Part shown: positions 1-64,000 of the stretch, one piece after another
How the letters are laid out: the number at the start of each line of letters is the position of its first letter
How positions within the stretch are numbered: position 1 is the first letter of the stretch
NCBI GenBank assembly: GCA_004431415.1
Contig: QPMI01000392.1
Coordinates: 21,168 to 85,167 of the forward strand
DNA from: Cyanophora paradoxa CCMP329
Taxonomy: Eukaryota > Plantae > Glaucophyta
Direction of reading: 5' to 3'
Length of the DNA: 64,000 nucleotides
Position numbers and translations under genes: made by a program
Notes under the pieces: model-generated
The model's input: the letters and a program-made list of their open reading frames with translations, nothing else
Database searches by the model: none
Told to the model about the DNA's origin: nothing

Positions 1-3000
1 AGCTCGGGGCCGGGGACTCGGATTCTGGCTCTGGTGAGCTCTCGATCTTGGACGATTGAGCGTTCGCGCGAATCTCGGAAACTACCTAGCTACGTATAGT
101 AATAGTCCCTTTCATCTTCATCGCCGCGCATCCAAAAACTGACTCGACAAAACGCAATATTAATCGCGCTTGGGTCCGCAGCGGTCTCGGATTTCAGCTC
201 AAATGATGATTCTGACGCCGAGCTTGAGGACGCCAATTCCCAGCAAAGCCGGAGCAGTGGTGCCGAAGTTGAAGATGTCGAATTCTCTGCCGCCGTCGAG
301 AACCGCATACGGTTTCTGCTGCGGAAGGGGGTCGACACGCTGCACGCGGGAGCGAGCAGCTTTGGGCTCGCGAAGATCGCCGTGGAGATCTCCGAGGACG
401 ACTGCTTCCTGGCAAACGAGCTCGTGTGCCGCGGTCTTCTCGACCCGGCGGTTGGAGCCGCCATGCAGATCGCTGCGACCCGGCTGGCCATGGGGTCCCG
501 CCTCGAGCTCTCGACGGACGTCAATCTAGCGGACTCGGACACGGGATGCCTAGGCATGCTCTGCTTTCGCTTCCCGCCCCTGTGCTCGCGTTTGAGAGCG
601 CACAGGTGAGCGGCCGCGGCCTACGTTGGATCCGGAGGTGCTGCTCGTCCAGCCCATGCAGATTTCGGAGACGGACGTGCCTTTCGGTGCAGGCTCCCGG
701 TACCGGTACGCATCAAAAACCGCACTTCAGCTTTCCATCCAGACACCTTGTCTCAAAGTGCATGCACGTGCATGTTGCGTGTGCAGGTATCCGTATGGCG
801 ATGGATGCCCTGCACAGAACATTGCTGCGCGAACGGCAGAGCTCGTAGAGGGATACGGCGTCTCAGTCAACATGCTAGGATGCTGCGAGGACATCGGCTG
901 CCCGTGCCGCAAGGCCGGAACCGCCTGGGACTTGGCGGACGTTGCGCTTGTTGGAATCGGTGCGATCACGTTCACTTCAGAAACGCTAAAACGTTAGAGG
1001 CGCACCTCTCAATGAAAAATCGTTATTGCACATCTCTCTCGGCAGCTCAAATGCGCCAGTGACCGTTCCCAGTATCGATCGTTTTACTGATGCGCGCACG
1101 CAGGTACGTGTGTCGTGAAGATGCAGTTTGGCGACGAGGAGCGGGACCGAGCCATGGTGCACCATCTGCGACACAACAAAACGGCTCGTGCCGAGGTGGC
1201 GGCGATTGCGCGCGATGCCCTCGCCCGCATTGGAGTTGACACCAACCGCTGCACCATCACGGTGACGCGAGCATTTTGTGGATGTGCCGGTGCTGAGTGC
1301 GTCTAGATCTCGGGACGCTGCGAGGCCGTGCCTTGCAATTGGCCTGGATCTATAGTTGGCTAGATCTAAAGCCCTTCTATATTCACGAAATACTCGTAAC
1401 TGCGTTTACGTACTACAGGGCGAAACTCGACTTTCTGGGGTCGGAACGCGACGATCTGGAGCGCCAGTACATCGAAATCACGGCTCGCCTGGAGCAGCTG
1501 CGAAAGCATCAGATGGAGCTGATCGAGGCTCGCGATTCGGCCGCGCGCTCATCGCAACCGCAGCCACAGCCGCGCCTCGATCGCCAGCTGCAGAGCTCCC
1601 TGTTGGCCACTGCAGCCGAGATCAGGCAGCTATTCGAGCGTCTGCAACAGCTCGAGGCCAAACTTCGAGACGCAGAGTCGAGGCTGCGGGAGGCTGAGAC
1701 TAGGCTCGAACTTGCGGCAGCGACTGTGACCGAGCCATCTCGCGCCCCAGAGCCCGTGCCCGCGCCGGACGCAGCTGCTACGACCGCTGCGGGCCCGAGC
1801 GCCAGCCGTGGCGATGCCGTCGGCTTTGGCGGCTCACCAAGCGCGAGCGCACGCACAGCCGTGGAGCACAGCTCGACCATGACCGTCTCCGTTGCAGGAG
1901 TTGAAGGTACGGCCGTTGTGCTCCCCGTAAAGAAGCGCCGGCTCCAAGCCGGCGTTCTTGTCGTGACGTCGACGGAACGGGACGAGGGGCCGAGCTCGAG
2001 ATCGCTCCGTGATCGCGTCGAACCGTACGTGTACACGTCCCGTGCACCTAGCGCGCGCCCGCCTGTGTGTATGCAAGCCCATCGCGTTATATACTGCTGA
2101 TTATGTCAAAACAAGCTCGTGCTCGGCAGGAATTTTCCAACGTAGAGCTAACGCATGCACGGCCGCAGTGCTGGTTCTGGATCCGGTGGCCAAGGGCCCG
2201 GGCCAGCTTCCGGATCCGGTGGCCAAGGGCCCGGGCCAGCTTCCGGATCCGGATCCCGGGGTGATGCGTCGGAGGCGAAGCACACCCACGAGGCACCGCC
2301 ATTCGAGGTTGAGCTTGGCGGACGCGAACGACCCATGCCAGCGGTCGCTAGTGGCGCCCACGGAGATTCCGGGACCCGAGGAGCGTCGGCATCGACGTCG
2401 ATGGCGGAGGCAGAAGTATCGGCGAGCGCAATCCATGAACATATGCACGCCCCGCAACAGGACATCCAGAGCGACCCGTCGCTTGTGATTGAAAAGAGTG
2501 CGCGCATTAATGATTGATTCGGGCGGTTCCAAGGGAATGGCAAATCTGATAGTCCGGCCAACATAATTTGCTGAACGCGTGCAATCTCTTTGGTTTTTCC
2601 GCGGCAGAGTGCGCCTGCTGCCAGGCAACATTCCAAGTCAGCATCTACGAGATGGACAGGCATCGCTTCCGCCGTCCCATTGAGCCGGCGGCGTACATGC
2701 TGCAAGACGGACCTGGGTCCGACTTTGACGAAGATTTCGACCTTTTCCTGTGCAATCAATGCCTCGAACTTGACCGCTTGATTTCTGCCAGGACCGGTTC
2801 GCGCCCAGACAAAAGAGATTTAGACTTACATAGCTTGATCATGTATACATACACACATTCATATATTCAAATAAGCACATGCACCATGCGTGCACGTGCG
2901 CGCCACGATAGAAATGAACGCATCCATCTTATATATGCTTGCTGATTTGCCACGCACCTTCAACGTCAGGTCGACATCGTTTGCAAGTATGCTACGGTAA

Positions 3001-4665
3001 CGCACAGACAACAGGACGCTCGGACCACTGCCACGTGGTGGACACGGAGGCCGAGAACGACGCATGCGCAGTGATCGACTTGCACCCCAAATCGTATGAC
3101 AGCAGGCCGCACACAGAGCCTGGGGCGTGCGACTGTGACAACAGCCTGTGTCAGACACGGCCCCGGTGCAAAAACGCCGAACCGAACAACGCGAGTCTCG
3201 AATGCTTCCAATTGTGCGGGAAGCATCTTATTCTCATTTTCCAGGTGCACAGCAGAGCCCCACACATGCATGTACCTCTTGCGATTAATGCCAAATGCTA
3301 ACACGGGAGCTCTAGATCTAGCTCTCGCTCTAGATTCCGAACTGCGCTACTGCATTCGATCTGCATCCTCTCATCTGCAGTTTTTCCCGCAGGCTCAGCA
3401 GCTGAAGCAGCTCCGAAACCTCAACGAAAAGATGGCGAGGGGCGAGGAGTACAGATTTAGACCCGAGTGTCCGTCGCACTGTTTCGAGCAAGGCCCTGAC
3501 GCAGACGCCTTGCTCGAGTTGGCCGTCGCACACGCTCTCACACTACGGCCGCCGTCCGACAGCGAGAGTTTCGCGAACGTCCGCTACGCGGATCAAGGTT
3601 TCACTCTGTTGACGAACAGGGCAATCACTGAGTGGGAAATGGAGGAAGTTCGACGGGCGGCGGAGGACGAGCTGGGCGGACTTCTCGCACGACAGGGCCT
3701 CCGAAGCAACCGGCCCTCCGCGGACATGCACACCGTCCACGAGTGGTCGCTGCCGACGGGGCTGCGGTCGATGGATCCAGAATCCCAGGCACGCGTGCCA
3801 CCATCTGATGTTTTCGGCATCGAAATGCACCCCGAGGGGATAAATGCTCTATTGAAAGATACCGATTGATTCTCGATACAATTTCAGCTTTCCTGTGTTC
3901 TGCGACCGCTCGGTCCAGTACTACTGCTGACCCCTCGCCCGCAGCAATGTTGCAATGAAGATGGGTGCTATAAATCGCTTCTCGAACATCCGATCACTGG
4001 ACGTTTTGAAGGCTTTCCAGGCATCGTGCAGTGGTGCGCTGCGTCTACAAACTTCCCGTTGTGCGCAAGCGCAGTGAACGCTCTATTCTAACTCTACGCT
4101 GCCCGTGCACTCCACGCACAGCCGCGCTGTGGTCGCCGGTGCCAATCTGGGACCGTTCAACGAGCTCGAGCCCGAAATCGATCCGAGCAACGCTGGGGAA
4201 GGATCGGACGGAGACCTGGAAGGCATCGGGTACGTATACAACCAGCGGCCTGCAGGAGCGGTTGTGATCTGCGGTTGCGGCTTCCACGTCAAATGCGCCA
4301 TCGATACCAGCGAAGGATTCGTTTGCAGCACCACGAACAAATACCATTTTGTGTGCCCGCGATGCCGTGGACGTGGTCGTGTGCCCAAGCCCGTCGACGC
4401 CTTTGATTGCAAGGGCGCGAGGCTCCATGACTTGCAGGTAGATAGATTTCAGCAGCGTACGTGCGTTCTGGCGTACTGTGAGGACCGCTGCGTCAAGGCC
4501 CAGCTGGAGGGCAGACTCAAGCGGCTGTTCGATTCGGCCCCAAATGGGCGGCTCTCCGCTCCTGCGCTCGAGGAGGTCAAGCGGATCTTGGAGGAGGCGA
4601 AAACGACGCGCGTTTTCATCTGGTGCGCGTGCTCGCGCCTTACATTGCATCCGTGTCCGAGATAG
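1..4665 (+). CDS. 5'-partial multi-exon Cys-rich protein: coiled coil, CxxC pairs, AWS-like Cys cluster, C-terminal PHD-like finger
   Basis: Phase-consistent introns join the short ORFs (e.g. 34-181, 1297-1418, 2025-2168, 2498-2607, 3245-3393, 4034-4121; two need GC donors). Motifs: CDCDNSLC..RCKN..ECFQLC; CCNEDGC..IVQC..CGCGFHVKC..FVCPRC. Stop at 4663-4665. Confidence 0.55.
2175..2252 (+). repeat. 33-bp coding tandem repeat (~2.4 copies, SGSGGQGPGPA)
   Basis: tt(c/t)ggatccggtggccaagggcccgggccagc-type unit at 2175 and 2208, partial at 2241. Confidence 0.9.
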
Positions 4666-4851
4666 AGAGCGGATCGCGTTTATGCTTCTCATACATACAC
4701 AAAAATAGATTAATTTTTTAAAACCACCACACGCGTGAACTTAAGCTTCGCACTCGCTATCGCAAGCGTGTGTGTCGATATCGCGGTCGAGTTTGAATTT
4801 AACGTGACAAAATGTGCGCTCAGCAACTCCAAGTCCGCAATCAAGTGCGAC

Positions 4852-7115
4852 ATGGCGCTCTGCTACGGATGTGCGCAGAACTACGCGGAGCCGCTGAGTC
4901 TTCGGACCCGTGAAAGCAAAATCCCGTCGAGGGATGGCGCCCTGTGCATCACCTGTCCCGATTTGTACAGTGTCCATGGCTCCAACCGCAGCGAGTTCAT
5001 GTACGAATCGGCACTTGTCAAGCAGGAGCTCGATGTTCGCCAGGCGCTCACGGCCGACGGCGGGCCACGTGCACGGCGGCCGTGCGCATCTAGGCCTAGG
5101 GCGGGAGCTGCACCCGGAAGCGCGGCCCGCCAGACAGCCCACGCTCGAGCTCGACGAGGCGCCAATCCCGGCGGGCGCCGGCGCCGCCAGCGGGAGGAAT
5201 TGGAGGAGACGGAGGACGCCAATCGCGACGACCGCATTAGATTGCGGGCAATGGCGCACCGAGAGGTACGCTTGCGCTAGCAATTCGTGCAATGCATCCC
5301 GCGCCGCACTTGAACTTGCGTATGCGCACGCAGAAGGCGCAGCAGGAGGCCACGGCCGATGCCGACGAAGCGCTAGCGGGCCCGAGCCCAATGGACGTGG
5401 ACAGCGATCGTGAATCGCGGCCCGCGACCCCTGGACTCTACACGCGCGCTGGAGACACTCTCGTGGCGCTCCTGCCGATTTCAAGCGGCCCGTCGAGCTC
5501 GCACGTCCATCGCAGCGGAGCCATCACCTCGAACTCTGGACCCGGGTCAGCGGCAGAGCCGATCGTGCTCTCGCCTTCGAGCTCTCACAACTTGGACGAG
5601 CCGGCACCTGCAGCTGCGCCGCGGCCCGCCACCCGAATTGGGCGTCCACGTGACCCGCCGGCCTCGAGCTCTGTGGAGACGGTTCCGGCCGCGGAGCTCG
5701 GGGCATCGAGCTCGAGCCGGCCCAGACCGTTGGCTTCCAGCGCTCGGCGCACGCGCACAGAGCGGCAGTTCGACATACATACTGCGGCGCCACCCGATGC
5801 GGATTCCTCGGAGCTGGCGCCCCTGCAGGACCTCATCTTATCCCGTGCATTCGAAGTGGCTCGAAGAATGCAGATGCAGCTGTACACGCCGCAGATCGGT
5901 GCAACGCAAGTTCGACGCCTGGCAAGGATGGCCATGGACATGAACGTGCACTCGTACGTGATCGACCCGCCGGTAGAAGACATTCGGACGCCCGCTTTCA
6001 GCGAGTGCGACGCTCCCGAGAGATCGGAGCAGGGTCCGGAGCATGCGCAGCGGACGAGCACGTTCCTGCCATACGAGCCGCCAACTCCCGGTCCGGTGCG
6101 TACTCGTGATCAGCGGGCCTGCCCGGCGCCCTAGGAGCTCAGAGCCGGGTCAACGCCGTTTGCGTTGAGCGAATTTCGCTTGCAGATGGAGGCCGATGCC
6201 ACGGATCCGGACCAGTCCATTGCGCGAGAGCACGTTTTGCGTGCAGAGTGGTGGGCAAGGGGAGACCCGGTGTGCGGAGAGCTGCAGGGCGCGCATGCAC
6301 TTCCGGAGGGCGCCCGCGAGCTACCCGCGCCGCCGCAACTGCCTACGGACCCTGATCCTCTCCCCCTGGTCCTGGTGCGCATCGCTGCGCGCGGCGCAGC
6401 CTGCGGCGCGTCGGCGGTGCTCGGCCACGGCCGCAAACGACCGCGGGCGCCTGACGGTTGGTCCCGCTGGGCATCTCGCAGAGCGGCGGTGCGGGCGCTG
6501 CGGCCGTGGGCGCCGCTGCACCCCCGGCCCCGACCCCGACCTCGACCGGAGCGGCCCCCCCTGCTGCAGCTGCGGGCGTGGCGTCGGCCGCGCCCGGCGG
6601 CGGATCCGCCGCCGAACCCGACCTCCCGTTCATAAGCGTCAAGGCGGCCTTGAGGGCGGTGAAAGCCGGCTGGGCCTTTTACGGCGGAAGGCGCGTCGTG
6701 TTCCCTGGCCAGCGGAACCCCCTTCGAGGGAGCGACCCGCGCTGGCGGTGGGGGGAGGGCGTGTGCTACATCATCGACCTCGCCTGCTTCGAACCCTCGA
6801 TCTCGGAGAATGAATTTACGTTTTCGGAGAAGTACAGGTTCGCAGGCACTCCGGGCGAGCCGCTTTGGACGCGGCATTTACGTCTATTAATATTTACGCT
6901 TCTGTTGCAGGAAAACGGCGATTCAGGGCCTCGACCTCTGGCTGCCGAGAGGGCATCGGGAGAGGGCGATGTGGGAGAAGCGCATCAGGCACTCTAGGGC
7001 CGTCTGGGAAGCTGGGGACTTTCAGGAGGTAGCCGGGCAGGAGGAGGCGACAATCGCAAAGACTTTTTCGCGCTCTCTCTGGGTGCCGCACGAGATTATC
7101 GACAACATGCCATGA
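4852..7115 (+). CDS. Multi-exon hypothetical protein with N-terminal CxxC..CxxC
   Basis: ATG 4852 (MALCYGC..CITC); introns ~5266-5333, ~6096-6134, 6375-6481, 6838-6910 keep the frame; Trp-rich C-terminal domain; TGA 7113-7115. Confidence 0.6.
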
Positions 7116-7687
7116 TGATGCATGCGCAGCTTTGATTTGATCACAAAGTAATGTTCGATAATTGATGCAGCTTTGGTTCGAGCAACTGTCGAATAACATG
7201 ATATCCTTGCACATCTTTTATGAAAGCTGGCTATCGGGAGGAAGGAAGGGAGAAAGAAAACGGGCAGTTTAATGTAAGCGGGACAATTAGTGTAATTATA
7301 ACAGAAAAGGCAAACGGAAACGAAAGAGCGCCGGGGCGTGGGTCGTCAAGTCGTTCGCCCGCGGGCGACTGGAGCGAGATGAGCTAAGGGGGCGGTTGCT
7401 GGACGGGCCGAGGAGGAGGAGGAGGAGGGAGAGAGGCGCGGGCGCGGGCGGGGCGGGGGGGGGGGGGGGGGGGGGGGGAGTTGAAGTTGGAGAAAGGGCC
7501 AGGGGTGGGGGGGGGGGAGGGAGGCGAGCGTAGAGGGTCGGGAGGGAGGGGGCAAATCTCGCCACCCGGCCTCCTTGCCCGGTACCCCCGCCCTCGTCTC
7601 GCTCCCTGCTGCGTACGAGCCGTAAGGCGAGGGGTGGCGGCGAGGGGGTAGGGGGCGGACCTTCGGCGGGGCTCACGGGGGGCGGAC

Positions 7688-10505
7688 TCAGTCGTCCGAG
7701 TCGCCGCCCATGAGGAGGGCGGAGAGATCGGCTTGCTGCTCGTCCTCGTCCGGAGGGGCGAGGGGCTCGCAGGCCTGCTCGGCGTCGAAGAGGCCGTCGA
7801 TCAGGGCCCACCCGTTGGCGTCGGCGACCACCTGCAGCTTCGCCTTGTAGTCCTGGAGCTGCTTCTTCTCAAGCGTGGCGATGGCGTGGAGGGCGTGGAG
7901 GAAGGAGACGCCGGGGGCGTTGCGGGCGTGGGCGAGGTGCGGGTAGCGCTCGACCAGGTGGCCCACCTCGAGCAGGGATCGAAAGGCCCGCCGCTGCTTC
8001 GACTCGCTGTCCAGCACGAGGCCCGCAAGCCAGAGGATCGTGGCGAGACGGGGGTACAGGTAGGCCTCGCGGAACTTTCCCCAACTTTGTTTGGGGACGC
8101 CTTTTTCCTGGGGGTGCGGTCAGAGATACGGAGCAAAGCGCAGCAGGGGGAGGGAGCTAAGGGAGGGGGAGGGAGGTAAGGGAGGGGGAGGGGAAGGGGG
8201 ACGGGGGGAGGGAAGGCGCGGGGGCGGGGGGGAGGTGCAGATGGGGAAGGGTGGGAAGGGGGGAAGAGCGGGGAGGGGGGGGAGGGAGGGGAGGGGGGAG
8301 GAGGGGGAGGAGGGGAGAGGCGGGGGAGGGGGAGGCAAGGTGCAGAGGGGGGGGGGGGGGGGGGGAGAAGGGGGGCGAGAAATGTGGAGGGCCGGGGGTT
8401 AGAGGGCGCGAGGGGGACCTAAAGGGTGGCGGGTGGTCCCTGGCCCCCCCTCGTGCAGAACCGCGCTCGCACCGGCTTAAGCTTCTGCAGCGTGCGGTAG
8501 CCGCAGAGGACGGCGCTTGCAGCGATGAGGAGGAGCCGCGCGGCGTCGCCCTGCGCCTTCTCCAGCTTGGCCCGCATCTCCTCCCGCAGGGGAAAGCTGT
8601 CGAGGACGAGGCGGCCGGCGCGGGTGACCGCAGAGGCCGCCGGGCCGGCGCTGCCGGATGCATGGGGCACCGGCGCGCCCCCGCCGCCCTCGAGCACCTC
8701 CAGGCAGGCGGCGACGCTCGGCACCGGCGGCTGCGCTGGGACGAGAGCGGCGTCGCTGCTGCCGCCACCGGACGCGGGCACCGGCGGCAGGTCAAGCTGG
8801 TCGGGCTCTGGCTCGGAGGAGCCGGGACCCCGCGCCGCCTCCTTGCCCCGCGGGGGCCGCCGGCGCGGGGGCGCGCTCGGGGCAGGCGCCCCCTCGAGCT
8901 GAGCCGCCGGCTGCCCCGGGGCCGGCTCCTTTCGGAGGGCCCTGGCCATCATCTTGAGGCTGCCGTGCGCGAAGAGCCGCTCCGCGCGCCTCGTCAGGCC
9001 CTTGGGCTTGCTGCCGACGGCGGCGGCCGCGGGGCTGGAGCTGGAGCTGGGGCCCGGGGCCGGCTGCTGCTTCGACGAGGCCGCCGCGGACGCTGCGCTG
9101 GCGCCGCCCGCGCCGTCGCGCCGCGGCCGGCGCGTGCGCGCCTTCTTCGCCGCAGGCTGAGACTGCAGCTTCTGCTTCTTCGCCGGGGGAGGCTGCTCCT
9201 TCTCCTTGGCCTGCTTGGACGCGGCCACCCGCGCGCTCCTGCGCGCTCCCGACTTGTCCCCGCCCTCCTCCCCGTCCTCCTCCTCGTCCTCCCCGCCCTC
9301 CTCTTCGCCCTCCTCGTCGTCGCCCGCCTGCATCCGAGAGCGAGTTGGTGCCAAAGAGAGAGGGGCAAAGAAGGCAGCGGGGGGGCGGGGGAGGGGGAGA
9401 AGGGGGCTGAGGGGGGTAGGGGGTACGAAGGCTGGGGGAAGGGGGGGGGGTACGGGGCGCGCGGGGCTCACCTTGCCACTCGGGTCGGCGGGTTCCTCGT
9501 CCTCGTCCTCGTCCTCCTCCTTGTCCTCCCCCTCCCCCGCCCTTTCCTCCTCTCCATCGCTTCCCTGTCGCGCCGCCGCATCAGCACCGTGCCGCGACCG
9601 CGGCGCCCGAGCGGGATCGGGCCCACCCGGTCAGCCCGCATGCGCCGCTCCCCAGGCCGGCTGCCGCCGCGGCCGCCGCCGCTGGAGGCCCCCGAGGCGG
9701 CCGGCGCAGCTGGCGGCGCCGCACGCCGTGCCTCGAGTTCGAGCTCCTTCAGGAGCTCGTCCTTTGACTTGGTCTCGGCCAGCTGGAAGGCATCGAAGCT
9801 GGTGGCGGCCGGGCGCCAGACCGCGTTGAAGAAGCAGAGAAAGGCGCCGAGCGCGCGGCAGGCCTGAAAGTCCTCCTTGCCGCGCCCGAAGGCGTGAAAG
9901 CTCTTGCACAGATCGCACTCGATGCTGAAATAGCCGTCTGCGCGCGCGCGCGCGCGTCAGCGCTGGGGGCCGGGGTGGGCGAAATCCGGGGAGCAGGGCG
10001 GCGCACCCTTGGGGTTGAAGCCTTTCGGGCCCTTCAAGCAGTCGCCGCACGCGAATCCGCCTTCGGCGAGTTTCTCGGCGGCCAGCTTGCGAACTTTCTG
10101 CCAGAGCTCGCCCGCTTTGCGCGTCTTGCCGCCCCGCGGCTGGAGGAGCAGCTCCGATATGGTGCACGTGAGCTCCTGCCGCGACGGCTCGTCGGCGTCG
10201 GGCTCCTGCTCCGCGCTGAGATCGCGGTCGACCAACGGCACGACCTGAACGTATTCCTGGGCCGCGTCGGCGGCGCATTCGGCGACTATGCAGTCGGCGA
10301 TGGCTTCAACGATGCAGCGGGGCACGAAGGCGGAGAGTGTCCAGGGCGCCACTTCCCCGCAGATCATGCAGCCGACCTTGACGTCGCCGGCAACGAGGGC
10401 GGCGCGCCAGGCCGCGGCGAGGTCCTTCACGTACGGCCCGAGGCTTTCCGTGCTCCCGAGGAGTTCTGCTGCCTCGACCTGATCCGAAATCGATTTGCCG
10501 CGCAT
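7688..10505 (-). CDS. Multi-exon protein: Cys-pair N-domain, acidic/low-complexity linker, conserved helical C-domain (paralog of 53944-56268)
   Basis: CMIC..CGDC..CDLC; intron 8108-8472 in phase, others near 9330-9470 and 9940-10007; C-terminal SWGKFREAYLYPRLATILWLAG aligns with LWGAYRAEHLCAKYDAILQAAG at 54.4 kb. An upstream exon (donor at 10632) is possible. Confidence 0.65.
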
Positions 10506-10647
10506 CTGCGCTATTCCTTGACCGGTCATGACTCGTCGGTCTGGTGCCACAGCGGTGCGGCTGGGGCCCCTGAGCACGCGCACCGTGTGCCGCCGCAGCT
10601 CCCCGCGCGCGAGCTCGCACGCGGGCCCGCACCCTGCTATTTTTTTC

Positions 10648-10804
10648 GGGGGCCAGTTTGCAACGTTTCGATGGTGCACCGGCGCACCATCGAATTTCAA
10701 CAGCACGCCGCGCCGCGCGAGTGCCCTCCGGCGCCTTCTGTAGCCCCCGGAGAGCTCGGAAATCGCTTCGGCGCCCGCCCAGCTCGTGCTGGCCCCGAGC
10801 GCAG
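10648..10804 (+). repeat. Dispersed repeat copy 1, containing 11-6-11 inverted repeat (10667-10694)
   Basis: TTCGATGGTGC-ACCGGC-GCACCATCGAA inside a ~60-bp near-invariant core also present at 23.7 kb and 59.55 kb. Confidence 0.9.
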
Positions 10805-11379
10805 CTGACGATCCCATGCCCATCGATATCGCCAGCCCGGAGCCCTCGGAGCGCAGCGCCCGCCCCGAGCCGCGCGAGCGGCTCGAAAGAGGCCGTCAGC
10901 TTGCAGGTGGGAGGCGCGCTCGCCGGCGGAGTCGCCGCCGCTCGTCCGCGGGCCCGGCTCGCGCGCGGTCGTGCACGAGCTCCCATCGCCGACGCTTCAA
11001 AGGGCAGTTTCCGCGGACGTGTGCTTGGCCGCGTGCGGATCGGACGGTCCGGGGCAGACGCGCGCGTGCGCCGCTCGGTACCGGTGCTCGCTCGATCGGC
11101 AGACGCGCACGCCGATCGCTTCGCGGGCAGCGGGGCCTGGCCTCGGCGGCCTGCATCGTGCGACGAAGAGGCGGGCGCGGCACGGTGCGATCCAGGCCCT
11201 CCCCGCCCGGCGGCGCGCGCCGCGACGGTGGGCCCGCCGCCGCCTCGCCCTTTGGCTCGCTCTCCGCGCGCCTCGCGCACGATACAGGCGTCGAGGCCGG
11301 TTCCTTCTACGGCCGCTCCCCCCCTCGCCTTCCCCCCCCTCTCCTCCCCGTTCCTCTCTAACGCCCGCCCTCGCCCGCC

Positions 11380-12670
11380 CGGCAGCCCGTACGGCTCGCG
11401 GCGCCGGCTCGCAGCAGGGGCAGCCCGGTCGATTCCTTCAACAGCACGTGTGGGCCCCCATCCTTGTTTCCCCCCTCGCGCACCCCGCCCTCGCTCGCCC
11501 GGCCCCCCGTACGGCTCTCAGCGCTGGCTCGTAGTAGGGGCGGCCTGGTCGATTCCGGCAACGGCACGTGTACCCCCTCTCTCGCCCCCCTCGCGCCCCC
11601 CCGCCCTCGCTCACCCAGGCCCCCCGTACGGCTCGCAGCGCCGGCTCGCAGTAGGGGGCGGCCTGGTCGATTCCGGCAACGGTACGTGTACCCCCTCGCT
11701 CGTCCCCCTCGCGTCCCCCCGCCCTCGCTCACCCGGGCCCCCCGTACGGCTCGCAGCGCCGGCTCGCAGTAGGGGCGGCCCGGTCGATTCCGGCAACGGC
11801 ACGTGTACCCCCGCTATCTCGCCTTTCTCACTTGTCGCTCATTGTCGCCGCGTCCCATCCTCTTGATCTTGTGGATTGACCAAGCGTAGCTTTCGGCCAG
11901 GCGGGCTATCAGGGGCGGGGCCCGGTCCGTCCGTACCCCCGCTCTCCCCCTCCCCCCACCTGCGCCCCGCGCCCCGCGTCTCGTCTCACAGAGCGCCCGC
12001 AGGACTCGGCCCCGCGGCCGTCGAGGGGGTACAGGCGCCGTAGCCGGAATCGACCCGGCGGGCTATCAGGGGCGGGGCCCGGTCCGTCCGTACCCCCCGC
12101 TCCCCCCTCCCCGGACCTGCGCCGCGCGCCCCGCGTCTCGTCTCACAGAGCGCCCGCAGGACTCGGCCCCGCCGCGAGGGTACAGGCCGTGCCGATCGAC
12201 CGGGGCTATCAGGCGGGCCGGTCGTCCGTACCCGCTCCCCCACCATGCCCGCGCCCGCGTCGTCCACAGAGCGCCGCAGATCGCCGCGGCTCGAGGGTAC
12301 AGGCCTAGCGATCGACCGGCGGCTATCAGGGGCGGGGCCCGGTCCGTCCGTACCCCCGCTCTCCCCCTCCCCCACCTGCGCCGCGCGCCCCGCGTCTCGT
12401 CTCACAGAGCGCCCGCAGGACTCGGCCCCGCGGCCGTCGAGGGGGTACAGGCGCCGTAGCCGGAATCGACCCGGCGGGCTATCAGGGGCGGGGCCCGGTC
12501 CGTCCGTACCCCCCGCTCCCCCCCTCCCCGGACCTGCGCCGCGCGCCCCGCGTCTCGTCTCACAGAGCGCCCGCAGGACTCGGCCCCGCGGCCGTCGAGG
12601 GGGTACAGGCGCCGTAGCCGGAATCGACCAGGCGGGCTATCAAGGGCGGGGCCCGGTCCGTCCGTCCCCT
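11380..12670. repeat. Bipartite array 1: 4 A units (+), then ~5 B units (-)
   Basis: A cores at 11427, 11547, 11665, 11782 (~118-bp period); reverse B cores at 12026, 12443, 12600 plus two deletion-riddled units. Confidence 0.95.
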
Positions 12671-13115
12671 TTTCCGAGAGCTCGCCGAGAGCCCGGGCTG
12701 CGGCAGGCCTTTGCGTTTGCACGCACGGTGCCGAGCGGGTCCCCTTCTTCCCAGCCCCGGCCGCCGGCAAAGCAAGACGGCGGACGAGGGGCCGGGCGCC
12801 GGCAGGCCCGTGGCGGCAGCGGGGGCCGCCGCAGCCGCTCCGCAGCGGACGCGGCCGGCGACGGGCGCGGACGAAATCGCTCTCGCCGATGAAATATGTA
12901 TCAGTGATCTATTAATTGCGCAAAGAAATCAGACTTGAATTCGGGATTCGAATTGCGCCGTGTCAATGCAAAGCCTTGCGGGGGGAAGAGGAAGAGGCGG
13001 GGGCGCTGGGGCATCCCGGACAGGGTACCAAGGGTAGATGATCACGATGGGCGCGCGGGCGCAACGGGTAGACGATACCGGAGGGCGGCGCGCGCGCTCG
13101 AATAAAATAACGCTC

Positions 13116-13162
13116 GGGATTCTCGGCGCCCGGGATTCCCGTCTGCCGCGTCGACAAAAGGG
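13116..13162 (+). promoter_or_regulatory. GGGATTCCC + TATA-like promoter
   Basis: GGGATTCTC 13116, GGGATTCCC 13132, GACAAAAGGG 13153, upstream of ATG 13269. Confidence 0.55.
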
Positions 13163-13268
13163 AGAGAGGCGGCCGAGCTCGGCACATTTGCGTGGTCGAA
13201 ACACGTCGACAACGACGGCAGCCACAGCACCTACAGCCGCAACCCGTAAACCCTTTTTGCAGAGAGCC

Positions 13269-14990
13269 ATGTCGACCGAGTCCGCCAACTTTGCCGCCGT
13301 CGACGCGTCGTCGGCCGCCGCGCGCGCCCTCTTCGGAGTCCGCCGGGCAGAGGCGTGGATCAAGGTCGGCTCGAGCCGCGCCATCGGGACGATCTGCGCG
13401 GCCGGCGCCGTCGCCGATGGCTCGGGCGGGGCGGCGCGCTTTGCCGTCCTCGTGCCGATGGTGCAGTCGCACTTTGCGTCCGTCATCAAGGGGACGAGCC
13501 TCTCGGCTGGCGCCCAGGAGGAGTGGACGCGTCTGCGGGTGGAGGTGGTCGAGAAGATTGGGGCCCAGCTCGTCCCCGGCGGCGGCTACGAGGCCGTGGG
13601 GGACATGTACCTGAGCCCCTCCGGATCGACGGCGCGCGATGTCGACGGGTCGATGCTTCTTGTCGTCGATTACATTCCTCGGCCGGGCCCCAAAATCATC
13701 GTCCGCATCCATCACCTGGAGATGCCGGGGCACGTCAGCCGCGGCTGGCTCGTTGAGGGTCGGGTGCTGCCTGCCGCGCCGGCGCCGGCCTCTGCAGGGG
13801 TGGCGCCGGCGCCGCCTGCACTTGCGCGCACCCCGCCGCCGGCCGCCCCCCAGCTCGCGATCGGCGGCGAGGTAACCGTCTTCGGGCTTTTCGCCTTTGG
13901 GGCCGGCGATCGCGTCTGCGGTCGCTCCGTCTCGTTGTTCGGCGCGGGATCGCGCTCGGGCTCTCCGCTCTCGATCTGGGCCGTGGTGGCGTTGGACGTC
14001 GGGATGGAGGCGCTCCGCGGGGGGGACTCGCTCGACGGCGAGGCGACGGATCGGAAGAGCGAGAAGGTCGTCGGCTGGATCGAAACGAGCCTTGCCGCCG
14101 AGCTGACGGCGTGGAACGGGGGGCGCCCGCTTCACGTGAGCATCCACGTCTACAACATCTGCTCGGGGGTGGATGCAGATATGGGACACATTCGCTTCGC
14201 CGCGGTGGCCATTCCCTGCGGGGAGGGGGAGACGCCCGTCGGCGAGTTTGTTGAGGGCGGGCCCACGCTGCCCAAGGAGGCCTTTTTCGGCCCTCACCCC
14301 GCGCACGCGAGCTGCATCAGGGCCCTGCGTCAGCGCGTGGCCGAACGGAACGCGCCCCTGGCAGGAGTGAGGCGGCGGGCGGCCGCGGGCGCCGTCGACG
14401 GCAAGAAGCTTAAGGAGGCGGCGGTGCGGCGGGCGGTGCCAGAGGACCTTCCGGAGGGGGAGGACGCGCTCCTTGCCCGCCTGCATCTGGCCATGGGCGA
14501 CGCGGCCGCCCGCGCCCTACCACGGGCCGCCCTGGCGAGGCGGGTCGCATGCCGCTCCACGGACCCCCGCATCCCCGAGGCGGCCGCCGCGGTCGGCGTC
14601 CGCTTCACCGCCCAGCACATCCTCCAGGCGGCCGGGCGCGGCGTCGACGTCGGGGGCGAGTACCTGGAGGCGATGTGCGCGGCGGCGGCCCCGGAGGAGC
14701 TGCGGGCGCTCGGGACGCGGCGGGACCTCGCCGAGGGGCTGCGGGCCGCCCTGGGCCGCCGCGGGGTCGCCCTCGCCGGCCCGAGCAACCGCGCCGCTCC
14801 CGTCGAGCCCGTCGTCGTGCGGGCGCCGACGGCGGCCGAGATGGCCGAGGCGGCGCAGCGCAGCCGGCAGAAGAAGCTGGAGGAGAAGGAGCTCCACCGC
14901 GCCCGCAACGAGGCCAAGCGCGCCGAGCGCGAGGAGGCGTCGACCTCGGGCCGCAGGAGCGGCCGCGCGACCCGCGGCCGCGCTCAGTAG
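13269..14990 (+). CDS. Intronless hypothetical protein, 573 aa
   Basis: Long ORF with globular-looking sequence; ATG in gccATG context after the shared promoter motif; basic C-terminus. Confidence 0.75.
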   Translation: MSTESANFAAVDASSAAARALFGVRRAEAWIKVGSSRAIGTICAAGAVADGSGGAARFAVLVPMVQSHFASVIKGTSLSAGAQEEWTRLRVEVVEKIGAQLVPGGGYEAVGDMYLSPSGSTARDVDGSMLLVVDYIPRPGPKIIVRIHHLEMPGHVSRGWLVEGRVLPAAPAPASAGVAPAPPALARTPPPAAPQLAIGGEVTVFGLFAFGAGDRVCGRSVSLFGAGSRSGSPLSIWAVVALDVGMEALRGGDSLDGEATDRKSEKVVGWIETSLAAELTAWNGGRPLHVSIHVYNICSGVDADMGHIRFAAVAIPCGEGETPVGEFVEGGPTLPKEAFFGPHPAHASCIRALRQRVAERNAPLAGVRRRAAAGAVDGKKLKEAAVRRAVPEDLPEGEDALLARLHLAMGDAAARALPRAALARRVACRSTDPRIPEAAAAVGVRFTAQHILQAAGRGVDVGGEYLEAMCAAAAPEELRALGTRRDLAEGLRAALGRRGVALAGPSNRAAPVEPVVVRAPTAAEMAEAAQRSRQKKLEEKELHRARNEAKRAEREEASTSGRRSGRATRGRAQ

Positions 14991-15339
14991 TCGGGTCGTG
15001 GTCATGTTCACGATCAGTGCGAAATACATAAATGTACCCTTAATTGGTTGTGCGAATCGGTGTTTCTCGCGACTCGTCTAGCGCGGGGCTCGACTGGGGC
15101 TGGCGGGGGGTACCCCGGTAGCCTCTCCATCCGCGCCGGCGCCCGAGAGAGCCGGGTGGGCTCCCGGGCGGGGAGCCGCGAGGCGGCAGGGTGCGAATCC
15201 GGCCGTCGCCGCGCGGGAAGAGCCCGGAGCCGGCCGCGGGGTAGACCCGGGCGGCGCCTCGCGCGCCGGTGCGGCGCGGGCGCCTGCGCGCCACCGCTCT
15301 CGGGAAATTTCAAATCGCACCCCGAATCAATATATTGGG

Positions 15340-15340
<1 letters not shown>

Positions 15341-15386
<46 letters not shown>
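15341..15386. repeat. poly-C tract (46 nt)
   Basis: Direct reading; lies between convergent genes. Confidence 0.9.
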
Positions 15387-15387
<1 letters not shown>

Positions 15388-15637
15388 CGCGCGCCCACGC
15401 CCGCCCGGCCCTATCCAATGGCTATAGTATTAATATTTGTTCGATTCGTGTGCAGCATACATCCTCACTCGCGATCGTGATTTCCAAACAGAAGAATCCA
15501 AATTTGAAGGACCGGAGAGAGGAATGCACGACTCGGTGATACGGAGAAAGGCACATCGGCCAGCGCAGCGGGTGGTACGGTACCGGTGGGTCTAGACTAG
15601 ATCTAGATCTGCAGGTGCCCTAATCGCCGCGTCAGGC

Positions 15638-16557
15638 CTAGGCACCGGGAGCGGGGCCGGGGCCGTAGCCCGCGGCCGTGCGCGAGGCCCGCCGCTGAAA
15701 CTCGCGGACCACGGGGAGCGCCGTGTACAGCGGGGTGGGGGCGAGGCCCCAGGCGGCGGCCGCGTGCCGCGGGCTGAGTCGCGGGGCCCCCGGCCCGCGG
15801 CTGAGGAGCACCGCCGCAGCGGCGACGGTGGCGGCGCGGATCTGCGGGATCCCGAGCTCGGGGGCCCTGCTCTCCCTGTGCCACCGCTCGGCCAGCGCGA
15901 GGGCGTCGGCCGTCTGGGCGCGGGTGCAGCCGAGGCGGGCCGCCAGCCCGGGCACGTAGAGGGCGGGCCCCACGCCCCCGTCCGTCCCGGGGGCGGGCGC
16001 CCCGGGGACCCTGCGGCGCAGCTCCCTGTAGCACCGGACGAGGGCGCGGCGCCGCGTGCCCTCGGGGCAGGCCGACTCGAACTCGCAGATCCGGCGCGGG
16101 ATATGCAGCGAGGTGCACGCCGAGTAGAGGGCCGCGAGGACCAGGAGCGAGTAGGGCCGCCCGTTGAAGAGTTCGGGCCGGAGCTTGAGCTGCCGCAGCG
16201 CCTCGGTCGCGGCGGCGGGGGGCAGGTTCAGCCGCTCGCAGGCGGAGCGGAGCTCCTCCAGCAGCCGCGGCCGTGCCTCGAGGGCGAGGCTCGTCGGCGA
16301 GGGTGGGCGCTTTGGTTTCGGGCGCTGGGCGCCGGCGGGGGCGGCGACGGCAAAGGCACCGGCGCCCGGGACGGGGGCGGGCCCGGCGCCCCGCGCGCCC
16401 GCACCGCCGGCCGGCGGCGCCCCTGGCTCGGGCTCGCGCTCGGGAGCGGCGGGGGTACAGCCCCGTTGCGCCTCGGGCGCGAGCCCGCCGTCCTCTCCGT
16501 CGATATCGTCGAGATCGATGTCCAGGTCGAGGTCGTCGAGCTCGAGGCTCGAATCGA

Positions 16558-16590
<33 letters not shown>

Positions 16591-16630
16591 TGGGGCCGGC
16601 AAAAGCCGGGGCGGGTGAGGCAGGGGCCAT
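15638..16630 (-). CDS. TFIIB-like cyclin-fold core (no Zn ribbon)
   Basis: CERLNLP..FNGRPYSLLVLAALYSAC..IPRRICEF (repeat 1); PALYVPGLAARLG..AATVAAAAVLL (repeat 2); TATAAAAG ~60 nt upstream. Confidence 0.8.
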
Positions 16631-16931
16631 ACTCCCGGGCTCCTGGTTGGTCCTCGACTGTCAGACCGCCGGCGGGGGCGGCCCCTCTTTATAGCCGGAA
16701 AGGGGGCGCGATTCCCGTCGACCGCAAGCCCGGGGGCTACGGGCCCGAGTTTGATCCTTTTCGTCTCGAATTCCAAATGAAATGAAATCGATTCGCAACT
16801 GTCACAATCGCAAATTACCGGAGCTACATCTAGATCCGTAGTTACGCATTCTACGTAATTACAACATACGATCTCATCGCGCGGGCGGCTCGGCGGCTCG
16901 CGCACGCCTTTGGCCCGCGGCGGCCCCCTGG

Positions 16932-17153
16932 CTATAGGCCTCGAGCTCTGCATTCAAAGGGGCTCCCCGAATTCGCGTAGCACATCGTGAGTTCGTACGA
17001 CGGGCACGACACCAGGGGGGGAAGGGTCGACACCACTTCGCCGCAGTCCATGCACGTCGCGGAGCTCTCTTCCGTCTCGCAGACGTTGGCGTGCTCGCAT
17101 CTCTTGGTCGTCGGGCGACGGGGCGTGCGCGGGGCGCGATCGAACTTCTCCAT
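16932..17153 (-). CDS. Small TFIIB-type Zn-ribbon protein, 73 aa
   Basis: CEHANVCETEESSATCMDCGEVV; own TATATAAAGG at ~17251-17260 and GGGAATCC at 17305. Confidence 0.6.
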   Translation of the reverse strand: MEKFDRAPRTPRRPTTKRCEHANVCETEESSATCMDCGEVVSTLPPLVSCPSYELTMCYANSGSPFECRARGL

Positions 17154-17253
17154 GTCGTCGGGCGCGATCGCGAGTGCGGGAGAGGGGGGCCGGCCGCGGG
17201 GGGAGGACGTGAGCGTCGGCGGTCGAGTGCCAAACGAGGCGCGCCGCCATCCT

Positions 17254-18198
17254 TTATATAGGAAATTCCCCGGCCCCGGCCGCCCCGCGCGGGGGTACGG
17301 CCGAGGGAATCCGGGCCGCCGAGAGCTCGCCACGTGTCGAGGCCGCGCCCGACCTAGATTCCTCTGCGGACCGCTCCTCGTCCCCTCGGTTTTCTCGGTG
17401 GCCCCTTCGGTATTCTCGGTGCTCTTCATCTCCGGGACCCGTGGACGTGCGAGCTCGCTTCGATTTTCCATCGCGGGGACGGGCGGCGGGTCCGGGCCCG
17501 CTCCCCACGTCGCCGTCGAGCCCGAGGCCGCCACAGCAGCTCGGCCCGCCGTCGGCGCCCTCATCGGCGTCCATTTCTGGCGCCCCCCGAGGCCCCTCGG
17601 AGGACCCCTCTTGATCTCGATCTCGATCCGCCGCGCGCGGCTCCGGCGCCGGCGCCGCCCGCCGCCGGCGGCCCGGCCGGCGCTCCCTGGCCCAGCGAGC
17701 GTCCAGGATGCGCAGGAGCTCCTTGAAAGCGTCCTTGCGCGATGCCACGCCCCCCCCGCGCCTGGCGGTCGCGTCGGAGAGCGCCTTGCTGTCGAAGTAG
17801 GCGAGCACGTCCAGCATCTCAAAGTAGGCGTCCAGGTCGGAGGCGGCCGTCCCGGGCCACTCGCCCCGCGCGGCGGCGTCGATCCGCCGCACGGAGCGCG
17901 GTGAAAAGGGGACGTCGACGACGAGCGGGCGCTCGGGGGTGCCGGCGGCGCCGTCGGAGCACTCGGAGAGGGTCTGCAGGAGCGCGCTCGTCCTCGCGAG
18001 GCCGCAGCAGACTTGGACGACCTCGCCCTCTAGATCTCCCCCGCCCTCGCCCCCGCCCTCGGCCCCGCCCCCTCTGGCGCTCGGCCTGCAGCGCAGGGCG
18101 ATGCCGGAAGGCGCGCCGTCGGCACGGCAGGCAATGAGAGCCTCGGGCGCCGGTGCGCGCGGCGCCGTCGGCGTCCGACGGTCGTCGGCCGTTGCCAT
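17254..18198 (-). CDS. SKP1/BTB-POZ-like protein
   Basis: EGEVVQV..LARTSALLQTL..VDVPFSPRSVRRI..YFEMLDVLAYFDSKALSD parallels SKP1 DGEVFEV..S.TIK.M..LFELILAANYLDIK.LLD. Confidence 0.6.
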   Translation of the reverse strand: MATADDRRTPTAPRAPAPEALIACRADGAPSGIALRCRPSARGGGAEGGGEGGGDLEGEVVQVCCGLARTSALLQTLSECSDGAAGTPERPLVVDVPFSPRSVRRIDAAARGEWPGTAASDLDAYFEMLDVLAYFDSKALSDATARRGGGVASRKDAFKELLRILDARWARERRPGRRRRAAPAPEPRAADRDRDQEGSSEGPRGAPEMDADEGADGGPSCCGGLGLDGDVGSGPGPAARPRDGKSKRARTSTGPGDEEHREYRRGHRENRGDEERSAEESRSGAASTRGELSAARIPSAVPPRGAAGAGEFPI

Positions 18199-18424
18199 CT
18201 CAAACGCTACCTCTACCCCAGCGGGGTGCACGCGCGAGCGCGCGAAATTCGTGCTCGATTCCTGGCTCCAACGGCGGTAGGGGGTATATACAAAGTCGAA
18301 ATACCCGTTGGGCCACCTCTGACCGGCCGCGGGCAGGCGCGGGATTTGAATTCGAACCGGACTAGTACTCTTGCTGCCGCAGTGCCGGCTACCCCCGGCC
18401 CCCCGGCCTCCCCCCCCGCGCGTT

Positions 18425-18486
18425 GGGATTCCCGGTGCGTCCGACAACGGGAATCCCACGAGCGCGGTCGGCTCCGTCTCTATAAA
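18425..18486 (+). promoter_or_regulatory. Paired GGGA(A/T)TCCC + TATAAA (divergent promoter region)
   Basis: GGGATTCCC 18425, GGGAATCCC 18449, TATAAA 18481. Confidence 0.65.
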
Positions 18487-18545
18487 TTGGATCGGACCCC
18501 GAGCACTTGGACAGTTGATGCGGGTACGGACCGCGGCCGGCGACG

Positions 18546-19436
18546 ATGAATTTGGAGGATTTGCAACGCGGATACGCCCACGCGATGGCTCGTCTCTCGC
18601 ATGATCCGGAGGGCCGTCGGTCAGCGGTCGGGCACGTGGCCTGGGTCGGCGTGCGCCCCGACACAATCTGCGATCTGCTCAGGTTTTTCTTGCGGGACGC
18701 TAGCCCGAATCGCGCTTATTTTAAGCTTCTCCGACGTTGCCCCGGCCGCGAGAAAATGGAGGCCTGGCTCCACCAGCTCTCGACCCGGGACTCGAGCGGA
18801 CGGGATGTCGACCCGGAACGCGACGCGCTGCTCTCAGAGGTGACCAAGTTCCTTCACGCGAACTGGAAGCACGTCATCTGCCACCCCATCTCCGGCGAGC
18901 CCGTCGTCCCGATCGAATTCAAGGGGATCCCCTTTGGAAGCCGCGCGCGCACCGAGCTGGCACCGCCCACCGCGGTCTCAAGGACCCTGCTCAGCCTCGG
19001 GGACAACGATCTCTTGGGGCTCCTCGGAATCGCCGCCGAGACGACGGAGGTGGACGCTACGGACCTGAGATGGCGCCTCGACGAGCTCCTCCGCACGGTC
19101 AACGCATGGAGGCGCTTCCTCCTCTTCAACCCGACGTACATTCCGCCCGCTGGCTCTTGCAACTACGAGGATTGCCTCGACCTATGGGACAAGATCTGCA
19201 AGATTGTAGATCCGTACACGTACACTCCGTCTGTGTCATGGACGGCGAAACGAATGGTGCGGCGCCGGCCCGGGGCCCCCGAGGTCTTTGCGAAGAGAAG
19301 CCAGTGGGAGGCATACAAGACACGCATACGCCGGACGATCGAGTGCTACAGTTTTGCCGATCTCTGGTACGAGGGCGCCGGCGTCGCCCTCGCCGCCGGC
19401 GCCGGTGCCAAGCGCCAGCGCCCTTGCACGCGGTAG
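18546..19436 (+). CDS. Intronless hypothetical protein, 296 aa
   Basis: Complex, protein-like ORF directly after the promoter motif; C-terminal KRQRP (NLS-like). Confidence 0.8.
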   Translation: MNLEDLQRGYAHAMARLSHDPEGRRSAVGHVAWVGVRPDTICDLLRFFLRDASPNRAYFKLLRRCPGREKMEAWLHQLSTRDSSGRDVDPERDALLSEVTKFLHANWKHVICHPISGEPVVPIEFKGIPFGSRARTELAPPTAVSRTLLSLGDNDLLGLLGIAAETTEVDATDLRWRLDELLRTVNAWRRFLLFNPTYIPPAGSCNYEDCLDLWDKICKIVDPYTYTPSVSWTAKRMVRRRPGAPEVFAKRSQWEAYKTRIRRTIECYSFADLWYEGAGVALAAGAGAKRQRPCTR

Positions 19437-19802
19437 AGCTAGCTGCATCGACAGATCTACAGCTACAGCTAGCTGTAGACATGTGCGTATATATACGTGA
19501 AGTATGGACACGGAATTTGGAATCTGGTTACAATATCACGTTATACTCTTGCCGATGCGAAATGTACTCTCGCGTGCACTACCGTATACGTATATAGGCC
19601 GCGCCCTGCAGCTGTGCCCAACCCGACCAATGCAACGCACCCAGCTGCGGGGCAAACTCGCATTCGGATTCGCGAGTGCGGGCCGCCCGGGCGTCGCAGA
19701 TCTAGATATTCGATATCGACAGCGTAGACGCGCCTGATTGCTATTATTTCTATCATTCGAAATAGATACATGTAGCGGTAGCTAACGGTACCTGGCATCC
19801 GT

Positions 19803-20093
19803 TTAAGACCCTCCCTCGCCCTCGAGCCCACCGTCGCCGTCGACGACGTTGCCGGCGATGATTCGGTCCTCTTCTTCCATGAATCTGACTCCAAGCTCGA
19901 CGAGGTGCTCCCACGTCACCGACGCCTCGACTGCGACCAGATCTTCGAGCGTCTCGTAGTCGACGCCTGCGAGAAAGACCGTCTCTACGTCTTCAGCCCG
20001 CGTCGCCGTCGCGCCGGCGCCGTGCATCTCGCTCAGCTGCGGGCCGGCCGCGGGGCCCGCGAGGGCGATGGGCGTACGCATGCGCGGCGGCAT
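19803..20093 (-). CDS. Small acidic protein with one TWE..V.LG.RF.E..RI motif
   Basis: ATAAAAGGG at ~20160 and GGGATTCCC 20183 upstream; motif shared with 37450-37812. Confidence 0.7.
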   Translation of the reverse strand: MPPRMRTPIALAGPAAGPQLSEMHGAGATATRAEDVETVFLAGVDYETLEDLVAVEASVTWEHLVELGVRFMEEEDRIIAGNVVDGDGGLEGEGGS

Positions 20094-20571
20094 TGCCTCC
20101 CTGATTGACGCCTCTTTTCTGCGGAAATGGAGTCTGACCGGATGGTGCGATGGACCATCCCTTTTATGGGTCTGCCGACGCCGGGATTCCCATGGCCGAC
20201 CCCCGCGTCGACGCCTGGATTCCCAACGTTGACCCCTGCGCCCCCGCGCCAGGTACGTAGACGGTCCTAGTAGGCCTCTGCGCGGGCAACGATCAGAGTT
20301 TGATTTCGCACGCATGTTCCCGGGTTTGAGGTTCTACGGTTTTGTTTGTAATTACAAGCTTCAGATCGAATCATCAACGGTGCATGCACATAGATGTGAC
20401 ACGCGCTATAGCTAGCGCCTGCAATTATCGTTGCCGGGGCCAAACAGAAACGTTGTACTGTAATTATGATTATAACATGTACCTGCATACCTAGGCATAT
20501 GCCTCCCTGGACAGAGATCTAGAGATCTAGATATGCATGCATATCTAGCTATAGGATCTAGATCCGCGTAA

Positions 20572-20811
20572 TTAGAGCGGCTTGGCGGTGGCGACGAGGA
20601 TGATCTCGCCCGTCGAGGGCGAGACGGTCAGCTCGCACTCGACGCGCAGGTTGAGCGCCCGCAGGCCACGGGTGATGAATGGGTCGGAGAGGATATCCTG
20701 GCAAAGTCGCTCCATCGACGCGGCCGCCCCCGGGGGGGCGACGGCGTACATCTTGTCGCCTGTCGTGGTGATCAGGGTGTGGAAGGGGAGGCCGGCGTTC
20801 CGGTTGTCCAT
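20572..20811 (-). CDS. Small hypothetical protein, 79 aa
   Basis: Protein-like ORF; two GGGAATCCC at 20881 and 20894 upstream; 22-bp palindrome downstream. Confidence 0.65.
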   Translation of the reverse strand: MDNRNAGLPFHTLITTTGDKMYAVAPPGAAASMERLCQDILSDPFITRGLRALNLRVECELTVSPSTGEIILVATAKPL

Positions 20812-21302
20812 GCTGCGGGTGGCAGGAGCTAGAGTGAGAAGTCGCCCACCGCCCAGCGCAGTTTTGTGCGCCCATCAATCGGGAATCCCAGGCGGGAATC
20901 CCAACAGGTACCGGTGCGGCGCCGTCAACGTTAACGTGCTACGGTACCCACGACCTTGAGCTCGATCGCGATATCGATCCGGATCTCGAGCGTGTGGGCA
21001 CGTGCACCGGCCTCGTGCGCACGTGATGATGCATATGATCACCGCGTGTCGAACTCCCACTGATATAATAATATATCCACGTGCTGGCGCGTGCGCCGGC
21101 CACTGCGGGGGCTGCGACGTGAATTGAGCGCAAGCGCTCCTCGTCGCGATCTTATTCGAGTTCCGAATGCGCTTTTTGAACCCGAAACCCTCCGGCGGCC
21201 AACGGCGGCCAACCCCCTGTCGATCGGATTTTCTGGATCTTTGATTGCGTTCAATGTCATGAGTCACAAAATGAATTTAATTTCTGTACATCGACTTGAA
21301 CA

Positions 21303-21734
21303 CTAGTACTGCCACCACGAGGCTGCATAGCACTCGGGCATAGCCACGATAGCTGCAGGCGTGCCACAAAGCGGGCGGGGCGGATCCGAATCGATGTCCC
21401 ACTCGCGATCGCACGTCCGTGCGCTCCATGAGGTCTGGAGCTCGCCTTTGCCGGCGCACCCCTCGCCCGCTTCGAATTTCGCCCTCCAAACGGCGTCCAC
21501 GTCGACGTCGACGTCCGAGCCACGTGCACGCAGGTCGTCGGGTTTGAATTTGTCGTCTAGATCTCCGAGCAGCGTACACGTGTAGCCATCGGGCCCGAAA
21601 TTGCCCTGGATGAAGGCCAGCGCGTGCGCCTCGCCCTCGCGCTCCTCCAGCTCGTTTACCATTTGAAGTTCATCCTCGTATGCGTAGCCCTCGTCCGTGG
21701 GCACGAGCGGGGTGAAGCAACGTGCGGTCGACAT
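21303..21734 (-). CDS. Acidic hypothetical protein, ~143 aa
   Basis: MSTARC start lies downstream of GGGATTCCC 21840 / GGGAATCCC 21884. Confidence 0.6.
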   Translation of the reverse strand: MSTARCFTPLVPTDEGYAYEDELQMVNELEEREGEAHALAFIQGNFGPDGYTCTLLGDLDDKFKPDDLRARGSDVDVDVDAVWRAKFEAGEGCAGKGELQTSWSARTCDREWDIDSDPPRPLCGTPAAIVAMPECYAASWWQY

Positions 21735-22095
21735 CCAATTGCAAGATCGATCTCCTCGCGATTTTTCGCGAAACGCAAATGACGCTGCACCTCGGGCCCG
21801 CTCCCGTTTTGTGGGCATGGCCATGGGCTGGCGCGGCGCGGGATTCCCGGCCGCGGCCCGGCCCCCTCTCAAAAACGACCGACGGGAATCCCGGACGCTA
21901 ATCGGGATCGCGGCTCGGGCTCCCAGGAGGTGCCGATGGCCGCGGCATTCATATGCATACTCGCTACCTCCGATAGCCTCGTCGTTGCATTGCGTAACAA
22001 ATCGACACAAGCATTCGAATTCATCACCCGCTTACAGCTTTGGAAAATACACTATTCATGCTACGTGGGACGATCCGTCCGGCCGCCGGCCATGG

Positions 22096-22534
22096 CTATA
22101 CATAGAAATTATAGAAGCAAGCATGAGGCTTCCGGCCTCGCTCGTGGGACCGCTTGTTGCGACCCTGCGCGAGCCGTTGCGGTCAGCGATGCTTGTTTCA
22201 TTTCTGGAGAAACGGGAGGGGGGGACCGGGCGCGCACCGGGCATCCGCACAAGCTGCAGCACACGCGGCGCTTCTTCACGATCTCCTTTTTGAAAAGTCG
22301 TTGGCGGCCGGGGGCGGCGGCGGCGGGACGCCCGGCCGTGGGCCCGGGCTTGAGCGTGGCCGCGGCCGGCGCCGGCGCCGGCAGGGGAGGCGGGGGCGGC
22401 AGGGGCGCGTTTCGCAGAAAGAGCTCCAGGGCGTCGAGGGCGACGGCGATGGCGGGCGGGCGCGGGGCGGGGCGCCGGGCGCCGGCGCAAGGGGGTGCGG
22501 GGGTACGGAGAGCCTTGACGGGCAGCATGTGCAT
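22096..22534 (-). CDS. Two-exon small protein with Zn-knuckle-like CSLCGCPGRNKRSH
   Basis: In-phase intron 22165-22237; GATAAAAGGG ~22574 and GGAATCCC 22600 upstream. Confidence 0.55.
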
Positions 22535-23649
22535 CTCGGACGGTGGGGAGTGCCGAAAACGGGGCGGGGCGCTCCCTTTTATCGGCCCCTCCCTGTCCAG
22601 GAATCCCGACCGGCCTGGAGAAAAAACGATTCCAGGATTCCGGAGAAAACAAACTGAACGAGGGCCGGGGGGGCCGGGGCGCGCGCGTGGCACGCGTGGC
22701 TCCGAGGCCCCGGACCGATCGCAAACCGCACGCAGACTTTCAAAGTACGGCGCCCCTGGCCCCGCGGGCCGCCGCCGACCCGGCGCGCTGTGGGCGGCCG
22801 CGGCGGCGGCGGGGTGCACGTGGGCCTGCTGCCGGATCGATATCGGGATTATTATTCGGGAGGATTCGATCCGGAGCCAATGGCAAGGCCAAGGCCGGCG
22901 GGCGCGTACCGTTCCGAGTCTCGTAGGCTTAAGTGGCCGCCGGCTTGGCAGGGTGCGGGCCGCCGCGCGCGCGGGGCGTTTACTGCAAGTACTAGTCGAA
23001 GACTCGAGATGCGCGCGCGGATCGGATCTAGATCTAGAGCGCACGCGAGGCATATACGTACGCGTACCGGCGCCTGCATACGTACATGTGCGGAGAGCGG
23101 GGGGGCGGTACCTGCCGCAGTGCGTGTGCGACGGCATGCGCAGCGCATGCATATGCGCATGCCCCGCGGCCGGCACATGTACGTATACACGTACATGTAC
23201 GTATACATGTCGCAGTACGTGGAGATCTCTAGATCTAGAGCTAGCGCCAGGCTGTAGGCCGGTCGGGATGCATATGCTTAAAAGCTTGCGAGCTGCAGCT
23301 TTCGCTAGCTATAAGCTTAAGAATGGGATGGATCAGGACCCCGAGCGGCGGCGCACGAGGTGGGCGCTCCTCCCGAGTCCCGGCCATCGTCGATCGGCAT
23401 GCACATGGTACCGGTTCGGCCATGGCCACGTGCACCTAGGCTGCGCGCGCGCGCGCGGGTCAACAGGTGAGGCTGCCGGTACGCAAGGCATCCAAAAGCG
23501 CACGTCACAAGACCCGTGAGCTTGGGATTCGTCGGCAGAGCCAGGTCGAAACGCCTTGCGATGCGCAACACGGTCGACGTCGACGACGACGTCGTGCGCG
23601 TATGCACGCGCACTACGGCGCACGCGAGCGGGGCGCGCGGGCACCGACG

Positions 23650-23767
23650 CGAATCTAGGGCTCTACAAGGGCTAGAGAAGGCTCCGGAGGGCCTTTGCGC
23701 GGCGTGGCGTGCTGTTGAAATTCGATGGTGCGCCGGTGCACCATCGAAACGTTGCAAACTGGCCCCC
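23650..23767 (-). repeat. Dispersed repeat copy 2 (inverted), 11-6-11 site at 23721-23748
   Basis: TTCGATGGTGC-GCCGGT-GCACCATCGAA, the reverse complement of copy 1. Confidence 0.9.
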
Positions 23768-24714
23768 AAAAAACGCTGTATGCGGGGCGCCCGCGGCCGC
23801 CGGTTGCGAGCCGACGGCCTCGTGAGCGCTGGAGCTCCCGAGTCGCTAGAGGAGCCTGTCCTTCCGACCCGGCGACCTTGGCATGTAGCTCTCGTCCGCG
23901 GCCGAGCGGCACCACCGTGGCACGGCCAGCGCGACGCCTCTGCGCCGTCCATGTAGCTCCAGGACCAGCTGCGCGTTCCGAGGACCGGCCGGGCGGTTCA
24001 GGAGACGCCCCGGCGCGGAGCGCGCCTCGAACAGGTGCGATGCGCGCGGCTCGCGCCCGCGAGGGCCGGCCGGCGGGATGCCGGCGCCGGTCGTCTAAGC
24101 CGAGCGCACCGGGAGCCGGCGCCCCACGCCGGCCGGCGCCCCGCTCCGCCTAGCTATGGACCGCCGCCGCGCCGCGGCCGCGCCGCGCGCACCGCCACAC
24201 GCATCCGCCGACCAGCCGGGCCGCCCGCGCAAGCAGAGGGCTCGTTCCGCGCCAGCGCGGGCGGGGCGCTCATCCTCCGGGGCGCAGGGCGGCGGGGCGG
24301 CGCCGGGAGCGCAGCGCGCTGGCATGTGCGGGGGCGAGCAGCTGCAGCGAGCGCGCCCGCGCCCGCGCTGGCGCGGTCCGGGCGCCTCGCTCTCCTGCCG
24401 CGCCGCCGGGGCCGCCGCGCCTCGAGCCCGGCTCGCCAGCCTCGCCCCCCGCAGGGCGCGTCGAGCGAGGCTCGGCCGGCGCGCCTCTTTTCGGCGGCCG
24501 CCGTCTCCCGGCGTCGTCGCACGCCCCGGGCGCGGGCCGCCCCGCGTTGCGCAGCCGCGAGGCGCATCTCGGCTGCAGCGCAGGCCTAGGCGTCGCGGCC
24601 GGTCCCTGGTGCGGCTTGCGTACCCCCCGCCCCTCCTTTTCCCCCCGCCCCCGCCCGGGCCCTGCCGCCGACATCCCCCTCGCTTGTTCGGCGGCGCGTA
24701 CCCTCTCAATCTCG

Positions 24715-27700
24715 CAGCGCCGGCTCGCAGAAGGGGCGGCCTGGTCGATTCCGGCTACGGCGTGTGCATCCCCCCCCCAAGCCTCCCGCCCCTCTCCCGC
24801 CCCCCCGCCCTCGCTCACCCTGCCCCCCGTGCGGCCGGCAGCAGCAGGCTCGCGGTAGGGGCGGGCTGGTCGATTCCGGCTACGGCGTGTGTACCCCCCT
24901 AAGCCGCCCCCCGCCCCTCCCTTGCCCCCCGCCCTCGCTCACCCTGCCCCCCCGTGCGGCCGGCAGCAGCTGGCTCGCAGTAGGGGCGGCCTGGTCGATT
25001 CCGGCTACGGCGTGTGTACCCCCACTGAGCCTCCCGTCCCTCCCTCGCCCCCCCGCCCTCGCTCACCCTGCCCCCCGTGCGGCCGGCAGCAGCAGGCTCG
25101 CGGTAGGGGCGGCCTGGTCGATTCCGGCTACGGCGTGTGTACCCCCCTAAGCCGCCCCCCGCCCCTCCCTTGCCCCCCCGCCCTCGCTCACCCTGCCCCC
25201 CGTGCGGCCGGCAGCAGCAGGCTCGCGGTAGGGGCGGGCTGGTCGATTCCGGCTACGGCGTGTGTACCCCCCTAAGCCGCCCCCCGCCCCTCCCTTGCCC
25301 CCCGCCCTCGCTCACCCTGCCCCCCGTGCGGCCGGCAGCAGCTGGCTCGCAGTAGGGGCGGCCTGGTCGATTCCGGCTACGGCGTGTGTACCCCCACTGA
25401 GCCTCCCGTCCCTCCCTCGCCCCCCCGCCCTCGCTCACCCTGCCCCCCGTGCGGCCCGCGGCAGCTGGCTCGCGGTAGGGGCGGGCTGGTCGATTCCGGC
25501 TACGGCGTGTGTACCCCCCACTGAGCCTCCCGCCCCTCCCTTGCCCCCCCGCCCTCGCTCACCCTGCCCCCCGTGCGGCCCGCGGCAGCTGGCTCGCGGT
25601 AGGGGCGGGCTGGTCGATTCCGGCTACGGCGTGTGTACCCCCCACTGAGCCTCCCGCCCCTCCCTTGCCCCCCCGCCCTCGCTCACCCTGCCCCCCGTGC
25701 GGCCCGCGGCAGCTGGCTCGCAGTAGGGGCGGGCTGGTCGATTCCGGCTACGGCGTGTGTACCCCCCACTGAGCCTCCCGCCCCTCCCTTGCCCCCCCGC
25801 CCTCGCTCACCCTGTCCCCCGTGCGGCCGGCAGCAGCTGGCTCGCAGTAGGGGCGGGCTGGTCGATTCCGGCTACGGCGTGTGTACCCCCCATTGAGCCT
25901 CCCGTCCCTCCCTTGCCCCCCCGCCCTCGCTCACCCTGCCCCCCGTGCGGCCGGCAGCAGCTGGCTCGCAGTAGGGGCGGGCTGGTCGATTCCGGCTACG
26001 GCGTGTGTACCCCCCATTGAGCCTCCCGTCCCTCCCTTGCCCCCCCGCCCTCGCTCACCCTGCCCCCCGTGCGGCCGGCAGCAGCTGGCTCGCAGTAGGG
26101 GCGGGCTGGTCGATTCCGGCTACGGCGTGTGTACCCCTTAGGCCTCTCGCCCCCCCCTCGTGCACCCCCGCCCTCGCACGCCCTCGCTGCCTCTTCTCTT
26201 GAGGGTCTCACCGAAGAGCCCCCGGGCCCGCCCAGGGGTACAGGCGCCGTAGCCGGAATCGACCAGGCGGGCTATCAGGGGGCGAGGCTCGGTCCGCCCG
26301 TACCCCCCACTCTGCCCGCTCCCCGCGACCGCCGCTCGCCCCGTCTCACCGAAGAGCCCCCGGGCCCGCCCAGGGGTACAGACGCCGTAGCCGGAATCGA
26401 CCAGGCGGGCTATCAGGGGCGAGGCTCGGTCCGTCCGTACCCCCCACTCTGCCCGCTCCCGCCGCTCGTTCCGTCTCGCCGAAGAGCTCACGGGCCCGCC
26501 CAGGGGTACAGGCGCCGTAGCCGGAATCGACCAGGCGGGCTATCAGGGGCGAGGCTCGGTCCGTCCGTACCCCCCACTCCGCCCGCTCCCGCCGCTCGCC
26601 CCGTCTCAACCGAAGAGCTCACGGGCTTGCCCAGGGGTACAGGCGCCGTAGCCGGAATCGACCAGGCGGGCCATCAGGGGGCGAGGCTCGGTCCGGCCGC
26701 ACCCCCCCACTCTGCCCGCCCCCCGCCGCTCGCCCCGTCTCACCGAAGAACCCCCGGGCCCGCCCAGGGGTACAGGCGCCGTAGCCGGAATCGACCAGGC
26801 GGGCTATCAGGGGGCGAGGCTCGGTCCGCCCGTACCCCCCACTCTGCCCGCTCCCCGCGACCGCCGCTCGCCCCGTCTCACCGAAGAGCCCCCGGGCCCG
26901 CCCAGGGGTACAGGCGCCGTAGCCGGAATCGACCAGGCGGGCCATCAGGGGCGAGGCTCGGTCCGTCTGTACCCCCCACTCTGCCCACTCCCGCCGCTCG
27001 TTCCGTCTCGCCGAAGAGCTCACGGGCCCGCCCAGGGGTACAGGCGCCGTAGCCGGAATCGACCAGGCGGGCTATCAGGGGCGAGGCTCGGTCCGTCCGT
27101 ACCCCCCACTCTGCCCGCTCCCCGCGGCCGCCGCTCGCCCCGTCTCGCCGACGAGCCCACGGGCTTGCCCAGGGGTACAGGCGCCGTAGCCGGAATCGAC
27201 CAGGCGGGCTATCAGGGGGCGAGGCTCGGTCCGTCCGTACCCCCCACTCTGCCCGCTCCCCGCGACCGCCGCTCGCCCCGTCTCACCGAAGAGCCCTCGG
27301 GCCCGCCCAGGGGTACAGGCGCCGTAGCCGGAATCGACCAGGCGGGCCATCAGGGGCGAGGCTCGGTCCGTCCGTACCCCCCACTCTGCCCGCTCCCGCC
27401 GCTCGTTCCGTCTCGCCGAAGAGCTCACGGGCCCGCCCAGGGGTACAGGCGCCGTAGCCGGAATCGACCAGGCGGGCCATAAGCGGCGGGCCCGGTTCGT
27501 CCGTACCCCCGCTCTCCCAGCACCCTCTGGCCGCTCGCCGCGTCTCACCGAGGGCTCGCGGGCCCGCCCAGGGGTACAGGCGCCGTAGCCGGAATCGACC
27601 AGGCGGGCTATCAGGGGCGAGGCTCGGTCCGTCCGTACCCCCCACTCTGCCCGCTCCCCGCGGCCGCCGCTCGCCCCGTCTCACCGAAGAGCCCCCGGGC

Positions 27701-28300
27701 CTGCCCAGGGGTACAGGCGCCGTAGCCGGAATCAACCAGGCGGGCTATCAGGGGGCGAGGCTCGGTCCGGCCGTACCCCCCACTCTGCCCGCTCCCCGCC
27801 GCTCGCCCCGTCTCACCAAAGAGCTCACGGGCCCGCCCAGGGGTACAGGCACCGTAGCCGGAATCGACCAGGCGGGCTATCAGGGGGCGAGGCTCGGTCC
27901 GCCCGTACCCCCCACTCTGCCCGCTCCCCGCCGCTCGCCCCGTCTCACCGAAGAGCCCCCGGGCCTGCCCAGGGGTACAGGCGCCGTAGCCGGAATCGAC
28001 CAGGCGGGCCATAAGCGGCGGGCCCGGTCCGTCCGTACCCCCCACTCTGCCCGCTCCCCGCGTCCGCAAACTGCCGGATGTCCTCCGCCCCGTCTCACCG
28101 AAGAACCCCCGGGCCTGCCCAGGGGTACAGGCGCCGTAGCCGGAATCGACCAGGCGGGCCATAAGCGGCGGGCCCGGTCCGTCCGTACCCCCCACTCTGC
28201 CCGCTCCCCGCGTCCGCAGCTCGCCCTGTCTCACCGAAGAGCCCCCGGGCCCCGCCCAGGGTTACAGGCGCCGTAGCCGGAATCGACCAGGCGGGCTTCG
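24715..28300. repeat. Bipartite array 2: 12 A units (+, ~124 bp), then 16 B units (-, ~130-150 bp)
   Basis: A cores 24742-26137; reverse B cores 26235-28288. Confidence 0.97.
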
Positions 28301-28568
28301 AGGGGCGAGGCCCGGCCCCCTTCCGTACCCCCCGCCGCCCCCGCTCCCCAAGCATATCCTTCCTCTCTCTTTCCACCCCTTTCGTCCCCCTGCCCCCCTC
28401 CCCCCCCTCTTTCCCTCCCCCCCCCCTCCCCCTATCTCCATCCCCCCCCCCCCCCCCCTCGTCTCGATCCGGCCCTCGGCCGCGAGGGCGCGCGGCCCGG
28501 TTCAATTTCTTGTAACACGCATCCCACAAGCTCGCTTGCCTACCCCCCCGCGCTCTCCGGGCCGGGGC

Positions 28569-29674
28569 CTACTGCTTCCCGCCGACCCCCATCGCGGCAA
28601 AGAGGGCGAGGGGCACGCCGAGGCCGCGGTGCTGCCCGCCGCGCGGCCCGATGCGCTCGGGGCGCATCGCGAGGGCGGGCGCCTTGTTCTCGTCGACCCA
28701 GCGGACGCAGAGGTCGCGCCCCGAGGCCCGCCCCGCCCGCTGCACCGCGACGCCGTTGGGCCCCGGGAGGCGCTCGCCCGCGCCAAAGATCCGCTCGGGG
28801 AAAAAGACCAGGTGCGCCGGCGAGCGCGGGTGCGGCACGCAGCGCTCCGGGTCCGAGCGGGACTCGTGCAGGCGGCGGAGGAACCAGGCGACGGCCTCGG
28901 CCGAGACGCGCGGGTCGCCCGTCGCCGGCGGCGCCCCGCCGGCGGCCCGCCTCCCGTCGGCCGCGTCGCGCAGCGCCCTGGCCTCTTGCGCCTCGCGCGC
29001 CTCGGAGGCGAGGCGGGCGGCAAGGGCGTCCAGGCGGGCGTCGGCGGCGAACCCGCCGCGCACGACGGCGGCGAGCTCGGCCGGCCCGAGCCCCGCGACG
29101 GCCCCGGCGAGCCCCTCGACGGCCTCGGCCCCCTCGGCCGGGGCGGAGCCCCCGCGGCGGCCGCGGCGGCCAGCAGGCGGCGCGCCCGCTCCCCCAGGTA
29201 CGCCTCCGGGTGGAGCCGCAGGATCCCCGTCCGCTCCGGGCGGTCCCCCCACGCGAGGCGGCAGGAGAGGGCGACGAGGGCGCACAGGTTGGCGAGGTCG
29301 GCCGCCTCGCGGGCCTGGGCGCGGCCCCAGCGGTGCCCGCCCTCGGGCGAGTACCCCTCGCCGTACGCCGCCCAGAGGGGCGCGGGGTCGGCCCCGCCGG
29401 CGGCCGCCGCCGCCTCCGAGTCGTCCCAGCAGGCGTCGCTGGGCGCGAGCTCCACCTTGGACGCCCAGCGGGCCCCGCAGGCGATGCGCGCCTCGGCGTA
29501 GACGCGCTCGTCGCGGCTGCGCATCGTGGTCCGCCCCCGCCGGGCCCCGCCCTCGCCCGCACCGCCGGCGTCTTGAAGGCGCGCACGCGGGCCCCAGGGC
29601 GGCGGCGGCGTGGGCCACGAGCCCCGCGGCGAGGCGGGCGGCGAGGCGCCCGAGGTCCCCGCGCTCCGCCCCGC

Positions 29675-29706
<32 letters not shown>

Positions 29707-32700
29707 CGGTCGGCCGGCCGCGCCGCCGGCTCCAGCGCGAGCAGCTCGGCCGCCTCGACGAGCGGCGCCCGCCGGTGCGCGGCAAAGAGGCGCCCCTCGC
29801 GCGCCGCCTCGCCAACCCGCCGCGCCGCCGCCGCGTCGGGGTCCGGGAGGGGCGAGAGGATGGCCGACGGGGTCACGGGCGGCTCGCAGCCGGCGGCGAG
29901 GAGGAGGAGGGCGGCGCTGCGGCGCGAGTGGGCCTCGTCGGGGGCGTCGGGGAGGATGTTGCGCCCGCCATCCTGGCCCCGCACGTGCGCCACCGTCTCC
30001 ATGTGCGCCAGAAAGGCGGCCCCGTAGCCGCGCAGCGCCGCGTGGTGCGCGTCCCGGGCCCGCAGGGCGAGGCGGAGCTCGGCGGGCCCGACCTCCTCCT
30101 CCCGCAGGCGGTAGTCGGCGGCGACGCGGCCCAGGCGGTACCCGCGCCGCTCCGCGTCGGCGACGCCGCCGGCGGCGTCGTCCACGTCGCCCCCGAGGCC
30201 GTGCATCGCCTCTTGCACGCGCCCCTCGCGCCCCGGCGCGAGGGGCGGCGCCGCGGCGTGCGGGAGGACGATCTCGATCTCGAGGGCCCGCTCCGCGGCC
30301 CACTTGGCCTCGGCCTGCAGCGCCTCGTCCCACGCGGGCTGCGCGCCGCCCGGGAGGAAGACGCCGCGGGCGCCGGCGGCGAGCATGCGCATGTGGACGG
30401 CCACCAGCGGGTCGGCCCGCGAGGCCCGCAGCACCGCCAGCTTGTGCGCCTGCACGCGCAGCGCCGCCCGCATCTCGTGCGAGGCGAGGGCGCCGGCGAG
30501 CCCGCGGCGGCCCCAGGTCTCCTCCAGGGCCCGCTCCCGCGCCGCCAGGATCGCCTCCGGGTCCGTCTCCCCGGGGTCGCCGCCCTCGCCCCCGCGCCCC
30601 TCTTCCTCGGCCGCCTTTTCGTCCTCCTCCTGACCGCCGCCGCCGTCGCCGACGCAGAGGATGACGCGGTCGCTGCGGATGCAGCGGACGCGGCCGGCGA
30701 GCTGCCAGAGCTGCACGACGCTCCCCGTGCGGCCCGACTCGGCGATGACGAGGACGTCGTACGGGTGCTCGGGGTCCGTGTAGTCGGCCCCCTGGTGGAT
30801 GGCGTAGTTGTACGCAAAGAGCCGCACCTCGCGGCAGACGTGCCCCTTGTCCAGCGCCCGCGCCCGCTCCTCGGCGCGGGCGTCGGCGTAGACGTAGAGG
30901 TCGCGCTCGCCGCCGCCGCGCAGGCCCGGGTGGCCGCGGACGGCGCCCATCGTGCGGAAGAGGGTGCGGCGGTCCGAGCTGGCGACGGCGACGCGGCGGC
31001 CGCCGAGGAGGAGCGCCGCCACGATGTCCCCCGCCATCCCCAGGGGGTACGCGAGCGCCTCGCGGCGCGCGGCGGGGCCCCGCGGGGCGGGGCGCAGGGT
31101 GTAGGAGACGACGCGGGCGGCGCCGGGCGCGGCCGGCTCCGGGTGGCGCAGGGCGAGGTAGTAGTCGACGTCGTGCTGGCAGAGGTCGGCGTCGGAGACG
31201 AGGACGATGGAGGCCTCGCGCAGGAGGCGCCCCAGGCGCGCCAGGGCCTGGTTCTGGCGCGCCTCCGGCGCCAGCGTCTCCGAGAGGACGGCCGTCACGA
31301 TCGCCTTGGCCCCCTCGTCGAGGATCACGACGGGAAAGACCCCGTCGAAGCGCCGGACCGACTCGACGGTGCTGAGGAGCGCGGCGGCGTCGGGCGCCCC
31401 GTCCCGCACGTCGCGGTACGAGACCCACCGCGCCACCGTCGCCCACTCGGGGTCCCGCTGAATCTCGGGCGCGTGCAGCCGCCCCGCGACGAGGTAGAGG
31501 ATGGAGCGCTGCCCCTCGGCGAAGCGGACGCCGAAGCGGGCCGGGTCGGCCACGATCGCGCGGGAGATCGAGACGCAGGCGCGCGTCTTGCCGTCCCCCA
31601 TGCCCCCCCGCAGGAAGAGGGTGCGCGCCTGCCCCTCGGGGCCCTCGAGCTCGCGGGCGATGCGCGCCCCGTCGACGTAGCGCCGGTTCGGCCCCTCGCC
31701 CCCGGCGTCGTCGTCGATCCCCAGCCACGCCGCCTCCAGGTCGGGCCGCCCCGCCGGCGGCGCCAGCGGCCTCCCGAGGCTCGGGAGCGGGACGCGGGCC
31801 CAGAGGGCCGCCTGCTCGGGCGCCACCTCCAGGGGGGTCGGCCCGTCCGGGGAGCCGGCGGGGGCCGCCAGCCGCTCCTCGAGGTGCGCGGCCAGCCCCG
31901 CCACGAACTTCTGGCGCGCCGCCGACATGGTCGGCTGGGCCGCCCGCGGCCCCGTCGCCCCCAGCAGGCCCGTCGACGCGGGGAGGAGGCCGGCGGCGAC
32001 GGCGGCGCCGACGGTGGCGCGGTGCACGGCCCGCTGCACGGCCGAGATCGACGAGGTCCAGGCGCGCCCCAGGCGGACCTCGGGCGCCGCCTTGGGGCCC
32101 GGGCCCGGGCCCGAGCCGGCGGCTCCGGCGGCGGCCGCCGCCTCCGCCGCCTTCGCCTCCTCGCAGGCGTCGCAGGCGTGCGCGCGGGCCGTCCCCTCGA
32201 GGGCGTCGACGCGCACGAGGCCGCGGCGGTCGCCGCAGAGGGCGCAGGGGGCCTTGACGCGGTACTCGACGGTGTCGGTGCCCAGGTCGGCGCGGGCCGG
32301 GTACGGCGCCGCCGCCGGGTCCGGGAGCGCGAGGGGCGGGAGCTCGCGGGCGGCGCGGGCGGCGGAGATCGCGGCGTTGGCCGCCTCGGAGAGGAGCGGG
32401 AGCCAGCGGCCGAGGGCCTCGGCGGCCTCGGGCGGCGGCGGGGCGGGGAGCCCCTCGGCAAAGGCGAGGGCGCCCCGCAGCGGCCGCTCGGCGCACGCGA
32501 GGCTGAAGCAGTGGGCGGAGCCCGCCAGCACGCCCCACGCCCCAAACGGGGCGACGGCGAGGCGCGTGTTCTGGCTGCTGTGGACGCGCCCGTGGAGGCA
32601 GGGCCCGCCGGCGGGGCGCGAGACGTAGGCCTCGACCTCACCGCCCTGTCGCTCCCACTCCCGGCCGCTCTCGGCGGGGTAGACGGCGCGGGCGAGGCGG

Positions 32701-34052
32701 AGGCGGTCCGGCGGCACCTCGGGCCCGCTCGGATCGACCGCGGCCGCCGCGGCGGCGGCCGGGTCGGTCGCGCCCGGCGCGCCGCGGCGGGGGCGCTTGG
32801 GCCCGCGGCCGCGCGGCCGACCGCCCTCTTCGCGATCGCCGGCGCCCTCTGCCCTCCGCTTGGGGGCGGCCCGGCGGGCGAGGTCGGCGCCGGCGGGGCG
32901 CGGGAGGGCCGGGAGGTCGAGGAAGACGGCCTCGGCGAGGGCGGAGCGGAGCCAGGCGTAGAAGTCGCGGTTCCAGGCGACGATGGCGGGGTCGGCCCGC
33001 GCCGTGCAGAGGTCGACGGCGTCGCCGCGGGCGGGATCGACGAGGGCGGCCCGGTCGGCGATCGCCACCGGGTAGCGCAGCGTCCAGCCGTGGTAGTGCG
33101 TGTCCTCCCGCATCCCGCAGTTCGGGTTCCACGTGCTCACGTCCACGGCCCCCGCCTCGAGCAGGGCGCCGGCGAGCGCGGGCCCGAGCTTGCGCTCCAT
33201 CCAGGGCTTCACGACGGCCGCGAGGGCGTCGGCGCCGCGCCACGAGGACCGCCTCTTGTCGACCATGCCGGGCACGGCGCGCGTGCCGGCCGACCGCGAG
33301 GCCCGCTTCCAGTCGCCCGGGAAGCGGGCGCGGGCGCGGGCGAGCCTGAGCTCCCACTGGCGCAGGTCCTCGGCGTCGTAGAGGCGGGCGGCCTCGGAGC
33401 GGGCGATCAGCTCGCGCTCCATCACGACGACGTGGAACCCCTTGAGGCCGCTGAAGACGACGAGGGCGCGCAGGCCGGACGCCTCGCAGGCGGCGGCGAG
33501 GTCGTGGGCGAGGCGGGCGACGCGGGCCACGTCGGGGAGGCGGCGGCAGTACTCGCCCAGCGTGCGGGCCTCGGCCAGGACGCCGCAGAGGTACTCTTTC
33601 TTGCACTCGGCCCGCTGCGCGTCGCCCACCGCCCCCTCGCAGACCTCGGCCGGCACCTCGACGTGCACGTCGAGGTCAAAGGCGCCCAGAAAGGCGAGCT
33701 TGGCGGCGCGGCCGTCGCGCAGCCGGACGGCCGGCTGGAGGCAGACTTGGGCGACGTTGCGGGGGCGGGACGCCGACGGGGCGCCCTGCACGCCGGCGAG
33801 GGCGTCGAGGGGGACCCGCCGCCACGAGGTGCGGTAGATGGCGTCCCGGTGCGCCCCGGGGCGCCCGATCTTGACAAAGAGGGCGGCGCTGGCAGGGTCG
33901 ACGTCCGAGGCGGGCGGCACCGAGGGCTGCGCGCGGGGGGGGGCGACGCCCGCCGGCGCCGCCGCCCCGTCCCTGGCGCGCTTCGGCGCGGGGACGGGCC
34001 CCGCGGCGCCCCTCGGCCCGGCGATGCAGAGCGGCCCCTCGGCAAGTTCCAT
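28569..34052 (-). CDS. AEP primase + Zn finger + UL9-like superfamily-2 helicase (viral-type replication / origin-binding protein)
   Basis: AEP motifs FDLD, FSGLKGFH, VDVSTW; CLHGRVHSSQN..HCFSLAC Zn finger; UL9-like motifs RGGMGDGKT, STVESV, VILDEG, SDADL, YNYAIHQGADY, WQLAGRVR. Compensating frameshifts ~29150-29590. Confidence 0.88.
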
Positions 34053-34425
34053 TCCGTTCTCGCTTTTTCCCTGGCGCAGGCGAGGAATGGCGATCAACGC
34101 CCCTGCTCCCCGCGGGGCGGGCCCCTTTTCTTGGCGGAAACGAACGGGAATCCCGCGCCGCGGCCGGCCGTACCCCCGACCTCCGCGGCCGGTGCCGCTC
34201 CCCGCGCGATCCGAGCCGGCGGGGCGCGGCTCCCCGCCCGCCGCGTACCCCGGCGAGGTGCCCCGAGCCCCTCCCCTCCCCGCCCCCGTCCCCGCCCCGC
34301 ACGCCCGCCGCGTCCGACCATAAAAGGGCGCCCCTGGGCGGGGGGTAGACGAGGAAGAGCGAGGGGTGCGCGACCGCAGTACCCCGTCCGCTCGAACTCG
34401 GTCGACGCAGGGTTCTCCCTACCCC

Positions 34426-35100
34426 ATGAGCGCCCGCGGGCACCGGGCCACCCCGTACCCCAGGCGCTTCGGCGGGGAGCGGGACCCGCTCCGCGCGCGG
34501 AGCGGGCACGGTCTGCACGAGTACGACGCGGCGCGCGGCTCCATCCGCGTGCCTCTGCCCGTGGCGCGCGGCAAGTCCTGGGTCGAGACCGAGGTCGTCG
34601 AGGCGCCGGCGGGGGGCGACCCGCGCACGGACCCCGCCGCCCTCGCCCGCTTCGTCTCCCTCGGCCACCTCGCCGCCCTCACCTGCTGGTGCATGCGGAA
34701 CGCGTCGAGCGCCGAGCTGCCGGCCGGCGCGGCCGGCGCCGACGAGAGGGACCCGTGCGCGGTCTGCCTGGAGCCGCACGCGCGGCCCGTCCGCCTCGCC
34801 TGCAACCACGTCTTCTGCCTCCACTGCCTCGCCTCGCTGCCCCCCGCCGACTTTCGCTGCCCCCTCTGCCGCGCCGCCCCCGGCGCCGGCATCACCTTTC
34901 TCGCCGGCGAGCACGCGGCGCGGTGGCGGGCGGACCCGCAGGGCTACGGGCGGCGCCTCGACGAGGGGGCGGCGGCGCTCCCCGCCTGGGCGCCGCAGGC
35001 GTTTCGCGATCGCTACCGCTCGGCCGCGTGGCTCGTCCCCCCCGAGCTGCACTCGGGCCCTCGCCCCCGGCCCGCCCCCGCGGCCGCTCACGATCAGTGA
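34426..35100 (+). CDS. C3HC4 RING finger protein (putative E3 ligase)
   Basis: CAVC..LACNHVFCLHC..CPLCR; ATAAAAGGG 34320; GGGAATCCC 34146 in the intergenic region shared with the divergent primase gene. Confidence 0.85.
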   Translation: MSARGHRATPYPRRFGGERDPLRARSGHGLHEYDAARGSIRVPLPVARGKSWVETEVVEAPAGGDPRTDPAALARFVSLGHLAALTCWCMRNASSAELPAGAAGADERDPCAVCLEPHARPVRLACNHVFCLHCLASLPPADFRCPLCRAAPGAGITFLAGEHAARWRADPQGYGRRLDEGAAALPAWAPQAFRDRYRSAAWLVPPELHSGPRPRPAPAAAHDQ

Positions 35101-35153
35101 TCCTCCCATCTTCCCCCTTGCAATATTAATTGATTGGAACGTGCATGTGCTCT

Positions 35154-35790
35154 CGGTGAGACGAGGCGAGGGCGCGGCAGGGGGCGGGGGGGGCGGGGGT
35201 ACGGCCGAACCGAGCCCCGCCGCTTATGGCCCGCCTGGTCGATTCCGGCTACGGCGCCTGTACCCCTGCGCGGACCCGCGAGCTCGCGGTGAGACGAGGC
35301 GAGGGCGCGGCGGGGGGCGGGGGGGGCGGGGGTACGGCCGAACCGAGCCCCGCCGCTTATGGCCCGCCTGGTCGATTCCGGCTACGGCGCCTGTACCCCT
35401 GGGCGGGCCCGTGAGCTCTTCGGTGAGACGAGGTGAGCGGCGGGGGGCGGGGCGAGCGGGGGGTACGGACGGACCGGGCCCACCGCTTATGGCCCGCCTG
35501 GGCAATTCCACCGATGTCCTGCGGGTCCTCGCTGAGAGGATGCGGGGGGCCAGGGGTAGTCGAAGAGGGATGGAAAAGGGCAGCGTTAGCAGGGGTACAC
35601 ACGCCGTAGCCGGAATCGACCAGGCCGCCCCTACTGCGCGCCAGCTGCAGCGAGCCGAACGGGCCGCAGGGCGAGCGAGGGCGAGCGCGAGGGGCGTACG
35701 AGAATCGGAGAGGGCGCGATTGAGGGGTACACACGCCGTAGCCGGAATCGACCAGGCCGCCCCTACTGCGAGCCAGATGCAGCGAGCCGT
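35154..35790. repeat. Bipartite array 3: 2 B units + truncated unit (+), then 2 A units (-)
   Basis: B cores 35237, 35370; reverse A cores 35592, 35724. Confidence 0.93.
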
Positions 35791-36027
35791 ACGGGGTGCT
35801 CGCCGCGGGTGCGCGAGGCCGGGGGTGCGCGAGGGGGTCCCCCGAACGGGCCCGCTCGGGCGTGGCATCTGCCAGATCTAGAGCAGCGGGCGGCCGCCGG
35901 CCAACTCGCCACAGGCTCGGCGAGGCGTGACGCGACCTTGCGCTCGAGCTCTTTTCCCTGCGAGGGCTGGGCTTCACGTGAACGGGCCGGGAAGGATTGA
36001 GGGGGGTAGGGCGCAGCGGGCTCCGTC

Positions 36028-36099
36028 GGGAATCCCAACCGCGGCCGGGAATCCCCCACGCTCCCGGGTCACCAAGGGAATCGTGGGTCTATAAAAGGG
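36028..36099 (+). promoter_or_regulatory. GGGAATCCC x2-3 + TATAAAAGGG
   Basis: Motifs at 36028, 36047, 36076; TATA 36090; duplicated at 38140-38211. Confidence 0.7.
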
Positions 36100-36205
36100 T
36101 TCGCGGCCGCTCCGGTCGGCATCGAGCGTCATTCGCACTCGCGGCCTCGCACGCGCACCCGAAAGCTTACACCAGCCCAGACCTAGACCGCCCCAGCGAT
36201 CGATC

Positions 36206-36817
36206 ATGAACGCCGCCAAAGTGGAGAGCCTGGTCATTCGCGCGACGGACCTGTTCGAGGACGACGAGCCAAAGCTCGTCGCCGCCGGCGCCAAACGGCC
36301 CCTCGACGCGCACGAGCGGATTTTCAGCTCTAAGCCTCTGGAGGAATGCAGCCCCAAGGAGCACCGGGAGATCCTCCGGGTCTGCGCCGACGGAGCCCGC
36401 GAAGTCGTGAACCTCGACTGCCGCGCCAGGATCGACGCGAAGCGCGCCAGAGCCGTAGACGCCATCGACCGAGCCTTCAAGTGCGCCCGTATCGAGCGAT
36501 ACGCCGGCACCACATCCGACAACTTCTGTAAGAAGATCAGCAATTACCAGGGGGCATGGACGGATGCGAAGAGCTTCCCCCGCCTCGAGCGGGAGATGTG
36601 GGATGGCTACGTGAACGAAGGCAGCCGGTACCGCGGGCCCCGGGCGAACAGCGGCGGGTACGCCAAGGCGGAGCTCGCGTTCCGGCTCTACCGGGAGGCG
36701 GTGCTCTGCCAGGAGCTGGAGTGGCGCAAGCCGATCTACGAAGAGCTCGTTGCCGAGCTCGACGCGGCCCTCGCGGCCGCCCCCGCCCCCGCCCCCGCTA
36801 GCGCTCGTGACCAGTGA
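36206..36817 (+). CDS. Hypothetical protein, 203 aa (duplicate, lacks FRKKGQ)
   Basis: Promoter motif; ORF conserved in the duplicate. Confidence 0.85.
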   Translation: MNAAKVESLVIRATDLFEDDEPKLVAAGAKRPLDAHERIFSSKPLEECSPKEHREILRVCADGAREVVNLDCRARIDAKRARAVDAIDRAFKCARIERYAGTTSDNFCKKISNYQGAWTDAKSFPRLEREMWDGYVNEGSRYRGPRANSGGYAKAELAFRLYREAVLCQELEWRKPIYEELVAELDAALAAAPAPAPASARDQ

Positions 36818-37449
36818 TCCTTTCCCTCTCCCTTCTTCCCCTTGGCCGTACCTGTACGCGTGGGGCCTCGCCTTTTCTCTCCAGACCCGCATGTATACGT
36901 ATATGTGTGTTGCGTGAAACAAACGTTGTAACTAATTTATAAACCGACCCGTACCAGTGTGAACCATTGAACGCTATATATAGCTACGTATACCCACACT
37001 GTGTGTGAGACTCAGAGAGTGATCATGGGAGGAAATCTAGAGACGATGCGAATTCGAAGAGCAAGAACGTTAACGGGTACGCGAGCTTAGGCCGTACCCG
37101 AAATCCGGAATCGGTCACACCGCCTACAACGTATATTTTACGTATATGTACGTATACTGCCGCAGTGCAGCCGCACGCCCCGCGCGCGATACCTCTGCCT
37201 TCTGTTATGCGTACTACGCTAGCTTTCGCTAGAATACGTTTACTAGTACGTATACGTTTACGTATGGAAGTACTGGTGCAAGCATGGGCATTGATATTCG
37301 CATGCATCCTTATGCATCGTGGCCATGGCGTGAAGCTTATATCGCCTTTGACGCAGAACCGTACATGTAATTATATCCAACCAAATGCAAGCTAATTACA
37401 AGCGTTACTGCCAAGCGCATGCATACGTATATGCGACCTCCCAATCGCC

Positions 37450-37812
37450 CTAGGCCTCGCACTCGGCGCGGATGCGATTGTCGTCCTCGATGAACCGCTC
37501 CCCGAGCCTCACGATCTCCTCCCACGTCACCGACGCCGCCGCAGCTCGAATCTCCTCGGGCGAGAGGCTCCCGAGCCAAACGATGTCCGCGTTGTCGTAT
37601 ACGTACGCGCCGTTGTCGACGGGTGTGTCCTCAGCCTCGGACGTCGACTCGGCGCGGATGCGGTCGTCGTCCTCGATAAACCGATCAGCGAGCCTCACGA
37701 TCTCTTCCCACGTGCACGTCATCGTCGCCGCCGCGCACGTTTCCTCGCCCATTGCAACCGACGTGACAGTATCGGCGCCGTTGGCTTCAATGTACGCGTA
37801 CGCGTTGGACAT
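37450..37812 (-). CDS. Small acidic protein with two TWEEIVRL.(D/E)RFIEDD.RIRAE repeats
   Basis: TATAAAAG ~37880 and GGGATTCCC 37929 upstream; internal repeat. Confidence 0.8.
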   Translation of the reverse strand: MSNAYAYIEANGADTVTSVAMGEETCAAATMTCTWEEIVRLADRFIEDDDRIRAESTSEAEDTPVDNGAYVYDNADIVWLGSLSPEEIRAAAASVTWEEIVRLGERFIEDDNRIRAECEA

Positions 37813-38124
37813 GTTTCCCAAACCGCTTTGTTTTGCGAAAGGGAACTGACGATGTGGTCTACGAGGCCAGGGCGGATCTCTTTTATAGCCCTTCTCTCTT
37901 CTGCACTGCGGCATCTCATGTGCATGCCGGGATTCCCGATCTCTGACCGAAAAAGATTTCTGAGACGGATTCCGTGCGTGCGCGCCCCCGTCGGTAAGGG
38001 TACACGTACACGTGTACATGTGCGCATGCACAGCCTGAGCAGGAGTGAAACAGCGCCGTACGCTGGCGATCATTCGACATTCAACGAATTGTGCACACGT
38101 GCAGACGTGTACGGCAACGCTGCA

Positions 38125-39287
38125 GCAGCGGGCTCCGTCGGGAATCCCAACCGCGGCCGGGAATCCCCCACGCTCCCGGGTCCCCAAGGGAATCGCGGGT
38201 CTATAAAAGGGTTCGCGGCCGCTCCGGTCGGCATCGAGCGTCATTCGCACTCGCGGCCTCGCACGCGCACCCGAAAGCTCACGCCAGCCCAGACCTAGAC
38301 CGCCCCAGCGATCGATCATGAACGCCGCCAAAGTGGAGAGCCTGGTCATTCGCGCGACGGACCTGTTCGAGGACGACGAGCCAAAGCTCGTCGCCGCCGG
38401 CGCCAAACGGCCCCTCGACGCGCACGAGCGGATTTTCAGCTCTAAGCCTCTGGAGGAATGCAGCCCCAAGGAGCACCGGGAGATCCTCCGGGTCTGCGCC
38501 GACGGAGCCCGCGAAGTCGTGAACCTCGACTGCCGCGCCAGGATCGACGCGAAGCGCGCCAGAGCCGTAGACGCCATCGACCGAGCCTTCAAGTGCGCCC
38601 GTATCGAGCGATACGCCGGCACCACATCCGACAACTTCTGTAAGAAGATCAGCAATTACCAGGGGGCATGGACGGATGCGAAGAGCTTCCCCCGCCTCGA
38701 GCGGGAGATGTGGGATGGCTACGTGAACGAATTCCGCAAGAAAGGCCAAGGCAGCCGGTACCGCGGGCCCCGGGCGAACAGCGGCGGGTACGCCAAGGCG
38801 GAGCTCGCGTTCCGGCTCTACCGGGAGGCGGTGCTCTGCCAGGAGCTGGAGTGGCGCAAGCCGATCTACGAAGAGCTCGTTGCCGAGCTCGACGCGGCCC
38901 TCGCGGCCGCCCCCGCCCCCGCCCCCGCTAGCGCTCGTGACCAGTGATCCTTTCCCTCTCCCTTCTTCCCCTTGGCCGTACCTGTACGCGTGGGGCCTCG
39001 CCTTTTCTCTCCAGACCCGCATGTATACGTATATGTGTGTTGCGTGAAATAAACGTTGTAACTAATTTATAAACCGACCCGTACCAGTGTGAACCATTGA
39101 ACGCTATATATAGCTACGTATGCCCACACTGTGTGTGAGACTCAGAGAGTGATCATGGGAGGAAATCTAGAGGCGATGCGAATTCGAAGAGCAAGAACGT
39201 TAACTTAGTAACGTTAACACGGGTACGCGAGCTTAGGCCGTACCCGGATCCGGAGTCGGTCACACCGCGGCCGCCTACAACGTATAT
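38125..39287 (+). repeat. ~1.1-kb direct duplication, copy 2
   Basis: See copy 1. Confidence 0.95.
38318..38947 (+). CDS. Hypothetical protein, 209 aa (duplicate)
   Basis: Same as 36206-36817 plus an 18-nt in-frame insert. Confidence 0.85.
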   Translation: MNAAKVESLVIRATDLFEDDEPKLVAAGAKRPLDAHERIFSSKPLEECSPKEHREILRVCADGAREVVNLDCRARIDAKRARAVDAIDRAFKCARIERYAGTTSDNFCKKISNYQGAWTDAKSFPRLEREMWDGYVNEFRKKGQGSRYRGPRANSGGYAKAELAFRLYREAVLCQELEWRKPIYEELVAELDAALAAAPAPAPASARDQ

Positions 39288-39752
39288 AGCCAGTAAACGT
39301 CGTAACAGGCGGGGACGCGCCCGCAATCTCCCCAAAGAGGCTCCCGACCAGGCTAGCCTATATATAGCTAGTAGCGTGCAGGCGCCCGCACACCGCGGCC
39401 GTATGCGTGGCGGATCGTGATCGATCGAAAGGCAATGTTTCAACTCATGATCATGATCAGTACGTATAGTGATTATTCGACAGATCATAGAGCCGCAAAC
39501 ATGTACACGTGCATACATACGTATACGTACGCATGCGCATGCGAAATATCCATTTCCGATCGATGTCATGATCTCCCACGAGCGCTAGCGCGAGTTTTCG
39601 TACCGTAGCTATAGATATAGATATATATATATAGTGTGTGTGCGTATGCACGCTTAAGCTTGCGCATGCGCATGCGCATATGTATACCAACGTGTATATA
39701 AACGTATACCGCACAACGCGTACCCCTCGCGATCACAATCAACCTTAGCTTC

Positions 39753-40787
39753 CTAATCAACGACAATGTACTCGATCTCGGCCTCTGCGGACGCGCCCGG
39801 CGCGGCGGAGCGCTCGGCGTCGGGCTCCTGCTGTCGCTTGCGCTTGCGACGCTCGGCCTTTTTCTCGAGATCGCGCACACGCCTCTCCGGATCGGGGATT
39901 TCGGCCTTCTCAACCAGCCAGCCACGGACGTCGGCGGGGTCGAAGCGCTCCCCCAGCGTCTCCGGGTCGTAGCCGGCCACGGGGAGGGCCCCGCGCGGGC
40001 GGTGATGCAGACAGCGACCGGGGACGAGGCGGTAGCGCTTGACGATCTCCGCCATGGAGAGGAGGCCCGGGCGGGCGGGGAGGCCGCGGCGGCGCTCCCG
40101 CTCCCTGACGATGGCGGCATAGTTCGTAAAGCCGGCCGCGTCGACGGCGAGGTGCGGGATGGTGGTTCCGTAGAGGCCGTACTTGACGCTGGCCTCGCGG
40201 GACTCGCCAGAGATGGCGCTGATCACGTGACCAATGGCCACGCCGTTCGCGGTGCTCGTGTAGGGAGCGGCGCAGTCGGCGCAGACGGGCCACTTTGTGA
40301 TCGGGTCGATAAACGGCGTGTCGGCCGCGGGGCTCCAGTCGCGGTGGCCGTAGAAGCACGCCTTGCAGCGCAAGGCGGCAAACGCAAAGTACGCGGCGTG
40401 GGGCCCTCCGCGCGGGGCCCTCTCCATGTTGGTGACGCCCAGCTCGAATTCCGTCGTGCACAGCTGCGCCCACGCCTGGTCGTGCTCCTTGACGATGGTG
40501 CGGAAGCGGCGGCAGAGGGATCCCAGGTACATGTTGGCGCCCTTGGCGCCCAGCATGGTGGCGATCTTTTCGCGGATGATCTCGTCGGGGAGGTCTAGAA
40601 ACGACACCGACGTCGACTTTGGCGCGGCAGGCACGATCGTGAGATCGATCTCGCGATTAATGTCGGCCTCGGCCTCGGCCGCGGGCGCCGGCGCCGGCAA
40701 CGCGCCCGGGCGGCCTCCATGCGCCACCGCCGCCACGAATTCGGGCTCGAGCTCAAGTGCACGGGTCGGCATCGGCGTCAGGGTCAT
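39753..40787 (-). CDS. F-box protein with XPA-like CxxC..CxxC region
   Basis: SFLDLPDEIIREKI..L..LGSLCRRFR..W..LC; CKAC..PVCADC; GGGAATCCC 40910. Confidence 0.85.
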   Translation of the reverse strand: MTLTPMPTRALELEPEFVAAVAHGGRPGALPAPAPAAEAEADINREIDLTIVPAAPKSTSVSFLDLPDEIIREKIATMLGAKGANMYLGSLCRRFRTIVKEHDQAWAQLCTTEFELGVTNMERAPRGGPHAAYFAFAALRCKACFYGHRDWSPAADTPFIDPITKWPVCADCAAPYTSTANGVAIGHVISAISGESREASVKYGLYGTTIPHLAVDAAGFTNYAAIVRERERRRGLPARPGLLSMAEIVKRYRLVPGRCLHHRPRGALPVAGYDPETLGERFDPADVRGWLVEKAEIPDPERRVRDLEKKAERRKRKRQQEPDAERSAAPGASAEAEIEYIVVD

Positions 40788-41355
40788 CTAGATCTTTGGA
40801 TGGATCGGGTGCGGTACCGGTGTCGCCGTCGTTTCTTTGGGTCGGCGCGCCCGAGTGACGAAATGGCGCCGCGCGATCCCTTTTGTCGGCCGCCGGGTTT
40901 TTCGTGAACGGGAATCCCGACCGAGGGGCCGGGGTGCGCATGCCGGAAGGAGCATACCCCTCAGGGCCTGTGCACTTGCACGTGACGCCGCGCCCCTTCA
41001 GGTCCGCGCCCTTTAATTTCCACCCTTGGCCGCGCCGCGAGAGGTCTCGAATTCATGTTTCGCGCGCAACGTGCGCGAGCCGCTGAGCGATTTTAAATTT
41101 CCTACGTATACGCACACATATACATCGCATGTAACGCATGTAACTTAAAGCTCAGTTTTATGTCCTTGGAACGTTAACTGATTTGATTACAAACATTATC
41201 GCTTCGCACATGGACTGACGGTCACTTTGCTGTTCCAAGCAAATCTCGTTCGATTCATGATATCGATCGGTATAGCTATCGATTATCATTTCTAGGTTTT
41301 TAGCTATTCGTATTCCACACCTGCACTGTGACAACTGCCGCTAACCTCTTTTCGG

Positions 41356-42327
41356 TCAAGGAGCGGTAACGAATTCTCCCAGATCGACGTCGTATATGTA
41401 GTTCATATAGCTGATCATGACGCCACCCCCGGCCGCCCCCGCGGCAGGCGCAGCCGGCGCGGTGGCATGCATATGCGCAGCCGGCGCGGTGTGCTGCTCG
41501 AACTGTCCGCGGCGGCGCTTGCGGTACTCCGCCGCCCTCTCGAGATTTCGTGCACGCCCCTCTGGATCGGGGATGCCGGCGCCGGCCTCATCGACCAGCC
41601 AGGCACGGATGTCGGCGGGGTCGAAGCGCTCCTCCAGCGTCTCCGGGTCGTAGCCGGCCGCGGCGAGGGCCCCGCGCGGACGGTGCTTCGTATTGCGGCG
41701 GGGGACGAGGTGGTAGCGCTTGACGATCTCCGCCATGGAGAGGAGGCCCGGGCGGGCGGGGAGGCCGCGGCGGCGCTCCCGCTCCCTGACGAGGGCGGCG
41801 TAGTTCGTTCGACCGGCCGCGTCGACGACTAGGTGCGGGATGGTGTTTCCGTAGAGCCCGTAATTGTCGTGGCTGTTCTTCGATTCATAAGAAATGGTGT
41901 AGATGCTGCTGATCGGGGTACGATCGCAGCGGGCGTCGGTGGAGCAGAGGCGCATGTTCAGGAGCGGGTCCATCACCATCGGCTCCTCGCTGGGCTTCCA
42001 GAAGCCGCGCTCAAAGCACAAGCGGCAGCGCGTCGCGAAAAAGCCGGCGTAGACGTTGTAGGCCGTCCCCGGCGGAGCGTCTTCGGGAACCACGATCCCG
42101 AGCTGCGTCTTGCACAGGGCCGCCCACTCGCCGTCGTCGTTTTTGACCAAGTCGCGAAAGCGGCGGTTCGTGGACCCCAGGGTGCGCTTGGCATCCCAGG
42201 GCCCGAGCCGCTTCGTTACCATGCGAAGGATCTCGTCGGGGAGGTCGGCGATCGACCTGGGCGCCGCCGGCTCGGAAAGGGGCGCCGCCGCCGCCGCCGC
42301 CGCCGCGTGCGTCGTCTCCGTGGCCAT
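41356..42327 (-). CDS. F-box protein, paralog of 39753-40787
   Basis: SIADLPDEILRMV..L..LGSTNRRFR..WAALC; ATAAAAGGG 42421, GGGA(A/T)TCCC 42458 and 42477. Confidence 0.85.
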   Translation of the reverse strand: MATETTHAAAAAAAAPLSEPAAPRSIADLPDEILRMVTKRLGPWDAKRTLGSTNRRFRDLVKNDDGEWAALCKTQLGIVVPEDAPPGTAYNVYAGFFATRCRLCFERGFWKPSEEPMVMDPLLNMRLCSTDARCDRTPISSIYTISYESKNSHDNYGLYGNTIPHLVVDAAGRTNYAALVRERERRRGLPARPGLLSMAEIVKRYHLVPRRNTKHRPRGALAAAGYDPETLEERFDPADIRAWLVDEAGAGIPDPEGRARNLERAAEYRKRRRGQFEQHTAPAAHMHATAPAAPAAGAAGGGVMISYMNYIYDVDLGEFVTAP

Positions 42328-42615
42328 CGGTATCTCTAGCGGTACGAGAATTGGTGGGGGGTGGGCGGCCTTTTCTCGGGCGATAGTGCACGCTCGTGTT
42401 GTGAGATGGCACCGCGCAACCCCTTTTATCGACCCCGCGGTCTCGACGGCTCGACCCGGGATTCCCGGCGCCGCCCGGGAATCCCTTGGCATTCTTCCCC
42501 CCTCCCCCCCTTCCACCCCCTCCACCCCGCGCCTGCATCTACCCCGTAACGTCTCGGGGGATCCTGAAGGCGCTTTGTTCGTCGTTGGAGAAAGAGGGAG
42601 AGGGGGTAGGGGGAT

Positions 42616-42648
<33 letters not shown>

Positions 42649-42675
42649 CGGGGGGGGGAGGGGGGGGGGTCCCGA

Positions 42676-44291
42676 TTAGGCGTCTGCAGGGGCGGCACCG
42701 GTACCCTCGGCCTCGTGTGCAGGAGCCTCGGGGGCGGTGCCGGGCTCCGGGGCCGGCGCCGGCGCGGCCGTCTTCGCCCCCGGAGGAGGGGAAGAAGAGA
42801 ACGAGTCGACGACGACGGCGGCGGCGGCGGCCTCGGCGGCAGCCTCGGCGGCGGCCTCGGCGGCGGCGCGGTCCTGGGCGTCGGGGTCGGCGGCGGCGGG
42901 GCCGCCGAGGGCGAGGGCGGCGGCGAGGGCGGCCCAGTAGATGGCGCTCGAGGCGCCGGCGGCCGGCGGGGTGAAGATCGGCTCCGGGCTCGGGTCCTCC
43001 TCCAGCGCCTCCTCGGCGTCCTCGACGCGGCGCCGCGCGGCGACGGCGGCCGCCTTGGCGGCGCGCGCGCGGGCGGCGCGCCGCTCCTCGGCCTCGAGCT
43101 GGCGCCGCGCCCGCTCCGCCGCCGCCCGCATCGAGGGCTCGAGCCCCGGGCGGCCCTTGCAGGCGGCGAGCTGCAGCTCCGCCCGCTCCGCCACCATCCG
43201 CACGTGGGCCGCCTCGGCGGCCGCTGCCTCGGGCCCCAGCTCGGCGGCGCGCGCCTCGAGCCGCTCGGCCCGCGGGCGCAGCGTCGACTGCAGCCGCTCC
43301 GCCAGCGCCTCCCGCGCCGCCGCCGCCCGGCGGTGCGCCGCCGCGCGCGCCCAGCGGGCCCGGATCGCCCGCTCCCGCCGCGTCACCGCCGGCGGGAGGC
43401 CGGCCGCGCGGCGCAGCTCGGTGCTGAGGGGCCGGTCCCCGGCCCCGCCCCGCCCGTGGGCGCGGTCCGTCGCCCCGTCGGCGTCGCTGCCGCACCCGTC
43501 CTCGTCGCCCCGCTCGTCGTTGCCTTCGTCGTCGTCCTCGTCGTCGTGCGAGCCGGGGCCCTGCGCGCGGGCCGGTCAGAGGGGACGAACCGGGCGGGGG
43601 AGGGAGGGAGGAGGGGGGGTCCGGCCCCACCTCGCGCTGGCTGCCGCCCCCCTCGCTGCCGCCGTCGTGGCCGGAGCCGTCCGAGCGCTCGCCCGCCGAG
43701 CCGGCGGCGTGCGCCTCTTCCGCGGCGCCTCTGGCGCCCCCCTCGGCGCCGCGACCTGTGCCCCGGGACGCCCATCGGCGCGGGCGGCCCTGGGAGGGGA
43801 AAGGGAAAGGGAGGGAGGGGGGGAGGGGGGGGTACGGGACGCACCGGCGCCGTCGGCAAAGAGCTTGGCGCGCTTCCCCGAGAGGGCGGCGGGGGTGCCG
43901 CCGGCCGTCCCGCGGGCTGCGCGGCGCGGGCGGGATGAGAGTTGGCCGGGGCGGTGAGAGAGGGGACCGCACCGCGGGGGCGCTTGGGCTTGCCGGGGGG
44001 CGCCGGCGGCGCGGCGGCCGCGGCGCCGGGCTCTGCGCCGGGGCGCCCCTCGGAGCCCCCGTCGTGCTCGCGCTCCTGCTGCTGCTCCTGCTGCTGCTGC
44101 TGCTGCTGCTGCGAGGCGGGCGCCCCGCCGGCGTCCTCGGCGGGTCCCTCGGTCGGCCCGCCGCCGCCGCCTCCGCCTCCACCGCCGCCGCCGCCGCGCC
44201 CGCCCTGCTTTGCCTTTTTGACGGCCGGGGAGCGCGCCGCCGCTGCCGCCGCTCCGGCGCCGCCGGAGTCCTCGATCGCGCGGCCCGGCAT
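42676..44291 (-). CDS. Multi-exon low-complexity / coiled-coil protein
   Basis: Three apparent introns (~43562-43630, ~43790-43843, ~43917-43972); poly-G/Q tracts; Ala/Arg/Glu-rich coiled coil. Confidence 0.5.
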
Positions 44292-44522
44292 GCTCTCGCC
44301 TGCGCAGACGCGGGCGTCGGTGCGGAGCGAGGGGGCCGGCGGGCGGGGTCGCCGAGGGGCGAGGGCGCGGGCGCGGGCGGCGCACCTGGGCGCGTCTGCG
44401 GGGGGTCGAAGGACCGCGATCCTTGGCCCGAGAGAGCGGCTGCCGGGTTCCCTTTAAGGCGGGCCGGGCCCAGCGGGCCGCCCCGTCGCGCGCGGGACCG
44501 CCGCATCTCCATCGAGCCGCCC

Positions 44523-44812
44523 GGCCGGTTCCGGGTAGGGTGCCGCTACCCCCCTCAGGGTCGTTCCTGCATTCCCCCGCCCCCGTCCCGAATCAGAAGG
44601 GGCGGGGCGGCAGAGGGGGTCTAGGGGGGAGGGGGCAGGGGCGCGGGGCGGCTCTGACCTCGCGACGGGTCGATTCGGGTTACGGTGCCGCTACCCCCCC
44701 TGAGGTCGGTTCCGCTGGGGCTCTGAAGCATGCCGAACCGCTTGAGCGAGCCGCCCCTCGCGAGGTGCCGCGGCGCAGGGAGGGCGTACACGGCCCGTAC
44801 CCGGAATCCGCC
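44523..44812. repeat. Degenerate sixth array: two B-like cores (+) and one A-like core (-)
   Basis: 44523 (23/30 match), 44668 (25/30), reverse 44783-44812 (23/30). Confidence 0.7.
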
Positions 44813-45762
44813 ACAGGGCCGTAGACCGCGCGCTGCGCGGGGGTACGGGGGGTTAGGGGGCGAGTGAGCGCGGCGCGAGGACGGCTGCGAGAGGGGCGGG
44901 CTGGGGAATTCTAGGAGCGCCGCCCCGCCGCACCCGGAAGATGCACGCACGCTCGGAATCGCTGAGCTCGCCGCGATCCGCGGCACTGCGGCTGCGCATG
45001 GCGGCGCGGGCGGTCGGACTGTTGCAGAGGCGGGGGCGGGGTTGGGGCCTCTGGATTGCCCCTCGCACCCGATTCCGCGGCGCCGAGCTTGGGCCTGCAG
45101 GACGGCGCCGCCGCCTTGCCGTCGACGGGGATCGGAGGAGCCGAGGCATGGGGGCGGGGGAGCCGCGCCGGCGCCGCGAGCTATGCCCCCGGCGGTTCGC
45201 CTGGACGGTAAGCGGAGCGCGCTGCACAGCTGGGTGCTGCTGTGCTGCTGTGCTGCTGTGTGTGCGGTCGTCGCCGGCGGCCGCGCGAGCTCGAGGCCTA
45301 GGGCGCACCAGCTAACCGGACGGAGCCTGGGCCTGGCGCAGAGGCAGTTCGAAGCAAGGTGCCCAGGCCGGCGGGCGGCCTGCTGGAGGGCGCCGCGAGG
45401 CTCGGCCCATCGCCCGCCATTCGCATCTGCGCTCGGCCGCGCCGGGCTGGAGGCACCCGCTCTCGCATAACGTCTCCAAATCCGATCGCAGAGCGCGAGC
45501 TGCGGCCCGCCGGCGCCGCTTGGGTCCCGGTCTCGAACACTGACCGACGTTGTCGCAACGTGGCTCCGCTTCCCCCCTCCCCCCTCTCCCCCCCCCAACC
45601 TCCCCCCCTCCTTTCTCCCCCCCCCCGTGCTTAAAGCCTCGTACCCGGCGAGCGCAGGCAGCATCGCGGGAGCGGCATCTCGCGCTTCTTGAAGGTTCTC
45701 CATCCGACTCTTCATCCGCTAGGCTAGCCTCGGGCGCGCGATCGCGGCCCGTCCTGCCTTCC

Positions 45763-46172
45763 TCACCCGACCTCGCCGCAGCCGCCCACGAGGCCCTCGG
45801 CGAGCCCAAACGCCAGGCCCGCGCTCGCACCCCCCTGCGCCATGTCCCGCATGGCGTGGAGCTTGCGCTTCGCGCCGCCGGAGCGCTTCTTGACGCGCAT
45901 CTCGAACGAACGCGCGCCGGCGGCGTCTGCAAAGCCCCACGCCGCAGCCACGAGTCGCCAGGGGCCCCTTCCGGCCGTGTACGCGCCCTTGATCGCCCCC
46001 GTTTGATGCTCCTTGAGCCGGCGCGCCAGGCAGCTGGTGGAGCCGGTGTAGGTCACGCCGGCGCCCGCCTTTTCGCTCTGGAGCAGGTACACGGCGTGCT
46101 GCGAGCCTGCGCGCTCCAGGATCGACTGCGTCGCCGCTGGAGTCGACGTCGGCGGCCCCGGTGCGTCCCCAT
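45763..46172 (-). CDS. SLX1-like GIY-YIG endonuclease
   Basis: AVYLLQS..TYTGST..RRLKEHQ.G..KGAYT..RGPW..GF...A..FE; ATG 46172 is in frame only if one G is missing from the adjacent G-run. Confidence 0.85.
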
Positions 46173-46381
46173 CGGTGCCGGCGTCGCACGCGCTCGCGCC
46201 CCGGCCCAGCACCCGCGCGCGCTGCAGCTAGCTTGCCGCCCCCCGTCTCCTCCCGCCGGCCTCTTTTTACGCACGCGCAGGTCGGCGGACCTCTTCGGCT
46301 CCCGGGCCGCGCCCAGCCCGCGCGCGCTCGATCTCTGCAGCTGGTGGGAGGCGGGGGCGGCTCGAGGGCGGCCGCAGGGGG

Positions 46382-49299
46382 CTACGCGGAGCGGGCCCCG
46401 CGCTTCGGCGGGCGGCCGCGCCGCGGGGGCCCGCGCTCGCGCTCCTCGTCGCGGGGCCGGGCCCGCGGGGCCGGCGGCGGCGCCGGCGGCGGCGGCGCCG
46501 ACGAGGAGGAGCCCAGGCCGAGCAGGTCGAAGATCCGCTCGCTCTTCGTCAGCACGTCGACGGCGCCGTTCCTCGACTCGCTCTGCACCGGTACGAGCGC
46601 CCGGGGCCGCCCCCAGTCGCCGGGCCCGCCCTCGGTTGACGGCGCGTACAGGGCCCCGAAGCGCCGGAGCACGACGAAGCGGTTCTCCGTCTCGCCCGAG
46701 GGGAGAGGCACCGTCGCGACGAGGCGGGCAAAGACGGGGCGCGGCAGGGGATCCGCCGCGTGCGAGGTGAGCGCCGCCACGACCTGGCCCGCCCGAAAGG
46801 GCGACGCCGACGTCCATCGCAGGTGCCAGAGCGGCCCGCGGGCCGCGGGGGGCTCGCCGCCGACCTGCTCTTCCCCCTCCCCCTCCTCCTCTTCTTCCTC
46901 CCCGTCCCCGCCCCGCCCGCGCCGCGCCACGTGGCCCCTGGACCCCCGCCGGCGGCCGCCCCGCCCCGCCCCGGCCCCTTGGCCGTGCGCCTTGGACGTC
47001 GCCCGGTGGCGCTGGTACCCCGCGGCGGTGCGGAAGATCTGTTCATGCGGGCGCTGCCGGGTCGGTCCGCGGGGCGGGGCGGGGCGCCCCGGGCGGCGGG
47101 CGCGACCCTCACCTTGACGCACGGCGCGCAGTACCTCCCCTCGGCGATCGCGAGGTCGCGCTCGACCTGCATCCCGGGCCTCGTGAACGGGTTCTGCTTC
47201 TGCCACGGGAAGCGCCTCCGCTTCTGCTCCGGCCCCTCTTCGCCGCCGCTCGAGGCCCCGCTCCCCGCGGAATCCTCGCCGTCTTCCGAGTACGAGCTCG
47301 CGCCCCCCGAGCGGCCCCGCCCGCTCTCGCCGTCGCTCTCCTCATCCTCCTCCGCAGGCCGCGGGGGCGCCGTCCTCCGCGCCGCGCGGCGCGGCGGCGT
47401 CGCGGTGGACGACGAGGAGGAGGAAGGGGGGGACGGGGCGCCGGCGCGGGGAGCCGGCTCGGGCTCGACGGCGGGCTGCGCGACCGGCACCCCCTCGTCC
47501 GGCCCGTCGGCGCCCCCGGGCGGCGGCGGCGGCGGCGGCGGCGGCGGGGGCCCGAGGCGGCCGAGGCCGGCGCGGACTCGGAGGGGCCGGCGGCCGGGGC
47601 CGGCGGGGGCGGGCCGGGAGGGGCTCGCGGGCGGCGCCCTCGGCCGCGCGGCGGGCGGCGTGCTGCTGGGCGGCCGTCTCGAAGAACGCGACGGCGGCGG
47701 CGGCCTGGCGGGCGCGGGCGCCGTAGTCGTAGTGCGTCGTCGCCGTCTGGACGCTGTGCTGCAGGAGGCGGGCCGTCCCCTCGATCACCGCCGCCGCCGT
47801 GTCCCCCTCGATCTGGTGCGCGGCGGCCCGCTCCCGCACGTAGGTCGTCAGGACGGCCCTCATGGCGCGCGCAGAGACCGGCTTGCCCGTCCACCGCTCC
47901 ATCACCTGCGGGCGCGGCGGGTGAGCCTCGGCGTGCCCCGTACCCCGCCGCCCCCGCCGGCGCGCCCCCGCGGCGCGCCCGCTTGACCCAGGCGCCGTAG
48001 CCGCTCTCGCTGAGGACGCCGCCGGCGGAGCTGGTGAAGAGCCACTGCTGGTCGGGGGCGCCGTCGGGGATGAGGAGGCGGCGGAAGCGCTCCACGAAGA
48101 GGGTGAGCGGCTCCTGCAGGACGGCGGCGACGGGGATCGAGAGGGCCCCGTGGAAGCGGGCCGTCTTGCTCGCGAGGGCCATCTCCCCCGTCCCGTCGTC
48201 CGCCCGCATCGAGTCGATGACGATGCACCACGCCCCCGCGTCGCGCCGCAGGCTCACCCCGATGCGCAGGCGGCGGATGATCCCGACGCGGGCCGGCGTG
48301 ACGGCGAGGAAGCCGAGGAGGCAGGCCTCGCGGAGGGCCTGGGCCCGCTCGTAGTCCGTCTTGGCGCCCTCGTACTGCTCGAGGGCGGCGAGCCGGGCGC
48401 CCAGGACCTGCTCGTACTCGACCCAGTTCTCGCCCCGCGGCCGCCACTTGCGCTCCTCCCGCTTCTCCTTTTCCAGCTGCGCCTGCGGGCGGGCGGGCGT
48501 CGGGTTCGTGCCCCCCGCCCGGCCCTCTTTCGCCCCCCCCCTCCTCTCTCTAGATTCCTCTCTCTCTCCCGCGCGCGAGCGCCTCTGACCTTGACGTTCT
48601 TCAGGGCGCGGGCGTGCGGCCCCTCGCTCCCCGTCGCGGCGCCCGTCCTCGAGTGCACAAAGGCGGCGGCCATGATGATCGAGCTGGTGTAGCCGCTCAG
48701 CGTCCCCGCGGTGAGCTTCCTCTCCTCCTTGAGAAACGTCAGGAACCGCATCCACAGGTCGACGAGGTCCCCCCGCGAGAAGACGTCGAACGAGAGCGGC
48801 CTGACCTCCTCCCTCGCCGCCAGGTACCCCAGGAAGCGTCCGACCGTCCCTGCGGCGGGCCTCGTGAGCCCCCTTTCCTTCGCCTCCAGCCCCGCCCATC
48901 ACCGCCGCCGCCGCGCCCGCTCACCGACGTCGTTCGTCAGGGCCGTGCTCCGCTCGACGGCCGCCCCCGCGCGGTCCGGGTTGATCGCCCTCGTCCTCCA
49001 CTCCTCAAAGAGCTTCATCTGCGCCCGCAGCTCGCGGCTCCACTCGGCCTCCGGCAGGGCGTACGGCTCCGGGCGCGACCGCCCGCCCTCTGCGGCGGCC
49101 CCCTCGCCCTCGCCCTCGCCCTCGCTCGCCTCCGGCGCCGCCGCCAGCTCCAGGCCCTCTGCCTCGCCGTCGGCGCCGCCGTCCGCGGCCCCGCCTTCGG
49201 CCTCGTCGGCCTCGTCGGACGGGGCGGACGAGGAGGACGAGGAGGAGGAGGAGGAGATGACCAGCGTCCCCCCGTCCGCCCGCCGGCGGGGCCTCTCCT

Positions 49300-49330
<31 letters not shown>

Positions 49331-51275
49331 CTCGCCCGCGGCGGCCGGCGGCGGGAGCGTCACGCGCTCCGGGTCGGCGACGTCGGCCTCGCAGAAGAGG
49401 TAGACGTCCCCGACGAGCGCCGACTCGAGCAGGCTCCGAAAGTGCTCCCTCTTTCCCGCGATAAAGCGCCCGTTGATCGCCTTTCTCTCCTCGTACGAGG
49501 GCGACTTGGTGCGCAGGTAGTGGATGGCGCCGGTGCGCAGCTCGTCGTCCCAGGGAAAGCCGAGGAGCGCCTCGCTCACCACGCTCTCCGCAAAGTAGAG
49601 GACCCCTGCGCGCGCGCGGCGGTGCGTCGGCTTCCCTTCCCTCTGCAGCGTACCCCTCGCTGAGAGGCGGCGGGGCGCGCACAGATGCCGCACTGGTACC
49701 CGTCGGCCTGCAGCCGCAGCTGCGTCTCGACCTCGAACTCAAAGCTCGGAAAGGCCTTCTTCGCCGCCCGCTCCAGCGACGGGTCCGGGCGCGCGCCCAG
49801 GCTGTCAAAGTAGCGGGTGCGGCGCAGGTCGCCGGAGATCACGAGGAGCGTCCAGTGGCCCCCCGCGCTCCAGGTTCGCTCCGACCCGCGCCGCACGAGC
49901 CCGCCCGAGACGGGACACAGGATGACGCGCCCCTCCTCCGCCGCCCCCAGGGCGCGGCGCCGGCGCTTCTCGGGGCTGGCGCGGGCGTGGCGGCGCAGGA
50001 GGCTCGTCGCAATGTCGAGCGTCATGGGGTACAGGGCCCGGACGCGGGGCGCCGCGCTGGCCCGCGCCAGCACGATCGAGAGGCAGTTGGCGATGTGCTG
50101 GTCCTGCCGCCGCCGCCCGCGCTGAGCGCTCCCGCACCCCTCCCCCCGCCCAGTCCCGCCCCGCGCGCCCCTCTGCTCACCGTGAGCCACTCGCGCTTCG
50201 TAAAGATGGCGATGCGGCGGGCAGGGGCGAGGGGCAGCGGGGCGGCGGCCTCGATCTCGGCGGCGTCGGCGCCCTCGAGGGCCAGGCGCTGGCGGCGGAA
50301 CGGCACGAGGAGCTCGTCGCCGAAGCGCGGCAGGCCCTGGAGGATCCTCTCGGCGCCGGCGAGGCTGATGAAGCCCCACTTGCGCGCCGCCCCGCGCGTC
50401 GCCTCGCCCTCGACCTCGGCGTTCAGCCCGGCGTACAGCGTCAGCGTCTGACCCCCCGGCCGCGGGCGGTCACGATCAGCCGGCGCTTGCAGCTGGCTGG
50501 GGAGGCGGGAGGCGGGCGCGCGCCTTGGTGAGGAGGGCGAAGCGGGCCCGCCCGACGACGTCGGTCCGCGCCTCGAAGCGAAAAGGCGAGTCGGCCCCGA
50601 GGTCGGGGTGCTTGCGCCTGATCTCGGCCCGCAGCGAGGGGACGTCCCGCGAGGAGCCGTACGCCGCCTGCGCGAGGGACGCGATGGGCGCGTACCACTC
50701 GACGTCCTGCGGCAGGGTGAGCGCGGGGCGGGGCGGGGCGGGGCGGGGCCGGGGGCGTCGCTCACGGGGACCTCGATGCGCTTGCAGCGGAGGGCAAAGA
50801 CGCGGGCGGCGCTGGAGGGCCCGAGGCGGAGGACGCGGAGCTCGACGCGCTCGAAGGACTCGAGCCGGCGGCGCTCGATCGCGGCGAGGATGTGGCGGGC
50901 GACGCACCGCTTCCGCGCGCTCACCCCGGGGTCCTCGTCCCACCGCTCGCACACGATCTGCTCGGCGTGGCGGAGCGAGACGACGCGCGGCGGGTTCCCG
51001 TCGGGCCGGTGCGCCCCGCGGCGGATCACGCCGAGCATCTCGAGCAGCAGGATCGTCTCCTCGCTCGCGACGGGCCTGCAGGGGACGCGGTACAGGTCCG
51101 CCAGCGCCCGGTCGGGGTCCTCCGGCGGCTCATCGGGGGCGTAGATGAGGATGCGGCGCAGCTCGGCGACGGGCACGACGAGGCCGGCGTCGGAGCGCAG
51201 CAGGATCAGGCGGTCCCGGCCCCACAGGCCGTCGAACTCGGCGACCTCGTAGGCGTCCTTGACCACGCTGAACAT
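46382..51275 (-). CDS. Multidomain tyrosine recombinase: Ski/Dach-like domain - ULP1 (C48) protease - YR - C2H2 finger - AT-hook
   Basis: Exons 51275-50766, 50706-50524, 50447-50181, 50103-49683, 49605-48925, 48849-48590, 48482-47979, 47905-47113, 47053-46382. ULP1: WLTDQHI, HWTLLVI, YFDSL, QADGYQCG. YR: PAR, SKT, RAMR, LQHS, THYD. The C-terminal extension needs two homopolymer corrections near 47550-47620. Confidence 0.8.
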
Positions 51276-52430
51276 CCCGCCCCGCCCGCCGCCCCGCCCC
51301 CTGCGCCTCCCCGCTCGCTCCCGTAGCCCTTCTATCAGCTCGGGCCCCTATATATGGCCGGCTCCGCCCCTCGCCCCGGCCTTGGCCGGCCCTCTCGGAG
51401 CCTCCGGGGGGCCTCGGGGCGCAGATTTGATCCGCCCCCGGCCGGCGCCACCGGCGCGCCCCGGCGCCGCGGGGAGCGCGTATTTAGCGTCTGCGAGTCT
51501 CGTAGTGTTCAAATAGAGCGCCGGTTCCATTCCACGGGCCTCTCCTGGCGAGTTGGGGGCGGGGGGGTCCCGGGGGGGCCTCCCCCCGAGACCCTAGGAT
51601 CGGCTCCGGGTATGGAACTGGTATTTTTTCCTGAGCCTCTGGGCCTCGGAGATGCCTTAAACGGCCTTGGTTCCGTTCGGGGGCCCCCGGAATAGCCTCC
51701 TTTGGGGGGGGTCCAGTTCTGGTGGCACCTTTCAATGGGGCCTCTGGCAACGCGGCCGGCGGGCTCGGCATGGAACAGAGTGCCTAAAACGCATTCTCGA
51801 TGCACTAGGAAGCGATTTACATCGTTAGTTCCCCGCGGTCCCGGTACCCGGGGTTTCGGCCGACCCCCGGCCGGGGCTTTTCGGTCGGACCTGGCGCGCC
51901 TGAGCCCCGCCCCGCGGGCCGAGGAGGCACGAATTCGCATCTGCAGTGAAGCCCGGGCTAATAGAGCGCTTCGTCTCTGCCGGAGCTCTCGTCGGGGGGC
52001 CCGAGCCCCGGGGGCGGGGCCCTGCGCCCTGGCGCGGCGCGAGCGCAGAGGCGGCTGCCGGGGATCGTTCCAAGCGTTCTTCTGATGCATTCCGAGCTAA
52101 TAGAACGCATCGTCTGCGGGCGTAAACGCCGGCGCCGGGCTCCCTGGCCTCGGGTCGGGACGGTTTCGAATACGCCCGGGGCCGCTTTCCGCTGTCGCTT
52201 GAGCTTGATGCAGTGCGTCCTGCACGCTCAGAGCGAGCTGCGCGGCGTGCTCGCGGCTGCGCCGGCGCCGGGCAGAATATAATTATAATCACGTGCCTGA
52301 ATTGGACCGTCGGACCTGCAGCCCAGCGGCTGCAGCTGGCGGTCGAGCAGATAAGCATGTCGTTCGCTTTTGATTAGTGCCCCCGGTGGCCCAGTGGCTT
52401 TCGACCCCCGCGGTCTACTCATATATAACA

Positions 52431-53514
52431 ATGCCCCGCATCAAGGTAGGAAAATGATCATGAAAGCCCGCTGAATTCATATCTGCGATTCTTAGTTCTT
52501 TCGAGTTCGTTGAACATTGTAATTATACTTTGCAGCAAACTGCCAAGCGTGGCACCGGAAACAAGGCCCCGCGAAAGGCATTCAAGAGCTCCGGCGCCAG
52601 CGGCCTCAAGACCAAAGCCGCGCGGAAAAAGGCTGTGGGCGAGGGCGGAGTGAGAAAGCCGTTCCGGTCGGCCTGCTCTCTTCCCTACGTTTTATTTTCA
52701 AGAGAAAGTCCCGGCACGTGAGAATCGCGCGCTCGCGCAGCCATCGCCCTGGGACGGTGGCAAAGCGCGAAATTGTGAAGTACGTTCAATGTTTTTATTT
52801 CACTCTTGTTCAAATCTATTTAAATCTAGATCTGAGACAAATAAATTCTGAATGAAACCCCGCTCCTGTTCAGGTACCAGAAGACCTACAATGCCCTCAT
52901 TCCGCTGGCCCCGTTCGGCCGCCTGGTACGTGTGGGGGCCCTTCAAAACTTGAAATTATCCTCTGCCGCCCGAGCCCTGTGCCCTGCTGTGCGGCGCGTG
53001 CACGTGCGCAGGTGCGCGAGCTCACGGCCGCGATGATCAAGGAAGACGTGGAGGCCGGTCTTCGTGAACAATCTGTCAACTTTCGGTTCACAAAGGTGCG
53101 CGCCCGTGCCGCAGTGCCGGGCGCGGGGGGGGTGCGAATAGCTGGCTGATTAATATTTCATGTCTTGCAGGACACTATCCGGGCCATTCGCGAGGCCGCC
53201 GAGGCGCACATCATTCGCTGGTTCGAGGGTGGTGTCCTCGCGGCCAAGCACCGCAAGCGAGTCACGGTCGGGTGCGCACGCGTAAGGTCTTGCCCTATTT
53301 TGATTACAAATGCCGCAGTGCCTCTTCCGTCCTTGATTATAACTATAAGCATGGCTTAAGCTCCCTCTGCCAGGCTGCTTCTTTAATTATAATGTCACGC
53401 TCGGATTGATGCTAATCGCGACTGTCCTAATCCTTGAATTTGGACAGCCCTGCAGACACGGATCTTGCGCGACGCTTGAAGGGAGACACGGCGGCCGACA
53501 CCGAGAGCGCCTGA
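52431..53514 (+). CDS. H3: Divergent histone H3 variant, 162 aa, 7 exons
   Basis: Exons 52431-52445, 52536-52666, 52741-52779, 52874-52925, 53012-53095, 53171-53271, 53448-53514 give MPRIKQTAKRGTGNKAPRK..KAARKK..GGVRKPFRHRPGTVAKREIVKYQK..PFGRLVRE..EAAEAH..HRKRVTVGPADTDLARRLKG. Confidence 0.92.
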
Positions 53515-53943
53515 AGCTTAAAATCGCGATAGAGACTCTGAGACAAATAGCTAGAATGCCGCCACCACGAGTTCTGGTCATGATCACGGTCACTTATTTA
53601 CCAAGTCAGTGATCATGAGCCGCCCTAGGCCTCGTCACGGCATGGCAGAATCGGGTGCTAAAGCTTGCAATCGATATCGATACTATGATAACACGTGAGC
53701 ACTGAGCGCAGAAAGTCACACGGATCATAAAAGCACACTACGTACTGCACAGATCAGAAATCTACAAGTCTAGAGCGCGGGGAACATCGCATCAAATAGT
53801 CAACTAGGGCCTAGCTATAGGCTTCACTCTAGATCTAGATCTTACTAAAGAGCCAGAAAGAGAGAGGGCCAGAGTATTTAGATGATTGAAACGAAAAGGT
53901 TGAACTCTAAACAGCGTATAACGTGTGCTATTTTCGTTGCCGG

Positions 53944-56268
53944 TCAGTCGCCTTTGGCGCTGGCCTCGCCGGCGCCTTCGGCGGCCCCTTCCTCGCCCGA
54001 CGCCTCGCTCTGCTCGTCCCCGTCCCCGTCCCGTCGCTCTCGCCGGCCTCCCGAAGCTCCAGCACCGAGCCGTCAAAGACAAAGCCCTTGGCGCGCTGCA
54101 CCTCTTCCGCGAGCCGCTCCCGGATCTGGTCCGCCCCTCTTTCGTGCAGCCCTTCAGGAGCGGGAGGCAGCTGACAAAGTCGACGACCGATATGCCGCTC
54201 CCGCAGACGCGCGCAAGGCCAGGGAACCTCGTGAGCGTCTCTCCCAGCGCGCGGAGGTCGTTGTAGATCTCGGACTGCGCGAGCCTCGAGTGAGCGACGT
54301 CGAAAGCTCGCCGGGCCGGGTACGCGTGCTCGCGGCTGCAGCTAGGGGCCCGCCCCCGCACCCTCCTCCCGCAAGGGAATTCGAAGCGACCTCACCTTTT
54401 GGGCGCTGACCTCGAGGCGAAAGCCGGCCGCCTGGAGGATGGCGTCGTACTTGGCGCAGAGGTGCTCGGCGCGGTAGGCGCCCCAGAGGCGGCGGTTGCG
54501 GCCGTAGCGCTCCGTGTAGGCCTGGTGGACGGCGAGGACGGAGCAGGCGATGAGCATGATGCAGCGGATCCGCTCCCGCCCGCCTCTTCGATGCGGTTCA
54601 GGAGGGCCGCGCGGGCCTCCGGGCTGGCGTCGATCTGGCGCCCGATGAGCCCCGGGTCGATCCCCGCCTCGAGCCCAAAGTCGTAGGCCTCCAGCGACTC
54701 TGGGTCGAGCCCGCCCTCGCCCTCGCCCCCGCCCCCGGCGGGGCCCTCGGCGAGCTCGTCGGCGTCGTCCGCGCCGCCCTCGGCCCGCTCCGCCTCGGCG
54801 AGGGCCTTGCGCCAGCGCTCCGCGAGCTCCTTGCCCCGCGGGTCCGGCGAGCCGGCGCGCGAGCCGTCCTCCTCGCTGCCCGAGCCGCCGCCGCCGCCCC
54901 GCCGCCCTCGGGCCCGGCCTCGATGGCGAGGGGGCCGCCGCCGCCTTGCCCTTGCCCTTGCCCTTGCCGCCGCCGCCGCTGCTGCCGCCGCCGCCGCCGC
55001 CGCTCCCGGCCGAGCTGCCCCCTCCGACTCGGAGCGCGCGTCCTCGTCCTTGGGGCGCGTGTACGCGTTGTAGAGGACGCGGATGAGCTTGTCCGACTCC
55101 CACTCCTTGCGGCGGTCGCGCCCGGCGCCCCACTTGCTCCGCGCCGCCCGCCGCGCCGGCTTCGAGGGGCCGGCGCCCGAGCCGGACCCGGGGCCGGCGC
55201 CCTGCGCCGAGGCCGACGCCGACGCCGCCTCGGGGTCGGGGGAGCTCGCCGGCTTGGGCGGGCGCAGCGTCTTGCGCCGCTCCAGCGCCCGCTCCTCGGC
55301 GCCGTCCTCCCCCTCTTCCTGCTCGGCCGCCGACTCGCCCCGCGCCGGGCCCTTGGTCGACGTCGCGGCGCGCTTGGCGCGCGATCGCGAGGGCCGGCGG
55401 CCGGCCCCTCCTCCTCCTTCTCCTCCCCTCCTCCTCGGCGGCCGGGCCCGGGCCCGAGGCGGCGCCCTTTTCCTTGCGCTTCTTGCCGCCCTGGGCCTTG
55501 GCGCCCGCGGCCGGCTCCCCCGGGCCAGGGGGGCGGCCGCCGGCGCCGGCGGCTGGGCGGCGGGCGCGGATCCGTCGGACGGGGCGGCGGCTCCGGGGCC
55601 AGAGCCAGAGCCCGAGCTCGGGCCCGCCCCGGCGGGGGCCGCGGGGGCCGGGGGCGGGCCGCCGCCGCCGGCGGCGGCGGGGCGCGGGCCTCGGCGGCGG
55701 CCGCCTGGAAGCGCTCGAGGGCGTACGTGAGCGCCGTGCGGAGGCAGAGGTCGCCGGAGATCCACGAGGCGGCAAAGGCGGCGTCGTCGATGTAGGCGAG
55801 AAAGGAAAAGAGGGCGTCGATGCGGGAGCTGCAGACGAGGCCCGAGGCGGCCGGGTGGGGTCGCCGCAGCTGGGGCAGGTGAAGAGGGGCGGCGAGGCGC
55901 CGCCCTCGGCGCTGACGGAGAGGAGGGTGAGGGCGCAGCTGAGGCAGACGAACGAGCCGGTCGAGTTGAACTTGAGGTCGTCGAGGGCGGGGCGCGGGTG
56001 CGCGTCGAGGGCCTCGTTGACGGACGAGGCGCCGGTCTTGGCGAGGAGGCGGGCGGCGGCGCAGGAGAGGAGGATCGGGGGGAGGATGCGCTCCGACTTG
56101 CAGCGGGCGCAGGCGGGGCGGCAGGAGAGGAGCGGGTCCCGCCCAGGCTGATGAACGCGGGAGGCTGACCTTGGCCGGCCGCGAGTCGAGGGGCGGGCAG
56201 CCGGACGCGCCGCCCGCCGCGCCCCGCGGGCTCGTCACCTGGGCCCCCGACGCCGGCTGCGACGCCAT
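53944..56268 (-). CDS. Cys-pair / low-complexity / helical-domain protein, paralog of 7688-10505 (several apparent frameshifts)
   Basis: CARC..CLSC..CPSC; RCIMLIACSVL..LWGAYR..; LGETLTRFPGLARV; intron from 54395; TATA ~56352. Confidence 0.6.
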
Positions 56269-56559
56269 CGCCGGAGGCAGGGGGGAAGGAGGAGGACCCC
56301 GGCAGAAGGGGCCTGCGGGTCTCGTCGGGAGGATCGGGGGGCCGGCGACTCCTATATATGCCCCATCGGGGCCCGCCGGGATGGGCAAAAGCGGGCAGAC
56401 GGGGCGGCGGGGGTGAGGGGAGGGGTACGGTGGGAAGGACGCGTGCCGGGGCGGGGCGGCGGCCGGCGGTGGGCGATGGCCCCGCGGGCCCCAACGACGG
56501 CGCGCGGGCCCCGCGGTGGGCGCCGCGAAACGGCGCCCGCCGAGAGTCGTCCGGTTTTG

Positions 56560-58400
56560 ACCCGCCCGGTCGATTCCGGCTACGGCGCCTGTACCCCTGG
56601 GGCGGCCCGCGAGCCCGCGGTGAGACGAGGCGAGCGGCGGGGGGCGGGGCGAGCGGGGGTACGGACGGACCGGGCCCGCCGCTTATGGCCCGCCTGGTCG
56701 ATTCCGGCTACGGCGCCTGTACCCCTGGGCGGGCCGGCAAGCACGTCGGTGAGACGAGGCGAGCGGCCAGAGGGTGCAGGGGAGCGGGGTACGGACGAAC
56801 CGGGCCCCGCCGCTTATCGCCCGCCTGGTCGATTCCGGCTACGGCGCCTGTACCCTGGGCCGGCCCGCGAGCCCTCGGTGAGACGAGGCGAGCGGCCAGA
56901 GGGTGCAGGGTACGGACGAACCGGGCCCGCCGCTTATGGCCCGCCTGGTCGATTCCGGCTACGGCGCCTGTACCCCTGGCGGGCCCGTGAGCTCTTCGGT
57001 GAGACGCGGCGAGCGGCCAGAGGGTGCGGGGAAGCAGGGGTACGGACGGACCGAGCCCCGTCGCTTATGGCCCGCCTGGTCGATTCCGGCTACGGCGCCT
57101 GTACCCCTGGGCGGACCGCGAGCTCTCGATGAGACGAGGCGAGCGGCCAGAGGGTGCGGGGGAAGCGGGGTACGGAGGAACCGAGCCCCGCCGCTTATCG
57201 CCCGCCTGGTCGATTCCGGCTACGGCGCCTGTACCCCTGGGCGGGCCCGCGAGCTCTCGATGAGACGAGGCGACCGGCCAGAGGGTGCGGGGAAGCGGGG
57301 GTACGGACGAACCGAGCCCCGCCGCTTATCGCCCGCCTGGTCGATTCCGGCTACGGCACCTGTACCCCTGGGCGGGCCCGCGAGCCCTCGGTGAGACGAG
57401 GCGAGCGGCCAGAGAGTGCGGGGGAAGCGGGGGTACGGACGAACCGAGCCCCGCCGCTTATGGCCCGCCTGGTCGATTCCGGCTACGGCGCCTGTACCCC
57501 TGGGCGGGCCCGCGAGCACGTCGGTGAGACGAGGCGGCGGTGCGCGAACTCTCTGTGAGATGGGGGCGAGCGGTCGGAGGGTGCGGAAGCGCGCGAAGGG
57601 GTGGGTCGAGAGGAAAGGCAAACGACAGCGTTAGCAGGGGTACACGCACCGTAGCCGGAATCGACCAGGCCGCCCCTACTGCGGGCCAGCGCCGCGGGCC
57701 GGACGGGGCGCCGAGTGAGCGAGGGCGGGGCGCGGAGAGGGCGCGTTGTGGGGTACACACGCCGTAGCCGGAATCGACCAGGCCGCCCCTACTGCGAGCC
57801 TGCTGCTGCGGGTCGAACGGGGCGCAGGGTGAGCGAGGGCGGGGCCACGCGAGGGGTCGAGAAAGGGGGGCACACACGCCGTAGCCGGAATCGACCAGGC
57901 CGCCCCTACTGAGAGCCAGCTGCTGCGGGCCGGACGGGCCGCCGAGTGAGCGAGGGCGGGGGGCGGAGAAGGCGCGTTGGGGGGTACACACGCCGTTGCC
58001 GGAATCGACCAGGCCGCCCCTACTGAGAGCCAGCTGCGCGGGCCGTACGGGCCGCCGAGTGTGCGGGGGCGGGGGGCGCTCGAAGGGGGCGAGAGGCCAA
58101 GGGGGGTACACACGCCGTTGCCGGAATCGACCAGGCCGCCCCTACTGCGAGCCTGCTGCTTCGGGCCGTACGGGTCGTCGAGTGAGCGAGGGAGGGGCGC
58201 TCGAAGGGGGCGAGAGACCTAGGGGGGTACACACAGCGTAGCCGGAATCGACCAGGCCGCCCCTACTGAGAGCCTGCTGCTGCGGGCCGTACGGGCCGCC
58301 GAGTGAGCGAGGGCGGGGGCGCTCGAGGGGAGGGGGGGGGGGCGAGAGACCTAGGGGGGTACACACAGCGTAGCCGGAATCGACCAGGCCGCCCCTACTG
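56560..58400. repeat. Bipartite array 4: 8 B units (+), then 7 A units (-)
   Basis: B cores 56568-57500; reverse A cores 57637-58385; degenerate core ~58490. Confidence 0.96.
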
Positions 58401-59537
58401 CGGGCCAGCGCTGCGATCGCTCTGGGTGAGCGATGGCGGGCGCGGACAAGGCGAGGAGCGCGGGCCGGTGGGGGAGGGAAAAAGAGCGGGGTGGACCGGC
58501 CGTACCCGGAATCGGCCCGATCGCTCTTCCGCGCCCCCGCGTGGGGTACGAGGCTCGTACGCGCCCGCCCAGCAGCGCTAGCGCCCCTCGAGCGCCGAGC
58601 CTGCCGAGGCGATGAGCACCGCACCGAGCTCGAGAGCTCGACGGGAAGAAAGGGAACCGGTCGAGGGGGTGCGCGGGCGCACTCCCCACGAGGCCCCGGG
58701 CGCTCTTGGCTCGCCCAGCGGGCCGGCTGCCGAGGGCTTGGCGTGGGCGGGGAAGAGGATCCAGAGGGGGCGCTCGAAGCGGGCGAGGCGCCGGGCCGCG
58801 CTCACCCTCGCGATGGACGCCCCGCCGCCGCTTGCGCCGCCGCCGCCGCAGGGCATCGGCCGGCTCCCCGTGCCGACCGACGTCCCGGCGCCCGGCCTCG
58901 CCAGGCCGCTGCCGCGCGTCCCGCCACCCGAGCAGGCGGCCCCGAAGCGCACCAAGCGATCCGCTCTGGGCGACGGGGCGCCGCGGCCCGGCGCCGAGGC
59001 CTGGGCCGGTTGAGCGCCGGCCGGCTCCGGCGGGGCGGGCCCGGCCGGGGCGCGCGGGCGCGCGTAGGTATGAGCCGCTTTGGATTCGAACTGTACGCAG
59101 GAAGAGCTCGCGGGCGCGCAGAAACTTAATCCGGCGTCGGCGCCCTGCGGGGCGAGGGACAGAGGCACGTCAGCCGCAGCGGACTCCGGGATCGAAAGTT
59201 GCATGCGGGCCGCGGCCGCCGAGCAGGCTAGGACGAAAGGGAGGCGCACGAGCCGCGCGGGTAGCTGGAACCGCCCGAGGCGTGGCTCTCTCGGGAGAGC
59301 AGAAGGGAGGCTCGCGGCTCGGGCGCGACAGAGCGCCGCACGAGCAGCTCGTGGTCCGCTGCTCTCTGTGCGTGGGATCGCTGTGGTTTTCTCTGTGTCT
59401 GTTTTTTTGCGACCAAGTGTACCCCGCAGATTCGCCGCAGCAGTGTTGCAAGCTGCAGCCAGCTGCCGCCGCAGCCCCCCGCGCGCGTTCTCGCAACGCT
59501 GGCCAGCAGAGCCTTCATGCGCATGCGCAGCTCTTTC

Positions 59538-59695
59538 GGGGGGCCAGTTTGCAACGTTCTGATGGTGCACCGGCGCACCATCGAATTTCAACAGCACGCC
59601 GCGTCGCGCGCGTGCCCTCTGGCGCAGTCCATAGCGCCTGTAGGGCTCGAAAATCGCGTCGCCGCCCGCCCAGCTCGTGCTCGGGTCGAGCGCAG
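59538..59695 (+). repeat. Dispersed repeat copy 3, 11-6-11 site at 59558-59585
   Basis: TCTGATGGTGC-ACCGGC-GCACCATCGAA (2 changes in the left arm); ~155 bp homologous to copy 1. Confidence 0.9.
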
Positions 59696-60184
59696 TCGAC
59701 GAGGCCACGGCCACTGCTAGCTATTGATCTCCAGCGGCCCTCTGACGCTTCTACGACCCGACAACCCCACGGATGCGTGTCCCGTCGCACAGGCTGGGCG
59801 TCACGGCGACCCTCGGCGGCCGCGGCGCTCGTGCGGCTACGCAGATGCAGCCGGCGCCCAAGGCGCACTTGTGGAGGTTCTCCGAGATTTAAACGCGCGC
59901 GCCGCAGCGCGGCCGGCCCCGGCGCGCCGCCGGCGCGCATCCGGCCATCGATCGGGCACGCCGCGTGCGGTGCGCAGCGTGCGGACCCGCGCGCTTCTCC
60001 GCCACACCCTCGCGAAGCGCTACGCGGGGTGGAGTGCGGGCGCGCCGGTTCCAGCGAGCAAGACGATCACCGAGTCGGCCGGCACCGCGCTCGGTCCGCC
60101 CCTCGCGGCTGCAGCGAGCCCCGCCTCCTTTTCCTCGGCCCGCTGCCACGCTCCGCGCGCCGCGGCGGCCCCTCGTGCGCCCCC

Positions 60185-61300
60185 GCCTTCGCTCACTCGG
60201 CAGCCCGTACGGCCCGCGGCAGCTGGCTCGCAGTAGGGGCGGCCTGGTCGATTCCGGCTACGGTGTGTGTACCCCCCTAGGCCTCTCGCCCCCTTCGAGC
60301 GCCCCCGCCCCCCGCTCACTCGGCGGCCCGTGCGGCCCGCAGCAGCTGGCTCGCAGTAGGGGCGGCCTGGTCGATTCCGGCTACGGTGTGTGTACCCCTT
60401 AGGCCTCTCGCCCCCCTTCGAGCGCCCCCGCCCTCGCCCACTCGGCGGCCCGTACGGACCTGCAGCGCTGGCCCGCAGTAGGGGCGGCCTGGTCGATTCC
60501 GGCTACGGTGTGTGTACCCCCCAACGCGCCCTCTCCGCGCCCCGCCCTCGCTCACTCGGCGGCCCGTACAGATCGCAGCGCTGGCCCGCAGTAGGGCGGT
60601 CTGGTCGATTCCGGCTACGGCGTGTGTACCCCCTGCTGACGCTGTCATTTGCCTTTCCTCTCCACCCACCCCTTCGCGCGCTTCCGCACCCTCCGGCCGC
60701 GTGCCACCGTCTCACCGAGAGCTCCCGGTCCGCCCAGGGGTACAGGCGCCGTAGCCGGAATCGACCAGGCGGGCCATAAGCGGCGGGGCTCGGTTCGTCC
60801 GTACCCCCGCTCGTCCCGCCCCCCCGCCGCTCGCCTCGTCTTACGGACGGGGCGAGCGGGCCGTCCAGGGGTACAGGCGCCGTAGCCGGAATCGACCAGG
60901 CGGGCCATAAGCGGCGGGGCTCGGTCCGTCCGTACCCCCTCTTCCCCCGCCCCCCGCCGCTCGTCCCCGTCTCATCGAGAGCTCGTGGGCCCGCCCAGGG
61001 GTACAGGCGCCGTAGCCGGAATCGACCAGGCGGGCCATAAGCGGCGGGCTCGGTCCGTCCGTACCCCCGCTCTCCCCGCGCCCCCGCCGCCCGCCTCGTC
61101 TCACCGAGAGCTCTCGGACCCGTCCAGGGGTACGGGCACCGTAGCCGGAATCGACCAGGCGGGCGATAAGCGGCGGGGCTCGGTTCGTCCGTACCCCCGC
61201 TCTCCCTGCCCCCCTGCCGATCGCCTCGTCTCACCGAGAGCTCTCGGGCCCGTCCAGGGGCACCGGCGCCGTTGCCGGAATCGACCAGGCGGGCTATCTG
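60185..61300. repeat. Bipartite array 5: 4 A units (+), then 5 B units (-)
   Basis: A cores 60247, 60369, 60491, 60603; reverse B cores 60737-61286. Confidence 0.95.
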
Positions 61301-61545
61301 GCAGCAGGGCCCGGCCCGCACCATCCCCTCGAGCTCCCCCCCCCCCCCCCCCCTTCCGCTATGGTCACACGCCCCGGCCCGGTTGTGATTCTGATCGCGA
61401 TCAACTCAAAACCCGCGCCCTGAACGCCAACTGTACATCTACCTAGCTGCCTAGCTGCCTGTCTACCTGTCCAAGCACGTGCATGGGCCTTGGCATGGGC
61501 GGGCCCCCGATAGAGGGCGAGCCCGTCCGACCCCGTCGGGCGGCC

Positions 61546-63275
61546 TCAGTCGGCCTCCTCGTCCTCGATTGCGCTCGCGTGGGAGACTCCGGCTCGCCCC
61601 GCCGCCGCCGCTTGCTTCGCCACGCTCCGCGCCGTCGCCGCCGCCGCCCCCCGTCCTGCCGGCGGGCCTCGGGTCGAGAGAGAGAGCGCGCGCGCACGAG
61701 GGAAACGGGGGAAAGAGGGCACGCACGTCGCGTCGCGGGCGCCCTCGCAGCCGCCAGCTCGTCGCCGCTTCTGCGCCCCGCCCCGGCCTTTCCGTCGGCG
61801 CGCGGCCGCGTCGTGGGCGCGCCGCGATCGCCCGCCGCACCGGAGGGCGACGAGTTGCGCGTCGGACATCTCGAGCCACCGCTGCGCCCCGGCTGCCTGC
61901 CGCTGCTCGGGGGCGTCGGGGCTCAGCCGGGGGGCAAGGGCGAGAGCGGGGGACGGCGCACGGGTCCGGGCGGGCCAGCCGAGGCGGCGGGCGACGAGGA
62001 CGACGAGGGCGACACGGCGTCGCGGTCCATCTCGAGGACCTCGTCCGCCGGCGCCTCGGCCGGTAGGTGCCGCAGCGCAAACTGCCGGATGTCCTCCGTC
62101 CCGCGCCGGAAAAAGCTCCTGGAGGAGTACGTCTGCGCCCTGCGCGCGACGGCGGGGTCGGTCGGGCGGCGGCGGGCCGGCGGCGGCGGTGGTGGGGGGA
62201 ACGCTCCCACGGCCCCCCCTGCGCACGCGTGCTGGGGATCGACGACGCCGCCCGCCTCGATTCGCCTCGCGGCCCTGCGGCGGCAGGGGGACGTCTCGGG
62301 GCGGCCCGGCGGGTCGTGAGGGGATGCGAGGCCGCGAGCTCACTCGGCAGCCGCGAGGAATCGCTCCGGCAGAGGATCGCTGCCGCGCGCGGGCGTCGGG
62401 GTCGGACGGGGCGGGCGAACGACGGGGAGGGGGGGCGGCGGCGGCCGGCGCACCAGTGGGAGACGTCGAGGCCGCGCTCGCGCAGAGGCGCGCGGCGAGG
62501 GCGCGGAGGGGGAGGAGGTCCCGCAGCTCGGCCGCCTGCTCCCCGGCGCCCAGCGAGGCGAGGAAGCTTGAGCAGCCTCCCCCGGTCCCGAAAAGCGTCC
62601 CGCCGGACGGGCGCGGGGCCGGCGTCCCGGCCGCGGCCCCGTCGGGGAGCGCGGCGGCGGCGAGGCCGGGCGTCGGGAGGCCCGAAGAGGCGGCGCACGG
62701 CGGCCGGCTCGATCGGCTCGGCGGTGCGCACGAGCGCCGGTCCGGGGCACCGCTGGGCGGGGGCCGCCTCGTCAAAGACGTGCGCCGGCGCCCCGTCTCC
62801 CCCGTCCCCGCCGCAGGCCGGGCACGGGGCGCCCGGGACGGCGAGCGCGAGCGCCGCGAGGCCCGCCACCAGCCGGCTCCCGCGCGGGCGCCCCGCGAGC
62901 TTGCGGCGCACCGCCGGCTCGCGCAGCAGGCGCGCAGCTGCGCGCGGAGCGCGGGCGTCGGCTGGGGGCGGTCGGCCGGGGTCGGGAGCGGGCGGGGGCG
63001 CACCCAGGTCGATGTGCCGGCATAGGACGACGGCGCAGGCAGCGCGCTGCTCGCCGGAGAGCTCCGCCACGCCCTCCTGCGGCTCAATCGGCACGGGGGG
63101 GCGACTCGGCGATGGGCCGGCGTGCGGGCCGCACCGGCAGGAGCGCGGGGCCCACGGCGGAGACCGCGCGGGCGTGCGCCGCGCGGACGGCGTCGGCGGT
63201 GGCCTCGCCGGCGTCCTCGAGCCCCAGCAGGATCACCGGGCTGCCGATGTCGAACCCCCAGGCGTCCGGCTCCAT
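61546..63275 (-). CDS. Multi-exon hypothetical protein (frameshifted as sequenced)
   Basis: MEPDAWGFDIG start after TATA ~63304; CPAC..H..C; apparent introns near 62275-62343, 61907-61960, 61670-61725. Confidence 0.45.
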
Positions 63276-64000
63276 CCCGGCGGAGCTCCCATCAACCAAC
63301 GGCGTATATACGTACCCGGCGCGAGCGAAAAAACTCAATCAAAGCCACCAACCGTCATCAACTTGCCATGCAACTCGAGCTCGCAATTACGTATACGCAC
63401 CGGTACGCAGGTGCGCCCGTCCGGTCCGGCCGCATAAGAGCCCGCATTGCCAGCGCGGCTCAGACAGCTATCAGGCTAGTTTAGCCTAGCTAGCTTTCTA
63501 CAGTCTTTTCACGTTTCCGCGACTCCGGCCGCGGGCCCTAGCTATAGGCCTCGGCAGCTGCAGCTTCTTCGGCACGGTCGGATCGTCGGACCGTACCGTG
63601 CCGCCCATGGCCAGCCGTGGCCGCGGGAGCGGGATCCGCCCACGGTTTATCTCTCTGGAGACCGGAATGGAGAGCATTTCGACCGAGTCTAGCGTGCGCG
63701 GCCGCCCCCCAGCCGCGTCCAGACACTCGCCCGCTGCCGACCGCGGCCTGCGTGGCCCGCGTGGGGCCCGGGGTCACGACCGCAACCCATGAGTCGAGAA
63801 TTCTACTAGCTATAGGCTAAAGCCGTCCGATCGTACGCGTGCCGGCCGCGGGCGCCCGGCGGGGCGTGCTGGCAACGTTGACGGGCCGGGGCCACCGTGG
63901 CACGCGCTGGCGTCTTCATGCTAATTATATAAGCAGCAGCGCTATATGCATACACCATACGCATAATACAGCTAGCACGACCGCGGGCTCGATCCTCTTG

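Follow-up and report, generated by a model that had tools for sequence, protein, structure and literature searches.

Large DNA viruses that depend on the host nucleus are the closest described counterparts of the locus analyzed here. According to published accounts, such viruses carry AEP-UL9 proteins, TFIIB, histones, RING proteins, and introns. Among the nucleus-dependent nucleocytoviruses, the ariadnaviruses (SmDNAV) and the mriyaviruses (R8/pF1055L-type primase-helicase) have an AEP domain fused to a UL9-like SF2 helicase; ariadnaviruses also have TFIIB and no histones, and mriyaviruses measure 35-45 kb. The intron-rich mirusviruses (Okeanovirales and Styxvirales) have spliceosomal introns, a histone, a C3HC4 RING protein, no polymerase, and predicted nuclear replication, and no mention of a primase or recombinase was found in the parts of their source paper that were searched. 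Giant endogenous viral elements of algae, Punuivirus among them, are integrated, with intron-bearing and motif-bearing gene sets, virion proteins, RNA polymerase, and terminal inverted repeats. Starships, the giant tyrosine-recombinase (YR) transposons of fungi, and Cryptons span tens of kilobases and carry diverse cargo.

The window, a 64,000-nucleotide stretch of a contig from the glaucophyte alga Cyanophora paradoxa, was compared with each of these systems. Like the nucleus-dependent nucleocytoviruses, it encodes an AEP-UL9 fusion, with no DNA or RNA polymerase found within it, and it has TFIIB in common with ariadnaviruses; in contrast to them, it contains a histone H3 gene, an apparent unit of about 49 kb or more, and an initiator with 9-17% sequence identity to viral UL9-like proteins, and no capsid, A32, VLTF2/3, PCNA, or HUH gene was named in it. 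The histone, C3HC4 RING protein, and spliceosomal introns are mirusvirus accessory traits that are not diagnostic; no HK97 capsid, terminase, portal, TBP, Snf2, or heliorhodopsin was named in the window, which has an initiator and a likely recombinase. The intron-bearing and motif-bearing gene sets resemble those of Punuivirus and its kin, whereas TATA-box promoters, inward-facing arrays, and 11-6-11 sites set the element apart from them. From Starships and Cryptons, which it resembles in size, cargo, and a likely tyrosine recombinase, it differs in the absence of DUF3435, the placement of the recombinase behind an Ulp1-type protease, an initiator and arrays of its own, and an algal host. The first-pass annotation had proposed a new class of element; this was not established from the window, since each of the AEP-UL9, TFIIB, histone, RING, and intron features is found among large DNA viruses already known to depend on the nucleus, and endogenous giant viruses were previously reported in this alga. 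The reading that we prefer, at roughly even confidence, treats the window as one portion of a large selfish replicon whose likely ancestor was a nucleus-dependent large DNA virus, and holds that the approximately 49 kb between two palindromes of the same direction likely also exist as a circle or a head-to-tail tandem.

Gene content of the window

The replication initiator gene (28569..34052, minus strand) encodes an AEP primase, a zinc finger, and a UL9-like SF2 helicase, as indicated by profile, fold, and motif matches, in agreement with the AEP-UL9 assignment made earlier. Its C-terminal SF2 helicase is closest to herpes UL9: with a profile of 10 initiator family members, the herpes origin-binding protein was the only PDB sequence at E<0.01 (E 5.8e-6), the best solved match of the initiator model was HSV-1 UL9 (Z 15.8, rmsd 5.5, 399 aligned; next row, Z 11.6), and the top Foldseek viral rows were UL9-like proteins of nucleocytoviruses and herpesviruses. 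The N terminus is predicted to be an AEP domain with intact catalytic motifs; its Pfam support was weak (LigD_Prim-Pol, E 0.004-0.012; weak matches overall, E 0.004-0.03), and the DxD, SGxKGFH, and RxD primase motifs were retained in four of five subfamilies. A search of 1.84 billion representative proteins gave 11 matches, all of them gene models of C. paradoxa, in which the initiators form five divergent subfamilies (22-37% identity) on nine contig tags. Besides tig00020509, tig00021535, and tig00021536, the initiator loci bear the tags tig00000540, tig00000526, tig00021072, tig00020539, tig00000104, and tig00021046. Compensating frame changes near 29190-29590 between the initiator gene of the window and its copy P0002 are likely assembly errors. 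IMG/VR contained no relative of the initiator helicase in a search sensitive to close relatives only.

The TFIIB core (15638..16630, minus strand), consisting of cyclin repeats with an acidic N terminus, was confirmed by NCBIfam (E 3.3e-7), and a short ORF with its own TATA box (16932..17153, minus strand) showed a TFIIB-like zinc ribbon pattern when read by eye and had no HMM match. The H3 gene identified previously also stood (52431..53516, plus strand): the spliced reading gave seven exons, six GT-AG introns, and a 162-aa protein with no stop. Aligned to H3.1, this variant has the changes R8K, K9R, S10G, S28K, and K36R, retains K27, and contains an 8-aa tail insertion; its loop 1 is long in comparison with H3. 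An assignment as CenH3 was rejected, as the tail aligns with H3.1 residues 5-38. A weak search found no database gene model for the variant. According to a review, single viral H3s mostly retain their tail sites.

Among the ubiquitin-type genes, a C3HC4 RING protein (34426..35100, plus strand; Pfam E 5.7e-7) is encoded divergently from the initiator, and two paralogous F-box genes (39753-40787 and 41356-42327) occupy 39753..42327 on the minus strand, one with a Pfam E of 6.8e-5 and the second, its paralogue, with its own E of 0.25-0.5. Thus, the RING and F-box parts of the proposed SKP1/F-box/RING set were supported, but the possible SKP1/BTB-like candidate (17254..18198, minus strand) had no Pfam or PDB match. 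Similarly, the nuclease described as SLX1-like (45763..46113, minus strand) proved to be a GIY-YIG protein (E 1.5e-8) of the UPF0213/SLX1 branch, for which bacterial UPF0213 was a better match (E 1.5e-8) than SLX1 was (E 0.0055); a tblastn search of plasmids and phages gave one weak GIY-YIG match.

The remaining genes included the following: a 573-aa protein (13269..14990, plus strand) with no Pfam, NCBIfam, or PDB match; a 296-aa intronless ORF (18546..19436, plus strand) preceded by two promoter motif copies; a gene present in two copies (36013..39287, plus strand; 96% DNA identity; 203 and 209 aa), both of which carry a TATA box plus two copies of the motif; and a spliced gene with an N-terminal zinc finger pattern (53619..56268, minus strand; Pfam zinc ribbon, E 0.002). 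Introns were spliced out in contigs from two studies that were classed as likely RNA, although no run was recorded as RNA. One such contig skips 54275-54395, a GT-AG intron of the zinc finger gene, and contigs of two studies contain CT..AC joints (8106/8472 and 10505/10584) in a spliced gene (7691..11340, minus strand) whose likely transcript reaches or crosses the palindromic site P1. The H3 bin was almost uncovered and bases 1-7,500 were mostly little covered in these contigs, neither of which is evidence of silence. The left flank (1..10677) consists of short exons, several of them Cys-rich, with a GC content of 57-67% up to 8 kb and no Pfam family named. Methylation-driven decay was rejected as the source of the low-GC stretches, given that CpG loss was absent.

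The reported lack of housekeeping genes was borne out, with no such family among 25 + 100 + 30 frames scanned with Pfam in a window of 456 stop-free frames of at least 70 aa, and Rfam gave no matches in the window. The scanned frames are also where a more ordinary explanation can be weighed, namely, that the window is the inner part of an endogenous large DNA virus (nucleocytovirus, mirusvirus, or mriyavirus-like) with its capsid and packaging genes outside the window and a second copy that is another insertion or a rearranged duplicate. We regard this explanation as an appreciable possibility. Published work describes AEP-UL9 in mimiviruses, ASFV, some mriyaviruses, ariadnaviruses, and malacoherpesviruses, histones and RING proteins in intron-rich, polymerase-less mirusviruses, and a latent algal giant virus with intron-bearing and motif-bearing gene sets like those of the window; endogenous giant viruses and mriyavirus-like regions have also been reported in glaucophytes. 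In contrast, Pfam, NCBIfam, and PHROGs identified none of the virion, polymerase, or late-transcription-factor families in the scanned frames (at least six ORFs had no assignment), and no double-jelly-roll capsid, A32 ATPase, VLTF3, polB, or HUH endonuclease was named among these frames, nor, with general rather than mirusvirus profiles, an HK97 capsid, terminase, portal, or triplex. Moreover, an ordinary endogenous virus does not need the rotated, repeated copy described below.

Repeat arrays, promoter motif, and palindromic sites

The homologous arrays noted in the first-pass annotation were recovered as 62 copies of an 18-base core, compared with none in 30 shuffles, and grouped into five modules, in all of which the cores face inward. 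The array search placed an A array (118 nt) facing a B array (158 nt) in M1 (11364..12700, plus strand) and 12 A units (124 nt) facing 16 B units (130-150 nt) in M2 (24690..28340, plus strand). Core counts gave two B and two A cores in M3 (35149..35820, minus strand), eight B and seven A cores in M4 (56555..58456, minus strand), and four A and five B cores in M5 (60165..61320, plus strand), which lies outside the P1-P3 interval. A degenerate sixth module with single diverged cores in both orientations was located at 44510..44830 (plus strand). The array core had no match in IMG/VR; its one match in the JGI metagenomes (L001), a single copy with unrelated flanks, was dismissed as chance.

The motif GGGAWTCCC was enriched, with 17 copies in the window against a mean of 1.4 and a maximum of 6 in 30 shuffles, but the notion of a private promoter motif held for one block only (13132..42485); the recombinase gene, H3, and the TFIIB core have no copy of it in their promoters. 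All 17 copies lie at most 300 nt upstream of an intronless ORF start, a placement that is partly circular in that the list of ORF starts was compiled with the motif already known.

Three palindromes with 11-base arms and a 6-base spacer were found in the window, compared with none in 100 shuffles, by a palindrome search combined with core alignment. P1 (10648..10709, plus strand; palindrome at 10667-10694) has a 62-base conserved core; P2 (23706..23767, minus strand; palindrome at 23721-23748) is inverted relative to P1 and P3; and P3 (59539..59600, plus strand) has the orientation of P1, lies 48,891 bases from it, and contains an arm with two mismatches. In a three-way comparison, the cores are 90-100% identical, compared with 55-80% in adjoining sequence; they have no open frame in common, and each lies 584-966 bases from an A array. 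On these grounds, P1, P2, and P3 are candidate recombinase-type sites. Such sites were absent from the features listed in the first-pass annotation. A coding motif was rejected as their explanation (one copy has a stop 10 codons upstream, the flanks shift frame, and third positions are conserved), as were terminal inverted repeats for P1 and P2, because homology runs past the core on both sides. Since M5 lies beyond P3 and P1 lies inside a likely transcribed stretch, neither P1 nor P3 is simply an element end bordering host DNA.

A multi-exon gene (47100..51275, minus strand) was resolved by profile and PDB searches into an N terminus of no known family, an Ulp1/CE-clan protease (about 49500-50200), a likely tyrosine recombinase (about 47660-49060), and a C2H2 finger; the presence of an Ulp1-type protease in the recombinase gene is a new observation of this analysis. 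The tyrosine recombinase proposed earlier was favored by the PDB matches of the recombinase exon, all 13 of which were Cre/Tre, and by an alignment to Cre in which the catalytic box I Arg was matched, but the best E was 0.25 and Pfam, NCBIfam, and PHROGs named no recombinase family. The K, R, H, and Y residues were read by eye, and the His of H-x-x-R is replaced by Arg. Searches of P0013 and of its exons, at E cutoffs of 1 and 10, gave no match to DUF3435, the Starship captain domain; a tblastn search of plasmids and phages with the recombinase gave no match, nor did IMG/VR contain a relative of the exon in a search sensitive to close relatives only. A single-sequence fold model of a truncated recombinase copy was uninformative (pLDDT 39).

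A second copy with an apparently different gene order

A second copy, approximately 98% identical, was present in short-read DNA contigs and in likely-RNA contigs and is real sequence. More than one copy of a multi-gene unit is thus present in gene models and short-read contigs, in keeping with a mobile element. The previous proposal of a selfish element akin to large DNA viruses gained support from an initiator with no match outside one species yet five subfamilies within it and from six genes, spanning 38 kb of the window, with 95-99% identical copies on other contig tags. The copies are numbered g22210 (Fbox2), g22211 (Fbox1), g22214 (RING), g22215 (initiator), g22222 (573-aa protein, near-identical), and g22231 (recombinase) on the first tag and g22236 (Fbox2), g22239 (RING), and g22240/41 (initiator) on the next. 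This numbering differs from the window order (573-aa protein, initiator, RING, Fbox1, Fbox2, and recombinase), so the second copy is read as rotated, and rotated, repeated numbering is as expected of a circle joined at two palindromes. Based on gene numbering, a circle or tandem of the approximately 49-kb unit is likely; much the same list would arise from a second chromosomal copy with an inversion together with a redundant contig, and an exact look-up of 10 further ORFs, which bears on rotation versus inversion, found none of them.

Bases 1-10,677 had no variant copy in contigs of two DNA runs (no other letters over 1-2208, 2517-7400, and 8640-10677), which puts the left-hand boundary of the shared unit somewhere from P1 to 13,269. 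In run X3, flank contigs had depths of 127-217 and variant contigs 117-381, hinting at similar abundance, with contig depth not taken as copy number. The contig of the shared P core had a depth of 325 compared with 128-159 for adjoining contigs, below what at least five copies would suggest, contig depth again not being copy number.

An assembly artefact or a strain difference is a very improbable explanation of the second copy. Gene models on one of the two other tags are frameshifted, and a DNA run has just the variant letter at many listed places. However, the same run matches bases 1-10,677 exactly, both letters are present at 44693, 44720, 51325, and 51327, and the initiator copies P0001 and P0002 are 30 substitutions plus in-frame indels apart. 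Both other tags carry identical variants, and C. paradoxa is described as likely haploid in PMC6704402.

Alternatively, the window could be a host region that has accumulated captured viral genes, satellites, and an independent, small Ulp1-recombinase transposon and has undergone a recent segmental duplication, with no single replicating or moving unit. Host-type introns in several genes, restriction of the motif to one block, local tandem duplications, and the failure to find ends all fit such a history. It is nevertheless improbable, considering that six genes over 38 kb travel together, 62 array cores follow a single inward-facing layout, the P cores are conserved above their own flanks, no host housekeeping family was seen, and the frames are intact; of 14 differences listed within the compared F-box frames, 8 are synonymous and 6 match the other gene models.

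Proposed life cycle and implications

The genes, palindromic sites, arrays, second copy, and spliced contigs for some genes were observed directly; from them we infer YR mobilization and self-replication of the element. Under the preferred reading of a virus-derived selfish replicon, the unit would be excised or resolved at the palindromes; the contigs compared with the window showed neither an element end nor a target duplication, an empty site, or a circle junction. The repeated 35-base core of the inward-facing arrays would be the binding site of the UL9-like protein, which would open the gap that separates the arrays and start synthesis with primers, leaving the rest to a host DNA polymerase. 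Opposed initiator sites are found at herpes oriS, where UL9 acts, and baculovirus hr origins are several dispersed repeats, which the modules resemble in how they would work; unlike herpes oriS-type origins, the gaps between the arrays are not AT-rich. The tyrosine recombinase may recognize the 11-base arms, with strand exchange taking place in the asymmetric 6-base spacer; dif and loxP likewise have two arms around a 6-base spacer. Recombination of P1 with P3 would excise or reinsert the unit, as bracovirus circles are excised between direct repeats, and recombination at P2 would invert 13 kb. Host RNA polymerase II, aided by the TFIIB of the element, would transcribe its genes, GGGAWTCCC-plus-TATA promoters may drive the intronless block, the RING, F-box, and Ulp1-type proteins may retune host ubiquitin/SUMO control, and the H3 variant may keep element chromatin free of K9 methylation.

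A broader formulation, which we put forward tentatively and consider rather unlikely, is a class of giant integrative replicons of eukaryotes that have no capsid: nuclear elements of viral descent that would encode the tyrosine recombinase for their own excision and reinsertion via 11-6-11 sites, use a primase-UL9 initiator to replicate as circles from inward-facing arrays, have their own promoter class, employ an H3 without K9 as a heterochromatin shield, and comprise at least five long-diverged families in one glaucophyte genome.

Were the unit maintained stably as a circle with some transcription, it would amount to a nuclear plasmid, or to the genome of a latent large virus, in a model alga that is kept in culture, and a candidate origin, initiator, recombinase, and sites found together would make it a tractable case of polymerase-less large DNA replicons persisting in nuclei and a possible vector for algae. 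An element-borne H3 without K9 and K36 would represent a direct escape from host silencing. Should virion genes be found, the locus would still represent a virus lineage of glaucophytes that branches deeply, comprises five subfamilies, and has not been described before.

The replication initiator and its family

The anatomy of the window is real and richer than the first-pass annotation had described. An open reading frame (ORF) on the minus strand at 28569-34052 (1,827 codons) encodes a primase-UL9 fusion. It had been proposed as an AEP-UL9 replication initiator, and the UL9 part was borne out by two comparisons: a ten-member family profile matched, at E < 0.01, only the herpes origin-binding protein among PDB sequences, and the predicted structure (pLDDT 58) had HSV-1 UL9 as its top match (Z 15.8; next match, 11.6). 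UL9-like proteins from three viral groups (marseilleviruses, mimiviruses, and herpesviruses) matched the model too, with 9 to 17% identity. AEP-UL9 is reported from nucleus-dependent nucleocytoviruses in the accessible parts of bioRxiv 2026.08.29.747986 and 2024.02.29.582850.

Among 1.84 billion representatives, a 1,199-residue query from the initiator found 11 matches, namely, the window's own model and ten same-species models on seven other contig tags; together with P0002, the near-identical second copy, they form five subfamilies with 22 to 37% identity. No orthologue outside this host was found among these representatives, which argues against ordinary host genes. We consider it improbable that the window, eukaryotic and GC-rich with GT-AG introns, is an accumulated host region. 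Two distinct subfamilies lie 15 gene numbers apart on tig00000540, where model g1940, identical to the window gene in part and ~55-70% alike in part, is perhaps a recombinant. Frame changes at 29190-29590 that compensate one another relative to the second copy are likely assembly errors, since distant subfamilies conserve the other frame.

Palindromic sites, arrays, and the likely recombinase

Each of three 62-base cores encloses a palindrome of the 11-6-11 form whose spacer is asymmetric. The palindromes lie at 10667 (+), 23721 (-), and, bearing two mismatches, 59558 (+); 100 shuffles yielded zero such sites. The cores are conserved far above their flanks, and comparison of the three copies ruled out a shared reading frame. 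Their geometry matches that of dif-type recombinase sites. Each core lies <1 kb from an array. The homologous arrays claimed earlier stood up: they comprise two unit types with a common core of ~35 bases, and in all five modules these cores face inward across a 156- to 273-base gap, a layout that would suit initiator-binding origins. The supposed private promoter motif, GGGAWTCCC, is enriched (17 copies versus 1.4 expected) but limited to the intronless block; genes with introns carry TATA boxes yet lack this motif. At 42458-42485, upstream of the F-box gene Fbox2, two copies of the motif make another 11-6-11 palindrome.

The tyrosine recombinase call was weakly supported. All 13 PDB sequences matched by the main exon were Cre or Tre, with the first catalytic Arg aligned, but the best E value was weak (0.25), and neither profiles nor a poor-quality fold model added support; the remaining catalytic residues were read by eye. 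The putative recombinase belongs to a multi-exon gene whose product includes a Ulp1-type protease as well (Pfam E 0.005; PDB E 6e-4). This Ulp1/CE-clan domain (49500-50200) is fused ahead of the recombinase and was absent from the first-pass list.

Gene content and the histone H3 variant

Scans covered 155 frames for Pfam (picked by coding likeness out of 456 long frames), 17 for PHROGs, and 15 for NCBIfam. The families named in these frames included no virion, polymerase, or housekeeping proteins, in keeping with the claimed lack of housekeeping genes, and at least six ORFs had no assignment. TFIIB, RING, F-box, and H3 were all recovered; the nuclease called SLX1-like was confirmed as GIY-YIG, and SKP1 was not confirmed. 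TFIIB looks split at 15638-17153 into a core and a zinc-ribbon-like ORF, each preceded by its own TATA box. An unassigned 203/209-amino-acid gene is tandemly duplicated with its promoter (96%) at 36013-39287. Between the copies (~37450-37810) lies an acidic, internally repetitive ORF that resembles one at ~19800-20090. Spacers between converging genes (19400-21300, 23000-23320, 36900-37450, 39050-39750, and 53500-53900) are AT-richer and full of short palindromes. Outside the third palindromic site lies an unassigned minus-strand multi-exon gene (61500-63330; TATA box at ~63305). Positions 1-7400 are unique and lower in GC, with short Cys-rich exons; their contig depth in one sequencing run, X3, was ~212, against ~85 for GC-rich contigs that were unrelated and matched by chance. 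The difference may come from GC bias or from a larger replicon present in multiple copies.

The H3 gene (52431-53516; seven exons, six introns) encodes 162 residues. Relative to H3.1, its tail carries R8K, K9R, S10G, S28K, K36R, and an eight-residue insertion, with K27 retained, and the variant may represent an escape from K9 silencing. Loop 1 is long. A weak search found no database gene model for this H3. In Cyanophora paradoxa, 5mC lies on repeats and silent genes. Viral histones are treated in the available text of PMC9145170.

The second copy and the nature of the element

Evidence beyond the window came from gene-model names and contigs from public runs. EukProt models match window ORFs identically or nearly so, with related models under Cyanophora paradoxa, and 28,500-38,400 is present, whole or in part, in 20 sequencing runs, all with a single organism code. 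Six window genes have close copies on other contig tags. Ordered by gene-model number, tig00021535 carries Fbox2, Fbox1, two genes, RING, the initiator, six genes, the 573-amino-acid gene, eight genes, and the recombinase; tig00021536 carries Fbox2, RING, and the initiator once more. The reversed window has the same order for the first five copy genes, with the recombinase on the opposite side. A circle joined between the outermost palindromic sites would account for this order, and so could an inversion combined with a redundant contig. Of 10 additional ORFs sought by exact match to tell the two apart, none turned up. That the second copy is an artefact seems very unlikely. Both tags have variants in common that are absent from the window, and the Fbox2 variant letters are present in likely-RNA contigs from two studies. 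Compared with the window, contigs from a DNA run showed 252 differences in 39,300-56,400. Among the 40 listed in detail, 14 fell inside the compared F-box frames (6 matching other models and 8 synonymous), and one further was upstream of the other F-box model's start. Over 1-10,677, two DNA runs matched with no alternative letters.

Published accounts, as far as their accessible parts go, report endogenous giant viruses (PMC12344493) and polinton-like sequences (PMC12220804 and PMC8502044) in Cyanophora paradoxa, which is likely haploid (PMC6704402), and mriyavirus-like regions in a glaucophyte (bioRxiv 2025.04.19.649669); the main text of bioRxiv 2024.01.18.576163 does not mention the species. 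Other published accounts describe mirusviruses that are intron-rich and polymerase-less (PMC12768974), a punuivirus with two gene sets (bioRxiv 2026.10.09.758095), and Starships (PMC11162782). A literature search over titles, abstract openings, and text passages found no description of this element or of AEP-UL9 combined with a recombinase, sites, and arrays; subscription papers or supplements may contain one. The locus may be among the endogenous giant viruses of PMC12344493, and an ordinary endogenous large DNA virus is a credible, if less favored, explanation. Our preferred reading, to which we assign an even chance, is a virus-derived nuclear replicon excised or resolved at the palindromes. 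The window works like the genome of a nucleus-dependent large DNA virus with site-specific excision, a likeness in working that assigns no virus group or transposon superfamily.

Follow-up and report, generated by a model that had tools for sequence, protein, structure and literature searches.

Locus architecture

The window analysed here, 64,000 nucleotides of Cyanophora paradoxa CCMP329 contig QPMI01000392.1, is GC-rich eukaryotic DNA carrying tandem-repeat arrays and a gene for a Cre/Xer-like recombinase. A 28-nt palindrome occurs in it three times, at 10667..10694 (+; copy 1), 23721..23748 (−; copy 2, inverted relative to the other two) and 59558..59585 (+; copy 3), each time near arrays of two types, A and B. 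To the right of copy 1 (11364..12700, +) an A array of 118-bp units (11364–11812) is followed by a B array of ~158-bp units (11893–12700), and to the right of copy 2 (24647..28349, +) an A array of 124-bp units (to ~26186) stands with a B array of ~130-bp units. Copy 3 has arrays on both sides: inverted B′ (56561–57540) and A′ (57637–58456) arrays to its left (56561..58456, −), and A (60169–60633) and B (60673–61348) arrays to its right (60169..61348, +). Copies 2 and 3 are thus in inverted orientation, 35.8 kb apart, with A and B arrays mirrored between them, and a second inverted array pair lies at 35149–35821. The original prediction placed every copy 0.6–1 kb upstream of an A block. The distances hold, the next A array (118–124-bp units) beginning 670 bp from copy 1, ~900–966 bp from copy 2 and 584 bp from copy 3, but copy 2 and its array stand in opposite orientation to one another, so that 'upstream' means something different there than at copies 1 and 3.

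Between copies 2 and 3, a large minus-strand ORF (28572..34418; 1949 aa, with frame changes near 29100–29600) resembles a primase-polymerase in its N-terminal part and also has an SF2 helicase part of UL9 type (Herpes_ori_bp-like); Pfam support is weak for both (LigD_Prim-Pol at a weak E = 0.0013; Herpes_ori_bp at E = 0.039, which misses the Pfam cut-off). By language-model features, the helicase part is nearest to clusters that carry Herpes_ori_bp (0.98, 220 shared features), a similarity that serves as a lead only. Among those ORFs of the window that were scanned with Pfam, none was identified as a capsid or packaging gene.

The tyrosine-recombinase region (47660..48898, −) consists of three frame pieces (48581–48898, 47964–48491 and 47660–47914), requires two frame changes or introns, and belongs to a long gene model, P0002 (1517 aa), with Ulp1-like and GIY-YIG parts. 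The Pfam recombinase model stayed below threshold on the window's pieces, on P0002 and on P0004, and PF00589 was carried by only 2 of the 25 relatives scanned among the 173 found by search. The family profile matched the structure of archaeal XerA (4a8e; E = 2e-5), an AlphaFold model of the family (pLDDT 84.6) returned Cre, XerA, XerH and XerD as top Foldseek matches, and language-model features placed the protein with recombinase clusters (0.96). Tyrosine recombinases have a two-domain fold with a catalytic R..K..(H/K)xxR..H..Y set; in a 20-sequence alignment, residues R173 and K211 were invariant and R289 nearly so, and a motif holding the H and Y residues ('H..QTAT.HY') can be read in both P0002 and P0004. 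Judged by profile and predicted structure, the encoded protein is a Cre/Xer-fold tyrosine recombinase, as had been proposed for a gene between copies 1 and 3. The family is multi-copy within the assembly and includes two lineages 49% identical over 1026 aa, from which we take it to be conserved and probably mobile; it may represent a compact transposon of its own. Its gene in the window lies 8.7 kb from copy 3, 23.9 kb from copy 2 and 37.0 kb from copy 1.

A near-invariant core within a non-coding block

The 28-mer TTCGATGGTGC-ACCGGC-GCACCATCGAA matched exactly at copies 1 and 2 and with two mismatches at copy 3 (left arm TCTG versus TTCG), compared with no matches in 100 dinucleotide shuffles. 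Its 11-6-11 arms are perfect in copies 1 and 2, and those of copy 3 still pair at 9 of 11 positions, the two changes (left-arm positions 2–3) being uncompensated. All three copies share the spacer ACCGGC, which differs from its own reverse complement at the two outer positions only. Sensitive blastn and a dyad scan allowing up to seven mismatches found no further copies in the window; a single seven-mismatch match at 50053 is at the level of shuffled sequence (1–2 per shuffle). The three sites and their orientations, including the two arm changes of the third, were therefore as originally predicted.

Each palindrome sits inside a 62-nt core (10648..10709, +; 23706..23767, −; 59539..59600, +), the invariance reaching 19 nt past the arms on the left and 15 nt on the right, or 34 nt outside the palindrome in total. 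In a comparison among the window's own three copies, 2 of 62 core columns were variable against 25 of 66 in the neighbouring 66 nt (Fisher p = 6e-7), where any pair of copies differs at 14–21 positions. The cores of copies 1 and 2 are identical; copy 3 differs at two positions, the sole variable ones, both inside an arm. An earlier description of a near-invariant core of ~60 bp with diverged flanks is thereby confirmed, and the core is under selective invariance. It also marks a local dip in GC content (0.60 versus 0.68–0.71 in the flanks), and GC skew around the sites tracks the arrays.

Around the core, alignable sequence extends over ~10588–10822 (copy 1 against copy 3) or 10642–10778 (copy 1 against copy 2), ~23625–23778 and ~59464–59713. 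Homology between copies stops either at a T/A run or 66–110 nt off, and never at the spacer. The edge at the run is sharp for copies 1 and 2, with a T7 run at 10640..10646 (+) on the left of the copy 1 block and its counterpart, an A6 run, at 23769–23774; the run is degenerate in copy 3 (CTTTC). Beyond the block, the sequences between block and array show no homology among the three sites, half-sites are absent from the units of the A and B arrays, and the three neighbourhoods have no paralogous ORFs in common. The three sites are copies of a non-coding block of ~140–250 nt with an invariant 62-nt core.

It is very improbable that the block instead encodes a structured RNA or serves as a short exon of a protein (minus-strand frame ...RAVEIRWCAGAPSKRCKLAP...). 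The frame is open in all three copies, the palindrome could form an 11-bp hairpin, and copy 1 lies under contigs from runs guessed to be RNA. A caveat raised at the outset was that the segment is open in one frame (RAVEIRWCAGAPS.RCKLAP) with some synonymous changes; the open frame stands, but codon-difference counts gave no synonymous excess. Differences were spread flatly over codon phases (11/7/8, 6/4/6 and 10/6/7), the open minus-strand frame gave synonymous/non-synonymous counts of 9/12, 3/9 and 6/11, no improvement on the remaining frames, and in no reading frame of the three-copy comparison did synonymous differences outnumber non-synonymous ones. No GC3 coding signal was found across 10530–13290, 19290–28500 or 54930–64000, and no database protein matching the open frame was found; a coding signal is absent from the block. 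As for RNA, none of 40 predicted pairs was compensatory and several were broken, the folding z-score was −1.4, and Rfam returned no match. Flat codon phases, absent GC3 signal, lack of covariation and lack of an Rfam match together largely refute both forms of this explanation.

Transcription at and beside the block

Evidence for transcription comes from assembled contigs of public runs, of which X16–X19 are labelled as RNA by guess. At copy 1, contigs from two studies (X16: 10655–11065; X18: 10648–11184 and 11155–11326) cover 10648..11326, with strand unassigned, and so include the palindrome and reach the A array after 680 nt (from 10648/10655 as far as 11326). The X18 contig beginning at 10648 carries 23 unplaced letters, so that this end could mark a joint and not a start. 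Beside copy 2, a spliced transcript (23792..24565, +) is represented by X16 and X18 contigs that join 24031 to 24285; with CAG common to both sides of the joint, the skipped stretch reads as a GT..AG intron at 24035–24287 (+). Contigs of both studies end there without loose letters at 23792/23815, 18–40 nt beyond the A run, which is a weak hint of a transcript start site. At copy 3, contigs cover 59619–60093 and enter the A array. Among the contigs listed, the core itself is covered at copy 1 only. To the left of copy 1, a coding ORF (9960..10529, −; GC3 signal at 9931–10530) has RNA-guess contigs that stop at 10505 and 10510, each just past a minus-strand AG and with 54–64 unplaced letters, which suggests an upstream exon to the right.

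A candidate control element and its alternatives

We predict, tentatively, that the block is likely to be a protein-binding control element. Several observations lead us to this proposal: the contrast in constraint between the core (2/62) and its neighbourhood (25/66), with unrelated spacers and no shared paralogous ORFs; the non-coding character of the block and a constraint wider than the palindrome; and transcription at or near the block together with the GC dip of the core. In this scheme the 28-bp palindrome would be the binding site of a sequence-specific protein dimer, and a compact promoter or leader would be made up of the invariant bases around it and the T/A run next to them. The block would then stand at the edge of transcription units heading to the neighbouring A and B arrays and, at copy 1, also to the left-hand gene. 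An orientation-independent element would be expected to tolerate the arrangement seen here, with 0.6–1.1 kb between the block and an A array whichever way the block points. In this proposal we infer that a protein binds, that the block acts as promoter or enhancer, and where transcripts start. Against it, perfect identity over 62 nt exceeds what ordinary promoters need, and an 11-6-11 palindrome in the company of a Cre/Xer-fold recombinase suits recombination at least as neatly. By eye, no known promoter motif was recognised at the block.

The palindromes could alternatively be lox/dif-like core sites for the recombinase at ~47.7–48.9 kb, with two monomers on the 11-bp arms and strand exchange over the 6-bp spacer, a serious possibility although on our assessment an unlikely one. 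Simple two-domain tyrosine recombinases use minimal core sites, and the exact 11-6-11 geometry, the asymmetric spacer identical in all three copies and the Cre/Xer-fold gene between copies 1 and 3 resemble loxP, FRT and dif; that the recombinase family is multi-copy, conserved and probably mobile adds to the case. Exchange between copies 1 and 3 would release a circle of 48.9 kb, and exchange with copy 2 would invert 13 or 36 kb; such excision or inversion stays hypothetical. In minimal sites, constraint is typically, although not strictly, confined to arms and spacer, whereas here it exceeds them by 34 nt, the sole changes fall inside an arm, and homology between copies never stops at the spacer. 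The nearest site is 8.7 kb away from the gene, which requires two frame changes or introns, is possibly part of another compact element, and has neither extra arm copies nor pseudo-sites in its vicinity. Furthermore, three active sites in both orientations would destabilise the region, and RNA-guess contigs cover or abut the block. DNA contigs of public runs do break at 10677/10683, within the copy 1 palindrome, but, on our reading, a 62-nt repeat present three times is bound to interrupt a k = 31 graph exactly there. The yeast 2-micron plasmid offers a parallel, in that inverted recombinase-type sites would flip the segment between them in an element that also has replication genes; the FRT sites of the 2-micron plasmid lie within long identical inverted repeats of an episome, whereas here only 62 nt are identical, the sequence belongs to a long contig, and there is a third copy in direct orientation. 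The fullest version of this idea is also unlikely: that the Cre/Xer-fold recombinase of the region acts on the palindromes as lox-like targets, so that a virus-like eukaryotic element whose primase is fused to a UL9-type helicase could exit the chromosome in the form of a ~49-kb circle (copies 1 and 3) or flip 13- and 36-kb segments via copy 2, as a 2-micron-style system in a protist chromosome. Were the palindromes true recombinase targets, they would be among very few defined eukaryotic Cre/Xer-like sites outside yeast plasmids, and a direct handle on the movement of a large element with its own primase-helicase.

A role for the block as all or part of a replication origin for the element's primase-helicase, in which the UL9-type helicase or a partner would bind the arms and unwind the less GC-rich core and T/A run, seems improbable. 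Herpesvirus origins lie between divergent transcripts and near repeat arrays, and contain inverted sites for the UL9-type origin-binding helicase; here, likewise, inverted protein-sized half-sites stand between transcription units and near GC-rich tandem arrays, with a weakly Herpes_ori_bp-like helicase nearby. The weak LigD_Prim-Pol and Herpes_ori_bp matches of the 1949-aa ORF and its language-model neighbours, the several dispersed copies, the local GC dip, the tandem arrays nearby and transcription on at least one side are all compatible with an origin. Unlike in herpesviruses, the arms enclose a short, GC-rich spacer and not an AT-rich unwinding element, and the helicase family assignments fall below the Pfam cut-off or serve only as leads. 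UL9 owes its DNA-binding specificity to a part outside the helicase domain, so homology is uninformative about the site, and GC skew near the sites follows the arrays. More improbable still is that a large integrated element, whether polinton-like or not, has the block as the conserved tip or a subterminal part of its terminal inverted repeats. Copies 2 and 3 are inverted at 35.8 kb, and inwards from each lie ~1 kb, then an A array and then a B array in mirror image; copies 1 and 2 could likewise bracket 13 kb, and their homology edge at the T/A run is sharp. According to passages of PMC12220804, polinton-like viruses that encode tyrosine recombinases measure 14–40 kb, and their inverted repeats range from 100 bp to 8 kb. 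Against this, the 0.6–1.1-kb sequences between block and array are unrelated, no target-site duplication was seen on reading the sequence at the block edges of copies 1 and 2, and the ORFs scanned yielded no Pfam-recognised capsid or packaging gene. Nor does any single pairing cover all three copies, copy 3 having arrays on its other side too and the block of copy 1 being flipped relative to copy 2.

For the control element that we favour, the homologous regions (hrs) found in baculoviruses and other large DNA viruses offer a comparison, being scattered palindromes with enhancer and origin activity through a bound trans-activator, and a comparable logic may apply here. Several dispersed palindromes of ~28 bp occur in non-coding sequence; the region is a GC mosaic with virus-like genes, direct repeats accompany the copies, and transcription units flank them. 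Whereas hrs carry a palindrome within each direct-repeat unit, in several clusters per genome, each site here has one palindrome, outside tandem units that contain no half-site. As a control element, the block would be a clean and very strongly constrained cis-element, and could serve as bait for a protein that organises transcription or replication around the arrays. The recombinase family deserves a description of its own, with 173 relatives that the Pfam model mostly misses and, in the gene models here, a fusion to an Ulp1-like part.

A conserved non-coding block around each palindrome

The 11-6-11 palindromes with spacer ACCGGC lie within a longer conserved block, present in three copies (c1, c2 and c3). 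The 28-mer TTCGATGGTGC-ACCGGC-GCACCATCGAA is exact at 10667-10694 (+, c1) and 23721-23748 (-, c2), and the c3 palindrome at 59558-59585 (+) carries two left-arm changes, TCTG for TTCG; positions and strands agree with the original prediction, and none of 100 dinucleotide shuffles matched. Copies c1 and c3 are in direct orientation, 48,891 bp apart, and c2 is inverted. Alignment of the copies delimits a 62-nt core around each palindrome (c1 10648-10709; c2 23706-23767; c3 59539-59600) that is the same throughout in c1 and c2, differs at two positions in c3 and forms a local dip in GC (0.60 vs 0.68-0.71 in the flanks). In the adjoining 66 nt, each pair of copies differs at 14-21 positions, giving 2 of 62 variable columns in the core vs 25 of 66 beside it (Fisher p = 6e-7). 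The palindrome makes up 28 of the 62 nt, and the remaining 34, 19 on the left and 15 on the right, are just as invariant; both variable positions fall in the c3 left arm, uncompensated in the right arm.

Beyond the core, homology between c1 and c3 extends over 250 nt at 79% identity (10588-10822 / 59464-59713), and between c1 and c2 over 137 nt at 88% identity (10642-10778 / 23773-23637). The latter ends abruptly on one side, at a T7/A6 run, and fades over 66-110 nt on the other; kinship in the left flank is confined to c1 and c3, and no homology edge occurs at the spacer among the three copies. Sensitive blastn and a dyad scan allowing ≤7 mismatches found no further copy of the block in the window. 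The half-site GATGGTGC occurs 12 times vs 1.9 expected, and the six occurrences outside the palindromes were rejected as further block sites since they have no flanks in common. No relatives of the block were found in viral (IMG/VR) or metagenome (JGI) collections: the 22-nt palindrome centre had no match in IMG/VR viral contigs, and the 15 loci in JGI metagenome contigs that match the arms with the spacer left free are chance matches from other organisms, given their unrelated flanks and different spacers. Such sites are not described in the titles and opening abstract lines of papers listed for glaucophytes or for recombinase and primase elements, or in passages of PMC12220804.

The block is neither coding nor recognisable RNA. 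No codon phase is favoured by the differences between copies (11/7/8, 6/4/6 and 10/6/7), and the open frame in which synonymous changes had been noted has synonymous/non-synonymous codon differences of 9/12, 3/9 and 6/11, a ratio no better than in other frames. A GC3 frame plot lacks coding signal at 10530-13290, 19290-28500 and 54930-64000, and the c1 block's open frame had no match in a collection of 5.8 billion protein sequences. Rfam identified no family in the window, RNAalifold predicted 40 pairs with no compensatory changes and several pairs broken, and the c1 block folds unremarkably (z = -1.4). It is barely credible that the block is coding or a structured RNA. As DNA, the core folds at -12.8 kcal/mol (z = -2.0); an extended dyad or cruciform was rejected, with nothing stable past the 11-bp stem.

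Association with tandem arrays

Each copy of the block lies 0.6-1.1 kb from an A array (118-124-bp units), followed by a B array (~130-158-bp units), so that the predicted distance of 0.6-1 kb holds approximately at all copies, with c2 inverted. To the right of c1 are A (11364) and B (11893); inverted c2 is followed by A (24647) and B (26171); and c3 stands between inverted arrays, B' (56561) and A' (57637), and a further A (60169) and B (60673). Another inverted pair, B'/A' at 35149-35821, has no adjoining block. The block-to-array spacers show no homology among the three copies and the three neighbourhoods have no paralogous ORFs in common, which argues that the block is an isolated conserved module, used either way round with respect to the arrays. 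Sign changes in GC skew near the sites track the arrays.

Across the arrays (11364-12700, 24647-28349, 35149-35821, 56561-58456 and 60169-61348), A and B units have in common a single conserved motif of ~30 nt, …GGTCGATTCCGGCTACGG…TGTACCCC, in opposite orientation in A vs B, and each A+B pair is therefore an inverted arrangement of this motif. Within it, the T-loop-like GGTCGATTCC is a hint of a possible tRNA-derived origin.

Contigs and transcription in public runs

The stretch was recovered, in all cases as contigs, from runs of one organism (coded A): 15 labelled DNA or unknown (X1-X15) and four (X16-X19) whose RNA label is the tool's guess only, no run being recorded as RNA. Contigs of X1 and X4 (DNA) stop at 10677 and resume at 10683. 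As the first copy-specific bases around the c1 core are at 10647 and 10710/10713, and a k = 31 graph must break there, we attribute these breaks to assembly and not to recombination. At 12681-16273 and 21179-22223, X1 and X4 contigs carry 10-36 differences plus small indels at a depth ~2x that of neighbouring single-copy contigs, suggesting diverged extra copies of these segments elsewhere in the genome.

The guessed-RNA runs behave like RNA, in that they leave uncovered some stretches that DNA runs cover and that contigs of both studies join 24031 to 24285, a joint that corresponds to a GT..AG intron at 24035-24287 (+) because CAG is shared. This spliced transcript sits between c2 and its A array; contigs on the c2 side end, with no loose letters, at 23792 and 23815, 18-40 nt past the A run, a weak hint of a transcript start beside c2. 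Contigs of both studies cover the c1 palindrome and continue to 11326 beside the A array, starting at 10655 in X16 and, in X18, at the first core base (10648) with 23 unplaced letters ahead. At c3, low-depth contigs span 59619-60093 and extend into the A array. The contigs reveal neither the strand at c1 and c3 nor, at any copy, true transcript ends. Contigs of a coding ORF left of c1, for which a protein search gave no match in the near-length range, end at 10505 and 10510, each after a minus-strand AG and with 54 and 64 unplaced letters, respectively. An upstream exon further right is suggested, with the GT right after the A run (10632-10631, -) as a candidate donor. No listed X16 or X18 contig covers 10511-10647. 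Over 58460-59618, where the c3 core and the sequence to its left lie, an 18-nt match at 59207-59224 is all that X16-X19 contigs contribute; neither gap proves anything.

The encoded recombinase and primase-helicase

The recombinase-like gene was recognised by eye as three frame pieces on the minus strand (48581-48898, 47964-48491 and 47660-47914). Out of 356 stop-to-stop ORFs with at least 100 aa, 196 were scanned with Pfam (137 of 138 with GC <0.72; 59 of 218 with GC ≥0.72); among these, RING, F-box and GIY-YIG domains alone passed and no recombinase was found, and the three pieces alone gave nothing. The middle piece matches three eukaryote gene models (99%, 98% and 56% identical) whose contigs bear different names, making this a multi-copy family; members of two lineages share 49% identity over 1026 aa. 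HMMER with the recombinase part of the 56%-identical model (P0004) retrieved 173 relatives, and PF00589 was detected on 2 of the 25 scanned, one above cut-off. A 20-sequence family profile matches the archaeal XerA structure (E = 2e-5), that alignment has no variation at the catalytic R and K, the best Foldseek matches of an AlphaFold model (pLDDT 84.6) are all tyrosine recombinases (Cre, XerA, XerH and XerD), and language-model features agree (score 0.96). Together these results confirm the predicted tyrosine recombinase and indicate a simple two-domain Cre/Xer-like enzyme.

Gene models fuse the recombinase with an Ulp1-like part, which falls below the Pfam cut-off (E = 0.005), and with a GIY-YIG domain. 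The chain matching the 1517-aa model P0002 spans 45766-51347 (-), needs several frame changes or introns in the window, and comprises an N-terminal domain of unassigned kind, an Ulp1-like cysteine-protease motif, the recombinase, a C2H2-like finger and GIY-YIG; near-identical and 56%-identical copies occur on other contigs. The recombinase gene may be part of its own compact transposon.

The predicted primase-helicase is a 1949-aa ORF at 28572-34418 (-) with weak primase-polymerase (E = 0.0013) and Herpes_ori_bp (E = 0.039) matches; by language-model features, its helicase part has neighbours that carry Herpes_ori_bp (0.98). These assignments are leads, not proofs. A phmmer search against the PDB returned nothing meaningful, and none of three pattern matches in IMG/VR was confirmed as a relative. 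A GC3 frame change at ~29100-29600, within this ORF of primase-polymerase-like and UL9-type helicase parts, implies that part of the translated C-terminal third is read in the wrong frame. Mirror-ordered A/B and B'/A' arrays border the ORF, as does a RING-finger ORF at 34324-35097 (+).

Possible roles of the block

A control element is a plausible, tentative reading of the block. It would explain why the footprint is wider than the palindrome, why a T/A run marks the sharp edge and why the block is used in either orientation beside the arrays, together with transcribed stretches that cover or start beside the block, the transcription support coming from contigs of runs that are only guessed to be RNA. 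Against it, 62 nt of identity exceeds the usual need of a promoter. In copy pattern and context the block resembles the dispersed palindromic 'homologous regions' of large DNA viruses, but those are defined by a palindrome within every repeat unit, a layout from which the block departs. It is possible, if doubtful, that the palindromes are recombinase targets, predicted originally as lox/dif-like sites allowing excision between c1 and c3 and inversions through c2. Minimal recombinase sites have 11-13-bp arms and 6-8-bp spacers and are defined by crossover within the spacer; the palindrome matches them in shape and would be a candidate member of the class. The geometry is right, the asymmetric spacer is identical and a suitable enzyme is encoded nearby. 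Four features suit a minimal site badly: constraint extends well past the arms, changes fall inside an arm, a homology edge at the spacer is absent, and the three sites, direct as well as inverted, lie 8.7-37 kb away from the recombinase gene, itself possibly part of a separate compact transposon.

By analogy, the block might serve as a replication origin for the primase-helicase, which we consider unlikely. The mirrored block-A-B order at c2 and c3 would fit a terminal repeat; with unrelated spacers and an arrangement at c1 that does not fit, we regard this as decidedly improbable.

Other features of the window

GC content varies in a mosaic across the window, from 56 to 80%. Of the histone H3 originally predicted, no more than tail-like motifs are visible: KAPRK, TKAARK and YQKT occur at ~52500-53100 (+) in a frame broken by stops, as if by introns, but the 110-aa ORF had no Pfam match. 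A 90-nt tRNA-Ala(GGC) call (51994-52083) lies just upstream. An ORF at 15641-16660 (-) combines a strong GC3 signal with a weak resemblance to the TFIIB repeat (Pfam E = 0.2). Tracts of 20-45 C or G (15342-15386, 42617-42650, 7447-7478 and 8346-8366) and long G/A-rich low-complexity stretches mark the edges of GC-rich segments. Within an island of 57-64% GC, a 1.1-kb segment encoding a ~240-aa protein of unassigned family is duplicated at 96% identity (36013-37136 / 38125-39287), and the same island holds two F-box-type paralogues (39756-40787 / 41359-42675) that are 55% identical over 249 aa.

Follow-up and report, generated by a model that had tools for sequence, protein, structure and literature searches.

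What purpose is served by a dispersed set of tandem-repeat arrays with one common core, and whether a large primase-helicase gene lying among them acts on these arrays, are the questions raised by the window (the whole stretch of 64,000 nucleotides analysed here; host, Cyanophora paradoxa, Glaucophyta). The 20-base core GGTCGATTCCGGCTACGGCG was searched on both strands with ≤3 mismatches; 64 copies were found in the window against 0.10 expected from shuffles (largest shuffle value, 2). All of these except one (63/64) are contained in five loci, each compact (0.7–3.7 kb), within a 50-kb stretch that may be one element. The solitary degenerate core (44668–44687, + strand; 3 mismatches, followed by a core-like tail) stands outside any array.

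Locus 1 (11.5–12.6 kb; + / − core counts, 3/3) is composed of an A block at 11364..11830 (+ strand; 3 intact cores and 1 degenerate core, the latter at 11427; period ~118 bp) and a B block at 11880..12700 (− strand; 3 intact cores and ~2 units with decayed core; period 158 bp); the decayed units, B-type flanks devoid of an intact core at ~11893 and ~12310, belong to repeat family D8. Locus 2 (24.7–28.3 kb; 12/16) is composed of an A block at 24700..26190 (+ strand; 12 cores; period 124 bp) and a B block at 26200..28350 (− strand; 16 cores; period 130–138 bp, 405-bp higher-order repeat) that adjoins the primase-helicase gene at the 3' end of the latter. At locus 3 (35.2–35.75 kb; 2/2) the B block, 35149..35510 (+ strand; 2 cores; period 133 bp), precedes the A block, 35560..35830 (− strand; 2 cores), and the same order is found at locus 4 (56.6–58.5 kb; 8/8): B block, 56540..57560 (+ strand; 8 cores; period 131 bp); A block, 57630..58530 (− strand; 7 cores and 1 degenerate edge copy). 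Locus 5 (60.2–61.3 kb; 4/5) has the A block at 60169..60640 (+ strand; 4 cores; period 112–123 bp) and the B block at 60700..61350 (− strand; 5 cores; period 130 bp). Locus 1 is situated between two divergently oriented coding regions; the remaining loci are at gene ends.

In 5/5 loci, reading from the left, the + strand block comes first and the − strand block second, and the cores thereby converge; the left-hand block is A in loci 1, 2 and 5, and B in loci 3 and 4. The initial annotation had described about 65 copies (4/5, 12/16, 2/2, 7/8 and 4/5 per locus), an A block facing a B block at each locus, a locus polarity that flips, and distinct prefixes with TG and CC variants of the core for A and B; the copy numbers are reached once the degenerate edge units are counted, and the layout, the prefixes and the variants agree with the present block positions and core alignments.

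Periods of 112–125 bp (A) and 130–138 bp (B), together with higher-order periods of 248–268 and 405 bp, were given by Tandem Repeats Finder. Compared over 36 pairs of real units, A and B have an identity of 0.91 in a 33-bp core and of 0.51 and 0.48 in their flanks, shuffled flanks giving 0.53 ± 0.05; the 33-bp core is the sole sequence common to the two unit types. Homology of A and B upstream of the core (GTRCGG...), suggested by eye, was at the shuffle level once measured and was rejected. Within each class, ~78–100 bp per unit are nearly invariant between loci and ~25–30 bp are variable; the earlier claim that cores are far more conserved than linkers holds for the comparison of A with B and needs correction within a class. 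Across the consensus units derived for each of the five loci, the 20-base core is mostly invariant; in the A consensuses of loci 1 and 5, 1–3 of its positions deviate. An island of identity in two otherwise unrelated units fits a protein-binding site; gene conversion within the arrays could also maintain the uniformity of the core.

The 33-bp core is asymmetric, its palindromes being limited to 4 bp (TCGA, CCGG, GTAC). No AT-rich unwinding element was found at any of the array loci: GC content of the blocks is 0.71–0.77, and the block junctions are GC-rich. The G/C strand skew is the same in both blocks of a locus, and by this property a locus also resembles a single skewed minisatellite. G-quadruplex motifs (4.4 per kb in the arrays vs 1.4 per kb) were ruled out as a constant feature of the arrays, none being present in 3/10 blocks.

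The primase-helicase gene (28572..34052, − strand; 1,827 codons, intact; gene model P0003, 1775 aa, spliced near the 3' end) has the largest array locus (2) on one side and the smallest (3) on the other, arranged as mirror images: [A>12 B<16] gene [B>2 A<2]. It carries, all on the − strand, the AEP motifs FDLD and FSGLKGFH (near 33455), a helicase core (30408–31775) and a conserved C-terminal domain (~28572–28900). An SF2 helicase profile built from 5 paralogs matched the solved structures of HSV-1 UL9 (9hgj, 9hgi, 9zgf and 9vjh; E = 5e-7 to 2e-6) over chain residues 81–238 only; UL9 also occupied the top 4 ranks in Foldseek (E = 7e-11 to 6e-10), the query being a low-confidence model (pLDDT 59). 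The ESM Atlas neighbours of the protein are Herpes_ori_bp (PF02399) clusters; Pfam's own PF02399 model gave no match to it at E ≤ 1. For the primase part, Pfam LigD_Prim-Pol (3 proteins) and DNA_primase_S (2 of those 3) scored below threshold (E = 0.004–0.12), and the AEP profile had no match in the PDB. Judged by motifs and profiles, the long ORF beside loci 2 and 3 combines a putative AEP-type primase with a UL9-like SF2 helicase in one protein; an adjacent UL9-like protein and an AEP-UL9 gene nearby, both named in the initial annotation, are borne out to this extent, the AEP family scores being sub-threshold. Its detectable relatives amount to 11 matches among 1.84 billion representative proteins; 10 of them were looked up, and these as well as the protein of the window are all from C. 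paradoxa. One paralog, on contig tig00021535, is a 98% twin. Peptide patterns of the protein gave 0 matches in IMG/VR.

The C-terminal ~110 aa are conserved among the paralogs (~31–66% identity over that stretch) and were modelled with pLDDT 81 and pTM 0.75. Structural matches of this model were nearly all winged-helix DNA binders, the best being oriT-binding TcpK (Z 6.6), followed among others by the C-terminal domain of the SaPI replication initiator (8tch_B, residues 453–563; Z 5.0); all winged-helix matches are below Z 8, a range flagged as common by the search tool. The model thus points weakly to a winged helix, the usual DNA-binding fold. No match of the domain was found in BFVD at E ≤ 0.001.

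A conserved dyad element of 51 bp occurs in three copies near the arrays: 10656..10706 (+ strand; 0.6 kb beyond locus 1, on its A side), 23709..23759 (− strand; an inverted copy with 0 mismatches, 0.9 kb beyond locus 2, again on the A side) and 59547..59597 (+ strand; 2 mismatches; in the interval separating the A sides of loci 4 and 5). It consists of an 11-bp perfect stem with a 6-nt spacer; the copy at 10656 is inside a conserved segment of ~150 bp. The copies are 0.5–1 kb from A sides and have no similarity to the core.

The arrays are best explained, with a probability of roughly 0.35, as oriented candidate binding sites, of the hr or oriP type, for the adjacent AEP-primase/UL9-like helicase. 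We infer that the protein would dock on the asymmetric 33-bp core through its predicted C-terminal winged helix; many oriented sites would concentrate the initiator, molecules loading on the A block and on the B block would come face to face where the blocks meet, and the DNA might be opened there, as at an origin. Alternatively, the arrays may hold or activate the element (partition or enhancer), as baculovirus hrs and EBV oriP do, and the dyad 0.5–1 kb from the A sides could be a second, oriP-DS-like element. This assignment is derived from the island-like core and its near-invariance among the locus consensuses, the convergence in 5/5 loci despite the polarity flips, the mirror bracket around the initiator gene, the UL9 matches, the ESM Atlas neighbours, the conserved C-terminal winged-helix prediction and the dyad near the A sides. 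It is weakened by the GC-rich arrays and junctions, the distance of 3/5 loci from the gene (loci 1, 4 and 5; 16–25 kb, not adjoining it), the probable location of most copies elsewhere, winged-helix matches below Z 8, the missing PF02399 match and the shared skew of the blocks. The iteron- or hr-type origin proposed in the initial annotation is partly supported, by the bracketed initiator-type gene, its predicted winged helix and the core island, and lacks the AT-rich element.

Comparison with known systems gave partial likenesses. Baculovirus hrs are dispersed tandem arrays with imperfect-palindrome cores of ~30 bp and act as origins and enhancers in virus genomes; like the present arrays, they occupy dispersed intergenic loci of varying copy number with a ~30 bp core in less conserved units. 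The core in C. paradoxa is asymmetric, however, and symmetry is built by two opposed blocks; two unrelated unit types are employed here, and no viral hallmark genes (capsid, packaging) were detected by Pfam in the 262 ORFs of the window. EBV oriP has a family of ~30-bp EBNA1-binding repeats and a dyad symmetry element ~1 kb away; arrays with a 33-bp core and a separate dyad 0.5–1 kb from their A sides are seen here as well. In contrast, oriP occupies a single site, has no repeats other than direct ones and shares the EBNA1 site between array and dyad, whereas here five loci with opposed blocks are present and the dyad is unrelated to the core.

The HSV-1 oriS is a short palindrome whose spacer is AT-rich; its boxes, of 8 bp, and the domain layout of UL9, with a C-terminal domain of 316 residues that has an RVKNL motif, are described in PMC12543377. 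As in UL9 and oriS, an SF2 helicase core is followed by a C-terminal region, here a predicted DNA-binding one, and the sites, here candidate recognition sites, are opposed around a centre; in contrast to oriS, the arrays extend over kilobases and their centre is not AT-rich. Unlike UL9, the C. paradoxa protein has an N-terminal AEP primase, and its C-terminus was modelled as a small winged helix (RVKNL was looked for by eye only); the likeness to UL9 is confined to the helicase core. SaPI, a bacterial island, has a primase/helicase-type initiator with C-terminal origin specificity and short iterons flanking an AT-rich region. Loci 2 and 3 of the window likewise adjoin a candidate primase/helicase-type initiator gene, and the C-terminal model aligns with 8tch_B, weakly; the short iterons around an AT-rich region in a bacterial island are unlike the arrays here.

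Nearly equal in standing to the docking-site explanation is the reading as an ordinary composite satellite or minisatellite in the nuclear genome of the host, possibly in methylated heterochromatin, on which the primase-helicase plays no role; two unit families would have been homogenised by unequal crossing-over and gene conversion and spread here by segmental duplication. Head-to-tail arrays with higher-order periods of 248–405 bp, decayed edge units and one strand skew for both blocks of a locus are consistent with it. Summed contig depth over cores was ~180–420x that of a unique junction contig, vs ~63 cores in the window, and most core copies are therefore probably outside the window; contig depth, which by the search tool's warning does not equal copy number, suggests several hundred cores genome-wide. 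Further, 4/7 loose-end contexts are missing from the window. Published work gives 29.4% repeats and 11.5% unknown repeats for the C. paradoxa genome, assembled in 712 contigs (PMC6704402), and states that most of its repeats are methylated (PMC12344493). A neutral satellite gives no account, however, of one 33-bp core in two otherwise unrelated unit types, of the head-on meeting of A and B in 5/5 loci, or of a mostly invariant core beside 25–30 bp per unit that vary freely.

Polar barriers or regulatory arrays for a host factor (fork or transcription barriers, insulators, promoters of the flanking genes) are an improbable explanation. Fork traps are built of convergent polar sites, and the position of locus 1 between divergent coding regions and of the other loci at gene ends would suit such a function, but no matching host factor is known.

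Distinctly improbable is the proposal that the [A>B<] pairs represent non-autonomous transposons of the foldback type, which are mobilised in trans and can insert in both orientations. The hallmark of Foldback elements is a long inverted structure built from tandem subrepeats; the opposed blocks of such subrepeats, both polarities among the loci and the compact size of the latter (0.7–3.7 kb) recall this structure. The arms, however, share 33 bp only and are not inverted copies beyond it; neither conserved termini nor target-site duplications were seen by eye within 300 bp on either side of any locus, and no transposase or recombinase was detected by Pfam in the 262 ORFs. Such duplications, and a spread of the loci through the host chromosomes, had been named in the initial annotation as marks of a foldback element or satellite; the former were not seen, and occurrence of the core elsewhere in the genome is likely, by contig depth. 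The tyrosine recombinase (YR) gene assumed there for the element was likewise not detected by Pfam in the same 262 ORFs, a search that an intron-split gene could escape.

Small structured RNAs encoded in tandem, or a cluster producing small RNAs, would fit the regular 120–135 bp units and a core that by eye resembles a tRNA T-arm with acceptor end, but this highly improbable reading was rejected, since Rfam had no match at gathering score, nor at E ≤ 1 when 1.8 kb of array sequence was searched, ARAGORN predicted no array tRNA, and folding z-scores were −0.07 to +1.17 (four units, both strands).

A wider proposal, which we consider unlikely, is that C. paradoxa contains lineage-restricted self-replicating nuclear elements, whose AEP/UL9-like/winged-helix initiator recognises a 33-bp site presented head-on by two unrelated repeat families. 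If true, a eukaryotic nucleus would contain a new kind of origin or hr layout, perhaps including an oriP-like dyad apart from the arrays. Should the arrays be the cis sites of the initiator, a rare eukaryotic nuclear initiator of virus or plasmid type would stand beside its candidate origin, and the ~110-residue C-terminal domain and the 33-bp site would form a testable pair. The initiator family is unusually isolated, and C. paradoxa is a deep-branching alga (Glaucophyta) the mobile elements of which are, to our knowledge, almost undescribed. If the arrays are plain satellites, an odd rule remains, namely two unrelated units with one common core, always convergent, and models of satellite evolution would need to account for it.

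Literature searches, on Cyanophora and on UL9-type primase elements, brought up no description of the element or its repeats. In IMG/VR the core had 2 exact matches, each a lone 20-mer within GC-rich sequence otherwise unrelated to the arrays, and these were judged to be chance matches, no similarity extending past the 20-mer; the extended core had 0 matches in JGI metagenomes. An ORF read through the B array, used as a protein query to detect annotated genes overlapping arrays elsewhere, gave no match. Contigs of runs presumed to be RNA have low depth over the arrays and patchy depth over genes, and are uninformative on expression. A neighbouring ORF of 650 aa has a 98% twin as its sole match and no usable match in ESM Atlas. 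A RING-finger gene (33894..35144, + strand; RING ORF, 34324–35097) has a GT..AG intron at ~34258–34348, taken from the contigs of a run presumed to be RNA; the primase-helicase gene, on the opposite strand, is overlapped at its 5' end by the first exon of the RING-finger gene, whose 3' end abuts locus 3.

The 20-base core GGTCGATTCCGGCTACGGCG was found in 64 copies in the window at up to 3 mismatches, against an expectation of 0.10 and a maximum of 2 in dinucleotide-preserving shuffles; 63 of these copies lie inside five loci, each composed of a block of A units and a block of B units, the two repeat types: locus 1, 11.5–12.6 kb, 3 cores on the + strand and 3 on the − strand; locus 2, 24.7–28.3 kb, 12 (+) and 16 (−); locus 3, 35.2–35.75 kb, 2 (+) and 2 (−); locus 4, 56.6–58.5 kb, 8 (+) and 8 (−); locus 5, 60.2–61.3 kb, 4 (+) and 5 (−). 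The ca. 65 copies of the initial annotation and its numbers per locus were reached once decayed edge units were counted. Units are decayed at the outer edges of the arrays, where inspection by eye gave no common termini and no target duplications. Tandem Repeats Finder returned periods of 112–125 bp for A units and 130–138 bp for B units, together with higher-order periods of 248–268 and 405 bp. The + block stands to the left of the − block in 5 of 5 loci, so that the cores converge; the left-hand block is A in loci 1, 2 and 5 and B in loci 3 and 4. This is a real pattern, far from random and governed by rules. A lone degenerate core with a core-like tail was observed outside all arrays at 44668–44687 (+).

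Six real A units were compared with six real B units, core orientation being matched. The core extended to 33 bp (from 3 bases 5' of the 20-mer through GTACCCC) was 0.91 identical (range 0.88–0.94), whereas identity of the flanks (0.51 over 45 bp upstream, 0.48 over 30 bp downstream) was at the level of shuffled flanks (0.53 ± 0.05); the two unit types are therefore not related to each other, yet share one 33-bp insert. Within a class, the per-locus consensus units are almost unchanging over ca. 100 bp (A) or ca. 78 bp (B) and only ca. 25–30 bp per unit vary freely; the contrast between conserved core and variable linker drawn initially thus holds for A against B and is too simple inside either class. 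G/C skew on the physical strand is the same in both blocks of any one locus (from −0.13 to −0.25 for loci 1, 2 and 5, from +0.10 to +0.20 for loci 3 and 4), hence the core changes orientation while the skew of the surrounding sequence runs on unbroken.

The primase-helicase gene and a spliced RING gene overlapping it are enclosed between loci 2 and 3, whose layouts mirror each other, [A>12 B<16] genes [B>2 A<2]; the mirror is reversed for loci 4 and 5, [B>8 A<8] 1.65 kb [A>4 B<5], and locus 1 is located between two coding regions of divergent orientation. A 51-bp dyad element (10656–10706, 23709–23759 and 59547–59597, one copy inverted; 0–2 mismatches among the three) is found 0.5–1 kb beyond the A side at loci 1, 2 and 4/5, embedded in a conserved segment of ca. 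150 bp; its dyad is an 11-bp perfect inverted repeat with a 6-nt spacer, and the energy of the hairpin does not stand out (z −1.3 to −1.6). Very long homopolymer tracts were observed at 7446–7478 (G33), 15341–15386 (C46) and 42616–42669 (G54); loci 2 and 5 have shorter runs of G or C immediately beyond their B edges.

The primase-helicase ORF (28572–34418, −; stop-free over 1,949 codons, 1,827 from the first ATG at 34052) agrees with its gene model over the first 1,489 residues, and the product is 100% identical to a EukProt gene model. A different contig carries a second gene model at 98% identity, and this twin copy also takes in the 650-aa neighbour, at a distance of seven gene models; the genome is described as more likely haploid (PMC6704402), so the twin probably reflects recent duplication of a large segment rather than a second allele. 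AEP motifs FDLD and FSGLKGFH are present; in Pfam, 3 proteins match LigD_Prim-Pol and 2 of these also DNA_primase_S, in each case below threshold. The helicase part contains Walker A and B plus further SF2 motifs; a five-paralog profile matched four solved structures of HSV UL9, entered as "replication origin-binding protein" (E = 5e-7 to 2e-6), the top four Foldseek matches of a low-confidence model (pLDDT 59) were UL9, above generic SF2 helicases, and ESM Atlas neighbours were annotated Herpes_ori_bp. The C-terminal ca. 110 residues are kept among paralogs (model pLDDT 81, pTM 0.75), and structural matches were almost all winged-helix DNA binders: best, TcpK in complex with oriT DNA (E = 0.03 in Foldseek; in VIA, Z 6.6, rmsd 3.4 Å, 92 residues aligned); the SaPI replication initiator also matched through its C-terminal domain (Z 5.0). 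No Z value reached 8, and the tool describes scores under that mark as common; assignment of this domain as a winged helix is therefore tentative. Among 1.84 billion representative proteins, an exhaustive search with HMMER gave 11 matches; C. paradoxa is the source of the ten examined, which come from seven other contigs, and of the protein encoded in the window, and at this search sensitivity the family is lineage-restricted. It includes decayed and clustered copies: several paralogs are truncated or split into adjacent models (P0009/P0012 and P0008, tig00000540; P0006/P0007, tig00021536), and one contig carries two.

In the preferred reading (probability ca. 0.35), the arrays would be oriented binding sites of the UL9-like initiator encoded next to them and would act as hrs or oriP do; it is based on the core as an island of identity, the rule of convergence, an initiator gene bracketed in mirror image, and a DNA-binding domain that is plausible. 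The arrays contain no AT-rich unwinding element, which counts against this reading; such an element belongs to classical iteron origins and a palindromic core, likewise absent here, to baculovirus hrs, so the arrays are classed apart from both and, by analogy, may work like either without being a member. Plain composite satellite DNA is a close competitor of the binding-site reading and almost as probable. Depth in two DNA runs was 75 and 86 for a contig specific to the locus 2 junction, and summed core depths were 16,962 and 15,208 (A) and 31,685 and 29,960 (B), a rough hint of ca. 180–420 genomic copies of each, depth not being equal to copy number; the window itself holds ca. 28 A and ca. 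36 B cores. Since 4 of 7 array loose-end contexts examined also had no counterpart in the window, A/B repeats are probably present elsewhere in the genome; IMG/VR and JGI metagenomes gave no relatives besides two 20-mers judged chance. A structured-RNA reading was rejected (Rfam gave no match, no tRNA was called within the arrays and folding z-scores lie close to 0).

Pfam scans of the 262 ORFs of the window detected only three domains, viz. a RING finger (34324–35097, +), a marginal F-box (41359–42675, −) and a GIY-YIG nuclease domain (45766–46227, −; E = 1.5e-8), and neither tyrosine recombinase nor capsid or packaging genes. The GIY-YIG ORF lies in the 3' portion of a coding stretch (45.7–51.4 kb) that looks multi-exonic. 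GC content is a mosaic of 56–80%, with islands of 56–63% at 1–6000, 18000–22000, 36000–41000 and 52000–54000 on a background of 72–80%, which may mark insertions of different age. Lit. data for the genome: GC 67.6%, repeats 29.4% (PMC6704402); giant-virus-derived regions and heavy repeat methylation are reported (PMC12344493).

ARAGORN predicted a 90-nt tRNA-Ala(GGC) at 51994–52083 (+); the call is doubtful because the Rfam gathering search found no tRNA there. A direct duplication of ca. 1.07 kb (36013–37074 and 38125–39204; 98% identity, 2.1 kb apart) lies in a 60% GC island, each duplicate holding a ca. 240-aa ORF without Pfam match. Two neighbouring minus-strand ORFs have in common a 337-bp segment (39863–40193 and 41538–41873, 87% identical) and are therefore paralogs, one of them carrying the marginal F-box match; contigs of presumed RNA runs contain a GT..AG intron on the + strand at ca. 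41833–41929, in conflict with the minus-strand ORF.

Follow-up and report, generated by a model that had tools for sequence, protein, structure and literature searches.

The question raised by this locus is whether a short palindrome, GGGAWTCCC, that recurs in front of compact genes in a 64,000-nucleotide stretch of Cyanophora paradoxa nuclear DNA (the whole stretch is called the window below) marks promoters under common control or has some other origin. A sequence-only reading had noticed the palindrome, often paired, shortly upstream of an (A/C)AAAAG-type TATA box, and had proposed a co-regulated, virus-like 'early' regulon.

Occurrence of the palindrome in the window

Exact copies of GGGAWTCCC were found 17 times, compared to 1.48 expected from 100 dinucleotide shuffles (maximum 5; a count of 17 was reached in 0 of 100) and to 0.44 expected when tandem arrays were masked and a third-order Markov model was applied, a 38.8-fold excess. 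All 17 sites were confined to positions 13132-42485 (29.4 kb of the 64-kb window) and lay outside coding sequence, upstream of compact genes on either strand as had been described. No exact copy was present in the remaining 34.6 kb, a flank with few promoters for comparison in which there are at least one histone-like and one GIY-YIG gene along with several ORFs of coding-like character. The palindrome was not found upstream of the intron-bearing histone-like gene near 53 kb, in agreement with its reported absence before the H3 gene, nor with the GC-rich genes past 42.6 kb, nor within the tandem arrays interspersed in the window.

The exact sites formed 11 loci, 10 of which were counted as independent because 36028/36047 and 38140/38159 represent one recent duplication of promoter and gene. 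The palindrome was orientation-free and occurred as single or paired copies per promoter. Paired copies were spaced irregularly, 13-44 nt centre to centre, and neither this spacing nor the likewise variable distance from palindrome to box showed clear helical phasing when judged by eye. Information content was limited to the 9-mer and one base on each side (C before it in 10 of 15 sites and G after it in 12 of 15), which gives the extended form Y-GGGAWTCCC-G. When the 120-nt flanks of the 10 loci were compared, ungapped identity was 30% on average and 38% at maximum; the flanks are unrelated between loci, and the palindrome is therefore not a copied cassette.

Sites with at most one mismatch numbered 26 compared to 24.9 expected, showing that the one-mismatch class as such was not enriched. 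Six of nine one-mismatch copies (13116, 16708, 17305, 20216, 22599 and 38188) adjoined an exact copy or preceded a TATA-like box, and degenerate copies obeyed the same grammar at 3 more promoters, that of the TFIIB-like gene among them. At 16708 (GCGATTCCC) and 17305 (GGGAATCCG) the imperfect copies agreed with the sequence-only reading; the site that it had listed as exact at 22600 proved to be a one-mismatch copy, AGGAATCCC, at 22599-22607.

Table 1. Palindrome sites, promoters and genes in the window. Distances in nt separate the proximal palindrome copy from the TATA-like box.
Feature	Position	Strand	Description
Exact GGGAWTCCC sites, first part	13132, 18425, 18449, 20183, 20881, 20894, 21840, 21884, 34146		
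Exact GGGAWTCCC sites, second part	36028, 36047, 37929, 38140, 38159, 40910, 42458, 42477		
G1 promoter	13116..13162	+	imperfect copy 13116-13124, exact 13132-13140, 13 nt, ACAAAAGGG box at 13154
G1	13269..14990	+	573-aa ORFan gene, intronless; GC1/2/3 = 0.76/0.57/0.89
TFIIB-core-like protein	15638..16630	-	330 aa; acidic N-terminus, then two cyclin-type repeats
TFIIB-like gene promoter	16682..16716	-	one-mismatch GGGAATCGC (16708-16716 on +), 14 nt, TATAAAGAGGGG from 16693
Candidate promoter, downstream gene uncertain	17249..17313	-	one-mismatch 17305-17313, TATATAAAGG from ~17260
G296 promoter	18425..18487	+	palindromes 18425 and 18449, 23 nt, TATAAAT at 18481
G296	18546..19436	+	296-aa ORFan gene
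G20k	19803..20093	-	96-aa acidic protein, G37.8 paralogue
G20k promoter	20159..20224	-	imperfect 20216, exact 20183-20191, 15 nt, ATAAAAGGG from 20167
G20.8	20572..20811	-	79-aa ORF
G20.8 promoter	20859..20902	-	palindromes 20894 and 20881, 13 nt, ACAAAACTG from 20867
G21.7	21303..21734	-	143-aa ORF
G21.7 promoter	21804..21892	-	palindromes 21884 and 21840, 27 nt, ACAAAACGGG from 21812
141-aa ORF	22109-22534	-	downstream of the 22599-22607 one-mismatch copy
Promoter of 141-aa ORF	22574..22607	-	one-mismatch 22599-22607, 20 nt, ATAAAAGGG from 22582
Giant replication-type protein	28569..34052	-	1827-aa ORF; primase-polymerase-like N-terminal domain and P-loop helicase-like part
Giant gene promoter	34122..34154	-	palindrome 34146-34154, 14 nt, AGAAAAGGGG from 34131
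RING-finger protein gene	34426..35100	+	224 aa; Pfam zf-C3HC4_3 E=7.3e-7
G36a promoter	36028..36099	+	palindromes 36028 and 36047, 34 nt, TATAAAAGGG at 36090
G36a	36206..36817	+	203-aa ORFan gene
G37.8	37450..37812	-	120-aa acidic protein; domain common to G20k, two copies
G37.8 promoter	37878..37937	-	palindrome 37929-37937, 41 nt, TATAAAAGAG from 37887
G36 promoter-and-gene duplicate	38140..38947	+	palindromes 38140 and 38159, box 38202
G36b	38318-38947	+	209 aa, recent duplicate of G36a
G40	39753..40787	-	344 aa, G42 paralogue
G40 promoter	40878..40918	-	palindrome 40910-40918, 23 nt, ACAAAAGGG from 40886
G42	41356..42327	-	323-aa F-box protein; Pfam F-box E=4.9e-5
G42 promoter	42421..42485	-	palindromes 42477 and 42458, 28 nt, ATAAAAGGGG from 42429

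Organization of the core promoters

The TATA box named by the earlier reading was confirmed and could be sharpened to the consensus W-M-AAAA-GGG or TATAAA, located 13-41 nt downstream of the proximal palindrome copy. A box was present 5-60 nt from the palindrome at 10 of 10 independent loci, compared to a mean of 0.85 of 10 and a maximum of 6 in 2000 null draws from positions of GC<=0.68 within 13-43 kb, and the entire window, both strands counted, has just 25 matches to the box pattern. Approximately 30 nt past the box there was an initiator-like element: in 8 of 13 promoters a BBCABW match placed its A at an offset of 26-36, counted from where the box starts, compared to a chance of 0.069 per promoter. 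The A was at offset 31 in the G1 promoter, and in the candidate promoter at 17249..17313 on the minus strand an initiator-like GGCACTC followed ~30 nt past TATATAAAGG. The arrangement of a Pol II-type core promoter, a TATA-like box a short distance before an initiator, was thus observed. An ATG-started intronless ORF began 60-120 nt past the box, on the strand that the box faces, and all 14 downstream ORFs showed coding-type periodicity, with GC3 (0.75-0.96) higher than GC2 (0.46-0.66). Public C. paradoxa gene models matched 3 of these ORFs.

The RING-finger gene has its own ATAAAAGGG box (34320) with no palindrome at 70 nt or less; the closest is the shared 34146 site. A third copy with two mismatches was noted inside the 34-nt spacer of the G36a promoter, and a CAAAAAC box on the plus strand at 21870, between both palindrome copies of the G21.7 promoter.

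The G36a and G36b proteins were 96.7% identical, indicating a recent duplication of promoter and gene. The G40 and G42 proteins were 54-55% identical and both genes had the palindrome, with the central W flipped; in their upstream DNA a shared block extending from the box as far as the initiator region was conserved and the remainder had diverged. The palindrome and box region were kept in like manner in the G20k and G37.8 paralogues. A second copy of the element retained the gene order g22215 ... g22221, g22222. The sole homologue of G1 was C. paradoxa tig00021535_g22222.t1, also of 573 aa and 98% identical, and G296 had zero matches in Pfam and Atlas.

RNA-like contigs over the genes

RNA-like contigs from 3 runs of 2 studies contained G36a, G40, G42 and the RING gene, together with portions of the giant gene, and also bore a 91-nt GT..AG joint that was missing from the DNA-like run. 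For G36a, RNA-like contigs of three runs spanned 36004, 36023 or 36069 to ~36950, and for G40 an RNA-like contig of run X1 covered 40082-40873. These data are assembled contigs, in which depth does not rank genes and ends do not show starts. Some RNA-like contigs extended upstream of the predicted box (G36a, 36004-36069; G42, 42487); transcription may therefore start elsewhere, or the runs may contain some DNA.

Proteins of the element

The predicted giant replication-type protein was 100% and 98% identical to two C. paradoxa models, and 11 of 11 relatives found with HMMER among 1.84e9 representatives were from C. paradoxa, on 9 contigs and with 30-100% identity. The best 8 VIA matches of its N-terminal part were all archaeo-eukaryotic primases or prim-pols, with Z of 6.7-4.6 (below 8, the tool's caution level; model pLDDT 57), Foldseek E values for this part were at least 0.26, and Pfam LigD_Prim-Pol was sub-threshold on two paralogues. 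With the family profile against the PDB, the middle, helicase part gave four matches named 'Replication origin-binding protein' (E=1e-4 to 4.8e-4), and the single sequence matched Pfam PF02399 Herpes_ori_bp at E=0.058 and 11.9 bits, under the cut-off of 20. At these sub-threshold or moderate scores and with a low-confidence model, the protein is putatively primase-like and carries a predicted herpes-UL9-like helicase.

The two cyclin-type core repeats of TFIIB were recognized in ORF 15638-16630, which matched 1ais_B (archaeal TFB core) by phmmer against the PDB at E=6e-4 over aa 124-275 and the Pfam TFIIB repeat at a sub-cut-off E=0.18. Foldseek ranks 1-17 were all TFIIB structures or pre-initiation-complex chains, with a best probability of 0.97 and E values of at least 0.078 (model pLDDT 54.6). 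Its sole homologue was tig00021535_g22221.t1 (98%). No N-terminal zinc ribbon or B-reader was found in the protein, the first 120 residues being acidic or Pro/Ala-rich with a single Cys, and an upstream exon is unlikely because the TATA-like box lies ~60 nt before the ATG. These sub-threshold or moderate scores point to a divergent TFIIB-core-like protein. No recognizable DNA-binding domain besides this TFIIB-like core was found in the ORFs of the element.

The proposal of a virus-like regulon is partly supported, though not in its 'early' timing. The palindrome behaves as a promoter element, and a virus-like character is favoured by the primase-like and UL9-like giant protein, with paralogues in C. 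paradoxa only, and by the TFIIB-core-like protein; on the other side, no capsid or packaging gene was recognized, and no capsid, packaging or integrase domain was above threshold in the ORFs scanned.

Comparison with known promoter systems

The kappaB consensus of NF-kappaB (Rel) is the 10-mer GGGRNWYYCC. In published work the 11-mer GGGGATTCCCC reportedly serves as a probe. The kappaB resemblance that had been remarked on holds as a likeness of sequence: in a palindrome that suits a dimer, GGGA and TCCC half-sites flank an A/T centre. In contrast, the Cyanophora core is 9 bp rather than 10-11 bp, and the required tenth base of the 10-mer was seen by eye, on either strand, at just 1 of 15 sites (36047), so that the palindrome was rejected as a full NF-kappaB 10-mer site. 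A Rel-homology domain was absent from all window ORFs scanned against Pfam, and no Rel protein is known from Archaeplastida.

Large DNA viruses have promoter motifs such as the mimivirus early motif AAAATTGA and the early-gene motifs of chloroviruses. They resemble the present case in that one short motif upstream of many genes of one foreign replicon defines a regulon (a putative one in Cyanophora). These viral motifs, however, are AT-rich, non-palindromic and positioned relative to the start codon, and those of mimivirus are read by a viral polymerase. Chloroviruses are not known to have an RNA polymerase of their own, and they encode TFIIB-like factors. The Cyanophora element differs in having a GC-rich palindrome at variable distance before TATA box and initiator, in GC-rich nuclear DNA, with no hallmark structural gene seen. 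Among nuclear DNA viruses, comparable sites are the papillomavirus E2 site ACCN6GGT, the herpesvirus immediate-early TAATGARAT and the baculovirus IE1 palindromes. Here the likeness extends to single or paired short sites for dimeric factors, tens of bases before the TATA box of host Pol II promoters (putative in Cyanophora), on a replicon with origin-binding and primase functions (predicted in the Cyanophora element), whereas E2, the immediate-early factors and the like have no sequence or protein homology in the element.

A further parallel was found in the phage-like IMG/VR contig L125 (= L136), in which TAGGGGATTCCCCTA is repeated and the 9-mer core, identical to that of the Cyanophora palindrome, is present 17 times over 10 kb, mostly paired, intergenic and just before promoter-like TTGAC boxes. 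In contrast to the window, its context is of bacterial type (44% GC, sigma-70-like boxes, hairpin terminators), and the entire 60-90-nt cassette is repeated, beyond the 9-mer. No similarity was found between the L125 proteins and the window. The parallel is one of analogy, not kinship.

Discussion

We consider it probable that GGGAWTCCC serves as a promoter-proximal cis-element, likely the binding site of a sequence-specific, dimeric transcription factor, and that it would thereby co-regulate ~14 compact genes belonging to a replicative, virus-like element that is multi-copy and private to Cyanophora. An origin of the pattern by recent segmental duplication or by chance in GC-rich DNA agrees with the duplicate locus pair at 36 kb and 38 kb and with the lack of overall enrichment of one-mismatch variants, but the 10 independent loci with unrelated flanks, the count that none of the shuffles reached and the null for box coupling practically refute it. 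It is also improbable, if less remotely so, that the palindrome is non-transcriptional, a site for replication initiation (for example by the UL9-like helicase), recombination or a nuclease that is intergenic merely through exclusion from coding sequence. Herpesvirus origin-binding proteins bind short sites in inverted-repeat arrangement, and both the resemblance of the helicase part to these proteins and the frequent pairing of the palindrome fit such a role; directional coupling to TATA-like box, initiator and start codon would be unexpected for origins, however, and the sites are dispersed over ~14 promoters, unclustered and with irregular pair spacing.

The alternative that carries most weight among these, though we regard it as unlikely, is an ordinary host factor site of C. 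paradoxa TATA-type promoters, over-represented because short intergenic promoters are crowded in this region; in that case the genes would be lineage-specific to the host or long domesticated, with no private regulon. Gene composition and codon bias are host-like (GC3 up to 0.96), the RNA-like contigs suggest transcription in ordinary cultures, no viral structural gene was found in the ORFs scanned, and exclusivity is measured against the window's ~35 kb flank, all of which suits a host site. Against it, that flank has no exact site despite its histone-like gene, GIY-YIG gene and coding-like ORFs, and the palindrome genes are ORFans or C. paradoxa-only families adjoining a multi-copy, divergent replicative giant gene.

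With the palindrome read as a cis-element of the virus-like element, the core promoters would be used by host RNA polymerase II and TBP, and the palindrome would recruit an activator or repressor dimer encoded by the element or the host. The TFIIB-core-like protein may act at these TATA-GGG core promoters too and would then make the transcription apparatus of the element partly private. The promoters of the small genes likely have one transcription factor in common, with the palindrome as its candidate docking site; if the factor docks there, these genes would be switched on or off together.

Enrichment and distribution of the palindrome

The exact palindrome GGGAWTCCC was found 17 times in the 64-kb window compared to 1.48 expected from dinucleotide-preserving shuffles (maximum 5; none of 100 shuffles reached 17). 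When a third-order Markov model was used with the tandem arrays masked, the expected number was 0.44, and the palindrome was among the most over-represented 9-mers of the window. All 17 exact copies were confined to 13132-42485 and none was present in the remaining 34.6 kb. Exact sites were found at the coordinates listed in the sequence-only reading, except that the site at 22600 was a one-mismatch copy (AGGAATCCC). One-mismatch copies were not enriched as a class in the window (26 sites with at most one mismatch compared to 24.9 expected); six of the nine adjoined an exact copy or preceded a TATA-like box. A recent duplication of an entire promoter and gene (96.7% protein identity) links the pair at 36028/36047 with that at 38140/38159, and the exact sites therefore represent 11 loci, 10 of them independent. 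These findings confirm that the palindrome is enriched, with strong statistical support.

When each site was oriented toward its nearest A-rich box before alignment (n = 15 sites), information content was limited to the nine bases and one flanking base per side, with C before the palindrome in 10 sites and G after it in 12, extending it to about C-GGGAWTCCC-G. The central base was A in seven sites and T in eight, indicating that orientation is immaterial. The 120-nt flanks of ten loci had a mean ungapped identity of 30% (maximum 38%), and thus the sites are not copies of one cassette. The likeness to a kappaB site proposed earlier held as a resemblance but was superficial, since the core is 9 bp and the 10-mer was fitted by only one of the 15 sites. 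Consensus sequences of other factors were compared by eye: the plant E2F site WTTSSCSS fitted only 6 of the 15 sites, and neither the heat-shock element GAAnnTTC nor STAT sites (TTCNNNGAA) fitted. A TFIIB recognition element is also an unlikely identity because the distance from palindrome to box varied from 13 to 41 nt.

Anatomy of the palindrome-bearing promoters

A TATA-like box (W-M-AAAA-GGG or TATAAA) was present 5-60 nt away from the palindrome at all 10 independent loci compared to a mean of 0.85 of 10 (maximum 6 in 2000 draws) when GC-matched positions were drawn at random from the same stretch, which bears out the earlier claim that the palindrome lies shortly upstream of such a box. 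The box pattern had only 25 matches on both strands of the entire window. Boxes read ACAAAAGGG, ATAAAAGGG, TATAAAAGGG, AGAAAAGGGG, ACAAAAC or TATAAAT, and began 13, 13, 14, 15, 23, 23, 27, 28, 34 and 41 nt downstream of the proximal palindrome; no helical phasing was evident in this spacing. An initiator-like BBCABW was found approximately 30 nt past the box start in 8 of 13 promoters (chance 0.069 per promoter), and an ATG followed 60-120 nt beyond the box. The ORFs opened by these ATGs were uninterrupted (79 to 1827 codons), and in all 14 ORFs behind boxes GC3 (0.75-0.96) was well above GC2 (0.46-0.66). A one-mismatch palindrome in the same placement was found in three more promoters, those of the TFIIB-like gene, of the box at ~17260(-) and of the box at 22582(-). 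As the sequence-only reading had stated, there was no palindrome upstream of the H3-like gene at 52845-53356(+).

The paralogues G40 and G42 were 54-55% identical in protein sequence, and their upstream DNA had diverged except in two places: the palindrome, whose centre reads ATT in one gene and AAT in its paralogue, and ~30 nt that reach from the box across an initiator-like CCAT(T/C)TC. The genes G20k and G37.8 were 40-55% identical across their shared domain, and both retained the palindrome and an ATAAAAG box. Their products have in common a repeated motif of ~25 residues (..TWE..V.L..RF.E.DDRI.A..) and constitute a small private family of acidic proteins, both with palindrome-bearing promoters. 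The predicted promoter grammar is well supported by this anatomy and by its retention in paralogues.

Another sequence, ACCGGTACC/GGTACCGGT, was present in seven copies (699, 11077, 15579, 20907, 23407, 40813 and 42697) compared to 0.23 expected. The copies at 20907 and 40813 were close to palindrome-bearing promoters, and this sequence is possibly a second factor site.

Coverage by RNA-like assemblies

Contigs were taken from three runs of two studies (X1, X4 and X5), whose RNA nature was guessed and whose contigs are blind to transcript starts. The RING gene and G36a were found under contigs of all three runs, those over G36a extending from 36004, 36023 or 36069 to ~36950. G42 was under contigs of X1 and X4 (41763-42487 and 41914-42431), G40 was under a contig of X1 (40082-40873), and parts of the giant gene were under contigs of the three runs. 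The stretch from 37.2 to 39.6 kb was nearly bare in these runs, where missing cover is uninformative, and had a depth of 11-16 in the DNA-like run. Some of the RNA-like contigs extended upstream of the predicted box, which counts against a simple promoter reading.

Two of the RNA-like runs joined 34255 to 34347, whereas the DNA-like run was continuous there. After an equally good two-base shift, the skipped 91 nt (34258-34348) start with GT and end with AG on the + strand, lie in the RING-gene leader and hold the ATAAAAGGG box belonging to the RING gene itself. The contig with the joint also took in the palindrome at 34146 and entered the giant gene at its 5' end. The RING transcript thus seems to have a spliced intron in its leader, which argues that these runs are RNA.

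Several palindromic 9-mers of AT-rich or mixed composition exceeded expectation 16- to 70-fold; they were intergenic and often located just past stop codons: GTATACGTA (for example at 19584, 23180, 36893-37597, 39023-39521 and 41103), AGATCTAGA (15599, 20515, 23027 and 53828) and GCATGCGCA (39531-39670). Unlike the main motif, they were also present in the flanks (1-6 kb, 52-54 kb and 63 kb). The RNA-like contigs over G36a stopped directly after a cluster of such 9-mers. These 9-mers are possibly 3'-end or termination signals.

Products of the gene cluster

Genes, domains and tandem arrays of the window
Feature	Coordinates	Strand	Remarks
G1	13269-14990	+	
TFIIB-like ORF	15638-16630	-	330 codons
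G296	18546-19436	+	
G20k	19803-20093	-	
Giant ORF	28569-34052	-	1827 codons
RING gene	34426-35100	+	RING finger, Pfam
G36a	36206-36817	+	
G37.8	37450-37812	-	
G40	39753-40787	-	
G42	41356-42327	-	F-box, Pfam
GIY-YIG nuclease-domain ORF	45766-46227	-	E = 1.5e-8; outside motif zone
Histone-fold exon	53150-53356	+	Pfam; outside motif zone
Tandem array	11364-12669		
Tandem array	24714-28333		
Tandem array	35149-35509 (to ~35820)		
Tandem array	56561-58456		
Tandem array	60169-61294		

Two EukProt models matched the giant protein, at 100% and 98% identity. A full HMMER pass against 1.84 billion representative proteins gave 11 matches, 10 with a Cyanophora paradoxa accession and the 11th being the window's own model; the family covered nine contigs at 30% to 100% identity and is thus multi-copy, internally old and found nowhere else in that library. 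In an all-against-representatives structure search with a low-confidence model of the N-terminal part (pLDDT 57), all of the top eight rows were archaeo-eukaryotic primases or primase-polymerases, with Z only 6.7-4.6. Foldseek gave the same primase families at E of at least 0.26, and Pfam LigD_Prim-Pol was sub-threshold on two paralogues. A profile of the middle part of the family matched four PDB chains named 'Replication origin-binding protein' (E = 1e-4 to 4.8e-4), the name of the herpesvirus UL9 helicase. The single sequence reached E = 0.058 against Pfam Herpes_ori_bp, and the helicase piece alone had no relevant phmmer match in PDB. The giant protein is read, with moderate confidence, as a primase-helicase-type replication protein.

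The TFIIB-like ORF aligned to the archaeal TFIIB core 1ais_B across both cyclin repeats (E = 6e-4) and scored below cut-off against Pfam TFIIB (E = 0.18). Of Foldseek ranks 1-17 of its model (pLDDT 54.6), six were crystal structures of TFIIB and eleven were chains from Pol II pre-initiation complexes, the subunit of the latter being unnamed in the output; the best E from this low-confidence model was 0.078. Residues 1-120 are acidic and contain a single cysteine, and the protein therefore has no zinc ribbon. The TFIIB-like protein and G1 each had one further relative, 98% identical (g22221 and g22222, respectively). These two are neighbouring models, and the contig that carries them also has the 98% copy of the giant gene (g22215), indicating that the gene order is kept in one or more further copies, or in a haplotype.

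Pfam found only an F-box among 11 cluster ORFs at E<=1, only one sub-threshold coiled-coil match among 108 ORFs of 1-11 kb and only the histone exon among 23 ORFs of 43.5-64 kb. No matches were obtained for 11 proteins in PHROGs, and no usable match for G296 and G1 in the ESM Atlas; none of the window proteins searched had a recognisable capsid, packaging or integrase domain. The tyrosine recombinase proposed earlier was not confirmed by Pfam, although a SAM-like-looking N-terminal stretch was seen, by eye only, in the ORF at 48257-48898(-), a few kb beyond the GIY-YIG ORF. The divergent H3-like histone-fold exons are split by introns and lie in a low-GC island (Pfam Histone E = 6.5e-5, just below cut-off). 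Rfam gave no matches on the window, and a 90-nt tRNA-Ala(GGC) called by ARAGORN at 51994-52083(+), where Rfam finds no tRNA, is probably a false call. The element is best read as a Cyanophora-private, multi-copy, replicative, virus-like unit with its own TFIIB-like factor.

The five tandem arrays have units of 112-158 nt in up to ~15 copies and lie between gene clusters, without GGGAWTCCC. Most contain a common core of ~30 nt (GGTCGATTCCGGCTACGG...GTACCCC) in both orientations, and in layout the arrays resemble the repeat regions interspersed in the genomes of large DNA viruses. Homopolymer C/G tracts (30-45 nt) and G-rich low-complexity stretches were also found between genes (7438-7480, 8340-8370, 15342-15386 and 42600-42675).

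Comparison with viral and metagenomic sequences

The motif followed by the box was found at no fewer than 120 IMG/VR loci, with a single match at each of the 80 loci listed. Two motifs with a box were found at 17 IMG/VR and 12 metagenome loci, in low-GC phage-like or tandem-repeat DNA. No relatives of the window were found among these loci, and 12 window proteins had no tblastn match in the loci fetched. One locus, L125 (the same as L136; IMG/VR contigs 170 kb and 50 kb long), is phage-like: within 10 kb it repeats GGGATTCCC 17 times, mostly in pairs spaced by 30 nt inside TAGGGGATTCCCCTA, after hairpin terminators and before TTGAC boxes. The arrangement looks like a large phage's system of operator or promoter repeats, unrelated to the one here, and represents convergent use of the same palindrome.

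The closest functional analogies to the palindrome are the promoter motifs common to many genes of large DNA viruses and, nearer in architecture, the palindromic factor sites upstream of TATA in nuclear DNA viruses transcribed by host Pol II. A literature search found no paper on this palindrome or element. Giant-virus-derived regions, with virus-derived genes that are methylated and silent (PMC12344493), and polinton-like viruses (PMC12220804) have been reported in C. paradoxa; in the portions of these papers available to us, the regions of neither could be tied to this locus.

Interpretation of the palindrome

The anatomy is that of a Pol II promoter, with a putative upstream dimeric-factor site, a degenerate TATA box and an initiator at canonical spacing. 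The putative factor site is short, palindromic and orientation-free, occurs singly or in pairs at variable distance, and the degenerate box has a conserved GGG on its downstream side. On the basis of this anatomy, the palindrome is probably the binding site of one sequence-specific dimer co-regulating these genes. The label 'early' that the sequence-only reading gave to the regulon found no support. TFIIB cores contact the DNA flanking the TATA box on either side, and these core promoters are a plausible place of action for the element's own TFIIB-core-like protein.

A general host site seems unlikely, since the remaining 34.6 kb of the window lack the palindrome, which is restricted to ORFan or Cyanophora-only genes. 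That the element encodes a UL9-like protein would suit a site of replication or recombination, but such a site would leave unexplained why the palindrome is coupled directionally with box, initiator and ATG, and we give this explanation very little weight. Duplication or chance can be practically dismissed, given that no shuffle reached the observed count, the flanks are unrelated and boxes accompany every independent locus. Beyond the co-regulating dimer, a wider scenario, which we hold to be doubtful, is that C. paradoxa has a resident, still transcribed nuclear replicon family of an undescribed virus lineage. Each member would carry an AEP-primase/UL9-like helicase fusion and run a private Pol II programme by means of its own TFIIB paralogue, devoid of a zinc ribbon, at TATA-GGG core promoters and a kappaB-like palindrome bound by an element-encoded dimer; the palindrome would serve as a latency/induction switch, likened to herpesvirus immediate-early control, here in a glaucophyte.

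Glaucophytes represent one of three lineages with primary plastids, and to our knowledge almost nothing is known about their promoters, transcription factors and viruses. Some genes of virus-derived type were found here in RNA-like assemblies, which bears on the report that such genes are methylated and silent (PMC12344493). If the reading is true, it would provide a testable C. paradoxa promoter grammar of palindrome, TATA-GGG box and initiator, potentially useful for expression tools. The grammar together with the giant primase-helicase gene would be a means to find every copy of this Cyanophora-private element, which would be a mobile or viral element with its own general-transcription-factor paralogue on host Pol II-type promoters.

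Follow-up and report, generated by a model that had tools for sequence, protein, structure and literature searches.

The chaperones of histone H3 tell H3.1, H3.3 and CENP-A apart at α1/L1 and α2. The tails of CenH3 proteins are not alignable with that of H3, and the CENP-C-binding tails of human and yeast CENP-A are hydrophobic. Introns and a position outside histone clusters are typical of replacement variants, which in Arabidopsis include H3.15 and H3.10, each lacking one modification site, K27. The yeast 2-micron plasmid, with its Flp recombinase and inverted repeats, recruits Cse4 to its partitioning locus, and the H3-like gene of clandestinovirus is intronless.

The clandestinovirus protein is described as having a fold approximately 43% identical to that of cellular H3 and a longer loop 1 (Talbert et al. 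2022, PMC9145170), and Kojima & Jurka 2011 (PMC3212892) describe Crypton DNA transposons that carry a C48 (Ulp1) peptidase. For the glaucophyte Cyanophora paradoxa, supplement 3 of van Hooff 2017 (PMC5579357) contains five sequences filed as CenpA, four of which keep the PFQRL motif and near-canonical folds while the fifth is a chimaeric model.

Here, a divergent H3 gene, H3x, is described from a 64,000-nucleotide stretch of the C. paradoxa CCMP329 genome (contig QPMI01000392.1, positions 21,168 to 85,167), referred to below as the window. Judged from its sequence, H3x likely functions as an H3 variant with CenH3-like fold features and an H3-like tail. It is read, tentatively and with rather less than even confidence, as a lineage-specific replacement variant of the host and not as a tool of its mobile-type neighbour.

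Gene structure and expression

The gene was delimited from its model, spliced contigs and homology to H3:

52431-53514, + strand: H3x gene, seven exons, 162 aa
52431-52445, 52536-52666, 52741-52779, 52874-52925, 53012-53095, 53171-53271 and 53448-53514, + strand: the seven H3x exons

The coding sequence of 489 nt comprises 162 codons and a stop. Its six introns, a number already given in the first-pass annotation of this DNA, are 74-176 nt in size and all GT-AG, and five of the six (introns 2, 3, 4, 5 and 6) are base-exact in spliced contigs. Introns 2, 4, 5 and 6 come from run X15 and introns 2 and 3 from run X16, which are RNA-like runs from two studies; this class was assigned to runs without a formal RNA record for any listed holder. 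Predicted junctions are present in two of the four RNA-like runs examined, and coverage of the region by X17 and X18 is restricted to 53468 onwards and 53490 onwards. The 3' end of the H3x transcript is long and reaches into the convergent gene on the far side. The start codon and intron 1 are placed by homology only (PRIK joined to QTAK), and no transcript 5' end was seen in the spliced contigs of the RNA-like runs. H3x is confirmed as a real, spliced and expressed gene; the first-pass annotation had left expression to be established, and the junctions in two runs supply it. Furthermore, in all 14 listed DNA-type runs that contain at least half the words, the locus is present at 0.74-0.88 of words, and because read depth on H3x is about that of its flanks in four of four DNA runs, the gene is not a rare insertion.

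Tail and histone fold

An H3-type N-terminal tail and an H3-type histone fold are both recognisable in H3x, by profile or by sequence. The tail is identical to canonical H3 at 26 of residues 1-40 (65%) and contains one insert of eight residues, FKSSGASG. Two alignments are concordant, one of exon 2 with H3.1 residues 5-38 (PDB sequence search, E 1.1e-3) and the other a scripted alignment with canonical H3; the changes are A1P, T3I, R8K, K9R, S10G, G13N, Q19A, A21K, S28K and K36R, and the lysines kept are K4, K14, K18, K23, K27 and K37. Both alignments bear out the loss of K9, S10, S28 and K36 claimed in the first-pass annotation, and the five lysines that it listed as kept (K4 to K27) and its 8-aa insertion were also recovered. 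With 14 of the 40 tail residues differing, around 2.8 of the eight tail lysines are expected to be changed by chance and two are; statistically, then, losing K9 and K36 in particular is unremarkable, and the overall divergence of the tail is enough to account for the sites that are lost.

Across canonical H3 residues 41-135, 50 of 95 positions are identical (53%). Exon 5 has 28 residues where H3 has residues 71-86, giving 12 extra residues between α1 and α2, and Q68 is replaced by glycine (PFGRL instead of PFQRL), so that the elongated loop 1 and the Q68 change reported from the letters alone both stand. The C-terminus is 6-7 residues longer than in canonical H3 and acidic (DTAADTESA). Exon 6 alone, a 33-residue piece, gives E 4.4e-5 and 24.2 bits against Pfam Histone PF00125, short of the whole-protein cutoff of 26.4, and E 1e-3 against PDB H3 chains, aligned to H3 residues 89-119. 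H113, K115, R116, T118, D123, R128 and R129 are retained.

This fold raises the question of whether H3x is the true CenH3 of the organism, missed by annotation. A dedicated chaperone would then read the altered L1-α2 region and deposit H3x at centromeres, where it would seed the kinetochore. We consider this a serious contender but an unlikely one. Like CenH3/CENP-A, H3x has a longer α1/L1 (12 extra residues, an insert larger than in the CenH3s known to us), has lost Q68, shares only about half of its fold residues with H3 and has a changed, longer C-terminus; like CenH3 genes, its expressed gene has introns and lies outside histone clusters. Furthermore, the real CenH3 of the species is not settled by the sequences filed as CenpA, because four of the five are near-canonical and the fifth is chimaeric. 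Unlike CenH3/CENP-A, H3x has a tail that is clearly H3-like (26/40) and better conserved than its fold (65% vs 53%), the opposite of known CenH3s, and its C-terminus is acidic, not hydrophobic. When CenH3 features were checked, the longer loop 1 and the Q68 loss were found in H3x, whereas its tail proved alignable with H3. The locus also belongs to a block found more than once in the assembly. The hallmarks of CenH3 named in the first-pass annotation are indeed present, but a long loop 1 does not by itself mark a CenH3, as the giant-virus H3-like protein has one too (described in PMC9145170).

H3x matches none of the five CenpA-filed C. paradoxa sequences (0/5; supplement 3 of PMC5579357). It resembles these paralogues in its start and in having a non-canonical tail, but differs in G68 (four of the five have PFQRL), in its 12 extra residues where they have a near-canonical loop 1 and α2, and in a more diverged fold (PMC5579357, same supplement).

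Replacement variants offer a different parallel. With Arabidopsis H3.15 and H3.10, H3x has in common an H3-like tail, a targeted-looking loss of regulatory residues and an intron-containing expressed gene. Unlike them, it loses K9, S10, S28 and K36 together, its fold is strongly diverged and its pattern of losses is within chance.

Searches for relatives

Exon 2, a short single-exon query, gave 13 candidates among 5.8 billion proteins (longer lengths), none with E <= 0.01. Exon 6 gave seven proteins with E <= 0.001 among 1.84 billion representatives, of which five are gene models containing canonical H3 in at least two copies and the other two unrelated repeat proteins. No H3x-like protein was thus found in either large library, which is weak evidence given that the queries were short single exons. 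A 23-residue piece (exon 4 continued into intron 4) had no PDB match, and a literature search found no paper on Cyanophora histone H3 variants. No second histone-fold gene was present among the 459 ORF translations of the window scanned against Pfam. These were 259 of the 273 ORFs of at least 130 aa, the 14 in satellite arrays being omitted, and 200 of the 245 ORFs of 45-129 aa, from low-GC islands; the 45 short ORFs omitted include five at 23037-23467, those in the second copy of a 1-kb repeat and most of those at 51487-53695.

The failure to find an orthologue or annotation, together with lost sites that fit random divergence and repeat-rich surroundings, would agree with H3x being a transcribed but functionless H3 duplicate that is drifting to decay. 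This is very improbable, as the seven-exon frame and splice sites are intact in an error-prone assembly, the exons are borne out by the RNA contigs and key fold residues are kept.

The divergent neighbour

Upstream, H3x faces a gene of mobile type:

45796-51275, - strand: protease/recombinase-type multi-exon gene, public model P0001, 1517 aa
51276-52430, no strand: intergenic region of 1,155 bp separating the two divergent start codons

In order, P0001 has an N-terminal domain, a Ulp1/C48-like protease, a probable tyrosine recombinase, a zinc-finger-like stretch and a GIY-YIG nuclease. The nuclease is matched by Pfam (4.6e-7) and PDB 1zg2 (1.5e-8), and the C48-like region by Pfam C48 at 0.0052, below the cutoff, and by PDB ChlaDub2 at 6.3e-4. 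The recombinase region has no sequence match in Pfam, PHROGs, NCBIfam or PDB, and a PHROGs search with P0001 likewise gave no match. By Atlas language-model features only, this region is nearest to integrase-bearing clusters, at 0.96-0.97, and to Preplasmiviricota clusters; the motifs ARVGIIRRLR, RAMR and LLQHSVQTATTHY were read by eye, and an AlphaFold2 single-sequence model (mean pLDDT 42.5) was too poor for a fold search. From these features and motifs, P0001 probably carries a tyrosine recombinase. The first-pass annotation had placed H3x divergently to a tyrosine recombinase gene: the head-to-head arrangement holds, with starts 1,155 bp apart, and the identity of the enzyme is reduced to probable. 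Three metagenome loci match the protease part of P0001 only, at 30-35% identity, and are without H3-like sequence.

P0001 resembles the C48 Cryptons, as described in PMC3212892, in combining a probable tyrosine recombinase with an Ulp1-type protease and no reverse transcriptase, none of which was found among the 459 ORF translations of the window. As with Cryptons, no terminal inverted repeats were identified at the locus. Unlike Cryptons, P0001 is a single 1517-aa spliced model that also has a GIY-YIG nuclease, and the histidine of their R-H-R-Y tetrad is apparently replaced (RAMR). Element ends and short terminal direct repeats, which are defined in Cryptons, were not delimited around P0001. 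The description of these elements in PMC3212892 mentions no histone gene inside or next to a Crypton.

In the intergenic region GC drops from ~0.75 to ~0.45 in the direction of H3x, and AT-rich motifs are found, such as TAATTATAAT at 52280. A tRNA-Ala at 51994-52083, the single call of ARAGORN, was taken as false, being without Rfam support; the Rfam scan gave no matches at gathering score. GC3 is 0.75 in H3x vs 0.96 and 0.99 in its neighbours, and intron GC is 0.33-0.64 vs 0.78-0.88, a contrast with both neighbours that hints at a separate history.

One such history would be endogenisation of a viral H3, from a giant virus or polinton-like virus, with the introns gained since. The lower GC3 and AT-rich non-coding parts, set in an extremely GC-rich background, would fit this origin, as would the proximity of the P0001 recombinase region to Preplasmiviricota clusters and the mention of polinton-like viruses of C. 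paradoxa in PMC12220804. The clandestinovirus H3-like protein shares with H3x a longer loop 1 and a tail with several modifiable lysines, partly conserved (as described in PMC9145170). Even so, a viral origin is highly unlikely. Unlike the viral gene, H3x is nuclear, lies in GC-rich surroundings, is interrupted by six spliceosomal introns and has a longer insert in its tail; its tail is 65% identical to cellular H3 and its first residues are like those of host variants. Meanwhile, P0001 matched no relatives in viral contigs, and no capsid, packaging ATPase or other viral gene was found by Pfam, which is weak for such capsids, among the 459 ORF translations.

The recurrent block

The far side of H3x and the repeats of the window are occupied as follows:

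53944-56268, - strand: convergent neighbour gene, public model P0004, 669 aa
56561-58415, no strand: two satellite arrays of ~130 and 121 bp units, adjoining P0004
24714-26184 and 26205-28349, no strand: left-hand satellite arrays of 124-bp and 130-bp units, respectively

The N-terminus of P0004 is Cys-rich and zinc-finger-like, and the protein falls into no known family. Other contigs carry near-identical copies of the gene, and on two of these the same satellite arrays lie inside the gene models. Within the window, the arrays at 24714-28349 and 56551-58416 are in inverted orientation and 82-84% identical.

Each of the two genes flanking H3x is found again, at 99-100% identity, on further contigs of the assembly, the second protein model of the recombinase gene being 99% identical. 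The recombinase gene copy P0002 and the far-side neighbour copy P0006 are both on contig tig00021535, which has a stretch in common with the window at 48003-58856, across the position of H3x. H3x is therefore part of a block, no shorter than 10.8 kb, which either is a genuine repeat or was assembled redundantly; this recurrence is read from the copies of the flanking genes and not from H3x itself. Frameshift-like stretches occur in P0002, P0005 and P0006, and the window shows 1-base errors against four of four DNA runs. DNA reads were compared over 40500-56500, where, among the differences listed, which end before the H3x gene, some variant letters make up ~1/3 to 1/2 of total depth. The DNA reads over this interval gave no clean joint indicating deletion of the block. 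Low-complexity GC-rich stretches in the same interval gave more than 1000 spurious joints and loose ends.

H3x could accordingly be cargo of a recombinase element, Crypton-like or derived from a polinton-like virus, either making the nucleosomes of the element refractory to K9/K36 methylation or acting as a CenH3 mimic for segregation hitch-hiking. That H3x and a recombinase-type gene diverge from starts 1,155 bp apart, that P0002 and P0006 share a contig with a common stretch spanning H3x, that variant letters at ~1/3-1/2 depth fit two to three copies, and that its composition is unlike that of its flanks would all be consistent with this, and there are published Cryptons that have a C48 peptidase (PMC3212892). 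It is nevertheless improbable. Recurrence on other contigs is known for the flanking genes only, and all of those contigs may represent a single locus, assembled redundantly or with many errors; the block yielded no element ends, no target sites and no polymorphism for presence or absence; and the recombinase was assigned solely from motifs and language-model features. Because histones work in trans, protecting the element would need a cis-targeting step, and the K-to-R changes in H3x, unlike K-to-M, do not poison methyltransferases.

The first-pass annotation had suggested that this element-associated H3 is either a silencing-resistant nucleosome component or a CenH3 mimic that could lend the repeat arrays a segregation function. 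It is partly supported: H3x is expressed, lies beside a recombinase-type gene and has flanking genes that recur at 99-100%. The boldest form of the idea is decidedly improbable. In it, a selfish recombinase element of this glaucophyte would express an H3 of its own, closed to K9 or K36 methylation and to mitotic phosphorylation and with a CenH3-like fold, as silencing-proof chromatin or as a private 2-micron-like means of segregation via the flanking inverted arrays. As cargo, H3x would be like the 2-micron plasmid system in joining selfish DNA that has a tyrosine recombinase and inverted repeats to a CenH3-type nucleosome; unlike the plasmid, which borrows the Cse4 of its host and encodes no histone, the H3x locus is chromosomal.

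Discussion

A lineage-specific replacement variant of the host remains the preferred, if tentative, reading of H3x. The host has several further divergent H3 paralogues with similar first residues, and because the start of H3x, MPRIK, resembles their MARVK/MPRVK, its sequence suggests that it arose inside the H3 family of the host. Since the residues of the H3-H4 fold and the H3-H3' interface are kept, H3x would be expected to pair with H4 and to replace H3 in a minority of nucleosomes. The longer α1/L1 and changed α2 lie in the region by which chaperones discriminate, and for that reason H3x may have its own deposition pathway and label a distinct domain of chromatin. Its tail might still receive marks at K4, K14, K18, K23 and K27, but would not support methylation at K9 or K36 or phosphorylation at S10 or S28.

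Several points count against a host replacement variant. Genes that recur at 99-100% on either side would look like element cargo, the composition of H3x is unlike that of its neighbours, and the long L1 and lost Q68 are CenH3 hallmarks. Furthermore, its conservation as a host gene has to be set against searches that found no orthologue.

What H3x means for the organism differs between these readings. If H3x were cargo, the manipulation by selfish DNA of its own nucleosomes would become directly testable; we know of no earlier case of a mobile element bringing its own core histone, and this would be the first to be transposon-encoded in a cellular genome. If H3x were the true CenH3, published orthology tables would be corrected, and to our knowledge no CenH3 with an alignable H3 tail has been described. 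If it is a host variant, it is an unannotated member of the poorly known chromatin toolkit of the glaucophytes, which make up one of the three lineages with primary plastids. As a natural H3 that joins an H3-like tail without K9, S10, S28 and K36 to a CenH3-like fold, it would then serve to tell apart the parts of H3 that direct deposition and marking.

Gene structure and residues of H3x

The unusual histone H3 paralogue H3x was delineated by reading 52000-54000 in three-frame translation, where H3-like peptide pieces are separated by short GT-AG gaps. Joining the pieces by coordinates gives seven exons and a coding length of 489 nt (162 codons plus stop):

52431-52445, forward strand, exon 1
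52536-52666, forward strand, exon 2
52741-52779, forward strand, exon 3
52874-52925, forward strand, exon 4
53012-53095, forward strand, exon 5
53171-53271, forward strand, exon 6
53448-53514, forward strand, exon 7

Exon 2 aligns to H3.1 residues 5-38 (PDB sequence comparison), and the full residue comparison is a script alignment of the computed H3x to canonical H3 within gene models from the representative search. The tail is better conserved than the fold, with identities of 26/40 (65%) over H3 residues 1-40 and 50/95 (53%) over residues 41-135. Tail changes are A1P, T3I, R8K, K9R, S10G, G13N, Q19A, A21K, S28K, K36R and H39F, together with an 8-residue insert and three substitutions at positions 30-32, while K4, K14, K18, K23, K27 and K37 are kept. 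The alignment thus bears out the first-pass annotation, which had described K9R, S10G, S28K, K36R and the insert alongside retention of K4, K14, K18, K23 and K27. In the tail 14 of 40 residues are altered, among them 2 of 8 lysines against approximately 2.8 expected by chance, so the loss of K9 and K36 in particular is not statistically remarkable.

Within the fold, Y41H, K64L, Q68G, C110A and K122A are found, and K56, H113, K115, R116, T118, D123, R128 and R129 are kept. The elongated loop 1 and Q68G previously described are both present, the former as an extension of 12 residues between alpha1 and alpha2; the C-terminus is 6-7 residues longer. A true CenH3 would account for the long loop 1, G68 and half-identical fold, and no convincing alternative CenH3 is at hand, but the tail is alignable with that of H3 and the C-terminus is acidic; such an identity is considered unlikely. 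Nor is a long loop 1 peculiar to CenH3, being reported for the clandestinovirus H3-like protein too (PMC9145170). Descent of H3x from an endogenised viral H3 is rated very improbable.

Relatives among host H3 proteins

Searches with exon 2 and exon 6 found no H3x-like protein among the public protein sets searched, in which H3x appears to be unannotated. Supplement 3 of van Hooff et al. 2017 (PMC5579357) gives five C. paradoxa sequences as CenpA, indicating that divergent H3 paralogues form a family in the host. Four of these entries keep PFQRL and a near-canonical fold, and the fifth is a chimaeric model with PFARL, fused to an MCM-like protein. Four begin with MARVK, MPRVK or MVRVK, to which the MPRIK start of H3x is close, and the remaining entry, CPAR004798, is a fragment starting inside the fold (PMC5579357). 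None of the five, which can count only as candidates for the species' true CenH3, is H3x.

Transcription and splicing

At least part of the H3x stretch is contained in 20 of the 24 public runs listed, all of one organism, and at least half of its words (0.74-0.88) in 14; the matching runs stem from 16 studies and none is recorded as RNA. Contigs of the four best RNA-like runs were mapped to 52250-53750. Those of run X15 omit introns 2, 4, 5 and 6 exactly, and those of X16 omit introns 2 and 3, with one X16 contig reading on into intron 4, whereas coverage in X17 and X18 is confined to the 3' region. Since the DNA runs show the introns in place, the spliced form is RNA. All six introns proposed earlier (74-176 nt) are GT-AG, and the exact boundaries of five are confirmed by runs from two studies. 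Exon 1 with its start codon and intron 1 lie outside RNA coverage and are placed by the way PRIK|QTAK matches the beginning of H3. Expression of H3x, which the first-pass annotation had set as a check, is thus supported by spliced contigs in X15 and X16.

Listed differences between the RNA contigs and the window are found only at 52956 (intron 4) and 53707 (3' region). In 53468-53750 and beyond, contigs of all four runs cover the sequence past the H3x stop, and one X15 contig joins exons 4-7 to approximately 570 nt past 53750, thereby running through the convergent gene's stop, which reflects either a long H3x 3' UTR or overlapping convergent transcripts. Six-base insertions, CTTGAT at 52203 and CAATTG at 53601, occur in runs X5 and X4 and not in X1 and X7, implying that the locus exists in two or more haplotypes, strains or copies.

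The flanking genes

Minus-strand coding pieces in shifting frames begin at a distance of 1,155 bp from the start codon of H3x, confirming the divergent arrangement with a recombinase-type gene. A 150-residue piece of this gene gave two protein matches among 6,185 candidates, and the downstream gene gave four among 6,852:

51275-45796, minus strand, recombinase-type gene; P0001 mapped to the window
P0001, 1517 aa, 100% identical, EukProt, contig tig00020509; the window's own gene
P0002, 901 aa, 99% identical, contig tig00021535
53944-56268, minus strand, downstream gene; P0004, contig tig00020509, the window's own
P0003, contig tig00000923, 236/237 identical to P0004 in the C-terminal half
P0006, contig tig00021535, homologue of the downstream gene
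P0005, contig tig00021536, homologue of the downstream gene

P0001 comprises a GIY-YIG nuclease of SLX1/UPF0213 type (Pfam 4.6e-7; PDB 1zg2 1.5e-8), a Ulp1/C48-like protease (PDB ChlaDub2 6.3e-4; Pfam 0.0052, under cutoff) and a probable tyrosine recombinase, recognised by eye from the motifs ARVGIIRRLR, RAMR and LLQHSVQTATTHY. The language-model clusters closest to the 150-residue piece (0.95-0.96) have Phage_integrase in 13-25% of members. Residues 678-1001 are closest by such features to clusters of Preplasmiviricota (0.96-0.97), in one of which 16% of members have Phage_integrase. The assignment is kept at probable because sequence searches of Pfam, PHROGs, NCBIfam and PDB gave no match to this part and its single-sequence fold, with a pLDDT of 42.5, was too poor to use. 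Recombinase and C48 peptidase are combined in some CryptonF and CryptonS elements (PMC3212892), and polinton-like viruses and virophages, too, commonly have recombinase, cysteine protease and GIY-YIG genes (PMC12220804). On metagenome contig Ga0207128_1019 (45.7 kb, 0.42 GC), two tandem Ulp1-like protease segments at 10001-10965 are 34-35% identical to the P0001 protease part; no H3-like sequence was found on the stretch of it that was examined.

H3x is clearly unlike both flanking genes in composition. Its bin has the lowest GC (0.56) in a window at 0.72-0.80 in most 2-kb bins; GC3 is 0.75 against 0.96 in the recombinase-type gene and 0.99 in the downstream gene, and intron GC is 0.33-0.64 against 0.78-0.88 in the recombinase-type gene. 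This may reflect a separate history or merely another mutational or expression regime, and low GC is not peculiar to the locus, as AT-rich stretches occur elsewhere in the window.

Four non-coding sites of H3x bear the motif TAATTATAAT or a close variant of it, in the promoter (52280), intron 1 (52519) and intron 6 (53336 and 53384), and TCTGAGACAAATA is present at 52831 (intron 3) and 53537 (3' region). Elsewhere in the 64 kb neither AATTATAAT nor TCTGAGACAAATA is found as an exact word. An ARAGORN tRNA-Ala(GGC) of 90 nt in the intergenic region (51994-52083) had no Rfam match there and is probably a spurious prediction caused by the GC-rich sequence.

Copy number and assembly quality

Contig tig00021535 bears homologues of both flanking genes, the common stretch spanning at least 48003-58856, and by synteny H3x would be expected there too. 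The first residues of P0005 and P0006 map to 58856-58617, followed by satellite units rendered as AVAGIDQAG repeats. DNA depth over H3x is similar to the flanks (314-319 against 250-274 in X1, the other three runs being alike), and no joint cleanly deleting the block was seen in the DNA runs. At some positions of the recombinase gene a differing letter accounts for roughly a third to a half of total depth, which fits two to three near-identical copies, although heterozygosity or overlapping contigs would give the same picture. P0002, P0005 and P0006 have frameshift-like stretches, and the additional contigs could be redundant, poorly polished assemblies. If H3x were element cargo, its position between two recurring genes and its contrast in composition would be explained; a second copy was not seen, however, element ends were not found and a histone acts in trans, making cargo improbable.

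At least eight places in the window lack a single base that all four DNA runs carry, namely 53330 (intron 6), 54029, 54133, 54344, 54578, 55856, 56141 and 56158, and there are 36 further indel rows. Such deletions break reading frames in the GC-rich genes of the window. At least one 'intron' in the public models of this region is such an error, as the P0004 model omits only 2 nt at approximately 54582.

Other features of the window

Only the RING-finger, F-box and GIY-YIG families reached curated Pfam scores in 459 ORF translations:

11364-12669, 24714-28349, 35149-35509, 56561-58415 and 60169-61294, satellite arrays
34324-35097, forward strand, RING-finger ORF (zf-C3HC4_3, 7.3e-7)
36013-37074 and 38125-39204, direct repeats of approximately 1,060-1,080 bp, 97.7% identical, about 1 kb apart in a low-GC island
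41359-42675, minus strand, F-box ORF (9.1e-5)

The direct repeats look LTR-like, but no protein family was recognised inside either copy or in the spacer. The satellites form two families (units of approximately 124 and 130 bp) sharing an oppositely oriented core of about 30 nt (GGTCGATTCCGGCTACGG...). Their arrays lie head-to-head in pairs at four places, and the 56.5-58.4 kb pair is inverted relative to the one at 24.7-28.3 kb.

Identity of H3x

The earlier interpretation, a silencing-resistant nucleosome component or a CenH3 mimic, is only partly supported. The best explanation, tentatively preferred, is a host replacement variant, based on the H3-like tail, intact fold core, introns, expression, presence in all DNA runs and an N-terminus like those of the host's other variants. 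A decaying duplicate is doubtful, and this and a viral origin are less likely than the other readings. H3x is a divergent paralogue of H3 whose genomic setting is unusual, and it appears to belong, as a very diverged member, to the host's family of such paralogues.
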